This document shows, in pieces, positions 1 to 64,000 of a stretch of 64,000 bases of DNA. This DNA is from Eledone cirrhosa (lineage: Eukaryota). Within the stretch, counting starts at the first letter, position 1. The number at the start of each line of letters is the position of its first letter. The stretch covers positions 29,760,001 to 29,824,000 of the forward strand of contig OZ024743.1 of NCBI GenBank assembly GCA_964016885.1, written 5' to 3'. Position numbers and translations under genes: made by a program. The notes beneath the pieces were generated by a model that saw only the letters and a program-made list of their open reading frames with translations, searched no databases and was not told where the DNA came from.

Positions 1-361
1 ATTAATAGACAAATGCTTCAATATTAAATATCATTCATGCGAGCGAAATGTGTTGTGATGAACAAGGTAGTTTATCGGTTGACTGAATCTCGAAATTACT
101 TCTCAAACCAATACAAGGAATCTGTAATGCATGATAACCTTACTTCTGGAGAAGTTGACATCAACGTAAGTCATGTATTATATGTTACTATGTTGACTGA
201 CGTACAGATTATATTAATATCTGCCAAATAACATTTATTCAGCCGACACTTTCCGTAGTGTGACATATTCGGATTTCATTGCAGAAAATTAAATACATAT
301 TTGTAAAAAAAAAATCCTATATTTGGTGACAGAGCATAATACATTATTTTTCGTCTTATTG

Positions 362-543
362 GTGGATTGGCAGTATCGGTAGAGGGTTGGACGCCATGCT
401 TTCCAGCATAGTTACGTCCCTTTACTATCTGAGTTCAAATCCCGCCGAGGTTGGCTTTGCCTTTCATCCTTACGGGGGTCGATAAAATAAAGTACCAGTA
501 ATGCACTGGGATAATTGCTGACCTTGTGCCAAAAGTAGAAACA
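362..543 (+). mobile_element. tRNA-derived SINE (Octopus-type) with 19-bp target-site duplication
   Basis: A-box-like TGGCAGTATCGG and B-box-like GAGTTCAAATCC. ATTATTTTTCGTCTTATTG is duplicated at 343-361 and 544-562. The same 3' tail recurs at 27714-27830. Confidence 0.8.
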
Positions 544-734
544 ATTATTTTTCGTCTTATTGCTTTCACCTTGAAATTTTGGCAGCTCTCACTTCCTCCT
601 CTCTATCTCTTTCTGTGGTCTTTCTTTCTCTATATATATCGGTTGAATTGTTACTTGGAAGAATTTGGTTTTGGGCTGGTTGGAAAGATTTGAGAGACAA
701 ACTCGAACCATCTTGTTGCAGGATGACCATTGTG

Positions 735-1070
735 AAGGTATATGCCTTAGTGGTTAGAGCATTTATCTTGCAAACGGAAGGTTGTGACTTCGATTCTCGG
801 ATCGGGTGATGCGTTGTGTCCTGGAACAAGTCACTTTATTTTACGTTGCTCCAGTTTACTCAGTTGTAGAAATGAGTTGCGACATCACTAGTGTCAAGCT
901 GTATCGGCCATTGCCTTCCTTTGGACACCATCAGTGACGTGGAGAGGGGAGACTTTTATGCATGGGCGACTCCTGGTCTTCCACAAACAGCCTTGCTCAG
1001 ACTTGTGCCTCAGAGGGAAACTTTCTACGTGCAAATTCTAAGGTCATTCGTGACTGAAGCGGGTCTTTAC
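735..1070 (+). mobile_element. tRNA-derived SINE with CORE-like central domain
   Basis: tRNA-like head (CCTTAGTGGTTAGAGC...TTCGATTC) followed by GTTGTGTCCTGGAACAAGTCACTTTATTTTACGTTGCT. Related segments lie on the minus strand at about 10750 and 63630. Confidence 0.7.
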
Positions 1071-1094
1071 ACTTTACATATATATATATATATA

Positions 1095-4000
1095 GAATGA
1101 GAAAGAGCGAAATAGTTTCAGATGTTAAAGTCCTTTAATGATAATGCTGTGATGCATATTTCAATGGCGACAGTGGCCCCACGGTTCCATGCGCCAGTGA
1201 CGCGACATCGTCAGACAGCTTGTTACATAATAAGATTAAGTTTCCGAGGCAATCCAAATTGAATCGACATGGGAACGGACAAAGCGTGTGCTCTTGATTT
1301 CTTCGTTCCCTTGTGAGTACCAATTCACCCCCACCGGTCTGCGCAGGCACAGGCCCGAAGGAAGTTGACCATCAACTAACGCAGATTTCTACGAAACTCA
1401 CCTAGGCAGTTACCCCTCTCAACCAAACAATGACCCATCCAGGCCTGTAATATGACACGATTATAGTTTCCTGCTAGCCACCTTGTTAGTGGCAATCGTC
1501 CGAAAGCTAGTGGGGTTGGGAGAGTATGAGTATCAATAGGTCTCAATACTACCCTAAATTAAGCATGGACAGTAGAATTGACAATCAACCTCTAAAAGAA
1601 TATATACTTATTTCTAGGTATTATGGTTTCACATTGGAAATTATAAATGAGAGTTGGAAATTAAAACTAAAAATTAAAAATCAAAAGTCAGAAATCAAAA
1701 GTGAAAAAAATTACAAGTTAGAATCTAGATTGGAGTGAGTAAACAAATATATGCACATATAATAACTAATAAATAGGGAGATGTTTAAGTAAGAAGTTTT
1801 GAAAGGGGATCAATGTTACAGATATATTATCTACATACTGAACGATAGTACCGTACAATAGAACGGAGGGTAAATTATTACAGTATGAAGGTAGTAGTTA
1901 GGCGAATACATAGTTAGTATTTCTATCACATGGAACAAAATCAGAAAAAAATACAGATATTAAATACACAAAAAAAAATACATACAATACATATATGCAA
2001 AATGAGATAGGAGATGCTGATGTAAAATGAGATATGAGATATATATATGAGAAATATATACTAGGAAGATAAACTGCATGGAAATGAAGGTATACGTGGT
2101 TAATATGATTGTCAATTTGTCCATATGTAGATTTGTTATATGGTAAATTGAGGGTGTTTCAGTTAAAATGCAATTTGCTGCAGGAAAATAGGGGTGCATC
2201 GTTATTTTTATTCCCGCGTATTTATCCTGTCGAAAGTTAGTTTATAATTTCCTGTTCGTCCAGTATCAGGGATTTACATCCCCATGGTAGAGGGAATTTC
2301 CGTGTGTGACTAGTGGCTGGTTCCTCTCTTCTCCACTATATTGTTAACACCATAGAGCGCTCAACGTCTTGGAACTAAATTCTTAAGGTAAATATTGATG
2401 CAATTCAATTCAAGCACTCAACTTACTTTTTCCACATAGGAGTGACGGAGTATATTTTGAATAAGATAAAGCGAAGTAGTTTCAGATGTTAAATTCCTTT
2501 AATGATAATGCTGTGATACATATTTCAATGGTGACAGTGGCCACACGGTTCCGTGCGCCAGTGCCGCGACATCGTCAGACAGCTTGTTACATAATAATGT
2601 TATGTTTCCGAGCCAATCCAAATTGAATCGACATGGGAGCGGACAAAGCGTGTGCTCTTGAGTTCTTCGCCCGTTCCCTTGTGAGTACCAATACACCCCC
2701 CAGCGGTCTGCACAGGCGCAGGTCTGAAGGAAGTTGACCATCAACTAAAGCAGATTTCTACGAAACTCGCCTAGGCAGTTACCCCTCTCAACCAAACAAT
2801 GACCCATCCAGGCCTGTAATATGACACGGTTATAGCTTACTGCTAGCCACCCTGTTAGTGACAGTCGTCCGAAAGCTAGTGTGGTTGGGAGAGTATGAGT
2901 ATCAATAGGTCTCAATACTACCCTAAATTAGGAACGGAGGGTAAATTACAGTATGAAGGTAGTAGTTAGGCGAATACATAGTTAGTATTTCTATCCCATG
3001 GAACAAAACCAAAAAAAAAATACAGATATAAAATACACAAAAAAATACATACTATACATATATGCAAAATGAGATAGGAGATGCATATGTAAAATGAGAT
3101 ATGAGATATATGTGAGAAATATATACTAGGAAGGTAAACTGCATGGAAATGAGGGTATACGTGGTTAATATGATTGTCAATTTGTCTATTATATAGATTT
3201 GTTATCTGCTAAAGTGAGGGGGCTTCTGTTCGAATGCAATTTGCTGCAGGAAAATAGGTGTTTATCGTTGTTTTTATTTCCGCGTATTTATCCTGTCGAA
3301 AGCTAGTTTATAATGTTATGTCCGTTCTATTGTACGGTACTATCGTTCAGTATGTAGATAATATATCTGTAACATTGATCCTCCTTTCAAAAATTCTTAC
3401 TTAAACATCTCCCTATTATATGTGCATATATTTGTTTACTCACTCCAATCTAGATTCTAACTTGTAATTTTTTTATTTTGGATCTCTGATTTTTTATTTT
3501 TTATTATTAATTTTTAATTCCAACTCTCATTCATAATTTCCACTGTGAAACCATAATACCTAGAAATAAGTATATATTCTCTTAGATGTTGATGGTCAAT
3601 TCTACTGTCCATGCTTAATTTAGGGTAGTATTGAAACCTATTGATACTCATACTCTCCCAACCCCACTAGCTTTCGGACGACTGCCACTAACAGGGTGGC
3701 TAGCAGTAAACTATAATCGTGTCGAATTACAGGCCTGGATGGGTCATTGTATGGTTGAAAGGGGTAACAGCCTAGGCGAGTTTCGTAGAAATCTGCGTTA
3801 ATGATGGTCAACCTCCTTCGGGCCTGCGCCTGCGGAGACCGGTAGGGGTGAATTGGTACTCACAAGGGAACGAAGAACTGAAGAGCACACGCTTTGTCCG
3901 TTCCCATATCGATTCAATTTGGATTGCCTCGGAAACATAACATTATTATGTAACAAGCTGTATGACGATGTCGCGTCACTGGCGCATGGAACCGTGGGGC

Positions 4001-5521
4001 CACTGTCGCCATTGAAATATGTATCACAGCATTATCATTAAAGAAATTTAACATCTGAAACTACTTCGCTTTTTTCTGATTCGATATATACTCCGTCACT
4101 CCTATGTGGAAAAAGTACGCTGAGTGCTTAAATTGTATTGCATCAATATTTACCTTAAGAATTTAGCTCCAAGACGTTGAGCGCTCTATGGTGTAACCAA
4201 TATAGTGGAGAAGAGAGGAACCAGCCACCAGCCACACCCAGGAAATTCCCTCTACCATGGAGATGTAAATCCCTAATACTGGACGAACAGAAAATTATAA
4301 ACTAACTTTCGACAGGATAAATACGCGAAAAAAAAACAACGATGCACCCCTATTTTCCTGCAGCAATTTGCATTTGAACAGAAACACCCTCAATTCACCA
4401 TATAACAAATCTATATATAGGACAAATTGACAATCATATTAACCACGTATACCCTCATTTCCATGCAGTTTACCTTGCTAGTATATATTTCTCATATATA
4501 TCTCATATCTCATTTTACATATGCATCTCCTATCTTATTTTGCATATATGTATTGTATGTATTTTTTTTGTGTATTTATATCTGCATTTTTTTTCTGGTT
4601 TTGTTCCATGTGATAGAAATACTAACTATGTATTCGCCTAACTACTACCATCATACTGTAATTTACCCTCCGTTCTATTGTACGGTACTATCGTTCAGTA
4701 TGTAGATAATATATCTGTAACATTGACCCCTTTTCTAAACTTCTTACTTAAACATCTCCCTATTTATTAGTTATTATATGTGCATATATTTTTTTACTCA
4801 CTCCAATCTAGATTCTAACTTGTAATTTATTTTTTTTTTATTTCTGACTTTTGATTTTTAATTTTTAGTTTTAATTTCCAACTCTCATTTATAATTTCCA
4901 CTGTGAAACCATAATACCTAGAAATAATTATATATTCTTTTAGAGGTTGATGGTCAATTCTACTGTCCATGCTTAATTTAGGGTAGTATTGAGACCTATT
5001 GATACTCATACTCTCCCAACCCCACTATCTTTCGGACGACTGCCACTAACAGGATGGCTAGCAGTAAACTATAATCGTGTCATATTACAGGCCTGGATGG
5101 GTCATTGTTTGGTTGAGAAGGGTAACTGCCTAGCGAGGTTCGTAGAAATCTGTGATAGTGATGGTCAACTTCCTTAGGACCCGCGCCTGCGCAGACCGAT
5201 TGGGTCAATCGGTACTCACAAGGGAACGGGCGAAGAACTCAAGAGCACACGATTTGTCCGTTCCTATGTCGATTCAATTTGGATTGCCTCGGAAACATAA
5301 CCTTATTATTAATTAACAAGCTGTATGACGATGTCACGGCACTGGCACACGGAACCGGGTGGCCACTGTCGCCATTGAAATATGTATCACAGCATTATCA
5401 TTAAAGGACTTTAACATCTGAAATTACTTCGCTTTTTCTTATTCAATATATACTCCGTCACTGCTATGTGGAAAAAAATACGTTGAGTGCTTGAATTGAA
5501 TTGCATCAATGTTTAACTTAA

Positions 5522-5522
<1 letters not shown>
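1095..5522. mobile_element. Tandem plus inverted array of a 1.36-kb non-coding unit (non-autonomous PLE / retrozyme-like)
   Basis: Period 1364 bp (AGTTTCAGATG at 1114 and 2478). Orientation flips at about 3321 and inverted copies run to 5522. (TA)n on both sides; no RT ORF. Confidence 0.7.
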
Positions 5523-5581
<59 letters not shown>

Positions 5582-5583
<2 letters not shown>

Positions 5584-5729
5584 GTACGTTATTCCGAGTT
5601 GAATCGGACGTAACCACAGTAAGTAAGGTACTCAATACATTGCAGAGTATAAAAGTTTTAAATCTCAGATTCCTGATGATTTCTAAAGAATGAAACAGTC
5701 CTAGTCCTGTAGAATCTCATCTATATTAA

Positions 5730-5733
<4 letters not shown>
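5582..5733 (+). mobile_element. Short pLTR-like element between (TA)n tracts
   Basis: Same family recurs at 62137-62295. Contains a hammerhead motif. Confidence 0.6.
5667..5717 (+). ncRNA. Type I hammerhead ribozyme motif
   Basis: Stem I AGATTC/GAATCT; core CTGATGA; stem II TTC-TAAA-GAA; GAAA; stem III ACAG/CTGT; cleavage triplet GTA at 5709-5711. Confidence 0.7.
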
Positions 5734-5763
<30 letters not shown>

Positions 5764-6275
5764 GCATATGCTCAGTTGCTTCCTCATGTGTGTAGTCGTT
5801 TCTCTCACCTATTTATTTGATGGAATGGTGACTTCTCGGGTTTGATGACTGGTTAAGTGGCTAATAGTTTCGAATTAACTGATGGTGATTGTAGGGTATT
5901 GGCTATGTTGAATCAGTTGGTCGTAGTCTTTGAGTCGATTGAGCGTGTTTCTGTGTTACGGTTAAGGTTTGTAAGGCGGATGTACCGGTTGTAGATACTA
6001 AGGTTTGTACTGCCCATGTCTGAAATCAGTGTCACTAAGGTAAGAGCGTTGCTCTTTCTCAGATTATTATTATATAGAAACTACATAAAGAACGGCTAGT
6101 GTCTGACGAGTTCGTCATCTACATAGCTGGAACTGGTGCAAATCAGTGTTTGTCTTGGAGGGAATTGAGTTTATATTTAAATGGACATGCTCTGAGTCTC
6201 AATGTAGATGTACATCTTACATTTGGTTTATTTTATGGTTGGATTTCGTTTTAGCTGGAGTTATTTGAATTCCTA

Positions 6276-6404
6276 AGGCGGCAAAATGGTAACGTCGGAT
6301 AGAGTGAATTGTGGTATACGTTTCGGTTCTGTGCTGTGTCAGTTCAAATCTTGTTGAAGTCAACTTCACCTTTTATCCATTACCGGTCTAGTACTGGGGT
6401 TGAT
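6276..6404 (+). mobile_element. Degenerate SINE, same family as 362-543
   Basis: AGTTCAAATCTTGTTGAAGTCAACTTCACCTTTTATCC...GTACTGGGG aligns by eye with 432-510. Confidence 0.5.
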
Positions 6405-9004
6405 TCTTCCTCTATATCTCTTTCTCACTTTCTATTCTTCTCTGAAAGAAATCTGGTGTATTCATACATCCGCCATGTTTAAAATAAAAATACCATAGAA
6501 ACGCTGTATATCAATACGGCGCGCCTACGACTCCCTCGGCATTACGGGACCATACATACAGTTACGTTTTTAATTACACTTACATCCAAATAACGAAAAT
6601 ATCAAGAAGAAGATGTTTTTACAGAGCAAATTATTATGATTTGTACACAGAAAAATCTATTTGGGCACATATCATCTGCCTGATGATATGGCTAGCAAAC
6701 ATAATTTGCATATATACACCATTGCTAGTGCATGAAACGCTTGGTGTCTATGAATTTGACCTCAGAACGTAAGATAATAAGTGTTATTTTAGTAGTTTAT
6801 ATCTATATGGGATTGATTTTAGCAATTTGAAATTCTCACTCCAACGGTTGAAATATCAATGTGAGTTAATGGCAAAAATATGTTCAACGTAACTAGTCTT
6901 CCATGTCGAATGCCCTCAATCTTAAAACCAGAAGCTGCATAATTTAAACCTCTAGACGGCTTCCTATGTTTCTTAAATATTGCCGCACAGATATAAAAGT
7001 TTACTAGATAACCTCATTGACGAATATCTCGTTATTCTCGTCATCTCATATTCTATATTCTTCTCAGTTTCCGGCTAGTTTATTTAATTTTATCTTCAGA
7101 ATTACATACTTAACTCAAATAATTTTTCGCCATTTATTAGTAAATATGCTTACATTATGACAATTAATCAGCTTATATGTGAAATGTTTTGAAACGAACT
7201 TCGATATTCTACACCATATTGTCATTCAGTGTTTCTTTTCAAAGCGTTGTACATACTTTCTGCTGGGTATCTATCTACACAAAGGCATATTTAAATATAT
7301 TACATTTTATATGTATGTTACCAAAGTGTACAGGGAAAATAATTTATGCAACTATGTTACCATATGCATACTATTTCAGATTTTCTCTGTATCGAGATAT
7401 GTACAATGAATTGCTAAGACATCTAATTCACAAGCTTCTTTTAGGCTATAGCCGTTTCCACAGCATTGGTATTGCTATCGTTCTATTTTCAGGCATGGCT
7501 AGTACATATGATTTATATGTTGTGGGTATCATAATGTCACGCTCATAGATTGGTTTAAAGTTGTTATAATAATATTATGCTAGTGATCAATATTTATAAG
7601 TGTAAATCTGTTTACACCAATGTTTCTGGTTACTGTCTTGTACAATACTTGATAATCTATAACTGGAGATATTCCGTGGCACCATTCTGAGGTTTGACAA
7701 TATGTTCATATAAATCTGGTCATTCTTATATTTATAGGATTGAAAGATATTAATAAATTACATTTAAACTGAAAATGCTCTATAAAATATTATACTTCAG
7801 AAATTATGTTTTTAAGCTGCTCTAACACAGCGGACATTAACGGAGGAAGGGAAGTTCGGATTTGATACATATAAAATAAAATTCAAATTCATGTAATCTA
7901 CATTTTTGTTTATTTTATTTTTTATCTCGATTCAGTAACTGTTTAATAGACATATTGACTCTTTGTACTTAATTCAATTTGATGTGTATCGAATTCTAGC
8001 TATTAAATGGTTAAGTATCATTTGCTGTGATAGAATACAACTAGAAGTATGTTTAACATTCTTATTTATATTTTGTTTTTTCTTGCGTATGAGACAGCTG
8101 CAATTATGTGATATCCCCAAGGCTATGTAACTAGCTCACAGTAAGAGGATTAGGGTATGTGAGATCCATATTCCAGATAGGCAAAGATCCTAGCACCCGC
8201 GTAATTTTTGCTGAGAGAGCAGGAGAGAATTCATACCGTTATACAAAAATACTTACATGGACATATTTATAAAAACTATATACCAGGCAGATATCCTTAG
8301 AATTTCTATACCCACTTCCATACAAAAGGCAATGTCAGAAAGAATGCTCTGTCCTGCAGGGGGTTCTACCACAAAATTACAGGGTTTTGAAGCAAAATTA
8401 TTAACATCCTTGCCACGTTGATACCTACATATATTTCTTTTAAAATTGAAAACCTAGTAGCATACTGTTCGAAATTGATTTGGAATTGCAAACTGTGTCA
8501 CTAGATCAGAATTCTGCTTACAGATGTATAACACAATTATTAATACAGTTCAATACTTTTATAGTATTTATTTTAAATACTATAAAATCAAGTCTTCACA
8601 TTTTAATACATTGTTTAGCATTTACTAGAATTTAATAACGATAATTAATTTATCACACATATGTTAACATTTCCCCAGCACAATATTGATTCCAGCATTG
8701 ATACTGCACATATATTACTTTAAGGGGTCATATATTATTAAATCTAACAGTATATAGTTACAATTTATTTATTTATTGATGCAGCAGATATGAAAAACAA
8801 AATTCACTGAGGTTTTATTTCAATTCAAAACACATAAACATAGATAACGTCACACTAGCGAATTCAACTAATATTATAGTAAAATGAAAATTATATTTGT
8901 GATCGAATAATATTAATTTTCTTCTTACTGCATCAACTATTTTCGTTTGCGTGTTAGTGTTAGTTGCATTAAATATATTATCATTCATTTAAACATCTTG
9001 TTAT

Positions 9005-9175
9005 ATGGACAGATTTTACGGCAAAACTAACAGGCAAAACCAACACTGAACAAGATGGTTGGATAACATCCATGAGCTTGGCTGGTCTCGCTTGGGAATC
9101 CAGCCGGATCTGTTGGACACGATTGCTTCTGACAGGACCCACTGGAGTAAGTGGGTGAAGAAGAACAACAACAAG
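9005..9175 (+). mobile_element. RTE-clade LINE 3' remnant
   Basis: A + frame reads RWLDNIHELGWSRLGIQPDLLDTIASDRTHW, matching the RW.D...A.DR..W C-terminus typical of RTE ORFs. It is followed by a short AAG/AAC tail. Confidence 0.6.
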
Positions 9176-10749
9176 AAGTGTTTGTAATGTGGATGGTATC
9201 TGTGACTTAGCTATTCTCAATTTTCCTAGCATGTCATTGACAAATATTTTTATTTGTATTTACAACATTATTATATTTAGTGAGAGTTTTAATTATCACT
9301 TCATATGTTCCCTTAACTGGTAGTACGATTAGTCGTATATATGAGCAGTGACTTACTAGAGCGGATATATTGCCGGAACATATAACTTGCGGTATGTGCT
9401 TGCGTAACATTAACTTGTCTTTATTCTCAAAAAGCTTTTATACGAAGTCTACATTTAACCTATACACTATTAGCGATGTCAAATCATTTCTAAATCTGCT
9501 TCACAGCTGACTACATACCTAGTACAACTTTCATGAATTCTACATTCCGCCTATATATTTAGTCACCATAATAACATATCAGTTATCGACTCGATATTAG
9601 GTATAACTCAACTCGACAGATAAGGGATTGTATATCCAAGCGTTATTTACCGCATGTAACTTTTACGTGTCATAAAATATGTATATAGTCTGTTATATAG
9701 GCCAGTGAATCTGCAAATTAATCTTCAGGGTATAATGCTTTTTTTTTTGTTCTACGCACAGTCTGGTGCGTTATATGATAGTAAACAATCTAATAACCAA
9801 TGTTTTGTAATATAGGTGAGAAATATATGACAGGTCTGAAGTTGTCAAACTTTGACGTGCAATGTTCTTCACAGTACTGCTATGGAAGAGTCACTGTTTC
9901 TCAAAATCCTATTGATATATAAACTAATGATATAACAATAATTAATTTGAGGAATCGAAAAGTGTTTCTAGTATGCGACTTGCGATAATATTTCATGGTT
10001 TTCGACGATAATCATTAATTTATTCTATCAACTACCAGAATGGTTGCTCCGGCTTCTAAACATAGATTGGCATGCTTTCTGAAACAGTACAGAGAAGGAC
10101 GGAATACCTCGGCTTGGGGATGGTGTCTACCTTTTGTGCTTCACGTGACTCAATGTGTCCCGGGTACATGTACTTTTAACGTAATTCTCCCGCCGAATCT
10201 GTATGACAAAATATATGGTGAGGCTGGACATTTGAAATATAGTTATATCCCATCGGACATTCTTCGCAGTGTCTCACGTTTCTCTGTTTGACTTACCAAC
10301 CTCTATGTTAAAAAGAGTTGTCACAGACGTCACGAAGTGTGTTCGATACAGAGACCTTATAATTGCGAATGTAGTTCATAGTCATCGAGTTTAACTGCGT
10401 CCACTTGTTGAACTATATTGTCCCTCCGATTTAGGGGTTATATCGTTTCCTTATTTCTTGTGTCTATGATTGTTGCAATATATTGTGTGTATGAATTAGG
10501 ATATTATACTTCAAATTCTGCTAAATCACTTTTCACGTGGATAATAGCATGGTGGTCATATACGAGTACATAGTGTTCTCGCTACTTTTTGAGTTAACAT
10601 TAATCGCTCTGAACCATCGAGAACATCCCAGTCCTCATTCGCCTGCCGAGTGACGTGAACCTCATCAAATCGGACCACTGAAAGAATGTTTTCATTGGTC
10701 TTTCCATTAATGATACTATTTACCGGTCGCAACTCCTGGCAAAAGGGGT

Positions 10750-10835
10750 TACGTGAAATAAAGTGTCGTGTTCAAGAACACATCACCCGGTCGGAGAATT
10801 GAACTCGCAGCCTTAATAAAGACGAAGCCACGCGC
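10750..10835 (-). mobile_element. CORE-like SINE fragment
   Basis: Reverse complement GTGTTCTTGAACACGACACTTTATTTCACG resembles 815-845. Confidence 0.45.
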
Positions 10836-11286
10836 ATTGCTGGATGGGAAGAATTGGCTGTGTCGCAGATCTATATGTTTCTTTTCGTCCCGAGTTCGAA
10901 TTCTGGGACTGATAAAATAATCACAATTTTGAATTTCTGAGATTGGTATGATCAAATGTAAGGAGCCACCAAATGTGAGGTCATGTATCTATGTATAAAA
11001 TCAACATTTGAAGATGAAAAACGTCAAGAAGTGTACAGGAAAAATGTATGATATCTACGGGGAGGAAATCGAAAGTCAGGTGTTCCAAGAAATATTATGT
11101 ATGAATGAGGGTATCCGTTACTAGTGGTGGAATCAGTTTTTATTGACTTATAAGGATCAGTCTGTCGAAACAAGAACCTTGCGTTATTTTCTTCCATATC
11201 AATCGTTTATCCATATCCCTCGTTGTTTTGGCCCTTGCTTTTACTGCAAGTTCGATAAATTAAGAACGAAAAAAAGGTACTCATGG

Positions 11287-11287
<1 letters not shown>

Positions 11288-11317
<30 letters not shown>

Positions 11318-11336
11318 CTTCTTCTTCTTCTTCTTC
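11288..11336. repeat. (CTT)n microsatellite
   Basis: Directly visible. Confidence 0.95.
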
Positions 11337-12279
11337 TCTCACATATTCCAGAGAATGCCTTGAGGCCAAACACCAATCAGAAGCAGCTGTTTTCAATTGA
11401 CGCAGTACTCGTGGTCGGTATATTTAATTATTTAAAACATATCCTTAACCTGACCAGTGTTCCATTACTGAGCTCTAAATGTAGGCATAATATATTAATT
11501 TCTATTTATTACAAAAACACCTTGTATCAGGCTTTCCTTACTGTATATCTGTTTTCCGTCTGCAATATATTGAATGTTTTAATACTATTAACTCCTCTTG
11601 CATTCAAGTAGTTTCTGAATTGGGAAGTATACCAGTGAATGGAGGGACTAAGTTACCGTATTCAAAGTTGTATGATACTTTTTAAATATATTAATTAAGG
11701 CTTTTGTATAAAGACACTGAAACATTAGTCCGTCTCAATATGTTTAACTTACATACAACTTATTCGAAAAGTTTAGCACGAAGTTTTGCCAAAACGTAAC
11801 AAGAAACCGTCCATTGAGCAGGTTTATCTTATGTCTTAAGGACGAAATATACAATTCTCTTACACACTTTATGTTCTTCATTATCTTTTCATACTTAATA
11901 ATATCCCTCACAATTTCTATCATGGTCCTATAATATTCCTTTGTTTTCTAATTTCATCTCTTCGTGTTTATCTTAAACTTGTTGGCCACTGAAGACATCT
12001 CGCTATTCAAATATTTGAACTCGTGGTAAATTCACCTAGTTGCTGCCAAATAATTAGTTTCCTTCGACATTTTGAGAAATACTCCTAACAGGTTCAGACA
12101 ACTTCTATCTAAACTTAATATAGTTCTTCAAAATGGAATCTTTATAATCGATTTTCATACAACAGCTAAAGTAACCTTACGGGCTTACTACTCTTCTATG
12201 TAGAAGCTTGTTAGTAACGATCTCTTTGTTTTGGAAGAGAAGTCTACATCAGAAAAACACCTTAAGGCAATAAAGAATA

Positions 12280-14472
<2,193 letters not shown>

Positions 14473-15780
14473 CTAGCATTAAAGACCGGCGTTGGTCGGG
14501 GTCTGTAAGTTACCATAGTTAGGTTGCACCACCCATTTTATGCAGCACTTTTTTGATTTCCAGGCACTGGGTGAATGTATTGCAGACCTGGACTGCCGAA
14601 GCAGGAGCTGCGCCAGCAGTGACAATTGTAGTTTCGCCTATGGATATTATCTCTGTGCAAAGAAGTGTTGAAATTTATTGTCTCACAGTACTTCTGCAAC
14701 ACGCGCGTAGACGATGCCAGCCGAACAACAGAACTGCGATGGAGTTGTTCTGCATGGTTGTCTAATGTGTGTTTTCTAAATTTAAGACAGTAGGGAGTGG
14801 TGTGATATGGAGGAGTGTTAGTTGCTGTTTCTAGCAGGTTTAGTGACCTCATAGAGGATATTATTGTGTCTAGTAAAAGAACTGATACTTCTTTCTTCCA
14901 CGTTCGTTGATAGATGTTTTAAAAAATATTTATCGCTATTTTTCTTTGTTGTTGAATAAATTTATATGTTGCTTTTGAATAATTGCTGTTTCGTATGAAA
15001 TGTAATAAGTTCTCTTTGTCATTGAAGTAAATATATGTTTGAGCGTTCCACACTCAAAAACAAACGTTCTCTCTCTCTCTCCCTATCACTCTCTCTCACT
15101 CTCTCACTCTCTTTCTCTTAAAGTTTGTAAGTTTAATCGTATATAAGAGAAGGTTGCAGCATGTATGTAGTTTTATCGAATTTTAAGGAGAGTAGAGAGA
15201 GGATATCTGATTGTATTAGAGGGGTAAAGCGTCATGTATTTAGTTTTATCGATTATTTCCGTAATTGTGGGTGAGTCTGAATGAAATAAATAGTTGGTGA
15301 CCTAAGTTCAACATTATTACAGACATTGAATCGAATTGGTTTGAAATTGTGCAAATGTATAAACATGGAAGATGTGCACACACACAACAACAACAATCTG
15401 CCTTTTATAGATAATGATATATATGAATTCTAAAGGAGATATCATCGAAATTAACAACACTTATCATGATGATTGACACACACTCCTCTATTTTAAAGGA
15501 AATAGAAAAACAATCTACAGACGGAAAACTTATAACTGAATATATAAACTCTGAAATTAAGAATTTAGCTGAAATTATACCAACAGTTATCAAAGATACA
15601 AGAGAAAGCCTACTCTCTTGGATGTCAGAATTAAACGAAAGAAATTTGGAAAACAAAACACATCGAATAAGAAAAGAAATGTGGAAGACATGGAAAAAAT
15701 TTCTTAGCATAAGAAAACAAAACTTATGGAAAGTATACAAATGCGAAAAATATGCCGAAACACTTTCAAAATGGTTGTTT

Positions 15781-16270
15781 GGTTAGAGATGTTGTCACCA
15801 ATTTAGCGGAGAAGTATATTCCAGAGAGTTGTAATGTCGCCACGAGGAACCAGGTTTGGTAGAAAGATATGATAGGAATATCGACAACGACTTTAGCTTG
15901 TTTTTACATTATTTATTAACCAAGGTTAAGAAATGAATTAGGCTGGCATGCCAAGAGAAATGAAATAATTCAATTAAGATTACAAGTGAAAATACGGGCG
16001 ACTGGCTGAAGGCGTTTGGCAAGGCTTCTAGGTAATGTTTTGTCGTTACATATTGTTTGTGCTTACGGAGCAAAAGAACAAGTGGTGTTTACCTTAGCAC
16101 GGTCTAGCAGGAAGTGATAGCGTCCTCAAATCTTTGTGGGCTATTTCTCCCTCAGAACCCGTAGGGATACATCCTCTTCTACTGGCGCTGATTGGCTGAG
16201 CTGAGCCAAATCACGCACAGAGAATGTACGTGAGCCCGCGGAATGTAGGTCACTACAGATGTTTCTAACG
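15781..16270 (-). mobile_element. Probable solo LTR interrupting the PLE ORF
   Basis: About 490 bp separates ...ETLSKWL from PILSPKYLITE. CCAAT and AATAAA lie on the minus strand. Short imperfect inverted ends (TGTAATG at 15830, CACTACA at 16257). Exact ends and TSD are ambiguous. Confidence 0.45.
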
Positions 16271-19200
16271 GCACCTATACTCTCTCCTAAATACCTAATT
16301 ACAGAAATTGCAGGAGAACCAGAAGAAGAAACAAAACTCCGATGGGAACTTACATTGATGAAATTCAGGACCGACATCTCCATTACTCAATGTAAACAAT
16401 CCCGCTGCAAAGCCAAATACGAAGCTATCGATGACCAAATTGAAGTCGAAATTTCGAAACTAACGACTGATAATATAGCTGAAAAACTACGAGAACTATG
16501 GATCAGAGATATCTCAAAAGAAGAAAGCAAATCAAGAAAATTATGGCAACAGAAACAATTATTTCTCGACGAATATGCTGCAAATTACGGTAAAAACTCT
16601 GGAACTCTGAGAAAAGGCATTAAAAGTGGACAATCTCGCCAACACAACATTCACCAGAACACGTGGCAACACAAACACTCACCTTACCTTGAATCAAAGA
16701 AGTACTACGGTAAGAACTCTTCGCTTTTTCTACAAAAACACCCTAACGCACACAACATGAACAAAAAAGCACAAACACGATAGATATTCCTTTGACCAGA
16801 CCATGAGAAGTAGTAAAACCAGGGGATCATTCTCAAGATGTACACAGAGACTACCCACAAGGAAGGGGGAAAACCGTAGAATAAACAGATCACTCTCAAG
16901 ATCTAAACAGAGATTACCCACAAGGAACTGGGGGAAAAAAACGATCTAAACCTGAGAGCAAACCTAGGTCATTTTCCCAGATTGTTAAAAATAGTACTAA
17001 CAAGAAATGGAAAAATAATATACATAATACCAAAAATAGGACAAAAAAACATAACGAAACCAAATATAATATCACGACCAAATGTTCATCAAGCAAACAC
17101 CAACAGGAATATAAATCCTGAACAGAGATAAAAAACATTTTTTAACGTCAGGACAACAAAAACCGGAAAAAGAAAATCTCCAGGAGGAAACATACCCAAA
17201 ACAACTGAACATGTAGATCCTAAAATAATTAATTTATCCAAAAAGATTTTGACATTGATGAAATGCAAATTCTGTCAAAAGGACTGAAATTCACACCGAC
17301 TCCAACGGTCAACCACCAAGAACTGAAGGAGGATACCCAAGAATTCTGTCGTAAATTACGACTTGTAGAATTCTTCGCTGATAAAAGTAATGAGAGTTTT
17401 GAATCACTAGTAAAGAATGAATCAAATTTCACTGCACCAAAAGGAAGAAATATCTATCTCGACCAATACAATGATATCTTGTCTAAATTTCCACTTAGAC
17501 GTAATACTAATGTTATGCCAAACATTAACAAATCGGAAATGTCTGCACTTAAACGTATACAAAATGATAAAATAATAATAATTAAACAAGCAGATAAAGG
17601 GGGTGCAATTGTTATAATGGATTCTGAATACTACAAACATTTGGATGAGGAACAACTAAAAGACACAACAGTCTATCATGAAATACCGTCAAATATAGAC
17701 CACAAAATCATGAAGAAGATCAACAACCTGGCTTCAAAATACTACAAATCACTTACTGATAACGAAAGAGATTACATCACCAATTTTGAGCCAAAACCCA
17801 GCATCTGTATGACCTACCGAAAGTTCATAAGTCAAAAGAAATCCAACTATCAGTAAAAGAACAAAACAGTGAGTACATTAAATTACTACCCGAAAGACTT
17901 AAACGTAGCTGGTCCAACATGCCCTACCCACCGTCTAAGCAATTTTGTTGACATTATTTTGAAACCACTATGTTTCATCCGGGATGATATCGACGTCCTG
18001 TCCCATCTTCCCAAAACCACGGAAACGAATTCACTTCTACTTAATTTACACCAACATTAAACATGATTTAGGAATAAAGGCGGTTAAATACTGGGTGGAA
18101 AAACATAGAGAGGTGATTCCCACCAGATTCACAGCGCCATTTATATTAGACGCAGTCAAACTTAATCTGGAAAACAACATTTTCTTCTTCAATGGAAAGA
18201 ATTACATCCAAATTAGAGGCACAGAGATGGGAACGAAGTTTGCTCCCGTTTACGCGAACTCTGTAATGTGATACTTAGAACAATAACTCTACCAAGAAAT
18301 AGAGGAAAAATATAGCACTGAATTTAGAAAGTACATTGAACAGTCTTGGAAGAGATACTTTGACGACTGTTTCATCATCTGGACAGAATTTCTAGATACA
18401 CTGGATGAATTCAATATCCTCCTGAATAACCTACACCCATCTCTCCAATTCACAAAAGAGATGAGTAGTACCAAATTACCATTACTAGATATAATGGTAA
18501 TCAAAAACTACACCACCATTACCACGGATATATACTTTAAACACACAGACACCCATCAATATCTGAATTTTAAGTCGTGCCATCCACCTCATACAAAACG
18601 CAACATCCCATACTGCCTAGCCAGAAGAATTTGTACCATTGTAGAAGATACGAATACCAGGAACAAACGCCTAACAGAATTGAGAGTATTTTTGCTCAAA
18701 CAAAAATACCCATCTCTACTTATAGACAATGGCGTAGAGCGGGCTATAAAAATACCTATACAACAACTTAGGACAATCCAAGGAAGAAGAAACCAAGAAC
18801 TGCTCATACCATTTATAATGACACACAACCCATGTCACCAGAATATCTTCAACACTGCAAAAACCAAACCTACCGATCATTGCTCAAAGTAATGAATTAA
18901 AAGGTTTAATCACAGACCGATCTTTGACTCTTAGTAAAAGACAGCCGAAAAATTTGAAGCAATTACTAATAAAGGCAAAGATTGATCTTAACAACAAAGA
19001 CCAATCATTCCCTGTATCTAAATGCAATGATAGTCGATGAGGCCCATGTCAATCCATACACGCTGGCCAATATATGAACACAAAAACTGGAATAATATTC
19101 CCAAATGCAAATATGAACTGCAAAAGCAGAAATCAAATTTACAGCATTAAATGCCCGAATTATGAATATGTCGGTCAAACTGGAAATGCACTATCGGTAC

Positions 19201-19802
19201 GTGCACGGGTGCATCGACAGCAAATCAGAGATCCAAATGTCAGTCAGATACCCCTGAGTAACCATCTAGCAACATGTGGTCAGAAAATATTTATAACATT
19301 TCCATTCTACAAATTACACAGCCCAAGTGAAATCAAGAGAAAAATTAAAGAAAATTATTTTATTTATAAATTCCAACCCAAGCTAAATGAACAATAATAA
19401 TGCATAGAGGTATTGCTCCTACTATGACTTCGCCTACGACCATGTAAACTACCACCACTAACGACAACAACAACAATAATAATAATACAAGTGATGTTGA
19501 TGGTGATGATTACTGAAGATTTTTTCATAAGACACACTAGAAAATGCTATTTCATCATTTCTAAAAATAGTAAAACAATTGATGCTTTGGATAGGGTCAA
19601 ATAGCAGTCGTTAGACATGCCCAACCAACCATGACGCCTAAATCAATAAGATTTAGTAATCTAGTGAAACTACACATCGATTGGTCGAAATACAGTTTGC
19701 AAAACTTAGCATTCTGTAGCCCCTTTTTACTGTATATAAGGCACAGAATTTACCCATCTCATTACAGTTGAAAATTGCAAACTTGGCTGTCACCACTGAA
19801 TA

Positions 19803-19841
19803 TGAACCTGAAGATTACGAAAGCATGAAAGTACTTGTTCA
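19803..19841 (+). ncRNA. Minimal hammerhead ribozyme motif in PLE pLTR
   Basis: TGAAC-CTGAAGA-TTACGAAAGCAT-GAAA-GTAC-TT-GTTCA. The palindromic stem III is typical of PLE minimal hammerheads. Confidence 0.65.
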
Positions 19842-19995
19842 ATTAACACTTAACATTTAATATTATACCATATTATTTCATTATCATATCATTATAATTT
19901 TAAAGGATTGTAAATAAAACGAGTAAATCAGACAAAGTTGAAATTCCTTTTATTAATATAATCTTCTATACACAATCATACACACCCGTGTATGT

Positions 19996-20041
<46 letters not shown>

Positions 20042-21214
20042 CTTGTGTTTTATCGTCTGTGTAAATGAGGTGATTAATCTCATTTGTATATAAAGCTGTA
20101 TAAGTTGGCTCAACTTATATTAGAATAGAATTCGAATTTAGCTTCGAGCTTCGATATATTAGTAAAACATACCCCATACTCTAATAACAGGCATTGAATG
20201 CCTATTATTCTAATGTGTATACGTTTTAAATACACATGTATTTTGGAACACCTATGACTATGAATATATATATGAACACACACGCACAGACACACAGACA
20301 CGCATCAGTGTGTGTATGTATATGTGCATCTGTAGGTGTGTATAATACGTATCTGTACGTTAGGATGTAGTGAACAGATACAGATGCATCCACATTACAC
20401 ATCTTAGTTAATCTAAACACGAGATATATTTCACTAAACGTCCTTTACAAGAAATTCAAAATTGATAAAAAAATAACGAACCAGATGAATCCCGTTATAT
20501 ATCATACAAAGCAGATGTACGTTATATGTCTAATAGACAATAATTATGTTATGATGTGTATGAGATCACATCATAGCGCTAGGAAATGAATGACTGAGTT
20601 TCATGGCATGATTGTCTATATAGTTCACACTCAATATAAGTCGTGATAAAATGAAGGTTAAAAAAATGTATGGTAAAAACCTGATATACATCTAAAGAAC
20701 AAAGTCTTATCCTACTATGGCTGTCTAAAACATCAACGCTTCTTAACTGAGTAAGATATGCAATGACAATAATCAATTCAAACGCGGAACAATATCTGTG
20801 CAGAATGAATACAAATCTGCTACAAAGTGAACATAGCAAAAAAAATAAAGTAGTGCTCTTAGGCACTGCCCAATATTAATTAGATTAATTTAATTAATTT
20901 TAGTTAATTCTAAAAAAAAAACAATTGTTATTTGTATAAAATACAGCGCAATAAACATACACACACACACTCACAGACATATACATAAACATATATGAAT
21001 TGACAGAGTCATTAGAGTGTTATATACTGCTGAGGTCGGCTTTGTTGCTGTGTTCATTTGGTTCTCGATAAATAAAGTTCAACGCTAGGTAGTGGATTGC
21101 ATAATTGCCTCCACATAAACGCAGTCTCTCGTATCCTCCCCCAGAACACGCACATACTCTCTCGCTACCCCTCTCTATATACATGCGTATGAATATATAC
21201 TTGTATATAGTTTA

Positions 21215-21445
21215 AAGTCTATCTCGCGCGTGGATGCTCATCAGGCCGGTCCTACCCCGGTTTCCATGGCATTAAGCGACTGAGAGTACAATAAACCACC
21301 CTGGACAGGACTCCAGTCTACCACAGGTTTAAAGGCCCAACTATTGCCGGTACTCATTTTCACATTTTCAGTGGAGTACACTGAAACAAGATGAAATGAA
21401 GTATTTCGCTCAAGAACACAATACACAACCCAGTCCAGTAATTGA

Positions 21446-21450
<5 letters not shown>
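21215..21450 (-). mobile_element. SINE with CORE-like and V/Meta-like central domains
   Basis: Minus strand reads TTGTGTTCTTGAGCGAAATACTT...GAGTACCGGC...CCTGTGGTAGACTGGAGTCCTGTCCAGGG...GTCGCTTAATGCCATGGAAACCGG. Confidence 0.65.
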
Positions 21451-21540
<90 letters not shown>

Positions 21541-21904
21541 CGCGCTATGTGTTTGTGAGTTCCACTTTAATATTATTTATTAAAGAAGTTCGATATTTTT
21601 TCATTATTGGGAAAATAAAAACCAAATATTAAAATATATATATAGCAGACTTAAAAATATATGAAAAACATATTCTGGCATCTGGTGATAACAATTTTAT
21701 TGGTCACATCAAGGCTTCCATGATATGTCGATGTTTATGTCAACTGGCAACTACGATGCACTTGTCATATAATTTCACAAAGAAGTTGACAGCGTGATGG
21801 TTTTCAAACGTTTAATCAATTAAGGAACATTAGTGTTCCAAACCGTTGAAAACATGTCCTCGTATGTAGCCGTGTCTTTAATATAATTTATGTGATGCAT
21901 GTGC

Positions 21905-21962
<58 letters not shown>

Positions 21963-21967
21963 CTATC

Positions 21968-22023
<56 letters not shown>

Positions 22024-22044
22024 TTTGTTTGTTTCTGTCTGTAC

Positions 22045-22086
<42 letters not shown>

Positions 22087-22275
22087 ACGGAAAAAGAGAC
22101 GATTATTAGGAAGAAAAATATATTTTTTTCCTTTTTTGTTTCTCTCTCTCTCTTTTCTGTGTTAGAAAATGATTAAAACGAAATGTTTTACTTTGTGTGA
22201 AGTGTTAAGGTATTAGTTGATTGATTTATTATTTAACAATGGCATTTATTTATCGATTTATATATTTATTAATTG

Positions 22276-22319
22276 TCTATTACCGGTTTCAGCATTTCTA
22301 TGCATTATCAAACGATAGT
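22276..22319 (-). ncRNA. Variant minimal hammerhead motif (C3U/G8A core)
   Basis: Minus strand: TTGATAA-T-GCAT-AGAA-ATGC-T-GAAA-CCGG-TA, with a weak stem I (CTAT/ATAG). Confidence 0.5.
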
Positions 22320-23249
22320 GAAATGTATTAGTGTGGTGTCGCACATGTTAAACAGAAGGTGCAGAAAGAATAATGTTATTTACAAACAAGGTTTATGAAG
22401 TGAAAAGAAAAAAGAAAAAGGAAAAAAAAACGTACATAATGTAGAGCATAAAAAGTCAATGTGGAAGAAAATATAATGTTATTTACAGGCATAGTTATTG
22501 AAGTTAAGCAGATCAAAATGTGTTAATATAGCAAGAGTGCTTAGTTGATCCATGATTCCATGATGGAGGCAAATGGTGGACTGAGGTTTGATATGATTTC
22601 CCTTTTTAGAGAGTTAATATGCAGGGGGAAGCAATTCTTGTTGGATGATATTTAATTTATCCTAAACGGACGGTAGTCCGTTTAGTAATATTGTTATGGT
22701 CGTGTTTTCGTTGGCAATCGTCTGTTTACGACAGTACAGCGCGGCTCTACTTTATTTAACTGAGATAAAACTTATATGAGCATGAACAATAGATCATTAC
22801 GCATCTTTTGGCTTAAAAATCTGGAAATTTGGTCCAACGGGAAAAAGTTTATAATCAAAGTTTGCTGATAAATCTTGTGTTCAAGTGAGTGAGTAGTAAG
22901 CGTGGCGCTGTGTGCATTTGATGCATCTATGAGAATCGGCCCGAGATAACAAGGGGAGGTAATTACGAATTTCTCTCTCTCTACGGGGTCATCCAGAAAT
23001 GACGAATTTTTTTCGGCGGAACTCTTGTGATTGTGATTACGTTAGTCAAATGTAGTCAAATCGCCGAATCCCCTCCTCCTAATTGACTACGTTATTACTT
23101 CACTTTTCACTGCAAAAATGCTTTTTAAATACTTCGTTAAAAATTTATGTTTATTATCAAAGCTATTTTCTGTACCAATCTATCAATAGTTTGCGAAAAT
23201 ATAGGTAAACATGTGAGTTAAATTTTTTTTAATCGCATCGATCGCTTTG

Positions 23250-23800
23250 TCGTACCGACTGTGACACTGTCTGACTGTTTGCCTGACTGAGACCTTTGTC
23301 GGACCGACACCTTTGTTCAAGCGGACAACTTTGTGTCACTGACACCTTTGTTCGTGCCGGCATCTCTGCGAAACACCGATGACAACAACCAGACCAAAAT
23401 TTCACTTCATAAACATTTATATGTATGTCTAATGGAGTTACACATCTTTACTGGCAATTCTTCACTATTAAATTTCTTGGTCACAACTTGGACTTGGGGG
23501 GGGATTTTAAAAATAAATATGAACAGTCAAATCAGGTGAAACAAAACAAGCAACAAGCAAGCCACATCATAAGCAAACAAATCATATACGTGCGAAAAAT
23601 TGTAAAAAATGCACATAAAATTTGTAATTAATCCCCTGAAAAATTCATGTGAAAAATCAAAAATATATGGCGCGCGTGAAAAAGATCCCCAAACAAGTTT
23701 GCATGTGAAAATTGACAAAAATGCTGTGTGAAAAAATCAAAAAAACCTCAAAAAAACTTGCATGTGAAAATTGACATTTGCTTTGTATTGTGTAAAATTT
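23250..23800. repeat. Short interspersed direct repeats (GACACCTTTGT-like; CATGTGAAAA-like)
   Basis: About 4 copies of ACC/ACTTTGT at 23290-23352 and about 5 of (CAT)GTGAAAA at 23590-23770. They resemble subterminal repeats of DNA transposons. Confidence 0.55.
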
Positions 23801-24310
23801 GTCACATTTATTGTCATGTCTAATTAAAATGTAATTTTCAACTAAATGCAAATGGTGTAATTGCACCATTTAGATTCAGTTGTTAATGCTCACCTACTAA
23901 ATATTATCTAATATATTTCAAGTTGTATTTTTAACTAAATTCATTTATCATAGTCTAATATTTTAAGAATAGGTGAGTGCTCCACGATGATGACCCATGT
24001 CCTCGCCATGTGGAGTGGATGCTTAGGAGCCATCCAGATATCATGTGACCATTTTTGGTTCGCGGTGTCCACATGATATCTGGATGGCCCTTTATACTAA
24101 TTAGTCATTTATCTGCATAAAAATTATGCCAGATCATTCTGATTATTGGCTTGAAATCTTTTACAAAATTAGTATGAGCAACTAAGAGGCCATCAATAGA
24201 AATATAATTCATTTTTGAAGTTTTCATGCACAGCAATTTTTGGGGATCTTAAATAAAAGTTAATATCATAATTCTTATTTTGTATACCCACATTGCAGAT
24301 ACAGAGAAAC

Positions 24311-25703
24311 ATGACAATCCTATATAAAGGTCGTAGACAGCAGTATCAGTTTTTATCCAATATGAGCAAATTAAACAGTCCACTGAATTTATTGGAATGT
24401 TCATTCATCACAGTTGAACATGCTTATAAGTACATCAAGACCCTATTTTATGGAAAAAAATGACCAACTCTGCCACATTTTGGCAGAAACAGACCCATTT
24501 AAGTAAACATATCCCATACATATTGGATTAAAGTTTACAATGCTATTTTTTTATAGATTGTCAACTTTCGGCAAAGAGAGAGATTTCAAATGGGAATCAA
24601 TCCAGTTTGATCTCATGGTGGTACTGTTGTCAATGAAATTCGAAAATGATCCTCTACTGGCATCAAAACTTCGTGACACGTGGACTGTATGTACATGTGA
24701 CTAGGGTTGCAAACGTTTTTTTTTTTACCATTAAAAAAACAGTAAAAAACGGTTAAAAAATCGTTTTTACCAGACTTGAAAAAGTTTCCAAAATCAGTTA
24801 CAAACGGTTTTTTTACCATTAAAAACCAGTAAAAAACGGTAAAAAAAACGTTTTTTGAAGGAAAAACCATTTGAATCTAGCTCATTTCTTGAATATTTGT
24901 AGCAACAATTGGTCGAGGACACCCCATAATCCAATTTGGGGGCGAGGATTTAATGGGAATGGTACAAATCTCCATGGCCGTTGTTTAACGGTCGTCCGTG
25001 CACTTTTGAATAAAAATCACCCACAATTCAAGTATATTGTGGGTGATTTAATAATTAGAAATGTGGCGAAATCGAATGACCAGAAGGTAGGAAAATATTA
25101 ATTCAAATGTATTTACTTATCATACCAACAAAAAATACTGAGATATTTTGTATACCTGGGGCCCGTCAGGGGCAGGTAATGTTAATCGCCAACATTGTTA
25201 TCTGTTGTCCTTTTGTGAAAGTATTGGTGGTTAATGTCGGCTCTAATGATCTGAATCCTCGTCGCACCGTGGGCACTACAAAGCTGTGCAAAGTAATACA
25301 ACAATTTTTGCCCAAGTATTTTTTATTAATCATTTATTTGTAAATTAAGGACAAAGTGCCCATTCGAGGTACAAAACCGGAGAAACAGGGGAAGAGTCTC
25401 TTTGCAAGGCTACAGAACATAGCGGAAAAGCACCACTGTACACCCATTTTCTACAGTGGTGTCATTCCACGTCCACAAAGTGTAATTGAAAATAAAAATG
25501 ACTTGGGCAAGAGAAGTTCTCGTTTGGAAAAGTTTAATTACTGCATGAAAGAAATGATTCAAAAATTGAACTTGCCCAATCTTCGCAACATTGAAAATTG
25601 GTCAAAATTTGACAAATCTGACTTCAAACCAGACATGATTCATTTGAACAATGTTGGAAATCTTAAATTGACACAAATTTTTGCCAATGTTTTTGCCACC
25701 TGA
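24311..25703 (+). pseudogene. Spliced NADAR (YbiA-like) + SGNH/GDSL hydrolase fusion gene, about 335 aa, with two single-base homopolymer frameshifts
   Basis: Exons 24311-24502, 24557-24686, 24903-25086, 25143-25292, 25350-25703, with GT-AG introns of 54, 216, 56 and 57 nt. NADAR motifs: YQFLSNM, FITVEHAYKYIK, W..IQFDLM..LL.MKF.NDP.L...L.DT, LVEDT.NPIWGRG.NG.G.NLHG..L..VR. SGNH motifs: IVGD(L)IIR, CIPGA, VNVGSND, YSGVIPR, DMIHLN..G. AATAAA at 25741. Confidence 0.8.
24702..24879. mobile_element. Possible hAT-like MITE inside intron 2 of the NADAR-SGNH gene
   Basis: Begins TAGGGTTGCAAA. Internal duplicated block TTTTACCATTAAAAA.CAGTAAAAAACGGT. Right end degenerate and no clear TSD. It explains why this intron is about 4x longer than its neighbours. 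Confidence 0.45.
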
Positions 25704-25883
25704 TCCTTGTTCTATGGCTGACTGACTAATTTTGTGACTTAATAAAATGTCATCATACTAGTAATGCACAATGGTCATTTATAAATTTAAATTTTATTAA
25801 ATAGTTGTTGCTTGCATTGCCTTAAAATAGTAACAAGAATGTACACATACTTTTTTTAAATACATCATTATCAGTCAAATCAG

Positions 25884-26243
25884 TCAAATGTCACTAAAAG
25901 CCAGGTGGTCGATAACAACTTCTATAAGATTAGTTACATGCTCACACATTGGATCACCTCTCATCAATGGCATTGGGTGTCTGTCATAATCGTGGAGATA
26001 ACTGATGAAGTCACAAATGAAGTGATGGTCTTCCAGTGTAAACAACTCCCTATATCCATTGATATATGTGATGGCTTCCGATTCATAGGTGCATTTTATG
26101 AGGAATTCCATGCATCCGATTTTCAGTGATTCAATGGACATTTTATCAGAGATGATAAGGTATTTGACCCCGTTTTGCTTTGTAAGTAAATTGGAGAGAA
26201 TCACTGCAGTCAAAGTCATTTCTTTGCATGGGTTTTTGTCCAT
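25884..26243 (-). CDS. Small protein of unknown function (119 aa), convergent with the NADAR-SGNH gene
   Basis: Open ATG-to-stop ORF of normal complexity in AT-rich DNA. A 43-nt GTAAGT...TTTTTAG intron (26287-26245) ends 1 nt before the ATG. AATAAA on the minus strand at about 25793-25798. Confidence 0.55.
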   Translation of the reverse strand: MDKNPCKEMTLTAVILSNLLTKQNGVKYLIISDKMSIESLKIGCMEFLIKCTYESEAITYINGYRELFTLEDHHFICDFISYLHDYDRHPMPLMRGDPMCEHVTNLIEVVIDHLAFSDI

Positions 26244-26516
26244 TCTAAAAAGTTAAAATGATAAAGTATTACTACTATATAACTTACATCTATTGTTGTA
26301 ACACCATTGAAATGCACAAGTTTCACCAATTCACTATTATGCACTAATCATCTCAAATGCATTCATGATTTACTAGCTTTGTCATTAAGCCAGTTGCCTC
26401 AACTAGATTACAATTATACTCAAAAGAACTTTAAAATGTCAATCACTTGTCAGTAATTCACTATGATCATTTAATTATTAGATAGTTGTTGCTTGCATTG
26501 CCTTAAAAAATAGTAG

Positions 26517-27643
26517 ACCAGATAGAAAAATGCGTACAGCATAAAAAAGTAATATTGTTGGAATATAAACCTTTAAAAATAGAGGACAAGAAACTAAAAT
26601 AAAACTTTAAAAAATAGGACAAGAAACTAAGATAAAACTTTAAAAGAATAGGACAAGAAACTAAGATAAAACTTTAAAGAATTGGACAAGAAATAAAAAA
26701 TTTTACAATAATATTAGTGGCAAAATCTTGTTTGGTAAAAAATCAAGTTCCACATTCATAGGCTCTGGGTTCAACATTCAGAGGTCGTCGTCAGACCGGG
26801 AGGATCATTTGATCCTGGTTTGAACACCAATTGGGCCATAACCATAGCCCTATTTCATTATTCGGCGACACGCCTCATGTGTCATGCATAATGTGAATGG
26901 ACCCATGGGCCCATGAGCACAGATCTTGAGCAGCAGCGGACGGTCTTGTCGTCCCGCTCATCCTTGATCTTGACCAACCCGTCCATCTTCTCCTTGCATC
27001 TTGTCCTTGAGTTCAAGTCTGGCAGTCCAGATGAATGCGCGCCACAGCTTTCTGGTACAGGAAAGGGAGCAGGAGGGCTGGAGGGATGACGGGACAGAGG
27101 GAGGGAGGACCGGTGGTTGAGGGAGGTGCCGTAGTCGGTGGTCAGAGTCGACATCTTGTCCCGGTCGTCTTCTCCATCTTCGTCTGGTGTTGCGGGACCA
27201 GGAGTGCATTCTTGGAGGAGACCTGCAGCTGCATCGGCCAATTCTTCTTGCAATGGTCATTCTGACGGAGCAGAACTGCTCAGCCAACCAACCCCAACGA
27301 GAAACAACCGCTCAGGGGCAACGCACAATGAGAGCATGACAATTATTATGCACTAATGAAGAAGATACTGGGGCATAGCACAGGAAACGAATAAAAAAAT
27401 GTTGCCACTAATATTATTGTAAAATGTTTTATTTCTTGTCCAATTCTTTAAAGTTTTATCTTAGTTTCTTGTCCTATTCTTTTAAAGTTTTATCTTAGTT
27501 TCTTGTCCTATTCTTTTAAAGTTTTATCTTAGTTTCTTGTCCTATTCTTTTAAAGTTTTATTTTAGTTTCTTGTCCTGTATTTTTAAAGGTTTATATTCC
27601 AACAATATTACTTTTTTTTGCTGTACGCATTTTTCTATCTGGT
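26517..27643. repeat. About 210-240-bp inverted repeat containing 33-34-bp tandem units, enclosing a GC-rich 680-bp core
   Basis: Arms at 26517-26723 and 27402-27643. Unit AGGACAAGAAACTAAGATAAAACTTTAAAAGAAT, 3 full copies on the left and 4 on the right. Confidence 0.85.
26882..27253 (-). CDS. Putative ORF of unknown function within the inverted repeat
   Basis: 123-aa ORF in a GC-rich island (non-ATG start in the track; frame uncertain). It has the same upstream motif as the 25884-26243 ORF. Confidence 0.3.
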   Translation of the reverse strand: MQEELADAAAGLLQECTPGPATPDEDGEDDRDKMSTLTTDYGTSLNHRSSLPLSRHPSSPPAPFPVPESCGAHSSGLPDLNSRTRCKEKMDGLVKIKDERDDKTVRCCSRSVLMGPWVHSHYA

Positions 27644-27656
27644 TTATATATATATA

Positions 27657-27986
<330 letters not shown>

Positions 27987-28141
27987 TACGTTATGTTAGA
28001 AATGGTTAGGATTATCCTGAATGCAGTAATGGTTAATTACTACACTAGATAGAGTCGACGTACGATGAGGGGTTACTCAACGTGTTACGAAAGAACAGTT
28101 AAAGAAACTCGGTTTCCGATTCTTCTATATTCCCGAGTGTA

Positions 28142-28407
28142 GATAATGAATGATTATTAAAACAGGCAGACATCATACAAAGGTTATTTATTCTGAGTGT
28201 TTAGAAATGTTTCTTTAGTAGTTACACTGCCTAGTCAATTTACATATGCAAACAGGTTCTTATTTATTTGCAGATACTCAATTTTCAAATGTTGTTCATC
28301 CTACCAATTCTTCAGAGCGAATGGCTAGATTGTAAATTCCCTTGTATTTCTTAAAAGGGGCTATTGAGTAAGATAGAGTAGAAAAGGAAGAGAGAAAGAA
28401 AGGGAGT

Positions 28408-28475
<68 letters not shown>

Positions 28476-30046
28476 TGTAGGGGTCGGAGAAATTGGTTGA
28501 GAGTGGTTTGAAGAATACAGGTAGCTTCATCTAAATGTTGTGATAGGTGTCCAACAAGTGCTTTTAATATGTTGCTTACTCTCAAAGTGACAACTTAGGC
28601 ATTATGTTGATATTGTCAAGTTTGGAATTATTTATTGCTACAGAGAGCTATCATACTCCACTGCACCAAACCTAAAAAAAAAATTAACTTAAAGCGATTA
28701 GTAACAACAATACAAAACAAAATATTTTAGAAACAGATGGGCATAACGTAATATCAACTTCCCAACCACCAAATGAGAGACGGATATTACACAACCCACC
28801 TTAACTGTTATCCCAACTTATCCATGGTACAGCTGTTACACATAACAAAAACTGCAATTGCCACCTACCCGAGAGATGCCCATTGAAGAATAAATGCCTA
28901 GAGTCCAATATTGTTTATCAATGCACTGTCGAATCAAACGACCAGAAATGGTATTACATCGGGTCTACCACTACCGCCTTAAATCACGCTGGTATCGTCA
29001 TCGATTTTCGAAATCCGTTATGTAACCACACTCCTGAACCACGTTATGTAACCACACTCGCTAATAAGACCTGGCAACTCCGTAAATACAATCGGCAGTT
29101 CCTCTTGAAATGGGATAAATTATCCAGCGCTAGTGCATATCGGAGTGGATTGAAGTACTACAGATTATGCAACCTTGAACTCTTTTATATCTTGAAATCT
29201 ATAAAACAACTTACTAAATTACAGAATCGAACGATCGTTATACTGCAACCACAAACTGAAGGCTAAATTTTCTCACTATAAAAGTAACTTAACATTATAT
29301 GAACCCGAGACTACTACACCACTTTCTCGCTAACTAATCTCACTCAATATCTACTTCCTAACTATACCCCCCCCCCCCCCACACGCACTACAAGCCAGTA
29401 TCTTGCTTATCGTATTAAATGGATACTTAAGTACGATCAGCAAACTACAGCTACCAACTTGGTGTATATCGCATTTCCTTCCCCTTCTACTACTAGCTTG
29501 TTGATGCCCTCTCCCTCTTACTTTCTCTTTCTCCCTCTTTCTTTCTCTCTCTCTCTCGCCCTCTGTCTATCTCCCTCCTTCTCCTCATCTATTAACCTGC
29601 TCTCTGTAGCAATAAATAATTCCAAACTTGACAATATCAACACAATGCCTAAGTTGTCACTATCAGAGTAAGCAGTATAATAAAGCCACTTGTTGGACAC
29701 CTATCACAACATTTAGATTAATCTATCTGTATTCTTCAAACCACTCTCTCCAATTTTTCCGACCCCTACATATCTCACTCCCCCCCTCTCTCTCTCTCTC
29801 TCTCTCCCTTTTCTACTCTATCTTCCCCAATAACTCCCTTTAAGAAATACAAGGGAATTTCAATCTAGCCATTGGCTCTGAAGAATTGGTAGGATGAACA
29901 GCCTTTGAAAATTGAGTATCTGCAAATAAATAACTACCAATTTGCATATAGCATGACTAGGGTGTGTAACTACAAAAGAAACATTTTTAAACACTACTCC
30001 GGAATAAATTACCTATTTATGATGTCTAACTGTTTAATTCATTATT

Positions 30047-30048
<2 letters not shown>
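28142..30048 (+). mobile_element. 5'-truncated Penelope-like element of Hydra type with inverted pLTR
   Basis: CNCHLPERCPLKNKCLESNIVYQCTV...YYIGST...RLCNLE (CxC-x5-C-x5-C before a GIY-YIG-like domain) at about 28850-29266. 28142-28648 is an inverted copy of 29599-30048. Confidence 0.8.
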
Positions 30049-30101
<53 letters not shown>

Positions 30102-30104
30102 GGG

Positions 30105-30155
<51 letters not shown>

Positions 30156-30301
30156 AACACATGCATCACATAAATGATATTAAAGACACAGCTGCATACG
30201 AGGATATGTTTTCAACGGTTTGGAACACTAATGTTCCTAAATTCATTATACGTTTGAAAAATAAAAAAAATAAAAATAATAATAATAATAATAATAATAA
30301 T

Positions 30302-33300
30302 GTTTTCTTTATTAACCACAAGGGTTTACATAAAGTAGACATTAAGGACAGTACAGGACAATACAGGACGGTACAAATGGTCATTTCTGCGTGTAAAAAA
30401 AACAGAGGTTGAAATAAAATAACAAAGAAAAATTCCCCAATAGGGGGGGAGACTTCCGAGGGACATTTGTGGAGAAAGCCCATTAAAAGACCACAGTGGC
30501 CCTGACCACCAGGGCAAGTGCCCTCTCCCAGTTTTCCACCTTTAATTTACAGACACATACTCAGAGAAGGCCCATTCATTCGGGCCATACTTGCTTCTCT
30601 CACCCATCTTTCAACAAAATGCTGGGAAGAGAGCACTTCCCTCTCTACCCTGATTTTCCTTTTCAAATGAAATTTGAAAAAGTTAATTAGGGCATCACCG
30701 AAGAGGTAAGTGCTCGTCTTCAGCCCTTTCAAACGTGTCCACCATACTATCTCTTTCGCCATGGCCACCAGACAGATAAAAACTGCCTGCCCTACCCGGC
30801 TAAAGGAAGGGGGCGGGGCAATCCTCACGATGGACTCAGCTGATAGCTGGATCCGTCCTACACGTGAGAGCAGGTTTTCGACATAAACCCACAGGTCAGC
30901 AATGCTCGGACACTGGACGAGTGCGTGCAAGACGGTTTCGTCGCCCTGCGCGCATCTCGGACATGCCCGGCTGATGGCACCTCCATGCCTGTAGAGTTTA
31001 TCCCGAACTGGCAAAGCTCCTCGGTAGCACTGCCAGGCCAGGGATTTCTGGAAGTTGTCCATAGGCCCCGGCCCGAAAGTCCTTCCGAAGAGATTGGCTA
31101 GTTGATTTTCGTCGACGCCTAGAGTTTCTCCAAGTACGTCGTCGCTCTTCCCCTCCACTAATCCCCTATAGAACGCCAAGGTGGAGTTTCCACCGATCAC
31201 ATTGCCCGATTGGTCGAGGGCTGTGAGCGCCTGAAGACATTCCAGTCTCCAAGCGCTCCCTCTCGGTCTTCGCTTGACCCAGAACTGCAGCTCCGTCAAG
31301 GAGACGAGCTGGGAAAAACGTGTCTAGCAAACGGCGACCACACCTGATCACCGTCGAGGAAGAGGTGGAGATTTCGTAGCCTGAGCGCGTGTCTGCGCAT
31401 CATCAGCCACGGCATGCCCAGCCCTCCACGTAGCGGGTGTTGACAGCAGATGGACCGCCTGACCATCGGAGCGCGTCCTTTCCACAAGAAGCGAAAGAGC
31501 AGACGCTCCAGCGCAGTCAGGCGGGGCTTAGGACAAGGTACGACGGTCAGGCGGTAGTAGATGACGGATGCGATGTACGCATTCGCCACCTCCGCTCGAC
31601 CTTTCAGGGATAGCTTCCTCTCGGCCCATTTTTGGGTGAGAGAAGCCACCCTGCTCGTCACCTCGTCCCAGTTTTTGTCCGTCTGGAGGTCTGGACCGAA
31701 CCAGACCCCTAGCAATTTAGCCGGACCGTCCGTCCAGCGCACGACGACGCTGTTGGACGGCATGGACCTGCCTTTCCAGGTGCCGAGCTGCAGGCCCACT
31801 AACTTTTCCTGGTTGATCATTGCTCCTGTCACCGCTTCGTATTCTCTTAGTGTAGTGCCGATCGCCTCGATGTGTTTGGCGTTCGACACCACTACGGTGA
31901 CAACGTCGGCATATGCTGACACGGATCTTCCGCATCCTAGTTCGCGCGGGACCCCCCTCAACGTCTCCAGTTTGTGCAGTAATGGCTCGAGTGTCAATAC
32001 GTTCAATAGGGACGAGAGGGGACATCCTTGGCGGACCGAGCGCATGATGTTGAACGGTTCCGAAAGGTGACCGTTCACTCTCACTACAGAGCAGATGTCG
32101 CTGTGCATGGCAGCGATCCAGTCTCTGAAGACGGGCCCAAAGCCAGCCGCCCTCAGGACTGCCGCTAGGTAACGATGGTCGACCCTATCGAAGGCTTTCG
32201 ACTGATCTAAATTGATCAAAGACCCATCCGTGCCAGGTTCCCTAGCTACCCTCTCTACGATGTATCGCATGAGGTGGAGGTTGTCGTGGATGGATCTGTC
32301 GGGAAGGGCGCATGTCTGTGCCTCTCCCACCAGACCACCAACGACAAGCGCCAACCTCTTTGCTAGCACCTTGGCCAAAATCTTGAACTCTGTGTTTAGA
32401 AGAGTTATGGGCCTAAAATTATCTATGTTATCCCCCTTGTTCGGATCCTTTCTCAGCAGCGCCACCGCTCCTCGGCTCACAGAGCTGGGAATTCTCCCGT
32501 TCTGCTGCCAGTTGCAGTAGACGTCCGCCAAGAGGCCTCCGAACAAGTTTGGCATTTGTACTAAAGTTCATAGGGCAGACCATCCAAACCAGGCGATTTA
32601 CCCCTTGTACAACTAGTCATTGCATCCCGTACTTCAGCGGTTGTTATCGGCTTTTCGCAACACTCCGCCTCAGTGGCCGAAAGCCGCGGCAGTCCGTCGA
32701 GGTAGACACTAAAGTCCATCCCTCGATCCGGCCCGCCACTGCCCCCGAACAGTTGAGCGAAGTGTCGCTGAAAAGCTTCACACTTGCCCGGGATCGAGTA
32801 GCATGCGCCCGTCGTGGTCCACCAAAGACCGGATCGTGGCTTGGTTGCCACGACGCGCCTCCGCCACTCGGGCCCATTGAACGGCTTTCGTCCCCTCGTG
32901 TCTGAGAGCACGCACCCTAGCTCTGACAACGCAGCCTTCGTGCTTTGCATTGAAGAATTGGTCAAGGGCCAATTTCGCCGCAAGTACGTCGGTCGCGATG
33001 CCTTTGCTAAGCGCCTCATCTAATTTTCTAACTAATTCTCCCTCTGCTCTATTTTTCTCTATTGCTAAAGTCTTACTAAACATAATGGACTCTATTCTAA
33101 TTGCTCTTTTCAGAGCAAACCACCACTTGTTGTTGACGATGGCCCCCGTCAACGCCCGCTTAACTAGTTCGCTAATCCGGTCTCTGTAGGCCTTGCGCGC
33201 TGGTAAGGACGCGTTTAGCTTCCAGTAGCCGGGTCCTTGTCTATGAAGCCTATCTAAGTCAAGCACACAGATCACGAATTTGTGGTCCGTGTAGCTGACT

Positions 33301-36184
33301 ATCTTGAATTGTGGACAGCCTATGCTAGACCTATCTATTTCCCTACAAAATGCTCTATCTAGATATGATCTGGATGACCCTATGCGATTTGTCCAAGTCC
33401 ACATTGGTACATTCGGGAAATCCATTCGTTACCTGTCAGACAGTTCAAAACGTCTGAGCAGGTTGGTGAGACACTTACACCCTCCTTCCCTATCCCCTAA
33501 TCCCACACAATCCCAGCGTGCATCTAAGATCCCGTTCCAGTCGCCCACTAACACTAAAGAGCGGGACGTTCCAAGAAAGGTCTCCAGACGCCGGAAAAAA
33601 TCAGGCCGCCCTGCTCCTGTCGGGGCATAGACGGCCACTAACCTGAAAGCTTGCCCGTCTCCGCTGGTCACGTCCAGCACCACCAACTTACCCTCTGGGT
33701 CCAGGAAGATGGCCCGTATGGCAAGATCCAAACCTCTCCGAAAAAGCACAGCAACTCCTCCCCCCGATCCCGGACGGCTGGGAGATGCGTACACATCGTA
33801 GCCGCCGAAGATCGGTGCGAAAGCCTGTGCTTCGGAGATTCTGGTCTCGCTGATGGCCACTACATCTATGTTTTAGTGACCTGAGGTCGTTGAGCAGGTG
33901 GCCCTGCTTCCATGACGACCCCAAGCCACGCGCATTTATGCTGCCTATTCTGAGTGAGGTCATGTTGAAAAGGAGTGGAAAAGATGGGAAAGACCACTTA
34001 CCTTAATTCTCGTAGGGGAAGGACGGTTTTTCCATCCTTTTCACTGCTTGTGGCCTCCTCAGGAAGGATGTCCTTATAAATCCTCCTGGAGAGTGCTTGT
34101 CGGAAGTCTCCGATGTCTTTGGGGAATTTTTGTTTTAGTGTCATGTACGTTTTCTGTGTGATGCGAGTGATTTGTATGTGTGGAGGTGGTGTGAATTTTG
34201 GGGTTGTTGTGTAGTCTTTTTCTGTGATGCTGGTGTTGTGTTGGATGTAGTGTAATAATTGCTTGTTGTTCAAATTTAATGCTGTGTAGTGTGTATCGTT
34301 TTGGTTGTTTTGTTTTGTTTGCGTTTGTTGTGGGTTTGTTTCTGTTTCGCGTTTTGGTGACGTTTGTGGTGTAGGTGATGGTGGTGTTGGGGTTAATGAT
34401 GGTGATGTTGTTGGTGTTTGGGTTGATGGGGTTGGTGATGCTGGTGTGGATGGTGGCATATCTGTCCTAACTTTTTTGTTTCTTAATTTATTTGTTTCCC
34501 TCTGTATTTTGTTTTTGGAGGGGGAAGGAATAGAATTTTATCTTTTTTGGTTTCTTTTTTTTTTCCGGATATCGTTTCCCACTCCTCGTCGTCACAATCT
34601 GTCTCCAGTTGTGATAGGCCGGGGAGTGGAAAATCCTCCACAGCCTTTAGTTTTGGTTGTGGTATGGTGGATGGTGTAGGCGCTGGTGCTAGTTCTGAAG
34701 CGTTGGGTGGTGGTGGTGTTGGTTTCGCTGGTGGTGGTGTTGGTTTTGCTACTGTTGCTGGGGTTGTTGCTGTTATAGTTGCTTCTGTTGTTGCTGCTAC
34801 AGCTGTTGCTGCCATCTCTGCTACTGGTGGTGTTGATGGTTGTGTCACTGGGGTGGGTAGGAGAGGTGGCCTCAACCTTTTAGCCTGAGGGCAGAAAGCC
34901 CTTAGGTGGGTTCCTTCACCACAAACGACACACCTAGGTCTTCTGCCCTCGACAATTACCGTGAGGTGGCTGCCGTCAGTGAGGTCTATTACCTCTGGGA
35001 TCTCCTCAATGCTTTTTTGGTCCGCTTGGATCAGGAGCTCCATCGCAGATCCGGACCAGTTTTCCTGTTTTTCTTTTGCTATTGCTATTATTTTCGTGTT
35101 GGCTTCGATGCCGACGAGGACGGCCGCTATTAGCCAGGGAATTTCGATGGCCGGTGGAACGTGGGTCACCCTGATCTTTACGAGTCTCTGGCCACAATAG
35201 CTTGGGACGAGTGTGAAGTCGTCACTTTTTAATGGGGCCATGGAGTGTTCTCTAGCCTCCTCTGGTGTTTCAAAGAACACGTCCACGGTTCCATACTTTT
35301 GCCCACGTCTGATGTCGGTTTTTCTTGCCCACACATGTCCCAAAGCTTTTTGGATTTGGGACTCGGATTCCCGTTCCACTCGGCGCGATTTTACATTTAT
35401 TGTTCTATACGACACGGTGCATAGGCGCCGATGCTCCATTTTATTAGGTGGGGGGTGAGGCTGACCCTGTACCCATCTTTCTTTACCATTTGTTTGGCAT
35501 TTTCTAAATCTTCCTGAGTTACCGTAAATTTTTCGAATTGTTTTGCTACTCTGGCGAAACTGAGGGGGGGGGGGGTTATAATGTCATTGTTGTTGTTGTT
35601 GCTATCGTTAATATTAACTTTAGTTTCAGTTGTGGTGGTGGTGACGTCAGTCGTCTTTGGTGGGGAAGAGTCCATTTTGCTTGATTTCATTTCGACATCA
35701 CGAGTTAATTTATTTTTTTCTTCTTTTGTTTCTGTTGTCGCGGTGGTGGTGGGTGTGGTGGTTGTCGCGGTGGTGGTGGAGGCTTTAACACCTGCAGTCA
35801 TTGGTAATGGCGGGAAATGAATGTCTGCCTGAGACAAATTTAAAATATTGCTACTGCTTATATTTTTTTTTGTGTTGGCAAACGTAGTAACATTTACAAT
35901 GGTGGTGTCGGTGTGAGGTGTTATTTTGTGAGGAAGGCTTTCAGCTGCTTCGTGCAGAGGTGAAGTAGCCATCTTTTTTTTAAAGAAATTTTTGGATAAT
36001 AATAAAAGTTAAAATTTTGGGCACAAGGCCCCAATCTTTTTGGGTGTCCTTTTCGGAAAACAATGTATGTGTGCTTATAAACAGTTAACAATAAAATTTT
36101 CCATAAATGGCAATTTTTAACAAACGGAAATAACAAACCTTTGCGGAGCTCACGATGATACGATTTACTACGTAGGTCGCCAAA
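30302..36184 (-). mobile_element. Full-length Tx1/L1-clade LINE (family T1), copy 1
   Basis: ORF1 (35972-33998, broken) has a CCHC knuckle CVVCGEGTHLRAFC. ORF2 (33963-30547, broken) has APE (SINARGL, ISET, GDWN, SYLDR, YTDH), RT (FRPITLLN, DQSKAFDRV, RQGCPLS, YADV) and C-terminal CPRC...H...C. Ends AATAAAGAAA. (AAT)n at both ends. Confidence 0.95.
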
Positions 36185-36218
<34 letters not shown>

Positions 36219-36802
36219 GCCCGACTCACTATAAGGGCTGGAGACATGATGTGATGGGCAGGGTGATCCACTGGCACCTATGCAAAGTAAACAATTTATC
36301 ACATTCTGAGAAGTGGTATGAGCATAAGCCATAGGCGGTGATAGAAAACGATCAGGTGAAGGTGCTGTGGGATTTTAGGATACAGACGTACAAGAAACTG
36401 GAACACAATAGACCTGGCCTGGTGGTTGTGGACAAAGAAAAAAGATCGTGCCTGATTCTGGATGTGGCCTGCCCATTCGACACGAGAGTGCAAGAGAAGG
36501 AGAGGGAGAAAAATTAACCGATACCAGGACTTAAAGTGGGAGGTAAAAATCATTTAGAACTGCCATGAAGTCAAAGTGATCCCGATTGTCATAGGCGCAC
36601 TAGGGACTATCTCAAAAAGTTTCCCGGGATGGTTAAAAAAATTGGCCCCTTCACGCTTTTTGGAACGCTTCAAAGGGCATGCTTGCTGGGAACAGCAATA
36701 ACGCTCCGATACGTCCTGAATATGTGAGTCTGCAGGTAGTGGCTTGATATTCCTTTCAACAAACTTTCCAGTTAACTAACATCAATGACTGAGACTCAAA
36801 GA
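36219..36802 (+). mobile_element. R4/Dong-like RLE LINE family A, 3' fragment
   Basis: RHD...WDF...RP.LVV...DVACPFD restriction-like endonuclease region plus family A 3' UTR. Confidence 0.9.
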
Positions 36803-36804
36803 GT

Positions 36805-37296
36805 GCATCCAAACAGACCGAAAGATAGATGCAAACAGACCTGATATAATATTGAAAGACTTTCAAAAGAGGGTATGCCTGCTAATTGATATGTCTGTTC
36901 CAATAGACAAGAATGTATGTATAAAAACATTCGAAAAATTGTGCAAGTATAAGGACCTGGAGATAGAAATTGGAAAAATGTGGAAATTGAGAACTAAAAC
37001 AATACCAGTGGTTGTAGGCGCTCTGAGAATGATACCTAAGGGGTCTAATGATTAATTATCGCAAATCCCAGGAAACCCGCGTATAGGAGAAATACAAAAG
37101 ATAGTACTAATGGGAACTGCCCATATACTAAGGAAGATTCTGTCAATATAAGTACAGCACCAGTCTAAACACTAAAGATGCATGTGTGAATATGTATGTT
37201 CTTTCTTGAACATGGCGGACCTTGTTGTCTCTTGAGGTCACTGGTTGTGACTTGGTGATAACTCGTATGAACATAAAGCAAGATAAATGCAACTGT
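36805..37296 (+). mobile_element. R4/Dong-like RLE LINE family B, 3' fragment
   Basis: QTDRKIDANRPD...IDMSVP...KYKDL, with family B 3' UTR ending GCAACTGT(AAT)n. Confidence 0.9.
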
Positions 37297-37318
37297 AATA
37301 ATAATAATAATAATAATA

Positions 37319-38165
37319 GGATACAAGTATTTGGGCGTTCTGGAGGCTGATGACATCAAGAACAAAAAAATGAAGGAATTGACAAGACTGAATACCTTCG
37401 GAGAGTAAGGAGCGTATTGAAGTCACAGTAGGAATGCCATAAGTGCAGTAAATTCTCGAGCTGTGTCTATTATTAGGTACAGTGCGGGAATTCTGAGATG
37501 GAATGTTGCTGAACAAAAATAAATGGATAGAAAGACTAGGAAGCTATTGATTATCTACAATATTGTCCACAAGAGGGGTGATGTCGATAGACTCTACTTA
37601 ATGAGATCTGAGGGTGGAAGAGGTCTTATCAGCATAGAGGACTGTGTTCAGATGGAGAAAAACAACCTACACAAATACGTGACCTATAGTAAGGAGCCAA
37701 TGCTCAGAATTGTACTGAAGGAGGGGACAATAGGCCAGGGGATGTCCAAGGAGGAAATAACATCAAGGAGAAAGAGCAGCCTTCAGGAAAAATCCCTGCA
37801 TAGTACCTTCTTTGAGAAAACTGAATTTAGAGATCCACAGACATGGAACTGGTTGAAAAGAGGAGACCTTAAAAAGGCTACAGAAGGAACGTTAATTGCA
37901 GCGCAGGAGCAGGCCCTCAAAACGAAGTGGTTGAAACACCACATTTACAAGGAGGAGGCTAGCCCACTGTGCAGGATCTGTGGAGAGAGAGAGGAGACTG
38001 TGGCTCACATTGTATCCGAGTGTAAACGCCTAGCCCAGACTCACTATAAGGGCTGGAGACATGATGTGATGGGCAGGGTGATCCACTGGCACCTATGCAA
38101 AGTAAACAATTTACCACATTCGGAGAAGTGGTATGGGCATAAGCCAGAGGCGGTGATAGAAAACG
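37319..38165 (+). mobile_element. R4/Dong-like family A, internal fragment truncated at both ends
   Basis: YKYLG...EGGRGL...AAQEQAL...CRIC...H...C...RHD; similarity stops abruptly at 38165. Confidence 0.9.
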
Positions 38166-38893
38166 CACGTGGTGGATTATAGTGTTATGGAATCGCTCCC
38201 GTAAGTTTTTGATTTTTACATATTTAAAACAACTGTCATACAATAATTCTTATTACAAATGAAACAGAAGATTACAGTTTTGACTCTCAGCAAGCGACGA
38301 CACATCACATTATGATATAGGGCCCTAATATTTAATATTTAATTTTGGATCAGACATGTTTTAGGCAAAAAGAGGAAAATCGCTACGTGGACGGACAGGC
38401 AAACAATTTCACCACCATCACCACCACGCCACCATCACCACTACCACGCAAAAAAATCCAGCCAAGCCAACTGTTACTTCAACTTCTATTTCTACTTCAA
38501 CTTAAACACCATCACTACAGTACTACGACCACATCACCACCACCACCTCTGCCTCTTTATCGCTACCACCACTATTCTCTCCCACTATCTCCTGCTAAGA
38601 CAGAGGGATCGTATTATTGCCACTAAGTGAGAAAGGTAGCAAAAGATATAAATAGGTTGATGCGATGACCCGGTCAAAAAATAAAAAAATAAAAAATCAA
38701 AATCAAAACAGCACACCAGCAACGAAAAACGTAAAGAAAAAGAAAAAAGAAAAGAAAAACAAACAAACAAACGAAAAACTAAGTCAGACATTCAAACATT
38801 ACTTTACAGTGAAACTTAAACTTATGCTTATTTTTTAAAAAGTTTTTACCTATTTATTTCTTTATTTGTTTATTTATTTATGTTCGTTTACAG

Positions 38894-41800
38894 CTGATAG
38901 TGCCATGCTAAAATCAGCGGGGTGATCAAATCACTGGGGATGATTAAATCACCGGTGGTTATGTAACCATAGATTCACCAATCCTCGATATGAGTGTTTA
39001 AATGTCGAACCTAAACAGTTCGAATAACGGTGAAGTGGAGACTGGAATGTCATGTGACAGACTCTCACCCAACAGGTGCTCCCTGGCTCAGCAGCAGGGA
39101 CCTGGCTGTCAACCAAATATTGCTGGTGTTGGAGGAAGAAGAAGAAGGAACGGGACCAGAACCATCTGGACGAAAGAATTGAATAGAACTGTTATCCAAT
39201 GTTACCTGAAGAGTAACCTCAAGGAAAAAGGCTTTAGGAAACGGATGCATAGCATCTGGAACGAGATTGGTCTTTTTAAATTAGATGAACAAAAATTGGT
39301 CGGGCAGGCTCGGGTAATAAGAACTAATGGGTGGATAAGCGAGCTGGAATTGGAGGAACTCAGCAGAGAGATTAGATTGGAAATGGAGAGAAGAGTATGC
39401 CAGGCAAACGAGCCAGTGGGAAATGAAGGTGAAGAGGTTGAGAGAACGGAGGAAGCATCCGAAACAGATAATGATCTGAATGCTGAAATAAATGATACCT
39501 GGAACAAAGATACGGCAATTGAGGAAATGAATGCTGACGGGGTAGGACAAGATTTGGTTCATATCCTAAACTTAGTGGTAGATGAAATGAACAATGATAG
39601 TGGGAAACCTATGAACCTAAGGTGTGTAGACCGGAAAAAGTTAAAAGAAACAAAAGCTAAGGTAAACAAAGTCATCCCATACCTTAAGGCGAAGAACTTT
39701 CACCAGTGCAACAATATCCTCAAAGCAACAGCAAATGCGGTGAGGAAATTACTTGTCATAAAAGCGAAAGGAAACAACAAACAAGAAAGGCCAGAACCTT
39801 CGTAGAAGAAACGACTGAATGGTCAAATCAGGGAAATGAGAAATGATATTGGAAAACTTGAGTCCCTACTAAATGGGACACTACAAGACATAGACACTGA
39901 AATAGACTGGAAATACAGTACAAAACTAGGAGGAAAAAGCCAAATATTATCGTAGAGGAAATGAAGCAACGCATTGTAGCAAAGAGCGCAAAGATTAGGC
40001 GATACGAGAGCAGAGTCAGTCAGTATAGACAGAACCGCATGTTTGAAAACAACCAGAAGATGTTGTTTGGACAGTTTGAAGGGAAAGAAAGAGGCAACGA
40101 GGTGATCCCTGAGGCGGAACAAACTAAGACATTCTGGAGAGGAATATGGGAGCAGGATTTTGAACGTAATGATCAGGCAGTGTGGATTGAGACAGTACAA
40201 AAGGAGATTAGTTAACAGGCACACCAACAAACTGATTTGAGTTTCACAGTTGAAACTCTTAAGGGGCAGGCCAGAAAACTAACCAACTGGAAATCACCAG
40301 GCCCAGATGGTTTGCAGGGGTATTGGATTATAAATATAATATCCCTCCACCCGAAACTGACAACCATGTTCAATGACTGCTTCATGTCAGGTGAGGTACC
40401 AGAGTGGTTGACAAAAGGTACCACAGTTCTGGTAATGAAAGACCGAACCAAGGGTAATGATGGTACCAACTATAGACCTATCACATGCCTGACCGTAATG
40501 TGGAGACTGTTAACAAGCATTGTGTCTGAGGAAATCTACCATCACCTCCACATAAACAACCTGTTACCGGAAGAAACAGAAAGGATGCTGAAAGAAGTCC
40601 CGTGGTACAAAGGACCAGTTACTTATTGATAAGATGGTAATGAGGAATTGCAGGAGGAGACACACTGGTGTTGCCATGGGATGGATAGACTACAAAAAGG
40701 CATTCGACATGGTACCTCATTATTGGATAACCAAAAGCCTAGAGATCTTCAGGGAGGCAGATAATATCAGACAGTTATTGAGCAAAAGTATGAAGTCCTG
40801 GAAAACAGAGTTAACATCGGGCAGATAATCCTTGGGAGGCGTGAAGATCAAGAGAGGTATCTTCCAGGGAGATAGTCTGTCTCCTCTGTTGTTTGTCCTT
40901 GCCCTGATGCCCCTGACCATTATACTGCGAAAAGTGAGAGCAGGATACAAGTTTACAAGTTGGGAAAGGGAGAAATTACCATCAATCACCACCTCTTCAT
41001 GGACGATCTTAAGCTCTTCGGGAAGAGTGAGAAAGAGTTGGATGTGCTTGTTGACACTGTCCGTATTTTCAGCAAAGATATATGTATGCAATTTGGTATT
41101 AGTAAGTGTGGAGTCCTTGTGATGCAGAGGGGAAAATTGAGCAGAAGCAAATGAATGTAGGTATCAACAGGTGAGATGATAAAGGAAATTGATACTGAAG
41201 AGGGATGCAAATATATAGGTGTTCTGGAGGTTGATGACATCAAGAACAAAAAATGAAGGAATTGATAAGATCTGAATACATTCGGAGAGTAAGGAGCGTA
41301 TTAAAGTCACATCTGAACAGTAGGAATGCCATAAGTGCAGTACATTCCCCATCTGTCTCTATTATTAAGTACAGTGCGGGAATTCTGAGAGAGAATGTTG
41401 CTGAACACAAAGAAATGGATAGGAAGACTAGGAAGCTATTGACTATCTACAACATGTTCTACAAGAAGAGTGATGTCGATAGACTCTACTTAAGGAGATC
41501 TGAAGTTGGAAGAGGTCTTATCAGCATAGAAGACTGTGTTCAGAGGAGAAAATCAACCTACACAAATACGTCACTGATGGTAATGAGCCAATGCTCAGAA
41601 TTGTACTGAAGGAGATGACAATAGACCAGGGGATGTCCAAGGAGTAAATAACAACAAGGAGAAAGAGCAACCTTAATAAATAATCCCTTCGTAGTACGTT
41701 CTTTGAGAAAACTGAATTTAGAGATCCACAGACATGGAACTGGTTGAAAAGAGGAGACCTTAAAAAGGCTACAGAAGGAATGCTAATGGCTGCGCAAGAG

Positions 41801-42307
41801 CAGGCCCTCAAAACGAAGTGACTGAAACACAATATTTACAAGGAGGAAGCTAGCCCAATGCGTAGGATCTGTGGAGAGAGAGAGAGGAGACTGTGGCTTA
41901 CATTGTATCCGAGTGTGAACACCTAGCCCAGACTCACTATAAAAGCTGGAGGCATGATGTGATGGGCAGGGTGATCCACTGGCACCTATGCAAAGTAAAC
42001 AATTTACCACATTCTGAGAAGTGGTATGAGCATAAGCCAGAGTCGGTGATGGAAAACGATCAGGTGAAGGTCCTGTGGGATTTTAGGATAGAGACGGACA
42101 AGAAACTGGAACAAAATAGACCTGACCTGGTGGTTTTTGACAAAAGGAGAAAGATCGTGCCTGATTGTGCATGTAGCCTGCCCATTCGCCACGTGAACAG
42201 CAAGAACCCTCCGATACGTCCTGAATATCTGAGGCTGCAGGTAGTGGCTTGATATTCATTTCAACAAAATTTCCAGTTAAATAACATCAATGACTGAGAC
42301 TCAAAGA
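38894..42307 (+). mobile_element. R4/Dong-like family A, near full-length decayed copy
   Basis: Single broken ORF from 39002: N-terminal WTKELN...CY, then [48 protein letters not shown] and RLE. Deletion near 42195. Confidence 0.9.
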
Positions 42308-42318
42308 ACAATAATAAT

Positions 42319-42361
<43 letters not shown>

Positions 42362-43920
42362 GGATACAAGTTGGGAAGGGGAGAGCTTACCATCAATCAC
42401 CTCCTCTTCATGGACGATCTTAAGCTCTTCGGGAAAAGTGAGAAGGAGTTGGATGTGCTTGTTGACACTGTCCGTATTTTCAGCAGTGATATATGTATGA
42501 AGTTTGGTATTGGTAAATGTGGAGTCATTGTGATGAAGAGGGGTAGGTTGAGCAGAAGTAACGGGATCCAGATACCAATAGGTGAGATGATAAAGGAAAT
42601 TGACTCTGAGGAAGGATACAAGTATTTGGGCGTTCTGGAGGCTGATGGCATAAAGAACAAAAAAATGAAGGAATTGTTAAGAACTGAATACATTCGGAGA
42701 GTAAGGAGCGTATTGAAGTCACATCTGAACAGCAGAAATGCCATAAGCGCAGTAAATTCCCGAGCTGTGTCTATTATTAGGTATAGTGCGGGAATTCTGA
42801 GATGGAATGTTGCTGAACCAAAAGAAATGGATAGGAAGACTAGGAAGCTATTGACTATCTACAACATGTTCCACAAGAGGAGTGATGTCGATAGACTCTA
42901 CCTAAGGAGATCTGAGGGTGGAAGAGGTCTTATCAGCATAGAGGACTGTGTTCAGATGGAGAAAAACAACCTATACAAATACGTGACCTATAGTAAGGAG
43001 CCAATGCTCAGAACTGTACTGAAGGAGGGGACAGTAGGCCAGGGGATGTCCAAGGAGGAAATAACATCAAGGAGGAAGAGCAGCCTTAAGGGAAAATCCC
43101 TTCATAGTACCTTCTTTGAGAAAACTGAATTTAGAGATCCACAGACATGGAACTGGTTGAGAAGAGGAGACCTCAAAAAGGCTACAGAAGGAATGTTAAT
43201 GGCTGCGCAGGAGCAGGCCCTCAAAACGAAGTGGTTGAAGCACCATATCTACAAGGAGGAGGCTAGCCCACTGTGCAGGATCTGTGGAGAGAGAGAGGAG
43301 ACTGTGGCTCACATTGTGTCCGAGTGTAAACACCTAGCCCAGACCCACTATAAGGGCTGGAGACACGATGTGATGGGCAGGGTGATCCACTGCCACCTGT
43401 GCAAAGTAAACAATCTACCACATTCTGAGAAATGGTATGAGCATAGGCCAGAGGCGGTGATGGAGAACAGTCAGGTGAAGGTGCTGTGAGATTTTAGGAT
43501 ACAGACGGACAAAAAACTGGAACACAATAGACCTGACCTGGTGGTTGTGGACAAAGAAAAAAGATCGTGCCTGATTGTGGATGTGGCCTGCCCGTTCGAC
43601 ACGAGAGTGCAAGAGAAGGAGAGGGAGAAAATTAACCGATACCAGGACCTAAAGTGGGAGGTGAAAAGAATTTGGAACTGCCATGAAGTCAAAGTGATCC
43701 CGATTGTCATAGGCGCACTGGGGACTATCTCCAAAGGTTTCCAGGGATGGTTAAAGAAAATCGGCCCCTTCACGCTTTTTGGAACGCTTCAAAAGAGATG
43801 CTTGCTTGGAACAGCAAGAACCCTCCGATACGTCCTGAATATCTGAGGCTGCAGGTAGTGGCTTGATATTCAATCCAACGGACTTTCCAGTTAACCAACA
43901 TCAATGACTGAGATTCAAGG
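42362..43920 (+). mobile_element. R4/Dong-like family A, 5'-truncated young copy
   Basis: Nearly open frame from HLLFMDDLKL to the RLE (one TGG>TGA stop). (AAT)n on both sides. Confidence 0.95.
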
Positions 43921-43950
43921 AATAACAATAACAATAATAATAATAATAAT

Positions 43951-46900
43951 TTCTTTATTAACCACAAGAGTTTACATAAAGCAGATATTAAGGAGAGTAC
44001 AGGACAATACAGGGCGGTACAAATGGGCATTTCTGCGTGTAAAAAAAACAAGAAACAGAGGATGAAATAATAGAACAATGAATAAAATTCCCCAATAGGG
44101 GGAGCCTTCCGAGGGACATTTGTGGAGAAAGCCCATTAAAAAGCCACAGTGACCTTGACCACCAGGGCAAGTGCCCTCTCCCAGTTTTCCACCTTTAATT
44201 TACAGACACATACTCAGAGTAGGACCATTCACTCGGGCCATTCTTGCCTCTCTCACCCATCGTTCAACAAAATGCTGGGAAGAGAGTACTTCCCTTTCTA
44301 CACTGATTTTCCTTTTCAAATGAAATTTGAAAAAGTTAATAAGGGCATCACCGAAGAGTAAATGCTCGTCTTCAGCCCTTTCAAACGTGTCCACCATACT
44401 ATCTCGTTCGCCATGGCCACCAGACAGATAAAAACTGCCTGCCCTTCCCGGCTGAAGGAAGAGGGCGGGGCAATCCTCACGATGGACTCAGCTGATAGCT
44501 GGATCCACACCTGATCCCCGTCGAGGAAGAGGTGGAGATGTCATAGCCTGAGCGCGTGTCTGCGCATCATCAGCCACGACATTCCCAGCCCTCCACGTAG
44601 CGGGTGTTGACAGCAGTTGGATCCCCTGACCATCTGAGCGCGTCCCTTCCACCAAAAGAGAAAGAGCAAACGCTCCAGGGCAGTCAGGCGGGGCTTAGGA
44701 CAAGGTACCACGGTCAGGCGGTAGTAGATGACGGACGGGATATACGCGTTAGCCAACAACGCTCGCCCTTTCAGGGATAGCTTCCTCTCCGCCCATTTCT
44801 GGGTGAGAGAAGCCACCCTGCTCGTCACTTCGTCCCAGTTTTTGTCCGTCTGGAGATCGGGACCGAACCAGACCCCGAGCAATTTAACCGGTCCGTCGGT
44901 CCAGCGCCAGTCGACGCTGTTGGACGGCATGGACCTGCCTCTCCAGGTGGCGAGCTGCAGGCTCACTGACTTTTCCTGGTTGATCATTGCTCCTGTCACC
45001 GCTTCGTATTGTTTTAGTGTAGTGCCGATCGCCTCGATATGTTTGGCGTTCGACACCACTACGGTGACATCGTCCCCATATGCTGACACGGATCTTCCTC
45101 ATCCTAGTTCGCGCGGGGCCCCCTCAACGTCTCCAGTTTGTGCAGTAATGGCTGGAGAGTCAATACGTACAATAGGGACGAGAGGGGACATCCTTGGCGG
45201 ACCGAGCTCATGATGTTGAACGGTTCCGAAAGGTGACCGATCACTCTCACCACAGAGCAGATGTCGCTGTGCATAGCAGCGATCCAGTCTCTGAAGACGG
45301 GCCCAAAGCCAGCCGCCCTCGACTGCCGCTAGGTAACGATCGTCGACCCTATCGAAAGCTTTCGACTGATCTAAATTGATCAAGGACCCACCCGTGCCAG
45401 GTTCCCTAGCTACCCTCTCTACGATGTATCACATGAGTTGGAGGTTGTCGTGGATGGATCTGTCGGGAATGGCGCATGTCTGCGCCTCTCCCACCAGACC
45501 ACCAACGACAAGCACCAACCACTTTGCTAGCACCTTGGCCAAAATCTTGAGCTCTGTGTTTAGCAGAGTTATGGGACTAAAATTATCTATGTTATCCCCC
45601 TTGTTCGGATCCTTTCTCAGCCCGGCCACAGCTCCTGGGCTCACAGAGCTGGGAATTCTCCCGTTCTGTTGCCAGTTGCAGTAGACATCCGCCAAGAGGC
45701 CTCCGAACAAGTCTGGCATCTGTACGTAAAGTTCATAGGGCAGACCATCCAAACCAGGCGATTTAACCCTTGTGCAGCTAGCCATTGCCTCCGTACTTCA
45801 GCGGTTGTTATCGGCTTTTCGCAACACTCCGCATCAGTGGCCGAGAGCCGCGGCAGTCCGTCGAGGTAGACACTAAAGTTCATCGCTCGATCCGGCCCGC
45901 CATTTCCCCCGAACAACTGAGTGAAGTGTCGCTTATAAGCTTAACACATTTGCCCGGGATCGAGTAGCATGCGCCCGTCCTGGTCTACCAATGACCGGAT
46001 CGTGGCTTTGTTGCCACGACGCGCCTCCGTCACTCGGGCCCATTGAACGGCTTTCGTCCCCTCGTGTCTGAGAGCACGCACCCTAGCTCTGACAACGGAG
46101 CCTTCGTGCTTTGTATTGAAAAATTGGTCAAGGGCCAATTTCGCCGCAATTACGTCGGTCGCGATGCCTTTGCTAAGCGCCTCGTCTAATGTTCTAACTA
46201 ATTCTCCTTCTGCTCTATTTTCCTCTATTGCTAAAGCCTTAATAAACCTAATGGACTCTATTCTAATTGCTCTTTTCAGAGCAAACCACCACCTGTTGTT
46301 GACGATGGCCCCCCTCAACGCCCGCTTAACTAGTTCGCTAATCCGGTCTTTGTAGGACTTGCGCGCTGGTAAGGACACGTTTAGCTTCCAGTAGCCGGGT
46401 CCTCGTCTATGAAGCCTATCTAATTCAAGCACACATATCACGAATTAGTCGTCCGTGTAGCTGACTATCTTGAATTGTGGACACCCTATGCTAGACCTAT
46501 CTATTTCTCTACAAAATACTCTTTCTAGATATGATCTGGATGACCCTATGCGATTTGTCCAAGTCCACATTGGCACATTAGGGAAATCCAATCGGTACCT
46601 GTCAGACAGTTCAAAATGCCTGAGCAGGTTGGTGAGGTTCTTGCACCCTCCTCCCCTATCCTCTAATCCCACACAGTCCCAGCGTGCATCTAAGATCCCG
46701 TTCCAGTAGCCCACTAACACTAAAGAGCGGGACGTTCCAAGAAAGGTCTCCAGACGCCGGAAGAAATCAGGCCGCCCTGCTCCTGTCGGGACATAGACGG
46801 CCACTAACCTGAAAGCTTAGCCGTCTCCGCTGGTCACGTCTACCACCACCAAGTTACCTTCTGGGTTCAGGAAGATGGCACGTATTGCAAGATCCAAACC

Positions 46901-49274
46901 TCTCCGAAAAACACGGCAACTCCACCTCCCAATCTCGGACGGCTGCGAGATGCGTACACATCGTAGCCGCCGAAGATCGGTGCCAAGGCCCATGCTTCTG
47001 AGATACTGGTCTCGCTGATGGCCACTACATCTATGTTTAGTGACCTGAGGTCGTTGAGTAGGTGGCCCTGCATCCATGACGACCCCAAGCCACGCGCATT
47101 TATGCTGCCTATTCTGAGTGAGGTCATGTTGAAAAGGAGTGGAAAAGATGGGAAAGACCACTTACCTTAATTCTCGTAGGGGAAGGACGGTTTTTCCATC
47201 CTTTTCACTGCTTGTGGCCTCCTCAGGAAGGATGTCCTTATAAATCCTCCTGGAGAGTGTTTGTCGGAAGTCACCAATGTCTTTGGGGAATTTTTGTTTT
47301 AGTGTCGTGTAGGTTTTCTGTGTGATGCGAGTGATTATTATGTGTGGAGGTGGTGTGAACATTTGGCTTGTTGTGTAGTCTTTTTCTCTGATGAAGGTGT
47401 TGTGTTGCATGTAGTGTAATAATTGGTTCTTGTTCAAATTTAATGCTGCGTAGTGTGTATCGTTTTGGTTGTTTTGTTTCGTTTGCGTTTGTTGTGGGTT
47501 TGTTTGTTACGCTTTTTGGTGACTTTTGTTGTGTTGAGAATCGTGGTGTTGGGGTTAACGATGGTGATGGTGTTGGTATTTGTGGTGATGGGGTTGGTGA
47601 TGCTGGTGTGGATGGTGGCATATCTGTCCTAACTTTTTTGTTTGATAATTTATTTATTTCCCTCTGTATTTTGTTTTTGGAGGGTGAAGGAAGATAATTT
47701 ATTCTTTTTTGGTTTCTTTTTTTTCTATTTTCCTGATACCGTTTCCCACTCGTCGTCACAATCTGTCTCCAGTTTCGATAAGCGGGAGAGTGGAAAATCC
47801 CCCACAGGCGTTGGTTTTGGTAGTTGCGTGGTGGATGTGTAGGCGCTGGTGCTAGTTCTGGCACGTTGGGTGGTGGAGGTGTTGGTTTTGCTATTGTTGC
47901 TGGGGTTGTGGCTGTTACAGTTGCTTCTGTTGTTGCTGCTACAGTTGTTGCTGCCAGTTCTGCTGCTGGTGGTGGTGATGGTTGAGTCACTGGGGTGGGT
48001 AGGAGAGGTGGCCTCAACCTTTTAGCCTTAGGGCAGAAAGCCCTTAGGTGGGTTCCTTCACCACAAACGACACACCTAGGTTCTGTCCTCGACGATTACG
48101 GTGAGGGGCTGCCGTTAGTGAGGTCTATGACCTCTGGGAACTCCTCAATGCTTTTATGGTCCGCTTGGATCAGGAGCTCCATCCCAGATCCGGACCAGTT
48201 CTCCTGCTTTTCTTTCGCTATTTCAATTATTTTGGTGTAGGCCTCGATGCCGGCGAGGACGGCAGCCATTAGCCAGGGAATTTCGATGGCTGGTGGTACG
48301 CGGGTCACCCTTATCTTCACAAGTCTCTGGCCACAATAGCTTGGGACGAGTGTGAAGTCGTCACTTCTTAATGGGGCCGTGGAGTGTTCTCTGGCCTCCT
48401 GTGGTGTTTCAAAGAACACGTCCACGGTTTCATATTTCTGCCCACGTCTGATGTGTTTTTTTTGCCCACACATGTCCCAAAGCCTTTTGGATTTGGGACT
48501 CGGATGCCCGTTCGAGTCGGCGCGATTTTATGTTAATTGTCCGATAAGACACGGTGCATAGGCGACGTTGCTCCATTTTATTAGCTGGGAGGGGGGGGGG
48601 GCTGACCCTGTACCCATCTTTCTCTACCATTCCTCCTGAGTTACCTGGATAGCGTCGCACGTTTTTGCTACTCTCGCAAAACTCAGGGTAGTTTTCTTAA
48701 TTTCATTGTTGCTGTTGGTGTTATCGTTATGTTTGCTATTGTTAATTTTAGTTTCAGTTGTGGTGGTGGTGGCGTCAGTGGTGTTCGGTGTGGAAGAGTT
48801 CATTTTGGTTGAATACATTTCGATATCACGAGTTAATTAATTTTTTTCTTTTGTTTCTGTTGTCGCTGTGGTGGTGGTGGGGTGGCGGCTTTAACACCTG
48901 CAGTTATTGGTAATGGCGAGAAATGAACGTCTTCCTGAGACAAATTAAACATATTGCTACTGCTTACATTTCCAGTGTTGGCAAACGTAGCAATATTTAC
49001 AATGGTGGTGTCGGTGTGAGGTGTTAGTTTGTGAGGAAGGAGTGACACAGAGTCATCCATGATTTTTCAAAGAAAGATTTTTGTTTGATAATTATAAAAA
49101 GTTTAAATTTTGGGCTCAAGGCCCCAATCTTTTTGAGTGTCATTTTCAGAAATCGATGTATGTGCAGTTATATACAGTTAACATTAAAAATTTCCATAAA
49201 TGGTAATTTTAAACAACTGAAAATAACAAACCTTTGCGGAGCTCACGATGATATAATTTACTACGTAGGACGCC
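43951..49274 (-). mobile_element. Tx1/L1-clade LINE family T1, copy 2 (full-length, about 480-bp deletion near 44507)
   Basis: Colinear with copy 1 and has the same termini. (AAT)n on both sides. Confidence 0.95.
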
Positions 49275-49286
49275 AATAATAATAAT

Positions 49287-49334
<48 letters not shown>

Positions 49335-49335
49335 T

Positions 49336-49760
49336 AGGATACAGACGGACAAAAAACTGGAACACAATAGACCTGACCTGGTGGTTGTGGACAAAGAAAA
49401 AAGATCGTGTCTGATTGTGGATGTGGCCTGCCCGTTCGACACGAGAGTGCAAGAGAAGGAGAGGGAGAAAATTAACCGATACCAGGACCTAAAGTGGGAG
49501 GTGAAAAGGATTTGGAACTGCCATGAAGTCAAAGTGATCCCGATTGTCATAGGCGCACTGGGGACTATCTCCAAAAGTTTCCAGGGATGGTTAAAGAAAA
49601 TTGGCCCCTTCACGCTTTTTGGAACGCTTCAAAAGGCATGCTTGCTTGGAACAGCAAGAACCCTCCGATACGTCCTGAATATCTGAGGCTGCAGGTAGTG
49701 GCTTGATATTCAATCCAATGGACTTTCCAGTTAACCAACATCAATGACTGAGATTCAAGG
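49336..49760 (+). mobile_element. R4/Dong-like family A, 3' fragment
   Basis: Nearly identical to 43496-43920 (a handful of substitutions). Confidence 0.95.
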
Positions 49761-49791
49761 AATAACAACAATAATAATAATAATAATAATA

Positions 49792-52444
49792 GATTCTATA
49801 TGGACAATAATATGTTCAAAAACAACCAAAGAAACTTCTACAGAAAAATTGGTAAGTTAACAATAACTGCTAAATCAATATCACCCAAGGAGGAAGTGCA
49901 AGAATTCTGGGAAAAGATCTGGGCCGAAGAAAAAGTTCATAACATACATGCCCCATGGATAGACAGATAAATGAAAGATACAGCTCACCTTGAGGAACAA
50001 ATATGGGAAAATATAACAGTTGAACAGTTGCGCTTGGCTCTAAGAAAAACCAGCAAATGGAAATCCCCAGGAAAAGACAAAATACAAAACTTTTGGATAA
50101 ATGTCTCATGAGCTGTTAGCCCAACTTTACAATGAAATAGTTAAGGAGCCAGAAAAGATACCATCATGGCTAGTTAACGGCATTACATTCCTGCTTCCGA
50201 AGAATGATGAGACAAACAAGCCCAAAAATTACAGACCGATAACTTGCTTAACCACAATGTATAAACTGTTAACATCAGTCCTAACTGAATACACATATGA
50301 CCACCTGATAACAAATGACCTATTTCCCATTGAGCAGAAAGGGTGTAAACGAGGCTCATATGGCTGTAAGGATCAGCTTCTGGTTAACAAAATGATACTG
50401 GAAGATTGTCATAATAGACACAAAAATCTATCGATTGCTTGGATAGATTATAAAAAAGCATTCGATAGTTTGCCACACAGTTGGATTGAAAAATGTTTAG
50501 AGATTTTCAAAATATCCCCCGTTGTCAGGAGGTTTTGTCATTCAGTATGAAGACATGGAAAACGACACTCCTTTTGAATAGTGAAACAAAATCACTGGAA
50601 GCTGGAGAAGTTAATATTAATTGTGGAATTTTTCAGGGTGACTCTTTAGCACCGCTTTTATTCTGCATCGCACTTATACCATTAAGTAAAATGCTCAATG
50701 AAACAAAACATGGATATAAAGTCTATGACAAAACCATTAATCACCTGTTCTACATGGATGACCCGAAACTATTTGCAAAAAAATGATGAACAATTGCAAG
50801 GGCTATTATCCACTGTGGAGCAGTTCAATGATGACATTAAAATGGAGTTTGGACTAGATAAATGCGCCAAAGCAACGTTCACCAGAGGAAAGCTGCTGAA
50901 GAGTTCAGACATTAATCTTGATCGGGGGAATGTGATAAGAGAACTTGATAAAAAAAACTTACAAATATCTAGGTGTTTGTGAAGGAGACGGAATCAAGCA
51001 CTCGACAATGAGGGAAAGGATAAGGAAGGAATGTTACCGCAGAGTAAGAGCAATCTTAAGAACGGAATTGAATGCAAGGAATAGGATCGATGCCATAAAC
51101 ACGCTTGCCATACCAGTAGTAACCTACAGTTACAATGTCATCAACTGGTCAAGCACAGAGATCCGTAGGCTCGATACAAAAATTCAAAAATTCTTAACCA
51201 TGCACAGAATGCATCACCCTAAGGCTGATATAGATAGAATATATCTCCCTAGGAAAGAAGGAGGACGTGGGTTAATCCAGTTAGACATTGCGTTGAAAAC
51301 TGCAACAATTGGATTATCTACATATCTAAGGGAATCACATGATTGGAGGATCAAACTCGTTTTGAAACACGAAAGCATCAAAAGATCATATTCCATTACA
51401 AAAGATGCACAAAGATACAGTAATGGACTACAAATTTCAGAAGTCCCATTTACTGCTGAAATGGAAAACAGAAAAAAGCAAAGCAGGTAAAAGTAACTGC
51501 AAAGAAAGAACTGCTACAGAAACTGGCTAAGAAATGGCAAGAAAAGCCTCTGCATGGAAAATACCCAGAGAGAGCTAACAATCCTGATGTTGACAAAACT
51601 TTAACCCATCAGTGGTTGGCATCCTCTGGACTGAAATCGGAGACTGAAGGACTGATTATATCAGCACAAGATCAGTGTCTGCCAACAAAAAATTACCAAG
51701 CCAACATAATAAAGAATGGATACAGCCCATTATGCCGTGTATGCAAAAAACAACCAGAGACCATTGACCATATAATTTCAATGTGCAGTCCTATAGCTCC
51801 AACCGAATACCTAAACAGGCATGACAGAGCTGCACAATAATTACATTGGATAATGTGTAAGCATTTTGACCTGCCCCATCAAAAGAATTGGTGGGAGCAT
51901 CAACCACCTCCCATACTTGAAAAAGATCACATCTCAATCTTGTGGAACTTTAGCATCCAAACAGACCGAAAAATAGATGCAAATAGACCTGATATATTAT
52001 TGAAGGACTTTAAAAAGAGGGTATGCCTGCTAATTGATATGTCTGTTCCAATAGACAAGAATGTATCTATAAAAACATTTGAAAAATTGAGCAAGTATAA
52101 GGACCTGGAGATAGAAATTGGAAAAATGTGGAAATTGAGAACTAAAACAATACCAGTGGTTGTAGGTGCTCTGGGAATGATACCTAAAGGGTCTAATGAT
52201 TACTTATCGCAGATCCCAGGAAACTCGCGTATAGGAGAAATACAAAAGATAGTACTAATGGAAACTGTCCATATACTAAGGAAGATTCTGTCAATATAAG
52301 TACATCACAAGTCTAAACATTAAAGATGCATGTGTGAGTATGTATGTTCTTCCTTGAACATGGCGGACCTTGTTGTCTCTTGAGGTCACTGGTTGTGACT
52401 TGGTGATAACTTGTATGAACATAAAGCAAGATAAATGCAACTGT
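49792..52444 (+). mobile_element. R4/Dong-like family B, 5'-truncated copy
   Basis: [42 protein letters not shown]...H...C, RHD, RPD...IDMSVP. Confidence 0.95.
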
Positions 52445-52480
52445 AATAATAATAATAATAATAATAATAATTATTATTAT

Positions 52481-54606
52481 TATTTCCCATTGAGCAGAAA
52501 GGGTGTAAACGAGGCTCATATGGCTGTAAGGATCAGCTTTTGGTTAACAAAATAATACTGGAAAATTGTCATAATAGACACAAAAATCTATCAAAATTCT
52601 TGGATAGATTATAAAAAAGCATTCGATAGTTTGCCACACAGTTGGATTGAAAAATGTTTAGAGATTTTCAAAATATCTCCCGTTGTCAGGAGGTTTTTGT
52701 CATTCAGTATGAAGACATGGAAAACGACTCTCCTTTTGAATAGTGAAACAAAATCACTGGAAGCTGGAGAAGTTAATATTAATTGTGGAATTTTTCAGGG
52801 TGACTCGTTATCACCGCTTTTATACTGCATCGCACTTATACCATTAAGTAAAATGCTCAATGAAACAAAACATGGATATAAAGTCTATGACAAAACCATT
52901 AATCACTTGTTCTACATGGATGACCTGAAACTATTTGCAAAAAATGATGAACAATTGCAAGGGCTATTATCCACTGTGGGGCGGTTCAGTGATGACATTA
53001 AAATGGAGTTTGGACTAGATAAATGCGCCAAAGCAACGTTCACCAGAGGAAAGCTGCTGAAGAGTTCAGACATTAATCTTGATCGGGGGAATGTGATAAG
53101 AGAATTTGATTAAGAAAAATCTCACAAATATCTAGGTGTTTGTGAAGGAGACGGAATCAAGCACTCGACAATGAGGGAAAGGATAAGGAAGGAATGTTAC
53201 CGCAGAGTAAGAGCAATCTTAAGAACGGAATTGAATGCAAGGAATAGGATCGATGCCATAAAAACGCTTGCCATACCAGTAGTAACCTAAAGTTACAATG
53301 TCATCAACTGGTCAAGCACAGAGATCCATAGGCTCGATACAAAAATTCGAAAATTCTTAACCATGCACAGGATGCATCGCCCTAAGGCAGATAGAGATGG
53401 AATATATCTCCCTGGGAAAGAAGGAGGACGTAGGGTAATCCAGTTAGACATTGCGTTGAAAACTGCAACAATTGGATTATCTACATATCTAAGGGAATCA
53501 CATGATTGGATGATCAAACTCGTTTTGAAACACGAAAGCATCAAAAGATCATACTCCATTACAAAAGATGCACAAAGATACAGTAATGGACTACACATTC
53601 CAGAAGTCCCATTAACTGCTGAAATGGAAAACAGAAAAAAGCAAAGCAGGTAAAAGTAACTGCAAAGAAAGAACTGCTACAGAAACTGGCTAAGAAATGG
53701 CAAGAAAAGCTTCTGTATGGAAAATACCCAGAACGAGCTAACAATCCTGATGTTGACAACACTTTAACCCATCAGTGGTTGGCATCCTCTGGACTGAAAT
53801 CGGAGACTGAAGGACTGATTATATCAGCACAAGATCAGTGTCTGCCAACAAAAAATTACCAAGCCAACATAATAAAAAATGGATACAGCCCATTATGCCG
53901 TGTATGTAAAATACAACCAGAAACCATTGACCATATAATTTCAATGTGCAGTCCTATAACTCCAACCGTATACCTAAACAGGCATGACAGAGCTACACAA
54001 TACATACATTGGATAATGTGTAAGCATATTGACCTGCCCCATCAAAAGAATTGGTGGGAGCATCAACCACCTCCCATACTTGAAAAAGATCACATCTCAA
54101 TCTTGTGGAACTTTAGCATCCAAACAGAAGGAAAAATAGATGCAAATGACCTGATATAATACTGAAGGACTTTAAAAAGAGGGTATGCCTGCTAATTGAT
54201 ATTCCGTTCCAATAGACAAGAATGTATCTATAAAAACATTTGAAAAATTGAGCAAGTATAAGGACCTGGAGATAGAAATTTGAAAAATGTGGAAATTGAG
54301 AACTAAAACAATACCAGTGGTTGTAGGCGCTCTAGGAATGATACCTAATGGGTCTAATGATTAGTTATCGCAAATCCCAGGAAACCCGCGTATAGGAGAA
54401 ATACAAAAGATAGTACTAATGGGAACTGCCCATATACTAAGGAAGATTATGTCAATATAAGTACATCACAAGTCTAAACACTTAAAGATGCATGTGTGAG
54501 TATGTATGTTCTTCCTTGAACATGGCGGACCTTGTTGTCTCTTGAGGTCACTGGTTGTGACTTGGTGATAACTCGTATGAATATAAAGCAAGATAAATGC
54601 AACTGT
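52481..54606 (+). mobile_element. R4/Dong-like family B, second 5'-truncated copy
   Basis: Colinear with 50321-52444. Confidence 0.95.
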
Positions 54607-54622
54607 AATAATAATAATAATA

Positions 54623-55063
54623 GGAAGGTGCTATGGGATTGTAGGATAGAGACAAGAAATTATAACACAATAGGTCTGACCTGGTGGTTTTGGACAAGGA
54701 AACAAATCGTGTCTGAATGTAGATGTAGCCTATCCATTTGACACGAGAGCGCAAGAAGAGGAGAGGGAGAAAAGTAACCGATACCAGGATTTGAAGTGGG
54801 AATGAAAAAGGATTTGGAACTGTCATGAAATCAAGGTCTTCCCGATTGTCATAGGTGCACTAGGTACTATCTCAAAGAGTTTTCAAGGATGGTTAAAAAA
54901 GATTAGTCCAACCCCACTTTTTCGAACACTTCAAAAGGCATGCTTGCTGGGAACAGCAAGAGCCCTCCGATACGTCCTGAATATCTGAGGCTGCCGGTAG
55001 TGGCTTGATATTCATTTCAACAAACTTTCCAGTTAAATAACATCAATGATTGAGACTCAAAAA
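54623..55063 (+). mobile_element. R4/Dong-like family A, older 3' fragment
   Basis: Diverged RLE region plus family A 3' UTR, between (AAT)n tracts. Confidence 0.85.
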
Positions 55064-55065
55064 AC

Positions 55066-55101
<36 letters not shown>

Positions 55102-55103
<2 letters not shown>

Positions 55104-55881
55104 TTTCTTTATTAAACACAAGGGTTTACATAAAGTAGAGATTAAGGAGAGTGCAGGAAAATACAGGACGATACAATGGGCATTTCTGCGTGTAAAACCA
55201 AAAACAGAGGATGTAACAAAAAAAATAACAATGAAAAATTCCCCAATAGGGGGGAGACTTCGGAGGGACATTTGTGGAGAAAGCCGATTAAAAGGCCACA
55301 GTGACCTTGACCACCAGGGCAAGTGCCCTCTCCCAGTTTTCCACCTTTAATTTACAGACGCATATTCAGAGTAGGCCCATTACTCGGGCCATTCTTGCTT
55401 CTCTCACCCATCTTTCAACAAAATGCTGGGAAGAGAGTACTTCCCTCTCTACCCTGATTTTCCTTTTCAAATGAAATTTGAAAAAGTTAATAAGGGCATC
55501 ACCGAAGAAGTAAATGCTCGTCTTCAGCCCTTTCAAACGTGTCCACCATACTATCTCGTTCGCCATAGCCACCAGACAGATAAAAACTGCCTGCCCTTCC
55601 CGGCTAAAGGAAGAGGGCGGGGCAATCCTCACGATGGACTCAGCTGATAGCCGGATTCGTCCTACACGCGACAGCAGGTGTTCGACATAAACCCACAAGT
55701 CAGCAATGCTTGGACACTGGACGAGTGCGTGCAGGACGGTTTCGTCGCCCAGCGCGCATTTTGGACATGCCTGGCTGACGGCACCTCCATGCCTGTAGAG
55801 TTTATCCCGAACTGGCAAGGCAGTAGCACTGCCAGGCCAGGGATTTCTGGAAGTTGTCCATAGGCCCCGGCCCGAAAGTTC
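55102..55881 (-). mobile_element. Tx1/L1-clade family T1, 5'-truncated copy 3
   Basis: Matches 30302-31080. (AAT)n at its 3' end and a short ATAATAATAA at its 5' junction. Confidence 0.9.
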
Positions 55882-56426
55882 TATAATAATAAAAATTATA
55901 TATATATACATTCTTTCTAATATATATGACATCATTTTCATGTTGTTAAGGAAACAAATGTGTGTACAGTGCAGTGCCTCACATCCATGCGCATTGGTGA
56001 ATTATCGTGTGCATGCTGCACATGCCATTTGCTGTTTGGGAGCCAGCGTTTTAGCTGGTGTACGGCGTAGCCGTTGCGGTTGATTTTGTCTGACACTGCT
56101 TTGTAGGAAGGTCTGGTGATAAGGCCCCTTGTTCTTACCCCGTGTTCTTGCCAGCAAGCACTTTTAATTAAATTTGGTAGGCAAAATATTACGTGGATCG
56201 AGACCAAAATATTCTTATCCCGGTGAAAATGTTCTGATCGTTATCCCCCTGTTCGTTCTATGTCCATATGATATGCTCCAAAGCTAATTTTCACACCTCC
56301 CACACTGTTGTGCAACAGCTTCATAGGAAGCAGTATTGATATTTCACGTTGACCTCAGTAACTATGTCACCAAATCGATTTAAATCCCCCCCTCTCTCTC
56401 TCACTCTCTCTCTCTCTCTTTCCCTC

Positions 56427-56473
<47 letters not shown>

Positions 56474-56477
<4 letters not shown>

Positions 56478-56794
56478 AGGAATTCCAACTTTGTCTGATT
56501 TACTCGTTTTATTTACAATCCTTTGAAATTTATAATGGTATTATAATGAAATAGTATGATAGAATATTAAATGTTAAGTGTTAATTGAACAAGTATTTTC
56601 ATGCTTTCGCAATCTTCAGGTTCAAAATGTGTGGTGACAGTCAAGTTTGCAATTTTCAATTAACATTTAATATTCTATCTTACTATTTCATTATAATACC
56701 ATTATAAATGTTAAAGATTGTAAATAAAACGAGTAAATCAGACAAATTCCTCTTATTAATATAATCTTCTATACACAATCATACACACCCGTGT
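56474..56794. mobile_element. Solo inverted+direct pLTR of the Neptune-type PLE family at 15.4-20 kb
   Basis: 56476-56660 is the reverse complement of about 19770-19955, and 56661-56794 matches 19851-19992. Hammerhead on the minus strand at 56585-56625 (TTGAAC-CTGAAGA-TTGCGAAAGCAT-GAAA-ATAC-TT-GTTCAA). Confidence 0.85.
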
Positions 56795-56795
56795 A

Positions 56796-56885
<90 letters not shown>
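56795..56885. repeat. (TATC)n microsatellite
   Basis: Directly visible. Confidence 0.95.
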
Positions 56886-56886
<1 letters not shown>

Positions 56887-56900
56887 TATATAATATATCT

Positions 56901-59900
56901 GTCGTCTGTTCGATAGTGAAGACGTAATTCACTTTGCGCAGAAGTTTTGTTCCAATTTATTGCGGAAATTTTGTAAGTTTAATTTTAATTTTGATACTAT
57001 TGTGTAGCTTGACCCCCCGTCTGAACTGTCAGGCGGTGGATCAGCTCATTTTCGCCCCTCCCATGGGTGAAAAACCTGGTTTTAAACAATTTTGTTGCAT
57101 AGAATTTCAATCGTCTGGGAGAAATGTTAAATGAAGCTAACGAAAATAGTGGTGGGGGGACAGCGGTAAGAGTTGTAAGCTCGCACGCTTTAGTCCCTCC
57201 CTTCCTTCCCAACTAACGTCATAGAGAAGGAAAGAAAAAATAAAAGAAAAACAGATGAATGTGCGAAGAAAAATGTCGACGAAAACACAAATCTGAAGAT
57301 TGATTCCAACAACAACAAACATTTGAAAGAATTGCATGGCAATATTAATACCACAAACAAAGAAACAAACACAAAAATAACATTTGAAAACAACAACATC
57401 ATAACAGGAAGAAAAACAGACGACAAAGTCAACACCAATAACATCTCATTTGCACAAACAACAAAAAAATATTTAACGTACATACCTGAAAATATTTCAG
57501 ATGTGGCACAAAGAATAAAAAACGCCAAACAATTCATAACTCAAGGGAAAAATGGAGCCTTGTCGGTAAAAATGCCCCAAGAACTCACCAAAGATATTGA
57601 AAGTCGCACGGTCGTTTTCCGCACCATCAACAACATCTCAAAAAAGCAACAACAACCAACACAAGTAGAAATTAAAGCGGTACTTAGAGAAGTATTTAAT
57701 GAAGCCACTTTCATAAGAAGAGACAGGCTGTATGGAAGCCTAGCCATTATTATGAAGAACGAATCGGCGGCGAAAAAATATGCTTTGTCGCCGATTCGTT
57801 CGACAAATTTTAACTTTTATCCATCTTATATGGGTAAAAGAACTCAGCGCATATGGCTGGATGCGATGATGCCAGATATGGACTACTGCTGGCTCATAGC
57901 TGGCTTCATCTATCCAGCGAATGACAACGTGATTTCCATTGAGAAAACCACAGGCAATGCGTTCAGTGGAACAGGTTTAGAACTTGTAGTGCAAATGAAG
58001 CCTGAACGCATCGCCCAAATACCCGACAGAATGCTATTAGAGGGCCACGGGTATATAAACATTAGCGTGGAGGGGAGAAGGCCGTCCTGCCATATCTGTG
58101 CAGGCAGAGGGCACCTGAAGGCCGCTTGTCCCCAACTCAACAAAAAGAAAACCCTGCTACCAACACCAGCTCCACCACCACCACCACAACAGATAAACAA
58201 ACAACAAAACTCAGTCCCACCCATCCCGTCCCTCAGTAAAACCACACCACCACCACAACACAAACAGTCACAACACATTACCCCAAAACAAAATACAGGC
58301 CCACCCAACCTCTCACTCAATAAAACAACACAACCACCGCAGACACAACACACAACACAGTCTAACATAGTGACATCCATCTCCCCCACAAAGAAAACCA
58401 ACACGGAAACACTACCAGCAAACATACCTCTTCCCCCCAACACTGAAGATAACCCAACGAATTCGGAGGAAGAAACGGAGTCCTTCAGACAGATTAAAAG
58501 AAGAAAAAGAAAACATGTGCAAAACACACAAGGCCAAACAGCCCCTACCCAAATGTCAACACAATCCAACAAAACACAAAACACCCCTCCAGCAATAAAC
58601 AAAACAAAACCTGCCCCCCCCCTCTTCGAAACACTCACACCATCCGAAAAAAAGACATTACACTATACTTAAATCAACAGAAACAATAATAAATTGAATG
58701 AACTCATAAACAATAACCCTTCGGTACAAACCGAAGGGGTAAACTTTGTTTTTTCAGAAAACAACCCACAATTAAAATTAATAAAGGTCCCAATGAACCT
58801 CTACCAAAAACTAAAAAAGGATTTTAAGGAGGACGTAGGACCACCCTCTGTCAAACCCATAAACCGCGTCCTCCTATAAAGCTTTCCCCTCCCCTTCCCC
58901 TCCCCAACACAACTCCAAACACCCCAACGCCACCACACACTGACGACCCCACACCACCACAAGACACCCCTTCACCCAACACCCCCGACCCCATGGAAGT
59001 CGTGAGACCCGAACCCCGGGAAGCAGAAAGGTGGGTCTCTACACCCTCCTTTGGCTTTGCCGCCCACATGGATGTGTTAAGAGTAGGATGTGTGAATGCA
59101 CGTGGCCTGGGCTCAACTTGGAAGCAAGCAAAGCTTCTAAATGACCTCAGGTCACGTGGTATAAATGTAATGGTTATCTGTGAGACTCGGATCAGCATCG
59201 TGCGGCAGCTGGCCCCTACGTTCGATGACTTTGAGGTGCACGCATTTCTCTGTCAACCTGTAGGTGGGGGTGGGGTTGTCGTACTGCTGGAAAAACACCT
59301 GGGTCTAGCCGTACAGGTTGTTCACTCGGACCCGGAAGGTCGTTTGTTGGTGTTAGACGTTGGCAGTAGTGGACGTGCGGCCTTGAGACTGGTCGCCGTC
59401 TACTCCCCTTTCGGAGCTGAACGACCCGACTTCTTCCAGCGTCTGGAGACTTTTCTGGAAACGTCGCGTTCCCTGCTTCTAGCGGGGGACTGGAATGACA
59501 TCCTAGATGCACGTTGGGACTATGCACGAGCATGTCCTAATAGAGGGGGGTTTAACAGCCTCAAGGGGTTACTCGACCGTTTTAACTTGGTCGATAGATA
59601 TCGACTAGATTTTCCAACTGTGCCAACCTGGACTTGGACGAACCACAGTGGTCAATCTAGGTCGTACTTAGATAGATTATTAGTTAGAAGTAAGGATAAG
59701 GACATATTAAGCTGTCCAGAAATGCTCACGGCTGGCTATACAGATCACAAATTAGTGACCTGCGTAGTCAACCTCGAGAGAACACATCGACATGGTCCCG
59801 GTTACTGGAAACTTAATTTGTCTTTACCGGCAAAAGAGGCTTACAGAGACCGGATTAGCAGATTAGTTAAGGAGAGGTTGACGGGTGCAATCGTCAACAA

Positions 59901-62103
59901 CCGATGGTGGGCTCTCTCAAAAGAGAGATTAGAACAGAATCAATAAGTTATAGCAAGATGTTAGCTGCCGATAGGAATAGGAATGAGAAAGAATTAACAG
60001 GTAAATTAGAAGAGGCAATCAAGAGCGAAGAGTGGCCAGAGTGCTGGCATCGAGGACGGCCTTGAGCCAGTTTTTCGATGCAAAGCACGAAGGCTGCGTC
60101 ATTCGAAGTAAAATACGTGCTCTAGGTAATGAGAGGGCCAAAGCCGTTGGCTGGGCCCGCGTGACAGAAGCTAAGAGTGGAAATCGATCCACCATCCAGT
60201 CTTTGCAAGACGAGGATGGACGGGTGATCCGGGAGCCTAAGCAGATGTGCGAGGCCTTTCAAAGGCACTTTGCCCGATTGTTCGGAGGAGGCAAGGGTCC
60301 GGGCGGGGACGTGGATTTCAGTCCATACCTCGACGGCCTGCCGCGTCTCTCGAGCGAAGAGGCAGAGTCCTGCGAGGGACCAATCTCGGCTGATGAGATC
60401 GGGGATGCGCTGAGCCAATGCAGCAGACGCAAATTTCCAGGTCTCAATGGTATACCTTACGAACTTTATTTAGCAATGCCGGTCTTCTTCCCCGAACTCC
60501 TCGAAACAGTCTACTGCAATTGGCAGCAGAACGGGATAATTCCTTGTTCTGTAGCCAAGGGCGTAGTCTCGCTGGTGAGGAAGGACGAGAACAAGGGGGA
60601 TAGTATAAATAATTTTCGGCCCATAACCCTGCTAATCACAGAGTTAAAGATTTTGGCCAATGTGTTAGCAAAGAGGTTGGCGCTTGTCGTGGGTAGCCTG
60701 GTGAAGTTGCTTGGGGTCTGGTTTGGACCGGACCTGCAGGTGGAAAAGAACTGGGGCGAGGTTACGAGCAAGATGTTTGCACTGACCCAGAAATGGGCCA
60801 AGTGTAAGCTGTCCCTGAAAGGTCGGGCGGAGGTGGCGGATATTTACATAGCGTCCGTCACCTACTACCGCCTGACTGTCGTGCCTTGCCCTAAGGACAC
60901 ACTCACCACAATGGAACGCATACTCTTTCAATTTCTTTGGAAGAAGCGCCCTCCTATGGTGAGAAGATCCCTCTGCTGCCAACAACCTTCGAAAGGAGGG
61001 CTGGGGATGCCGTGGTTGATGATGCCTAGGCACGCATTAAGGCTACGGCACCTACAGGTATTCCTCACTGGTCAACCGGTGTGGGCTCCATTCGTGAGAC
61101 GAACCTTTCCGAGACTCGTCTCGCTCACCGACCTGCAGTCCTGGGTCAAGCAAAGATACGGAAAACTGGGCGACTGGCACACTGAGTGTGCCCAGGCGCT
61201 CAGGGCTCTCTGGCAAGCGGACCCGGCCATCGGTGGAGAATCCACCTCGTCATTCTATAGAGTGCTGGTGGCTACAGGGGCGATGACACCCTTGCAGAGT
61301 CGCTGGACATGGAAGAGGACGAACTGGCCTGCCTGTTCGGTAGGAATTTCGGCCCGGGACCAATGGAGAACTTCCAGAAGTCACTGGCCTGGTAGTGCTA
61401 CCGGGGCGCTCTACCCGTTCGAGTAAAGCTCTACAGACACGGGCGCCCGGGCAGGGATACCTCGAAAAAGATTTGCCCTAGATGCGTGCGTCACGAAGAA
61501 ACCGTTGCGCACGCATTGGTGCACTGTCCGGGCGTGGCTGATCTGTGGGGCTACGCCGAAGGACTGCTGTCGCGGATGGCGCCGATTCGATTGACCGCCG
61601 AGTCCGTGATTACAATCAAGCCGCCTCCCTTCTTCACAAAGGAAGCAAAGGCGGTTTTTCTGTGCGTAATAGCCATGTTGAAAGAGGTTGTTTGGTGGAC
61701 ACGTTTGAAAGGTCTGAGGTCAGGCAACTTCCTCTCTGGCATAGTCTGGTATACTTCTCCCGATATCACTTCGGAAGATGGATAAGAACGGAGAGAGAGG
61801 TGCTTGGCCAAAGGCAGTTTTATGAAAGGTGGGTGATAGTGGCGAGAATGGCTCGTGTAAATGGGCCTTCTCTGTATACCATCCTGTGGGTAAAGAAGTG
61901 AAGGAGAGGGGAGCACCTTCTCCAAGTGCTCCCCGGGCAAAGGATTGCACACTTTTTCGGAGGTATGTGCAACCCCCATCACGTCCCCTCCCTTTTGAGG
62001 TTGTTTTTGATTATTTTCATTTTATACCCTTTTTACTCGGTCTTATGTAAACTCCCCCTTTGTATTTGTCCCTTCTTTTTATGCCTTTATGGTAAATAAA
62101 GAA
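56901..62103 (+). mobile_element. Tx1/L1-clade LINE family T2, full-length ends, RT core deleted
   Basis: ORF1 57323-58879 with CHICAGRGHLKAAC. ORF2 from about 59068 has APE (CVNARGL, ICET, GDWN, SYLDR, YTDH), FRPITLL and C-terminal CPRC. Ends AATAAAGAAA. Possible TSD AATATATCT at 56892-56900 and 62103-62111. Confidence 0.9.
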
Positions 62104-62136
62104 ATATATCTATCTATATATATATATATACATATA

Positions 62137-62292
62137 TAGTTTTAATATAGATGAGATTCTACAGGACTAGAACTGTTTCGAATGAAACAGTTCTAGTCCT
62201 GTAGAATCTCATCTATATTAAAACTATTATACTCTGCTATGTATTGAGTACCTTACTTACTGTGGTTACCTCCGATTCAACCCGGAATAACG

Positions 62293-62295
<3 letters not shown>
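62137..62295. mobile_element. Fold-back copy of the 5582-5733 pLTR-like family
   Basis: 62138-62179 and 62184-62226 are inverted copies of the hammerhead 3' half. 62229-62294 is the reverse complement of about 5586-5651. Confidence 0.8.
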
Positions 62296-62366
<71 letters not shown>

Positions 62367-62736
62367 AGTAAAAAGAAATTCAAACACACATATATGAAAA
62401 TACAGCCACCCCCCCCCCCCTCCTTGTTTGAAGAACTTTGTAACGCGAACCGGCGCAACATTTATTATACTTATTGACCAACCAATCAAATTACTTCTCT
62501 AAAAACCTGCCGTTCGAGCCACTTTTTTCCATATAAAATAAGTAACATTCAAAGCCAACCAGATGTGAGAAAAACCACAGACCATCCATCTCAATTCTAC
62601 TTTTGAAAACCAGAAGAACTGCGAAACCGGTAAAGGAACCTCATAAATATATATATTTAAAAAAAAATAAGACTCCAGTTGCATTTTCGATTTCATCTTT
62701 TTTTCTATATATATATATGTGTGGGTATATATATAT

Positions 62737-63056
62737 GTAAGAATATTTTCGAAACAGCGAGTGGGTTTGAAATTGTTAGAAATGTAAGCTATCGTCTTAT
62801 TTGGACTAAAGAAATTAAAGAAATTATTTAGCCTGATAGTGGGGTTAAGAACCCTCGGAGAAATGGAAAAAGATGAATATTGACGTACATTGGTTGGTGT
62901 AAATGGTATCACAGTGGTCCGGATAACCAAAGATGTGGGTTCGACTCACATGTACGTCAATATTCATCTTTTCCATTTCTCCGAGGTTTCTTAACCCCAC
63001 TATCAGGCTAAATAATTTCTTTAATTTCTTTAGTCCAAATAAGGCGATAGCTTACA
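62737..63056. mobile_element. Fold-back element: about 108-bp inverted arms around a tRNA-like core
   Basis: Arms at 62784-62891 and 62950-63056. Core TGGTGTAAATGG (A box)...TGGT-CCGGATA-ACCA...GGTTCGACTC (B box). (TA)n on both sides. Confidence 0.75.
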
Positions 63057-63429
63057 GATATATATATATATATATATATATATTATGAGAGAACAAGAGA
63101 AAGAGAGAGAGAGGCGGGGCGGGGGGAGAAATAGATAGACACAAAAAGCCGGAGAGAGAGTTATAGAGACATTCAGTATTGAAATATAGATACTTTCTCC
63201 CTAACGTTGTCAATAATTGATGATTTTTAGAGAGGCAATGTGGAAGGAATGGATAGCAATTATATTGATGGAACTGAAAACAAAAACTTTAATATTCTCC
63301 AACGGAACCTATTATAATTTAATTGTGATCTAAAAATGTAGGATTATCATAGTTAATATATACTTGTGAACGAAACCCAGCTCATATAAACACAATATAT
63401 ATTATAAATCTGATTTTAGAAAATGTTAC

Positions 63430-63690
63430 TTGAATACGATATACAGGTGCTCGAAATTATTCAGTGAGCGGAAATGCCTGTTCGGGAAATTAAATTGTAC
63501 GTCACCTAGCATTCTATACACAACCACACTCTCAAAGTAGTTATCAAGGAGATTCAGCCTGATACACTGCATGACAAGATTGATCCCTTGTATTACGGGT
63601 AAACTCATTATTTGCAAGGCGCATGTAGCAACGAGAAATAAAGTGTCTTCCTTGATGATACAACGCACCACCCAGTCCGAGAATGGAACT
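63430..63690 (-). mobile_element. Degenerate CORE-like SINE
   Basis: Minus strand GCGTTGTATCATCAAGGAAGACACTTTATTTCTCGTTGCT matches 811-850. Confidence 0.55.
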
Positions 63691-63892
63691 TATGTCTATA
63701 CATTTGTGTACCTATCATCCTAACATATAAGTCATTTGTCTAAAGACAGACACGCACATGTATTGTATCAAAACGTTCATTTATCATTTCATATCTGTTT
63801 ATCCGTCTGTCTGTCTATCTGTATATTTTATCTGTATATCGACCTACACATGGACGTCTACGTCTCACACACTTTCTGTATCTATCTCCATC

Positions 63893-63969
<77 letters not shown>

Positions 63970-64000
63970 ATATATATATATATAAAGTTTAAACAAATCA

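Follow-up and report, generated by a model that had tools for sequence, protein, structure and literature searches.

The window (the whole 64,000-nucleotide stretch of Eledone cirrhosa DNA that was analyzed) carries on its plus strand, at 24311-25703, a gene predicted to consist of five exons and to encode a NADAR domain followed by an SGNH-hydrolase domain. Exon 1 (24311-24502) encodes the N-terminal part of NADAR (Pfam model positions 4-67), with E36 at 24416-24418 and K43 at 24437-24439; exon 2 (24557-24686) encodes the middle part (positions 82-115), and exon 3 (24903-25086) the C-terminal NADAR motif (positions 118-162, with E112 at 24915-24917) together with SGNH block I. Blocks II (PGA) and III (GSND) are in exon 4 (25143-25292), and exon 5 (25350-25703) supplies the C-terminal part of the SGNH domain, with its D-x-x-H motif, and the stop codon. 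The predicted introns, all GT-AG, measure 54 nt (24503-24556), 216 nt (24687-24902), 56 nt (25087-25142; acceptor GAG in the window, TAG in sibling copies) and 57 nt (25293-25349, to an AAG acceptor). Within intron 2, at 24701-24880, a 48-nt block is duplicated between two CTAG words and may represent a small insertion nested in an intron that was once short.

The family alignment crosses junctions 1 to 3 without notable gaps (junction 1 is gap-free) and runs through exon 4, so that an additional 45-nt intron considered inside that exon is unneeded. The acceptor of intron 4 has an alternative, CAG at 25388, which scores 217.0 bits against the family profile vs 213.9 bits for AAG at 25349, an acceptor that all copies have; on sequence, the two appear to suit the family about equally. 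The NADAR-SGNH fusion itself is independent of splice prediction, because exon 3 alone encodes both the C-terminal NADAR motif and SGNH block I. Joined without editing, the window exons make 1010 nt and run into a stop after 50 codons. The same exon borders in a sibling copy on another contig (G000:C2:46.82 Mb) yield 1008 nt and an open 335-residue frame with zero edits, which bears out the five-exon, 335-residue model and GT-AG introns of the first-pass annotation. Frames are broken at other places in the two remaining complete siblings, C12 and C28a (that is, one of the three is open). The open sibling frame, the collinear NADAR exons and end-to-end alignment with natural NADAR-SGNH fusion proteins of other organisms indicate that the gene is real.

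The window copy is dead. Alignment of ten copies, with a tally of differences private to the window, assigns it two +1 frameshifts, a lost SGNH nucleophile and a damaged acceptor, all private, along with further private substitutions. The A7 run of exon 1 (24454-24460) has one inserted A and one G-to-A change relative to 4/4 siblings. In exon 3 the surplus base relative to 6/6 siblings is the A at 24926; dropping it restores the frame with the family sequence D-T-P-N, not D-T-H-N. (The first-pass annotation had removed one base from each of two homopolymers; its edit in the A7 run holds, but the second surplus base does not belong to the C4 run.) The nucleophile position reads Leu, through a change at 25049, where 6/6 siblings have Ser, as expected from the annotation's view of this residue as a lesion and of the copy as possibly dead. 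The intron-3 acceptor has changed from TAG to GAG at 25140 (TAG in 5/6 siblings, the sixth being rearranged there). The last two acceptors had been called weak together: GAG is damage private to the window, and AAG at intron 4 is common to all copies. The Asn that precedes WG, previously counted as a sign of decay, is shared by every copy examined and by the relatives P0003 and P0004, and is therefore a family trait. At the homopolymers, where consultation of raw reads had been advised, contigs from three sequencing runs of one sample (possibly the one from which the assembly was made) have the sibling state at 24926, as they do at 25140; at 24457 and 25049 the sibling state is seen in two runs each. 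Contigs from four runs contain no spliced junction, an outcome without bearing on expression. None of the seven gene-bearing places has a lesion-free copy: the open C2 copy is still altered in the WG and D-x-x-H motifs (Asn for Asp in D-x-x-H).

Domain identity and relatives

The sibling exons 1, 2 and 3 match the Pfam NADAR model (PF08719) in order, over the model intervals given above, at 18.7, 13.9 and 16.7-19.6 bits. Each exon alone scores below the cut-off of 35.1; relatives at full length reach 83-91 bits. The C2 model scores 214.7 bits (residues 2-329) when compared with a profile built from seven relatives, and the highest score among 1551 scored shuffles (2000 were made) is 9.0 bits. 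The seeds of this profile came from exon 3, and exons 1, 2, 4 and 5 each match it on their own. Among PDB entries the family profile picks out YbiA (E 1.6e-27), the Phytophthora NADAR 8BAU (5.7e-19), the SGNH esterase 2HSJ and the ZfL2-1 ORF1 esterase 4C1B (E 1.6e-6). The structure predicted for the relative P0003 (pLDDT 86.8, pTM 0.87) is one two-domain unit of NADAR and SGNH, for which Foldseek returns 2B3W (E 7.8e-8), 8BAU (7.4e-7) and, at E values under 1e-5, numerous SGNH structures. Identification of the two domains in the first-pass annotation is thereby upheld.

Through the family profile E36, K43, D73, W76, E112 and W119 correspond to E43, K50, D86, W89, E125 and W133 of 8BAU (residue roles in 8BAU follow PMC11543638). 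R79, R93 and D130 of 8BAU correspond to K, Q and N in this family, and the N at the D130 place is also present in P0003 and P0004. The catalytic set of the YbiA subfamily, a first-helix E and K and a last-strand glutamate, is present as E36, K43 and E112; BC4488-type DarT1-associated NADARs are set apart by a last-strand aspartate in place of this glutamate. The product would resemble E. coli YbiA (2B3W), Phytophthora NADAR (8BAU), DarG1 and T4 AdfN/gp30.3 (PMC11543638, PMC11125620, PMC11257639) in fold, as modelled for P0003, and the YbiA subfamily in its apparent catalytic E...K and last-strand E. It is unlike them in being fused to SGNH, in having N at the D130 position and in having no DarT partner (no DarT gene is found among the scanned ORFs of the element), and it is known here from sequence. 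The SGNH blocks I (GDS), II (G), III (GxND) and V (DxxH) are represented in the family majority by S156, G174, N203, D313 and H316, which relatives also have; on Pfam Lipase_GDSL_3, exon 5 scores 16 bits (cut-off 27).

With exon 3 as query, phmmer finds 15 matches among 1.84 billion representatives: seven NADAR-then-SGNH proteins, two SGNH-then-NADAR proteins of LINE ORF1 type, three other NADAR proteins and three TPR proteins, the last rejected as spurious. Complete compact fusions number four, counting the cluster member P0016, and are 343-367 residues long. At only ~25-38% identity to these relatives, the majority state of the family retains the active-site sets of both domains. The ESM Atlas contains a 51-member cluster of 361-residue proteins of the same overall fold, with Nematoda the commonest phylum (feature score 0.97; TM 0.76 over 330 residues). 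A word-index search with exon 3 confirms 0/13 candidates, and later searches add three partial or close relatives only.

In a NADAR tree of 31 rows, picked by similarity to this family, the eight compact fusions cluster together (93/91) and no sister group is resolved; descent of the compact fusions from LINE ORF1 is accordingly unsupported. A pattern scan of metagenomes finds 10 relatives among 38 matches: three are compact genes that lack introns and lie on short contigs, and the other seven are ORFs, mostly of LINE ORF1 type, three of which adjoin endonuclease-RT; none of the 10 loci has a RepHel match. Narrow pattern scans confirm as relatives 0/31 matches in GTDB genomes and, on both of two occasions, 0/40 in IMG/VR. 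Several LINE ORF1-like proteins (L081, L083, L084, L085, L087; P0008, P0012) combine NADAR and SGNH in one order or the other, SGNH-NADAR with a PHD or zinc knuckle and NADAR-SGNH in L084 and L085; those of L083, L084 and L087 are upstream of endonuclease-RT ORFs. One further locus, L078, was considered as cargo of a cut-and-paste transposon and dropped: its 837-residue ORF truncates the gene, and neither neighbour can be named.

The carrier Helitron and its copies

The gene lies in an internally deleted copy (22658-27642, plus strand) of a ~12.6-kb HLE2-type Helitron that starts with TATCC and ends with CTGG; its ends are common to copies, with a one-base ambiguity at the boundary. The 5' terminal hairpin (22662-22685, plus strand; 10-bp stem, 4-nt loop), read from the sequence and identical in the other copies compared, is followed by the left subterminal inverted repeat (22686-22695, plus strand), whose 10-nt partner at 27601-27610 is ~30 nt before the terminal CTGG. 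The right end (27601-27642, plus strand) comprises this partner, a T-run, a short imperfect hairpin and CTGG. At 23396-23412 is the junction of a ~7.8-kb deletion that has removed the RepHel ORF (DUF6570, HUH Rep, Pif1 helicase, UCH protease). Full copies of ~12.6 kb (the one on C28 spans 800-13429 of the fetched locus) have the ~7.8 kb extra at window position 23410, where Pfam identifies DUF6570 (E 1.5e-12), Helitron_like_N (E 4e-23), PIF1 (E 1e-25) and UCH (E 7.9e-13). RepHel is upstream of the NADAR-SGNH gene and on the same strand. Of the two carriers proposed in the first-pass annotation, a mobile element or a virus, the mobile element thus stands; the element contains no viral gene. That the locus is a NADAR-SGNH fusion gene carried, and decayed, as a Helitron passenger is very nearly certain.

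DUF6570, an HLE2 marker (PMC11417382), UCH and the 5' stem-loop fit 'reverse'-type HLE2 elements (PMC11417382, PMC5148889), the assignment being made by domains and ends. The RepHel C-terminus is UCH, and no endonuclease family, including AP endonuclease, matches RepHel at E up to 0.01; since it lacks an endonuclease, the element falls outside the strict definition of a Helentron (PMC4067079). Left flanks end in A at 23/28 sites and right flanks start with T at 26/26, so that insertion, with terminal CTGG, is mostly A^T, unlike the T^T expected of HLE2 (PMC11417382, PMC5148889); target preference differs among published HLE2 groups (PMC5148889). The FoHeli3-5 'HLE2-reverse' elements of the HLE2/Helitron2 group share with this Helitron the series DUF6570, Rep, Pif1 and UCH, subterminal inverted repeats, a 5' stem-loop upstream of the left repeat and many deletion derivatives (PMC11417382, PMC5148889).

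Near the start of the RepHel ORF a 2A/StopGo-like motif, C-V-E-L-N-P-G-P, follows a hydrophobic helix, with C where the consensus has D. It is seen in four copies (L021:1762-1855, L102, L104, L120) of two subfamilies; Helitrons are not mentioned among the matches listed in a literature search on such motifs. A long perfect hairpin at 24023-24094, upstream of the gene, has weak miRNA-family matches far below gathering score and is absent from the sister subfamily described below; no hammerhead or other Rfam family reaches gathering score within 22500-27800. In the 3' part of the element two open frames of ~120 residues on the minus strand (25884-26252 and 26882-27256) have no credible Pfam match. 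The terminal segment at 26514-27646 is bounded by 34-bp repeat arrays in inverted orientation; compared with most copies it is turned around in the window and in C28a, and recombination between these arrays is the probable cause. Near a contig end (G000:C28:136447001-136459300; L035-L036) one Helitron copy borders directly, at its 3' end, on a tandem array that has an ~80-bp unit and is at least 12 kb long. The element's surroundings in the window, at 15400-19400 and 30500-62000, are dense with what look, by their motifs, like remnants of retrotransposons in decay (Penelope-like RT with GIY-YIG, L1/Tx1-like and RTE-like frames).

The carrier family is young. In a DNA search of its own genome all 40 scored matches (the best 40 of 364 candidates) are 96-100% identical; four of these, the window included, cover the whole gene, and gene-keeping copies differ by 0.7-2.9%. 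Exon 3, which contains the fusion junction, occurs at seven places (of eight candidates), all inside this Helitron and four beside RepHel, an outcome in line with the mobile cargo first proposed. Exon 5 is far more widespread: 150/150 scored matches, the best 150 of 297 candidates. More than 100 derivatives have SGNH parts only, and the most amplified derivatives have lost NADAR. Exon-5 matches at 79-88% were considered as a diverged subfamily and rejected; they are frameshifted derivatives. No donor locus appears in the genome: 7/7 exon-3 places and 2/2 Pfam NADAR matches are Helitron copies, in searches that are weak on intron-split genes.

Elements related through their Rep are without the gene. 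A Rep search gives 68 matches among 150 scored, of which 24 reach 89-100% identity across 150 residues or more and another 21 lie at 62-64%. The NADAR domain is missing from all eight additional copies with RepHel (89-97%) that were examined, and at most its first 16 codons are retained. The sister subfamily, at 89% Rep identity, joins across the gene at a 34-nt direct repeat (25794-25827 and 26475-26508 in the window, plus strand), and one of its copies has a 1904-residue open frame. Its upstream flank is kept, at 72% identity to 24149-24260, which on sequence would be compatible with either loss or gain of the gene. The 62-64% family, found at 21 places (including G000:C5:5366550-5379470), has RepHel frames open for 2230 and as many as 2245 residues and copies 99% identical, and is very young; three of its copies contain no trace of the NADAR-SGNH gene, and the same scan recovered all exons in gene-bearing loci. 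The gene is dispensable in cis for rolling-circle spread, because two related groups with long open transposase frames lack it.

Possible functions and known parallels

The best reading at hand, which we advance tentatively, is that the NADAR half shields nucleic acid of the element by stripping ADP-ribose. The intact product would be a two-domain enzyme. Its NADAR half, which keeps the matches to E43, K50, D86, W89, E125 and W133 of 8BAU, is on that basis a putative N-glycosidase acting on guanine- or cytidine-linked ADP-ribose, and is likely to remove it from the bases of Helitron single-stranded DNA or RNA; its SGNH half may, by its family, hydrolyze esters or bind phospholipids. The substrate could be the rolling-circle intermediate or the transcript, and the mark would be written by a host or microbial transferase. 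NADARs are known to reverse guanine- and cytidine-linked ADP-ribose on single-stranded DNA and RNA (PMC11543638, PMC11833690, PMC12945103, PMC11125620), the target of DarT1 is single-stranded DNA (PMC11125620), and the NADAR AdfN of phage T4 is a counter-defence (PMC11257639). A Helitron exposes single-stranded DNA, and an eraser acting in trans would therefore be an optional gain where a writer exists; the gene may be such an optional advantage. The recurrence of NADAR with SGNH in LINE ORF1-like proteins, in either order, speaks for protection. Against it are the gene-less relatives that thrive, the loss of NADAR from the most amplified derivatives, the lesions in all seven copies, the lack of a RepHel match at any of the 10 metagenome loci of relatives, and the change of R79, R93 and D130 to K, Q and N.

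The same gene-less relatives, seen with the gene confined to one subfamily, favor a neutral account, in which a Helitron lineage acquired the NADAR-SGNH gene intact, from a host or some other mobile element, shortly before its burst and with no gain. Derivatives delete the gene freely, and proteins that equal it in size and fold make up the 51-member nematode cluster. We nevertheless consider it somewhat unlikely: searches of the genome, weak as they are on intron-split genes, show no donor, the majority state retains both active-site sets at the low identity to relatives noted above, and the 72% identity of the sister's upstream flank suits loss as well as gain.

Protection of nucleic acid gives way to handling of membranes, lipids or RNA processing, with no host defence involved, if the SGNH half binds or cleaves phospholipids as an aid to transmission and the NADAR half clears ADP-ribose or N-glycoside by-products. 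The ZfL2-1 ORF1 esterase hydrolyzes esters and binds phospholipids (PMC3905857), a like role has been proposed for texim (PMC4021074), and RNA processing has been proposed for retrotransposon NADARs (PMC12477816). In the commonest derivative (L007-L020; for example L009, ~1350-2150, equivalent to the window from 25051) the first ~48 RepHel codons are in frame with the SGNH block I Ser. The spliced frame is open in 7 of 13 scored cases (the other six fail through a stop codon, an absent end or a splice site without a match), which would suit such an aid, although an open frame may be chance (1-in-3). The persistent fusion of both domains is left unexplained, and we regard this account as unlikely.

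A detoxifier that benefits the host, spread by the Helitron and directed against microbial or prey-derived genotoxins that ADP-ribosylate guanine or cytidine, follows what has been proposed for sponge and other metazoan NADARs (PMC12945103, where CARP-1 homologues are mainly in bivalves). With all copies seen decaying and no preserved domesticated copy among the exon-3 places, it is improbable. NADARs are also known from viruses (PMC11125620), yet Helitron ends and RepHel, the lack of any capsid or viral polymerase in scanned frames and the two empty IMG/VR scans refute a virus as carrier of the window copy and make cargo of an endogenous virus extremely improbable, a viral source further back being possible. 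Broadening the protective reading, NADAR-SGNH might be an ancient counter-defence module that moves among animal transposons (a spliced gene in Helitrons, domains of ORF1 in LINEs) that marks an undescribed host ADP-ribosylation of transposon single-stranded DNA or RNA; this we judge quite unlikely. Should base-linked ADP-ribose be erased, the gene would be the animal counterpart to phage AdfN and a pointer to a chemical anti-transposon defence; as a neutral passenger it would be merely one more captured gene.

Parts of this arrangement have precedents. Texim of fish Helitrons (PMC4021074, reached through PMC12273014) is, compared by description, likewise an intron-containing SGNH gene (S, G, N and H blocks) that is Helitron-carried, multicopy and dispensable (most fish Helitrons are without it). 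Unlike the five-exon gene downstream of RepHel described here, texim can have as many as 15 exons, the coding region of its Helitron lies 3' of it or within its last intron, and in the portions of PMC4021074 at hand NADAR is not mentioned for it. NADARs of the YbiA family are also kept by other eukaryotic transposons, in the Pol of an Ectocarpus Gypsy element and the ORF1 of a Crassostrea gigas Tx1 LINE (PMC12477816); those are fused into Pol or ORF1, and the present one is a separate spliced gene of a rolling-circle DNA element and is fused to SGNH. ZfL2-1 ORF1p (4C1B; PMC3905857) provides a transposon-encoded SGNH domain, which the profile matches at the E value given above, but it is located inside a LINE ORF1 with a coiled coil and, in the text at hand, no NADAR is reported. 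Among the matches listed in searches of the open literature, none describes a NADAR in a Helitron or a NADAR-SGNH fusion, in agreement with the first-pass annotation, which knew of no such animal gene. What is already known, then, is Helitron SGNH genes and retrotransposon NADARs; apparently new are a NADAR in a Helitron and this fusion.

Rolling-circle DNA transposons thus join retrotransposons as captors of NADAR. The NADAR-SGNH proteins of 340-370 residues form a family that is apparently not described before, and its intact natural members, P0003, P0015 and P0016 among them, are already open to assay. NADAR and SGNH/lipase have 0 occurrences among the stably captured domains in the HELIANO supplement, including Table S11 (PMC11417382, supplement as available). 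ORF-based Helitron surveys would miss a gene of this kind, because each exon falls below the Pfam cut-off.

Follow-up and report, generated by a model that had tools for sequence, protein, structure and literature searches.

How have LINE pieces of two endonuclease classes come to lie end to end in one trinucleotide repeat, each class always in its own orientation? The question is raised by a train of 12 such pieces at 30275..55895 (~25.6 kb) of the window, by which we mean the whole 64-kb stretch of Eledone cirrhosa contig OZ024743.1 that was analysed.

Composition and order of the train

Nine restriction-like endonuclease (RLE) pieces, six of family A and three of family B, all lie on the + strand, and three L1/Tx1-like copies (T1a, T1b and T1c) all lie on the – strand. 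The initial annotation, which called the former R4/Dong-like, was right as to both count and polarity, and under coin-flip insertion the observed orientation pattern would arise with a chance of 5e-4. Its statement that nearly all pieces are separated by AAT stands for 9 of the 11 internal junctions, where AAT linkers of 15-60 bp are found, but fails at A1/B1 and on the right side of A2, which is followed by a ~700-bp spacer. AAT runs of at least five units number 10 within the 25.6-kb train versus 0 across the remaining 38.4 kb of the window, while ATT runs of at least five units number one within the train and one elsewhere in the window; beyond the train the window yielded no further piece of A, B or T1. 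All 12 pieces are broken: none keeps a whole reverse-transcriptase ORF, and stop-free frames reach at most 423 aa anywhere in the train.

The train opens with an A-rich run and (AAT)9 (30260..30301, +), which flank T1a on its 3′ side and adjoin no RLE element. T1a (30302..36181, –) is a full-length Tx1-like LINE whose ORF1 bears a CCHC knuckle and whose ORF2, interrupted by stops and frameshifts, comprises APE, RT and zf-RVT; AATAAA stands directly ahead of its 3′ end, and its 5′ terminus is defined from reads. The AAT linker that follows (36182..36217, +) sets the T1a 5′ end against a 5′-truncated A piece; because this junction is head-to-head, neither neighbour can have contributed the linker as its 3′ tail. 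A1 (36218..36802, +), a 3′ fragment of family A, meets B1 without AAT (36802/36805), and B1 (36805..37296, +), a 3′ fragment of family B, is followed by (AAT)7. A2 (37318..38165, +) is an internal fragment of A that begins at AGGATACA and has no 3′ end. The spacer beyond it (38166..~38880, no strand assigned, right boundary approximate) has no other match in the window and could be part of the A3 5′ region; given this spacer and the lost A2 3′ end, the train may consist of two runs. A3 (38880..42309, +; 5′ boundary approximate) is a near full-length family A element with N-terminal region, RT, CCHC and an RLE from which about 200 bp are deleted, and a TATT-rich run, not AAT, precedes its presumed 5′ end.

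A4 (42361..43922, +) is a 5′-truncated A piece, retaining the RT end, CCHC and RLE, that also begins at AGGATACA. T1b (43951..49274, –) keeps both ends, has an internal deletion of ~480 bp and is bordered by AAT linkers of 28 and 60 bp. It is followed by A5 (49335..49762, +), an RLE-domain fragment that begins at (T)AGGATACA and is 98.4% identical to the end of A4, so that the same 8-mer opens three A pieces. B2 (49791..52444, +) is a 5′-truncated family B element with RT, CCHC and RLE, joined through (AAT)9 and then an inverted (ATT)5 to B3 (52481..54606, +), likewise 5′-truncated and 96.4% identical to B2. A6 (54622..55065, +) has diverged furthest among the A fragments (83-85% to A1, A4 and A5). 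The last piece, T1c (55102..55882, –), holds the 3′ 780 bp of T1, with (AAT)12 on its 3′ side and, on its truncated 5′ side, a 10-bp AAT remnant that is the only right outer flank of the train.

A repeat is severed at the left edge of the train, and a fuller copy of it lies at 21801-21986; to the right of the train no continuation of it turned up in the window, so the empty site was not rebuilt. The exact order of the pieces rests on the assembly, since none of the listed contigs bridges the train.

Families A and B

RLE residues P13, D14, D29, K41 and E44 are conserved in at least 90% of 70 sequences, the RLE profile matches that of R2 (E 2e-4 to 8e-4), and a predicted RLE model (pLDDT 88.9) has R2 as its top three fold matches. 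C-terminal CCHC motifs are present in both families. The RT of family B matches R2 at 4e-9 versus L1 at 3e-3, and that of family A matches R2 at 2e-6 versus L1 at 3e-4; the A4 ORF gave no match in this comparison. The two families share ~40% of amino acids across the RT-to-CCHC region. Judged on sequence and predicted fold, A and B are supported as putative Dong-like RLE elements, with an RLE motif that we take to be R4-like. The Dong elements of the R4 lineage include Bombyx Dong, DongAg and DongBg, the last from the snail Biomphalaria. HERO elements also occur in cephalopods, and some HERO families target microsatellites.

Eight A and B pieces retain a 3′ end, and sense-strand (TAA)n is found at 7 of these ends; an AAT linker lies upstream of the 5′ end in 7 of 9 pieces. 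Family A 3′ ends lead into AAC/AAT repeats in three loose-end read rows (82,094, 73,062 and 15,629 reads); family B flanks were read within the window. Dong has been described as an RLE element of TAA microsatellites, known in a mollusc (PMC3812793), and a primer sequence for the Bombyx element places (TAA)n on the sense strand before its 5′ end (PMC3774820). A and B are like Dong in RLE class, TAA target and sense-strand polarity as given in these accounts, but differ in that here the linkers are common to two RLE families and an APE element. In Octopus vulgaris, Dong-R4 elements are reported to be numerous, with recent activity (PMC13282606). Octopus genomes are rich in both Dong-R4 and L1-Tx1. 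No HDV-like ribozyme was found in the train, which holds no secure 5′ end of A or B. The train gave one weak chance match in Rfam, and Rfam matches were otherwise microsatellite-driven and below gathering scores.

T1 and its junctions with the repeat

T1 matches Exo_endo_phos (E 4e-9), RVT_1 (2e-25) and zf-RVT (1e-8) in Pfam, retains APE catalytic motifs and has an RT nearer to L1 ORF2p (1e-30) than to R2 (6e-14). The ORF1 of T1a, T1b and the second family, T2, carries a CCHC knuckle of the form CX2CX4HX4C, with no Pfam RRM or Transposase_22 match, and a published account takes a Type I ORF1 with a CCHC zinc knuckle to fit the Tx1 clade (PMC5203782). Searched by itself, the T1a APE fragment had no meaningful PDB match. 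The Pfam, RT and ORF1 results support T1 as a probable Tx1-like LINE of the L1 group with an APE, and the presence of two endonuclease classes, as proposed initially, is borne out by the Pfam and RT matches of T1 on one side and the RLE residues, profile and fold of A and B on the other. T1 ends and relatives numbered 0 in viral contigs, 0 of 173 confirmed among metagenome candidates and 0 in a further metagenome scan; one weak locus among 29 prokaryotic candidates was not used.

Reads were examined for 4 of 24 runs (X1, X4, X6 and X24). X24 consists of raw RAD reads from a separate sample and study; these sample only copies near restriction sites and count reads, not loci, and their depth passes from 984.8 at 36180-84 to 913.5 at 36195-96, so that 93% continues through the repeat (88% when measured from 36165-69), ordinary decay inside T1 being 96% retained per 30 bp. 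At least eight sites near the T1 5′ end vary in 20-55% of X24 reads, and many T1 copies therefore contribute to them. Position 36184 is T in 963 of 969 X24 reads, from 131 read starts, which fixes an in-phase junction GCC/AATAATAAT. The 5′-AAT junction is repeated in X1 (48 contigs, 156,586 of 156,625 depth agreeing) and under other organism labels (two contigs in X4, organism B; one in X6, organism D), and one X1 contig has T1 cut at 36159 and then AAT. Within the window AAT touches 3/3 T1 3′ ends and 3/3 T1 5′ ends, one of them by 10 bp only; the evidence on 3′ flanks comes from the window copies, and the 3′ phase, which untemplated bases could blur, is clear in two of three.

Microsatellite-specific Tx1 families have been recognised by one repeat type in >20% of flanks (PMC4494074), and T1 exceeds this figure at its 5′ end, with 88-93% of read depth passing into AAT, and at its 3′ end (3/3, window only). 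The data support a tie of T1 to (ATT)n on its sense strand that extends beyond the window. The link to the repeat drawn in the initial annotation is thus confirmed in independent reads at a 5′ junction of fixed phase, and the random T1 flanks that it named as contrary evidence are not seen at these 5′ ends.

A proposed mechanism of growth

We consider it likely that the train grew by repeated independent target-primed insertions, each class nicking its own strand of one trinucleotide repeat. With (AAT)n on the sense strand of A and B and (ATT)n on that of T1, reverse transcription of A and B would be primed on the ATT strand, that of T1 on the AAT strand. That two classes occupy the same repeat in opposite polarity, as first proposed, holds; the strands from which they prime we infer from established TPRT chemistry. 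T1's own endonuclease would nick the repeat, and the junction phase suggests that it probably cuts the TpA step on both strands, AAT/AAT and then ATT/ATT; target-site duplications are not measurable inside a microsatellite. Each insertion would leave repeat on both sides, as split target plus tail or duplication, so that landing sites could multiply, the array lengthen and the elements be spared from cutting into each other. A safe-harbour benefit, as suggested initially, and piRNA output from the array are conjectural.

It is also conceivable, though we think it unlikely, that T1 is targeted through its RNA, read-through transcripts with AUU repeats at both ends pairing with the repeat and using weakly specific or RLE-made nicks. 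The uniform T1 5′ phase is as expected if the upstream repeat were copied from RNA, RNA-target pairing has been proposed for SART1 (PMC7265360), and L1-type endonucleases have been described as reading DNA flexibility over sequence (PMC1950540). However, truncated copies without the RNA 5′ end (T1c, by 10 bp, and the X1 contig cut at 36159) still adjoin AAT, and T1 retains its APE catalytic motifs. RNA guidance would alter the mechanism, not the target, and may operate jointly with target-primed nicking.

A much less probable account is passive: untargeted insertion, with AAT present only as 3′ tails and the DNA between pieces later deleted. A and B do end in AAT, and the A2 3′ loss and one remaining spacer show that deletions have happened here, but the two head-to-head linkers cannot have arisen as tails, and the orientations are non-random. 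No T1 interrupts an A or B body; linkers make up 317 of 13,596 non-T1 bases, and two internal T1 copies would land there by chance at ~5e-4. Since about nine in ten reads at T1 5′ ends meet AAT, the 5′-junction reads largely refute this account.

Independent insertions over a range of ages, as target-primed growth of the train supposes, are supported by the divergence among the pieces. Longer pairwise matches span 83-98% identity, all 5′ breakpoints differ, and B1, B2 and B3 are nearly equidistant from one another (94.9-96.4%). At the matching junctions A4/T1b and A6/T1c, differences number 70 in 442 sites on the A side but 27 in 560 on the T1 side (p 5e-9). One local duplication is possible, A4 and A5 being 98.4% alike and flanking T1b. 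The other outcome that the initial annotation had named against itself, an array produced by segmental duplication or misassembly, finds some encouragement in the missing bridging contig and the close A4/A5 and B2/B3 pairs, but is scarcely credible beside the discordant divergences, the differing breakpoints, the near-equidistant B copies and the recovery of element-repeat junctions from independent reads and from contigs that bear other organism labels. Nested models were separately rejected: as one split copy, A2 and A6 have mismatches to A4 of 48/856 versus 70/442 (p 5e-9), and A2 and A5 of 48/856 versus 7/428 (p 6e-4).

Comparison with known systems

R1 and R2 in 28S rDNA are APE and RLE elements that share one repeated locus, but they use separate nearby gene sites with no mutual target regeneration, whereas the train involves both strands of a single microsatellite. 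In Bombyx mori, SART1 and TRAS1 are described as inserting into (TTAGG)n in opposite directions, with the TRAS1 EN nicking between T and A (PMC7265360); as in the train, two LINE families use one simple repeat in opposite directions, but both are APE elements and telomeric, whereas the train combines RLE and APE classes on an interstitial trinucleotide repeat. The principle of repeat targeting and opposite-direction sharing are thus already known, and strict polarity is less surprising than was first implied, because it is automatic for any strand-specific targeting element and because SART1 and TRAS1 already provide a described case.

Among Tx1-clade APE elements, microsatellite insertion is described for Kibi in (TC)n, Koshi in (TTC)n and crocodilian families in (TTCC)n/(TTTC)n (PMC4494074), so that both precedents initially cited, Dong in (TAA)n and Kibi and Koshi in microsatellites, are found in the sources (PMC3812793, PMC4494074). 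T1 is likewise a Tx1-like APE element in a microsatellite, but its target is (ATT)n and its host a cephalopod; the published units may not follow the element sense strand. In the papers searched, we found no described Tx1 family targeting (ATT)n, in agreement with the initial remark that no (TTA)n-specific family was known. With T1, the target range of Tx1-like elements would come to include (ATT)n, and the sharing of one repeat by RLE and APE elements may explain in part why octopus genomes are rich in LINEs and microsatellites.

Outside the train and not in AAT lies T2 (56898..62100, +; 5′ boundary approximate), a second Tx1-like family with (TATC)22 upstream (56796-56883) and TATC/TA repeats downstream. 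A broader joint reading, which we offer as speculative, is that octopod Tx1 elements radiated over microsatellites through endonuclease change, T1 taking (ATT)n and T2 (TATC)n/(TA)n; that the opposite strands of (AAT)n are cut at one TpA step by APE and RLE elements, each class restoring target for the other, with genome-wide self-lengthening traps able to seed silencing loci as the result; and that family A becomes shorter through sequence-directed jumps to AGGATACA. The T2 APE matches L1 EN at about 1e-4, and T2 is about 68% identical to T1 in ORF2 at the nucleotide level, which, with their different repeats, makes the two a natural pair for testing target change in an APE endonuclease.

A run of oppositely oriented LINE pieces lies in AAT repeats

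The window holds animal DNA that is AT-rich and carries many microsatellites. Self-comparison and family-wise BLAST resolved 12 LINE pieces between 30302 and 55882: three copies of the L1/Tx1-like family T1, all on the minus strand (T1a, 30302-36181; T1b, 43951-49274; T1c, 55102-55882), and six pieces of family A and three of family B, both Dong-like and all on the plus strand. Counts and strands match those of the initial annotation, and the orientation pattern has a chance of 5e-4 under a coin-flip model. AAT runs of at least five units number 10 within this train and 0 in the other 38.4 kb of the window. The near-universal AAT separation that had been claimed holds at 9 of the 11 internal junctions, where linkers of 15-60 bp are found, and fails at two: A1|B1 lacks the repeat, and at A2|A3 the A2 3′ end is gone and is followed by ~700 bp unmatched elsewhere in the window. 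The B2|B3 junction includes an inverted (ATT)5. Every piece is broken, with a maximum stop-free frame of 423 aa, and none of the contigs listed bridges the train. The train is a real feature.

Within the train, the spacer at 38166-38880, unmatched elsewhere in the window, consists of CAC-rich, A-rich and TATT-rich runs and may be the A3 5′ region or host DNA. The linker at 52445-52484 switches from (AAT)9 to (ATT)5 just 5′ of B3, whose start has four bases in common with the inverted part.

Of the T1 ORFs, ORF1 has a CCHC knuckle, and ORF2 combines APE, RT and zf-RVT domains. Its RT is nearer L1 than R2; the top named relative of that RT, at 71% identity, comes from Argonauta hians and cuttlefish proteins rank lower, pointing to a probable octopod host. 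These features agree with placing T1 in the L1 group, on the Tx1 branch, as set out in the available text of PMC5203782. In families A and B, a CCHC motif is accompanied by a PD-(D/E)xK domain whose profile and fold both match the R2 endonuclease, and their RT pieces are nearer R2 than L1. Both carry (TAA)n on their sense strand and in this way operate like Dong; they likely belong to R4 rather than HERO. In X6, a contig set with organism label D, depth over T1 ORF2 is ~1000 times that over most of ORF1 and the 5′ end, suggesting that related families have ORF2 in common but differ in ORF1.

T1 junctions in reads beyond the window

We compared the T1 and A junctions with 4 of 24 sequencing runs, among them X24, raw RAD reads whose sample and study differ from the window's. 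The initial annotation had asked whether T1 copies elsewhere have random or AAT flanks; at the 5′ end, 88-93% of X24 read depth continues into AAT, the upper value reflecting a depth of 984.8 over the final T1 bases that is down to 913.5 where the repeat stretch ends, and the lower a start 15 bases further in, against an ordinary retention within T1 of 96% per 30 bp. Position 36184 is T in 963 of 969 X24 reads, which gives GCC|AATAATAAT as the family junction, in a single phase; the window copy is mutated there. Among the X24 rows listed, a single mismatch row lies within the repeat, with 35 of 949 reads, which argues against non-AAT flanks having been forced onto it. Many sites near the junction vary in 20-55% of these reads, indicating that many T1 copies contribute, although RAD reads do not count loci. 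The same junction, spanning three organism labels, occurs in contigs of X1 (48), X4 (2) and X6 (1). A truncated T1 in one X1 contig also continues into AAT; X1 may come from the sample used for the assembly. At the 3′ end, all three window copies pass from AATAAAGAA into (ATT)n. T1 targeting of the repeat is now backed by reads. In X24, AAC/AAT repeats follow the family A 3′ ends; three rows of this kind, with 82,094, 73,062 and 15,629 reads, are among the best supported of more than 11,000.

The repeat as probable target, and the polarity of insertion

Each of the linkers at 36182-36217 and 49275-49334 has a T1 5′ end on one side and a 5′-truncated A piece on the other, and so is not the tail of either neighbour. 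The truncated end of T1c carries a 10-bp AAT remnant, and linkers make up 317 of 13,596 non-T1 bases yet hold both internal T1 copies (chance ~5e-4). Together, these observations argue that the AAT repeat is a target, or at least T1's pairing partner.

In target-primed reverse transcription (TPRT), an established chemistry, the strand pairing with the 3′ flank serves as primer; by this rule, A and B would prime from the ATT strand and T1 from the AAT strand. Of the earlier proposal that the two groups prime from opposite strands of one repeat, the opposite polarity was observed and T1's link to the repeat has read support, while the strands themselves are deduced from TPRT. T1 3′ junctions start in phase with ATT (clear in two of three), and ATT also closes its 5′ junctions; both nicks would then fall at a TpA step. 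In the available portions of the respective papers, the TRAS1 cut falls between T and A (PMC7265360) and the L1 cut is TTTT/AA (PMC1950540). A TpA step is present on both strands of an AAT repeat, and pairing by the RNA 3′ end may therefore help to fix insertion polarity; this alternative is the chief competitor of endonuclease specificity, and the two can act together. Every insertion would leave repeat on both sides, and insertion sites would therefore multiply.

Segmental duplication, named beforehand as an outcome that would undo this reading, fares less well. The 5′ breakpoints of the pieces all differ, and longer pairwise matches range from 83 to 98% identity. When two matching A|T1 junctions are compared, mismatches amount to 70 of 442 sites on the A side but 27 of 560 on the T1 side (p 5e-9), a discordance that block duplication would not give. 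A local duplication could account for the A4/A5 pair (98.4%); among the best-supported rows listed, however, no tail form is commoner in reads than theirs, so two young insertions fit equally well. A nested single copy formed by A2 and A5, or by A2 and A6, was rejected on divergence.

Three 5′-truncated A pieces (A2, A4 and A5) each start at one of three family-A positions carrying the 8-mer AGGATACA; in the same order, the starts lie at 37318, 42361 and 49336 and the donor sites at 42613, 40942 and 43496. Under uniform breakpoints, the post hoc chance of this coincidence is 4e-8 to 4e-7. A1, A6 and B2 likewise start with AG directly after the repeat. Template slips off a 5′ end beginning with AGGATACA are a possible source, as is RNA cleavage or splicing at AG.

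Known targets and a second Tx1-like family

As far as the accessible sections of these sources go, Dong elements, one of them from a snail, occur in TAA repeats, in a work that also lists Kibi and Koshi (PMC3812793); crocodilian Tx1 targets (PMC4494074) and the Dong junction and ribozyme (PMC3774820) are likewise described, and Dong-R4 and L1-Tx1 are abundant in cephalopods, with no discussion there of their targets (PMC13282606, PMC8967140, PMC10294476). The comparison also covered PMC4640811 and PMC4758252. A Tx1 family targeting (ATT)n or (TTA)n was not found in the literature searched, which excluded Repbase and most subscription papers, in keeping with the earlier statement that no (TTA)n-specific Tx1 was known. 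(ATT)n is probably a target not yet described for a Tx1-like family, and one that T1 has in common with Dong-like elements of the opposite polarity.

Outside the train, a second Tx1-like family, T2, lies on the plus strand at ~56.9-62.1 kb (56796-62130 with flanks). It is missing ~610 bp of the RT core, and its ORF2 is 68% alike to that of T1. Its flanks are (TATC)22 on one side and TATC/TA repeats on the other, with no AAT, making T2, from this one copy, a candidate for a different microsatellite target. The predicted hairpin-loop region, which we place by presumed analogy to L1 EN, reads TNHSGQSRSYLD in T2 versus TNRIGSSRSYLD in T1a. In L1 EN, the hairpin loop influences target choice (PMC1950540, in the part available).

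Other repeats near the train

Two dispersed repeats make up the left flank (29599-30260). Their inverted copies lie at 28140-28648 and 21801-21986, and the repeat that recurs at 21801-21986 is cut at the train start. A 34-bp tandem array occurs twice in inverted orientation (27393-27646 and 26514-26732), and 27680-27880 forms a hairpin of its own, ~200 bp long and with arms of AAT/ATT; the arrays and the hairpin are probably non-autonomous DNA transposons. Farther upstream, direct and inverted copies (89-92% identity) are nested over ~4.4 kb at 1087-5528, in a foldback-like arrangement.
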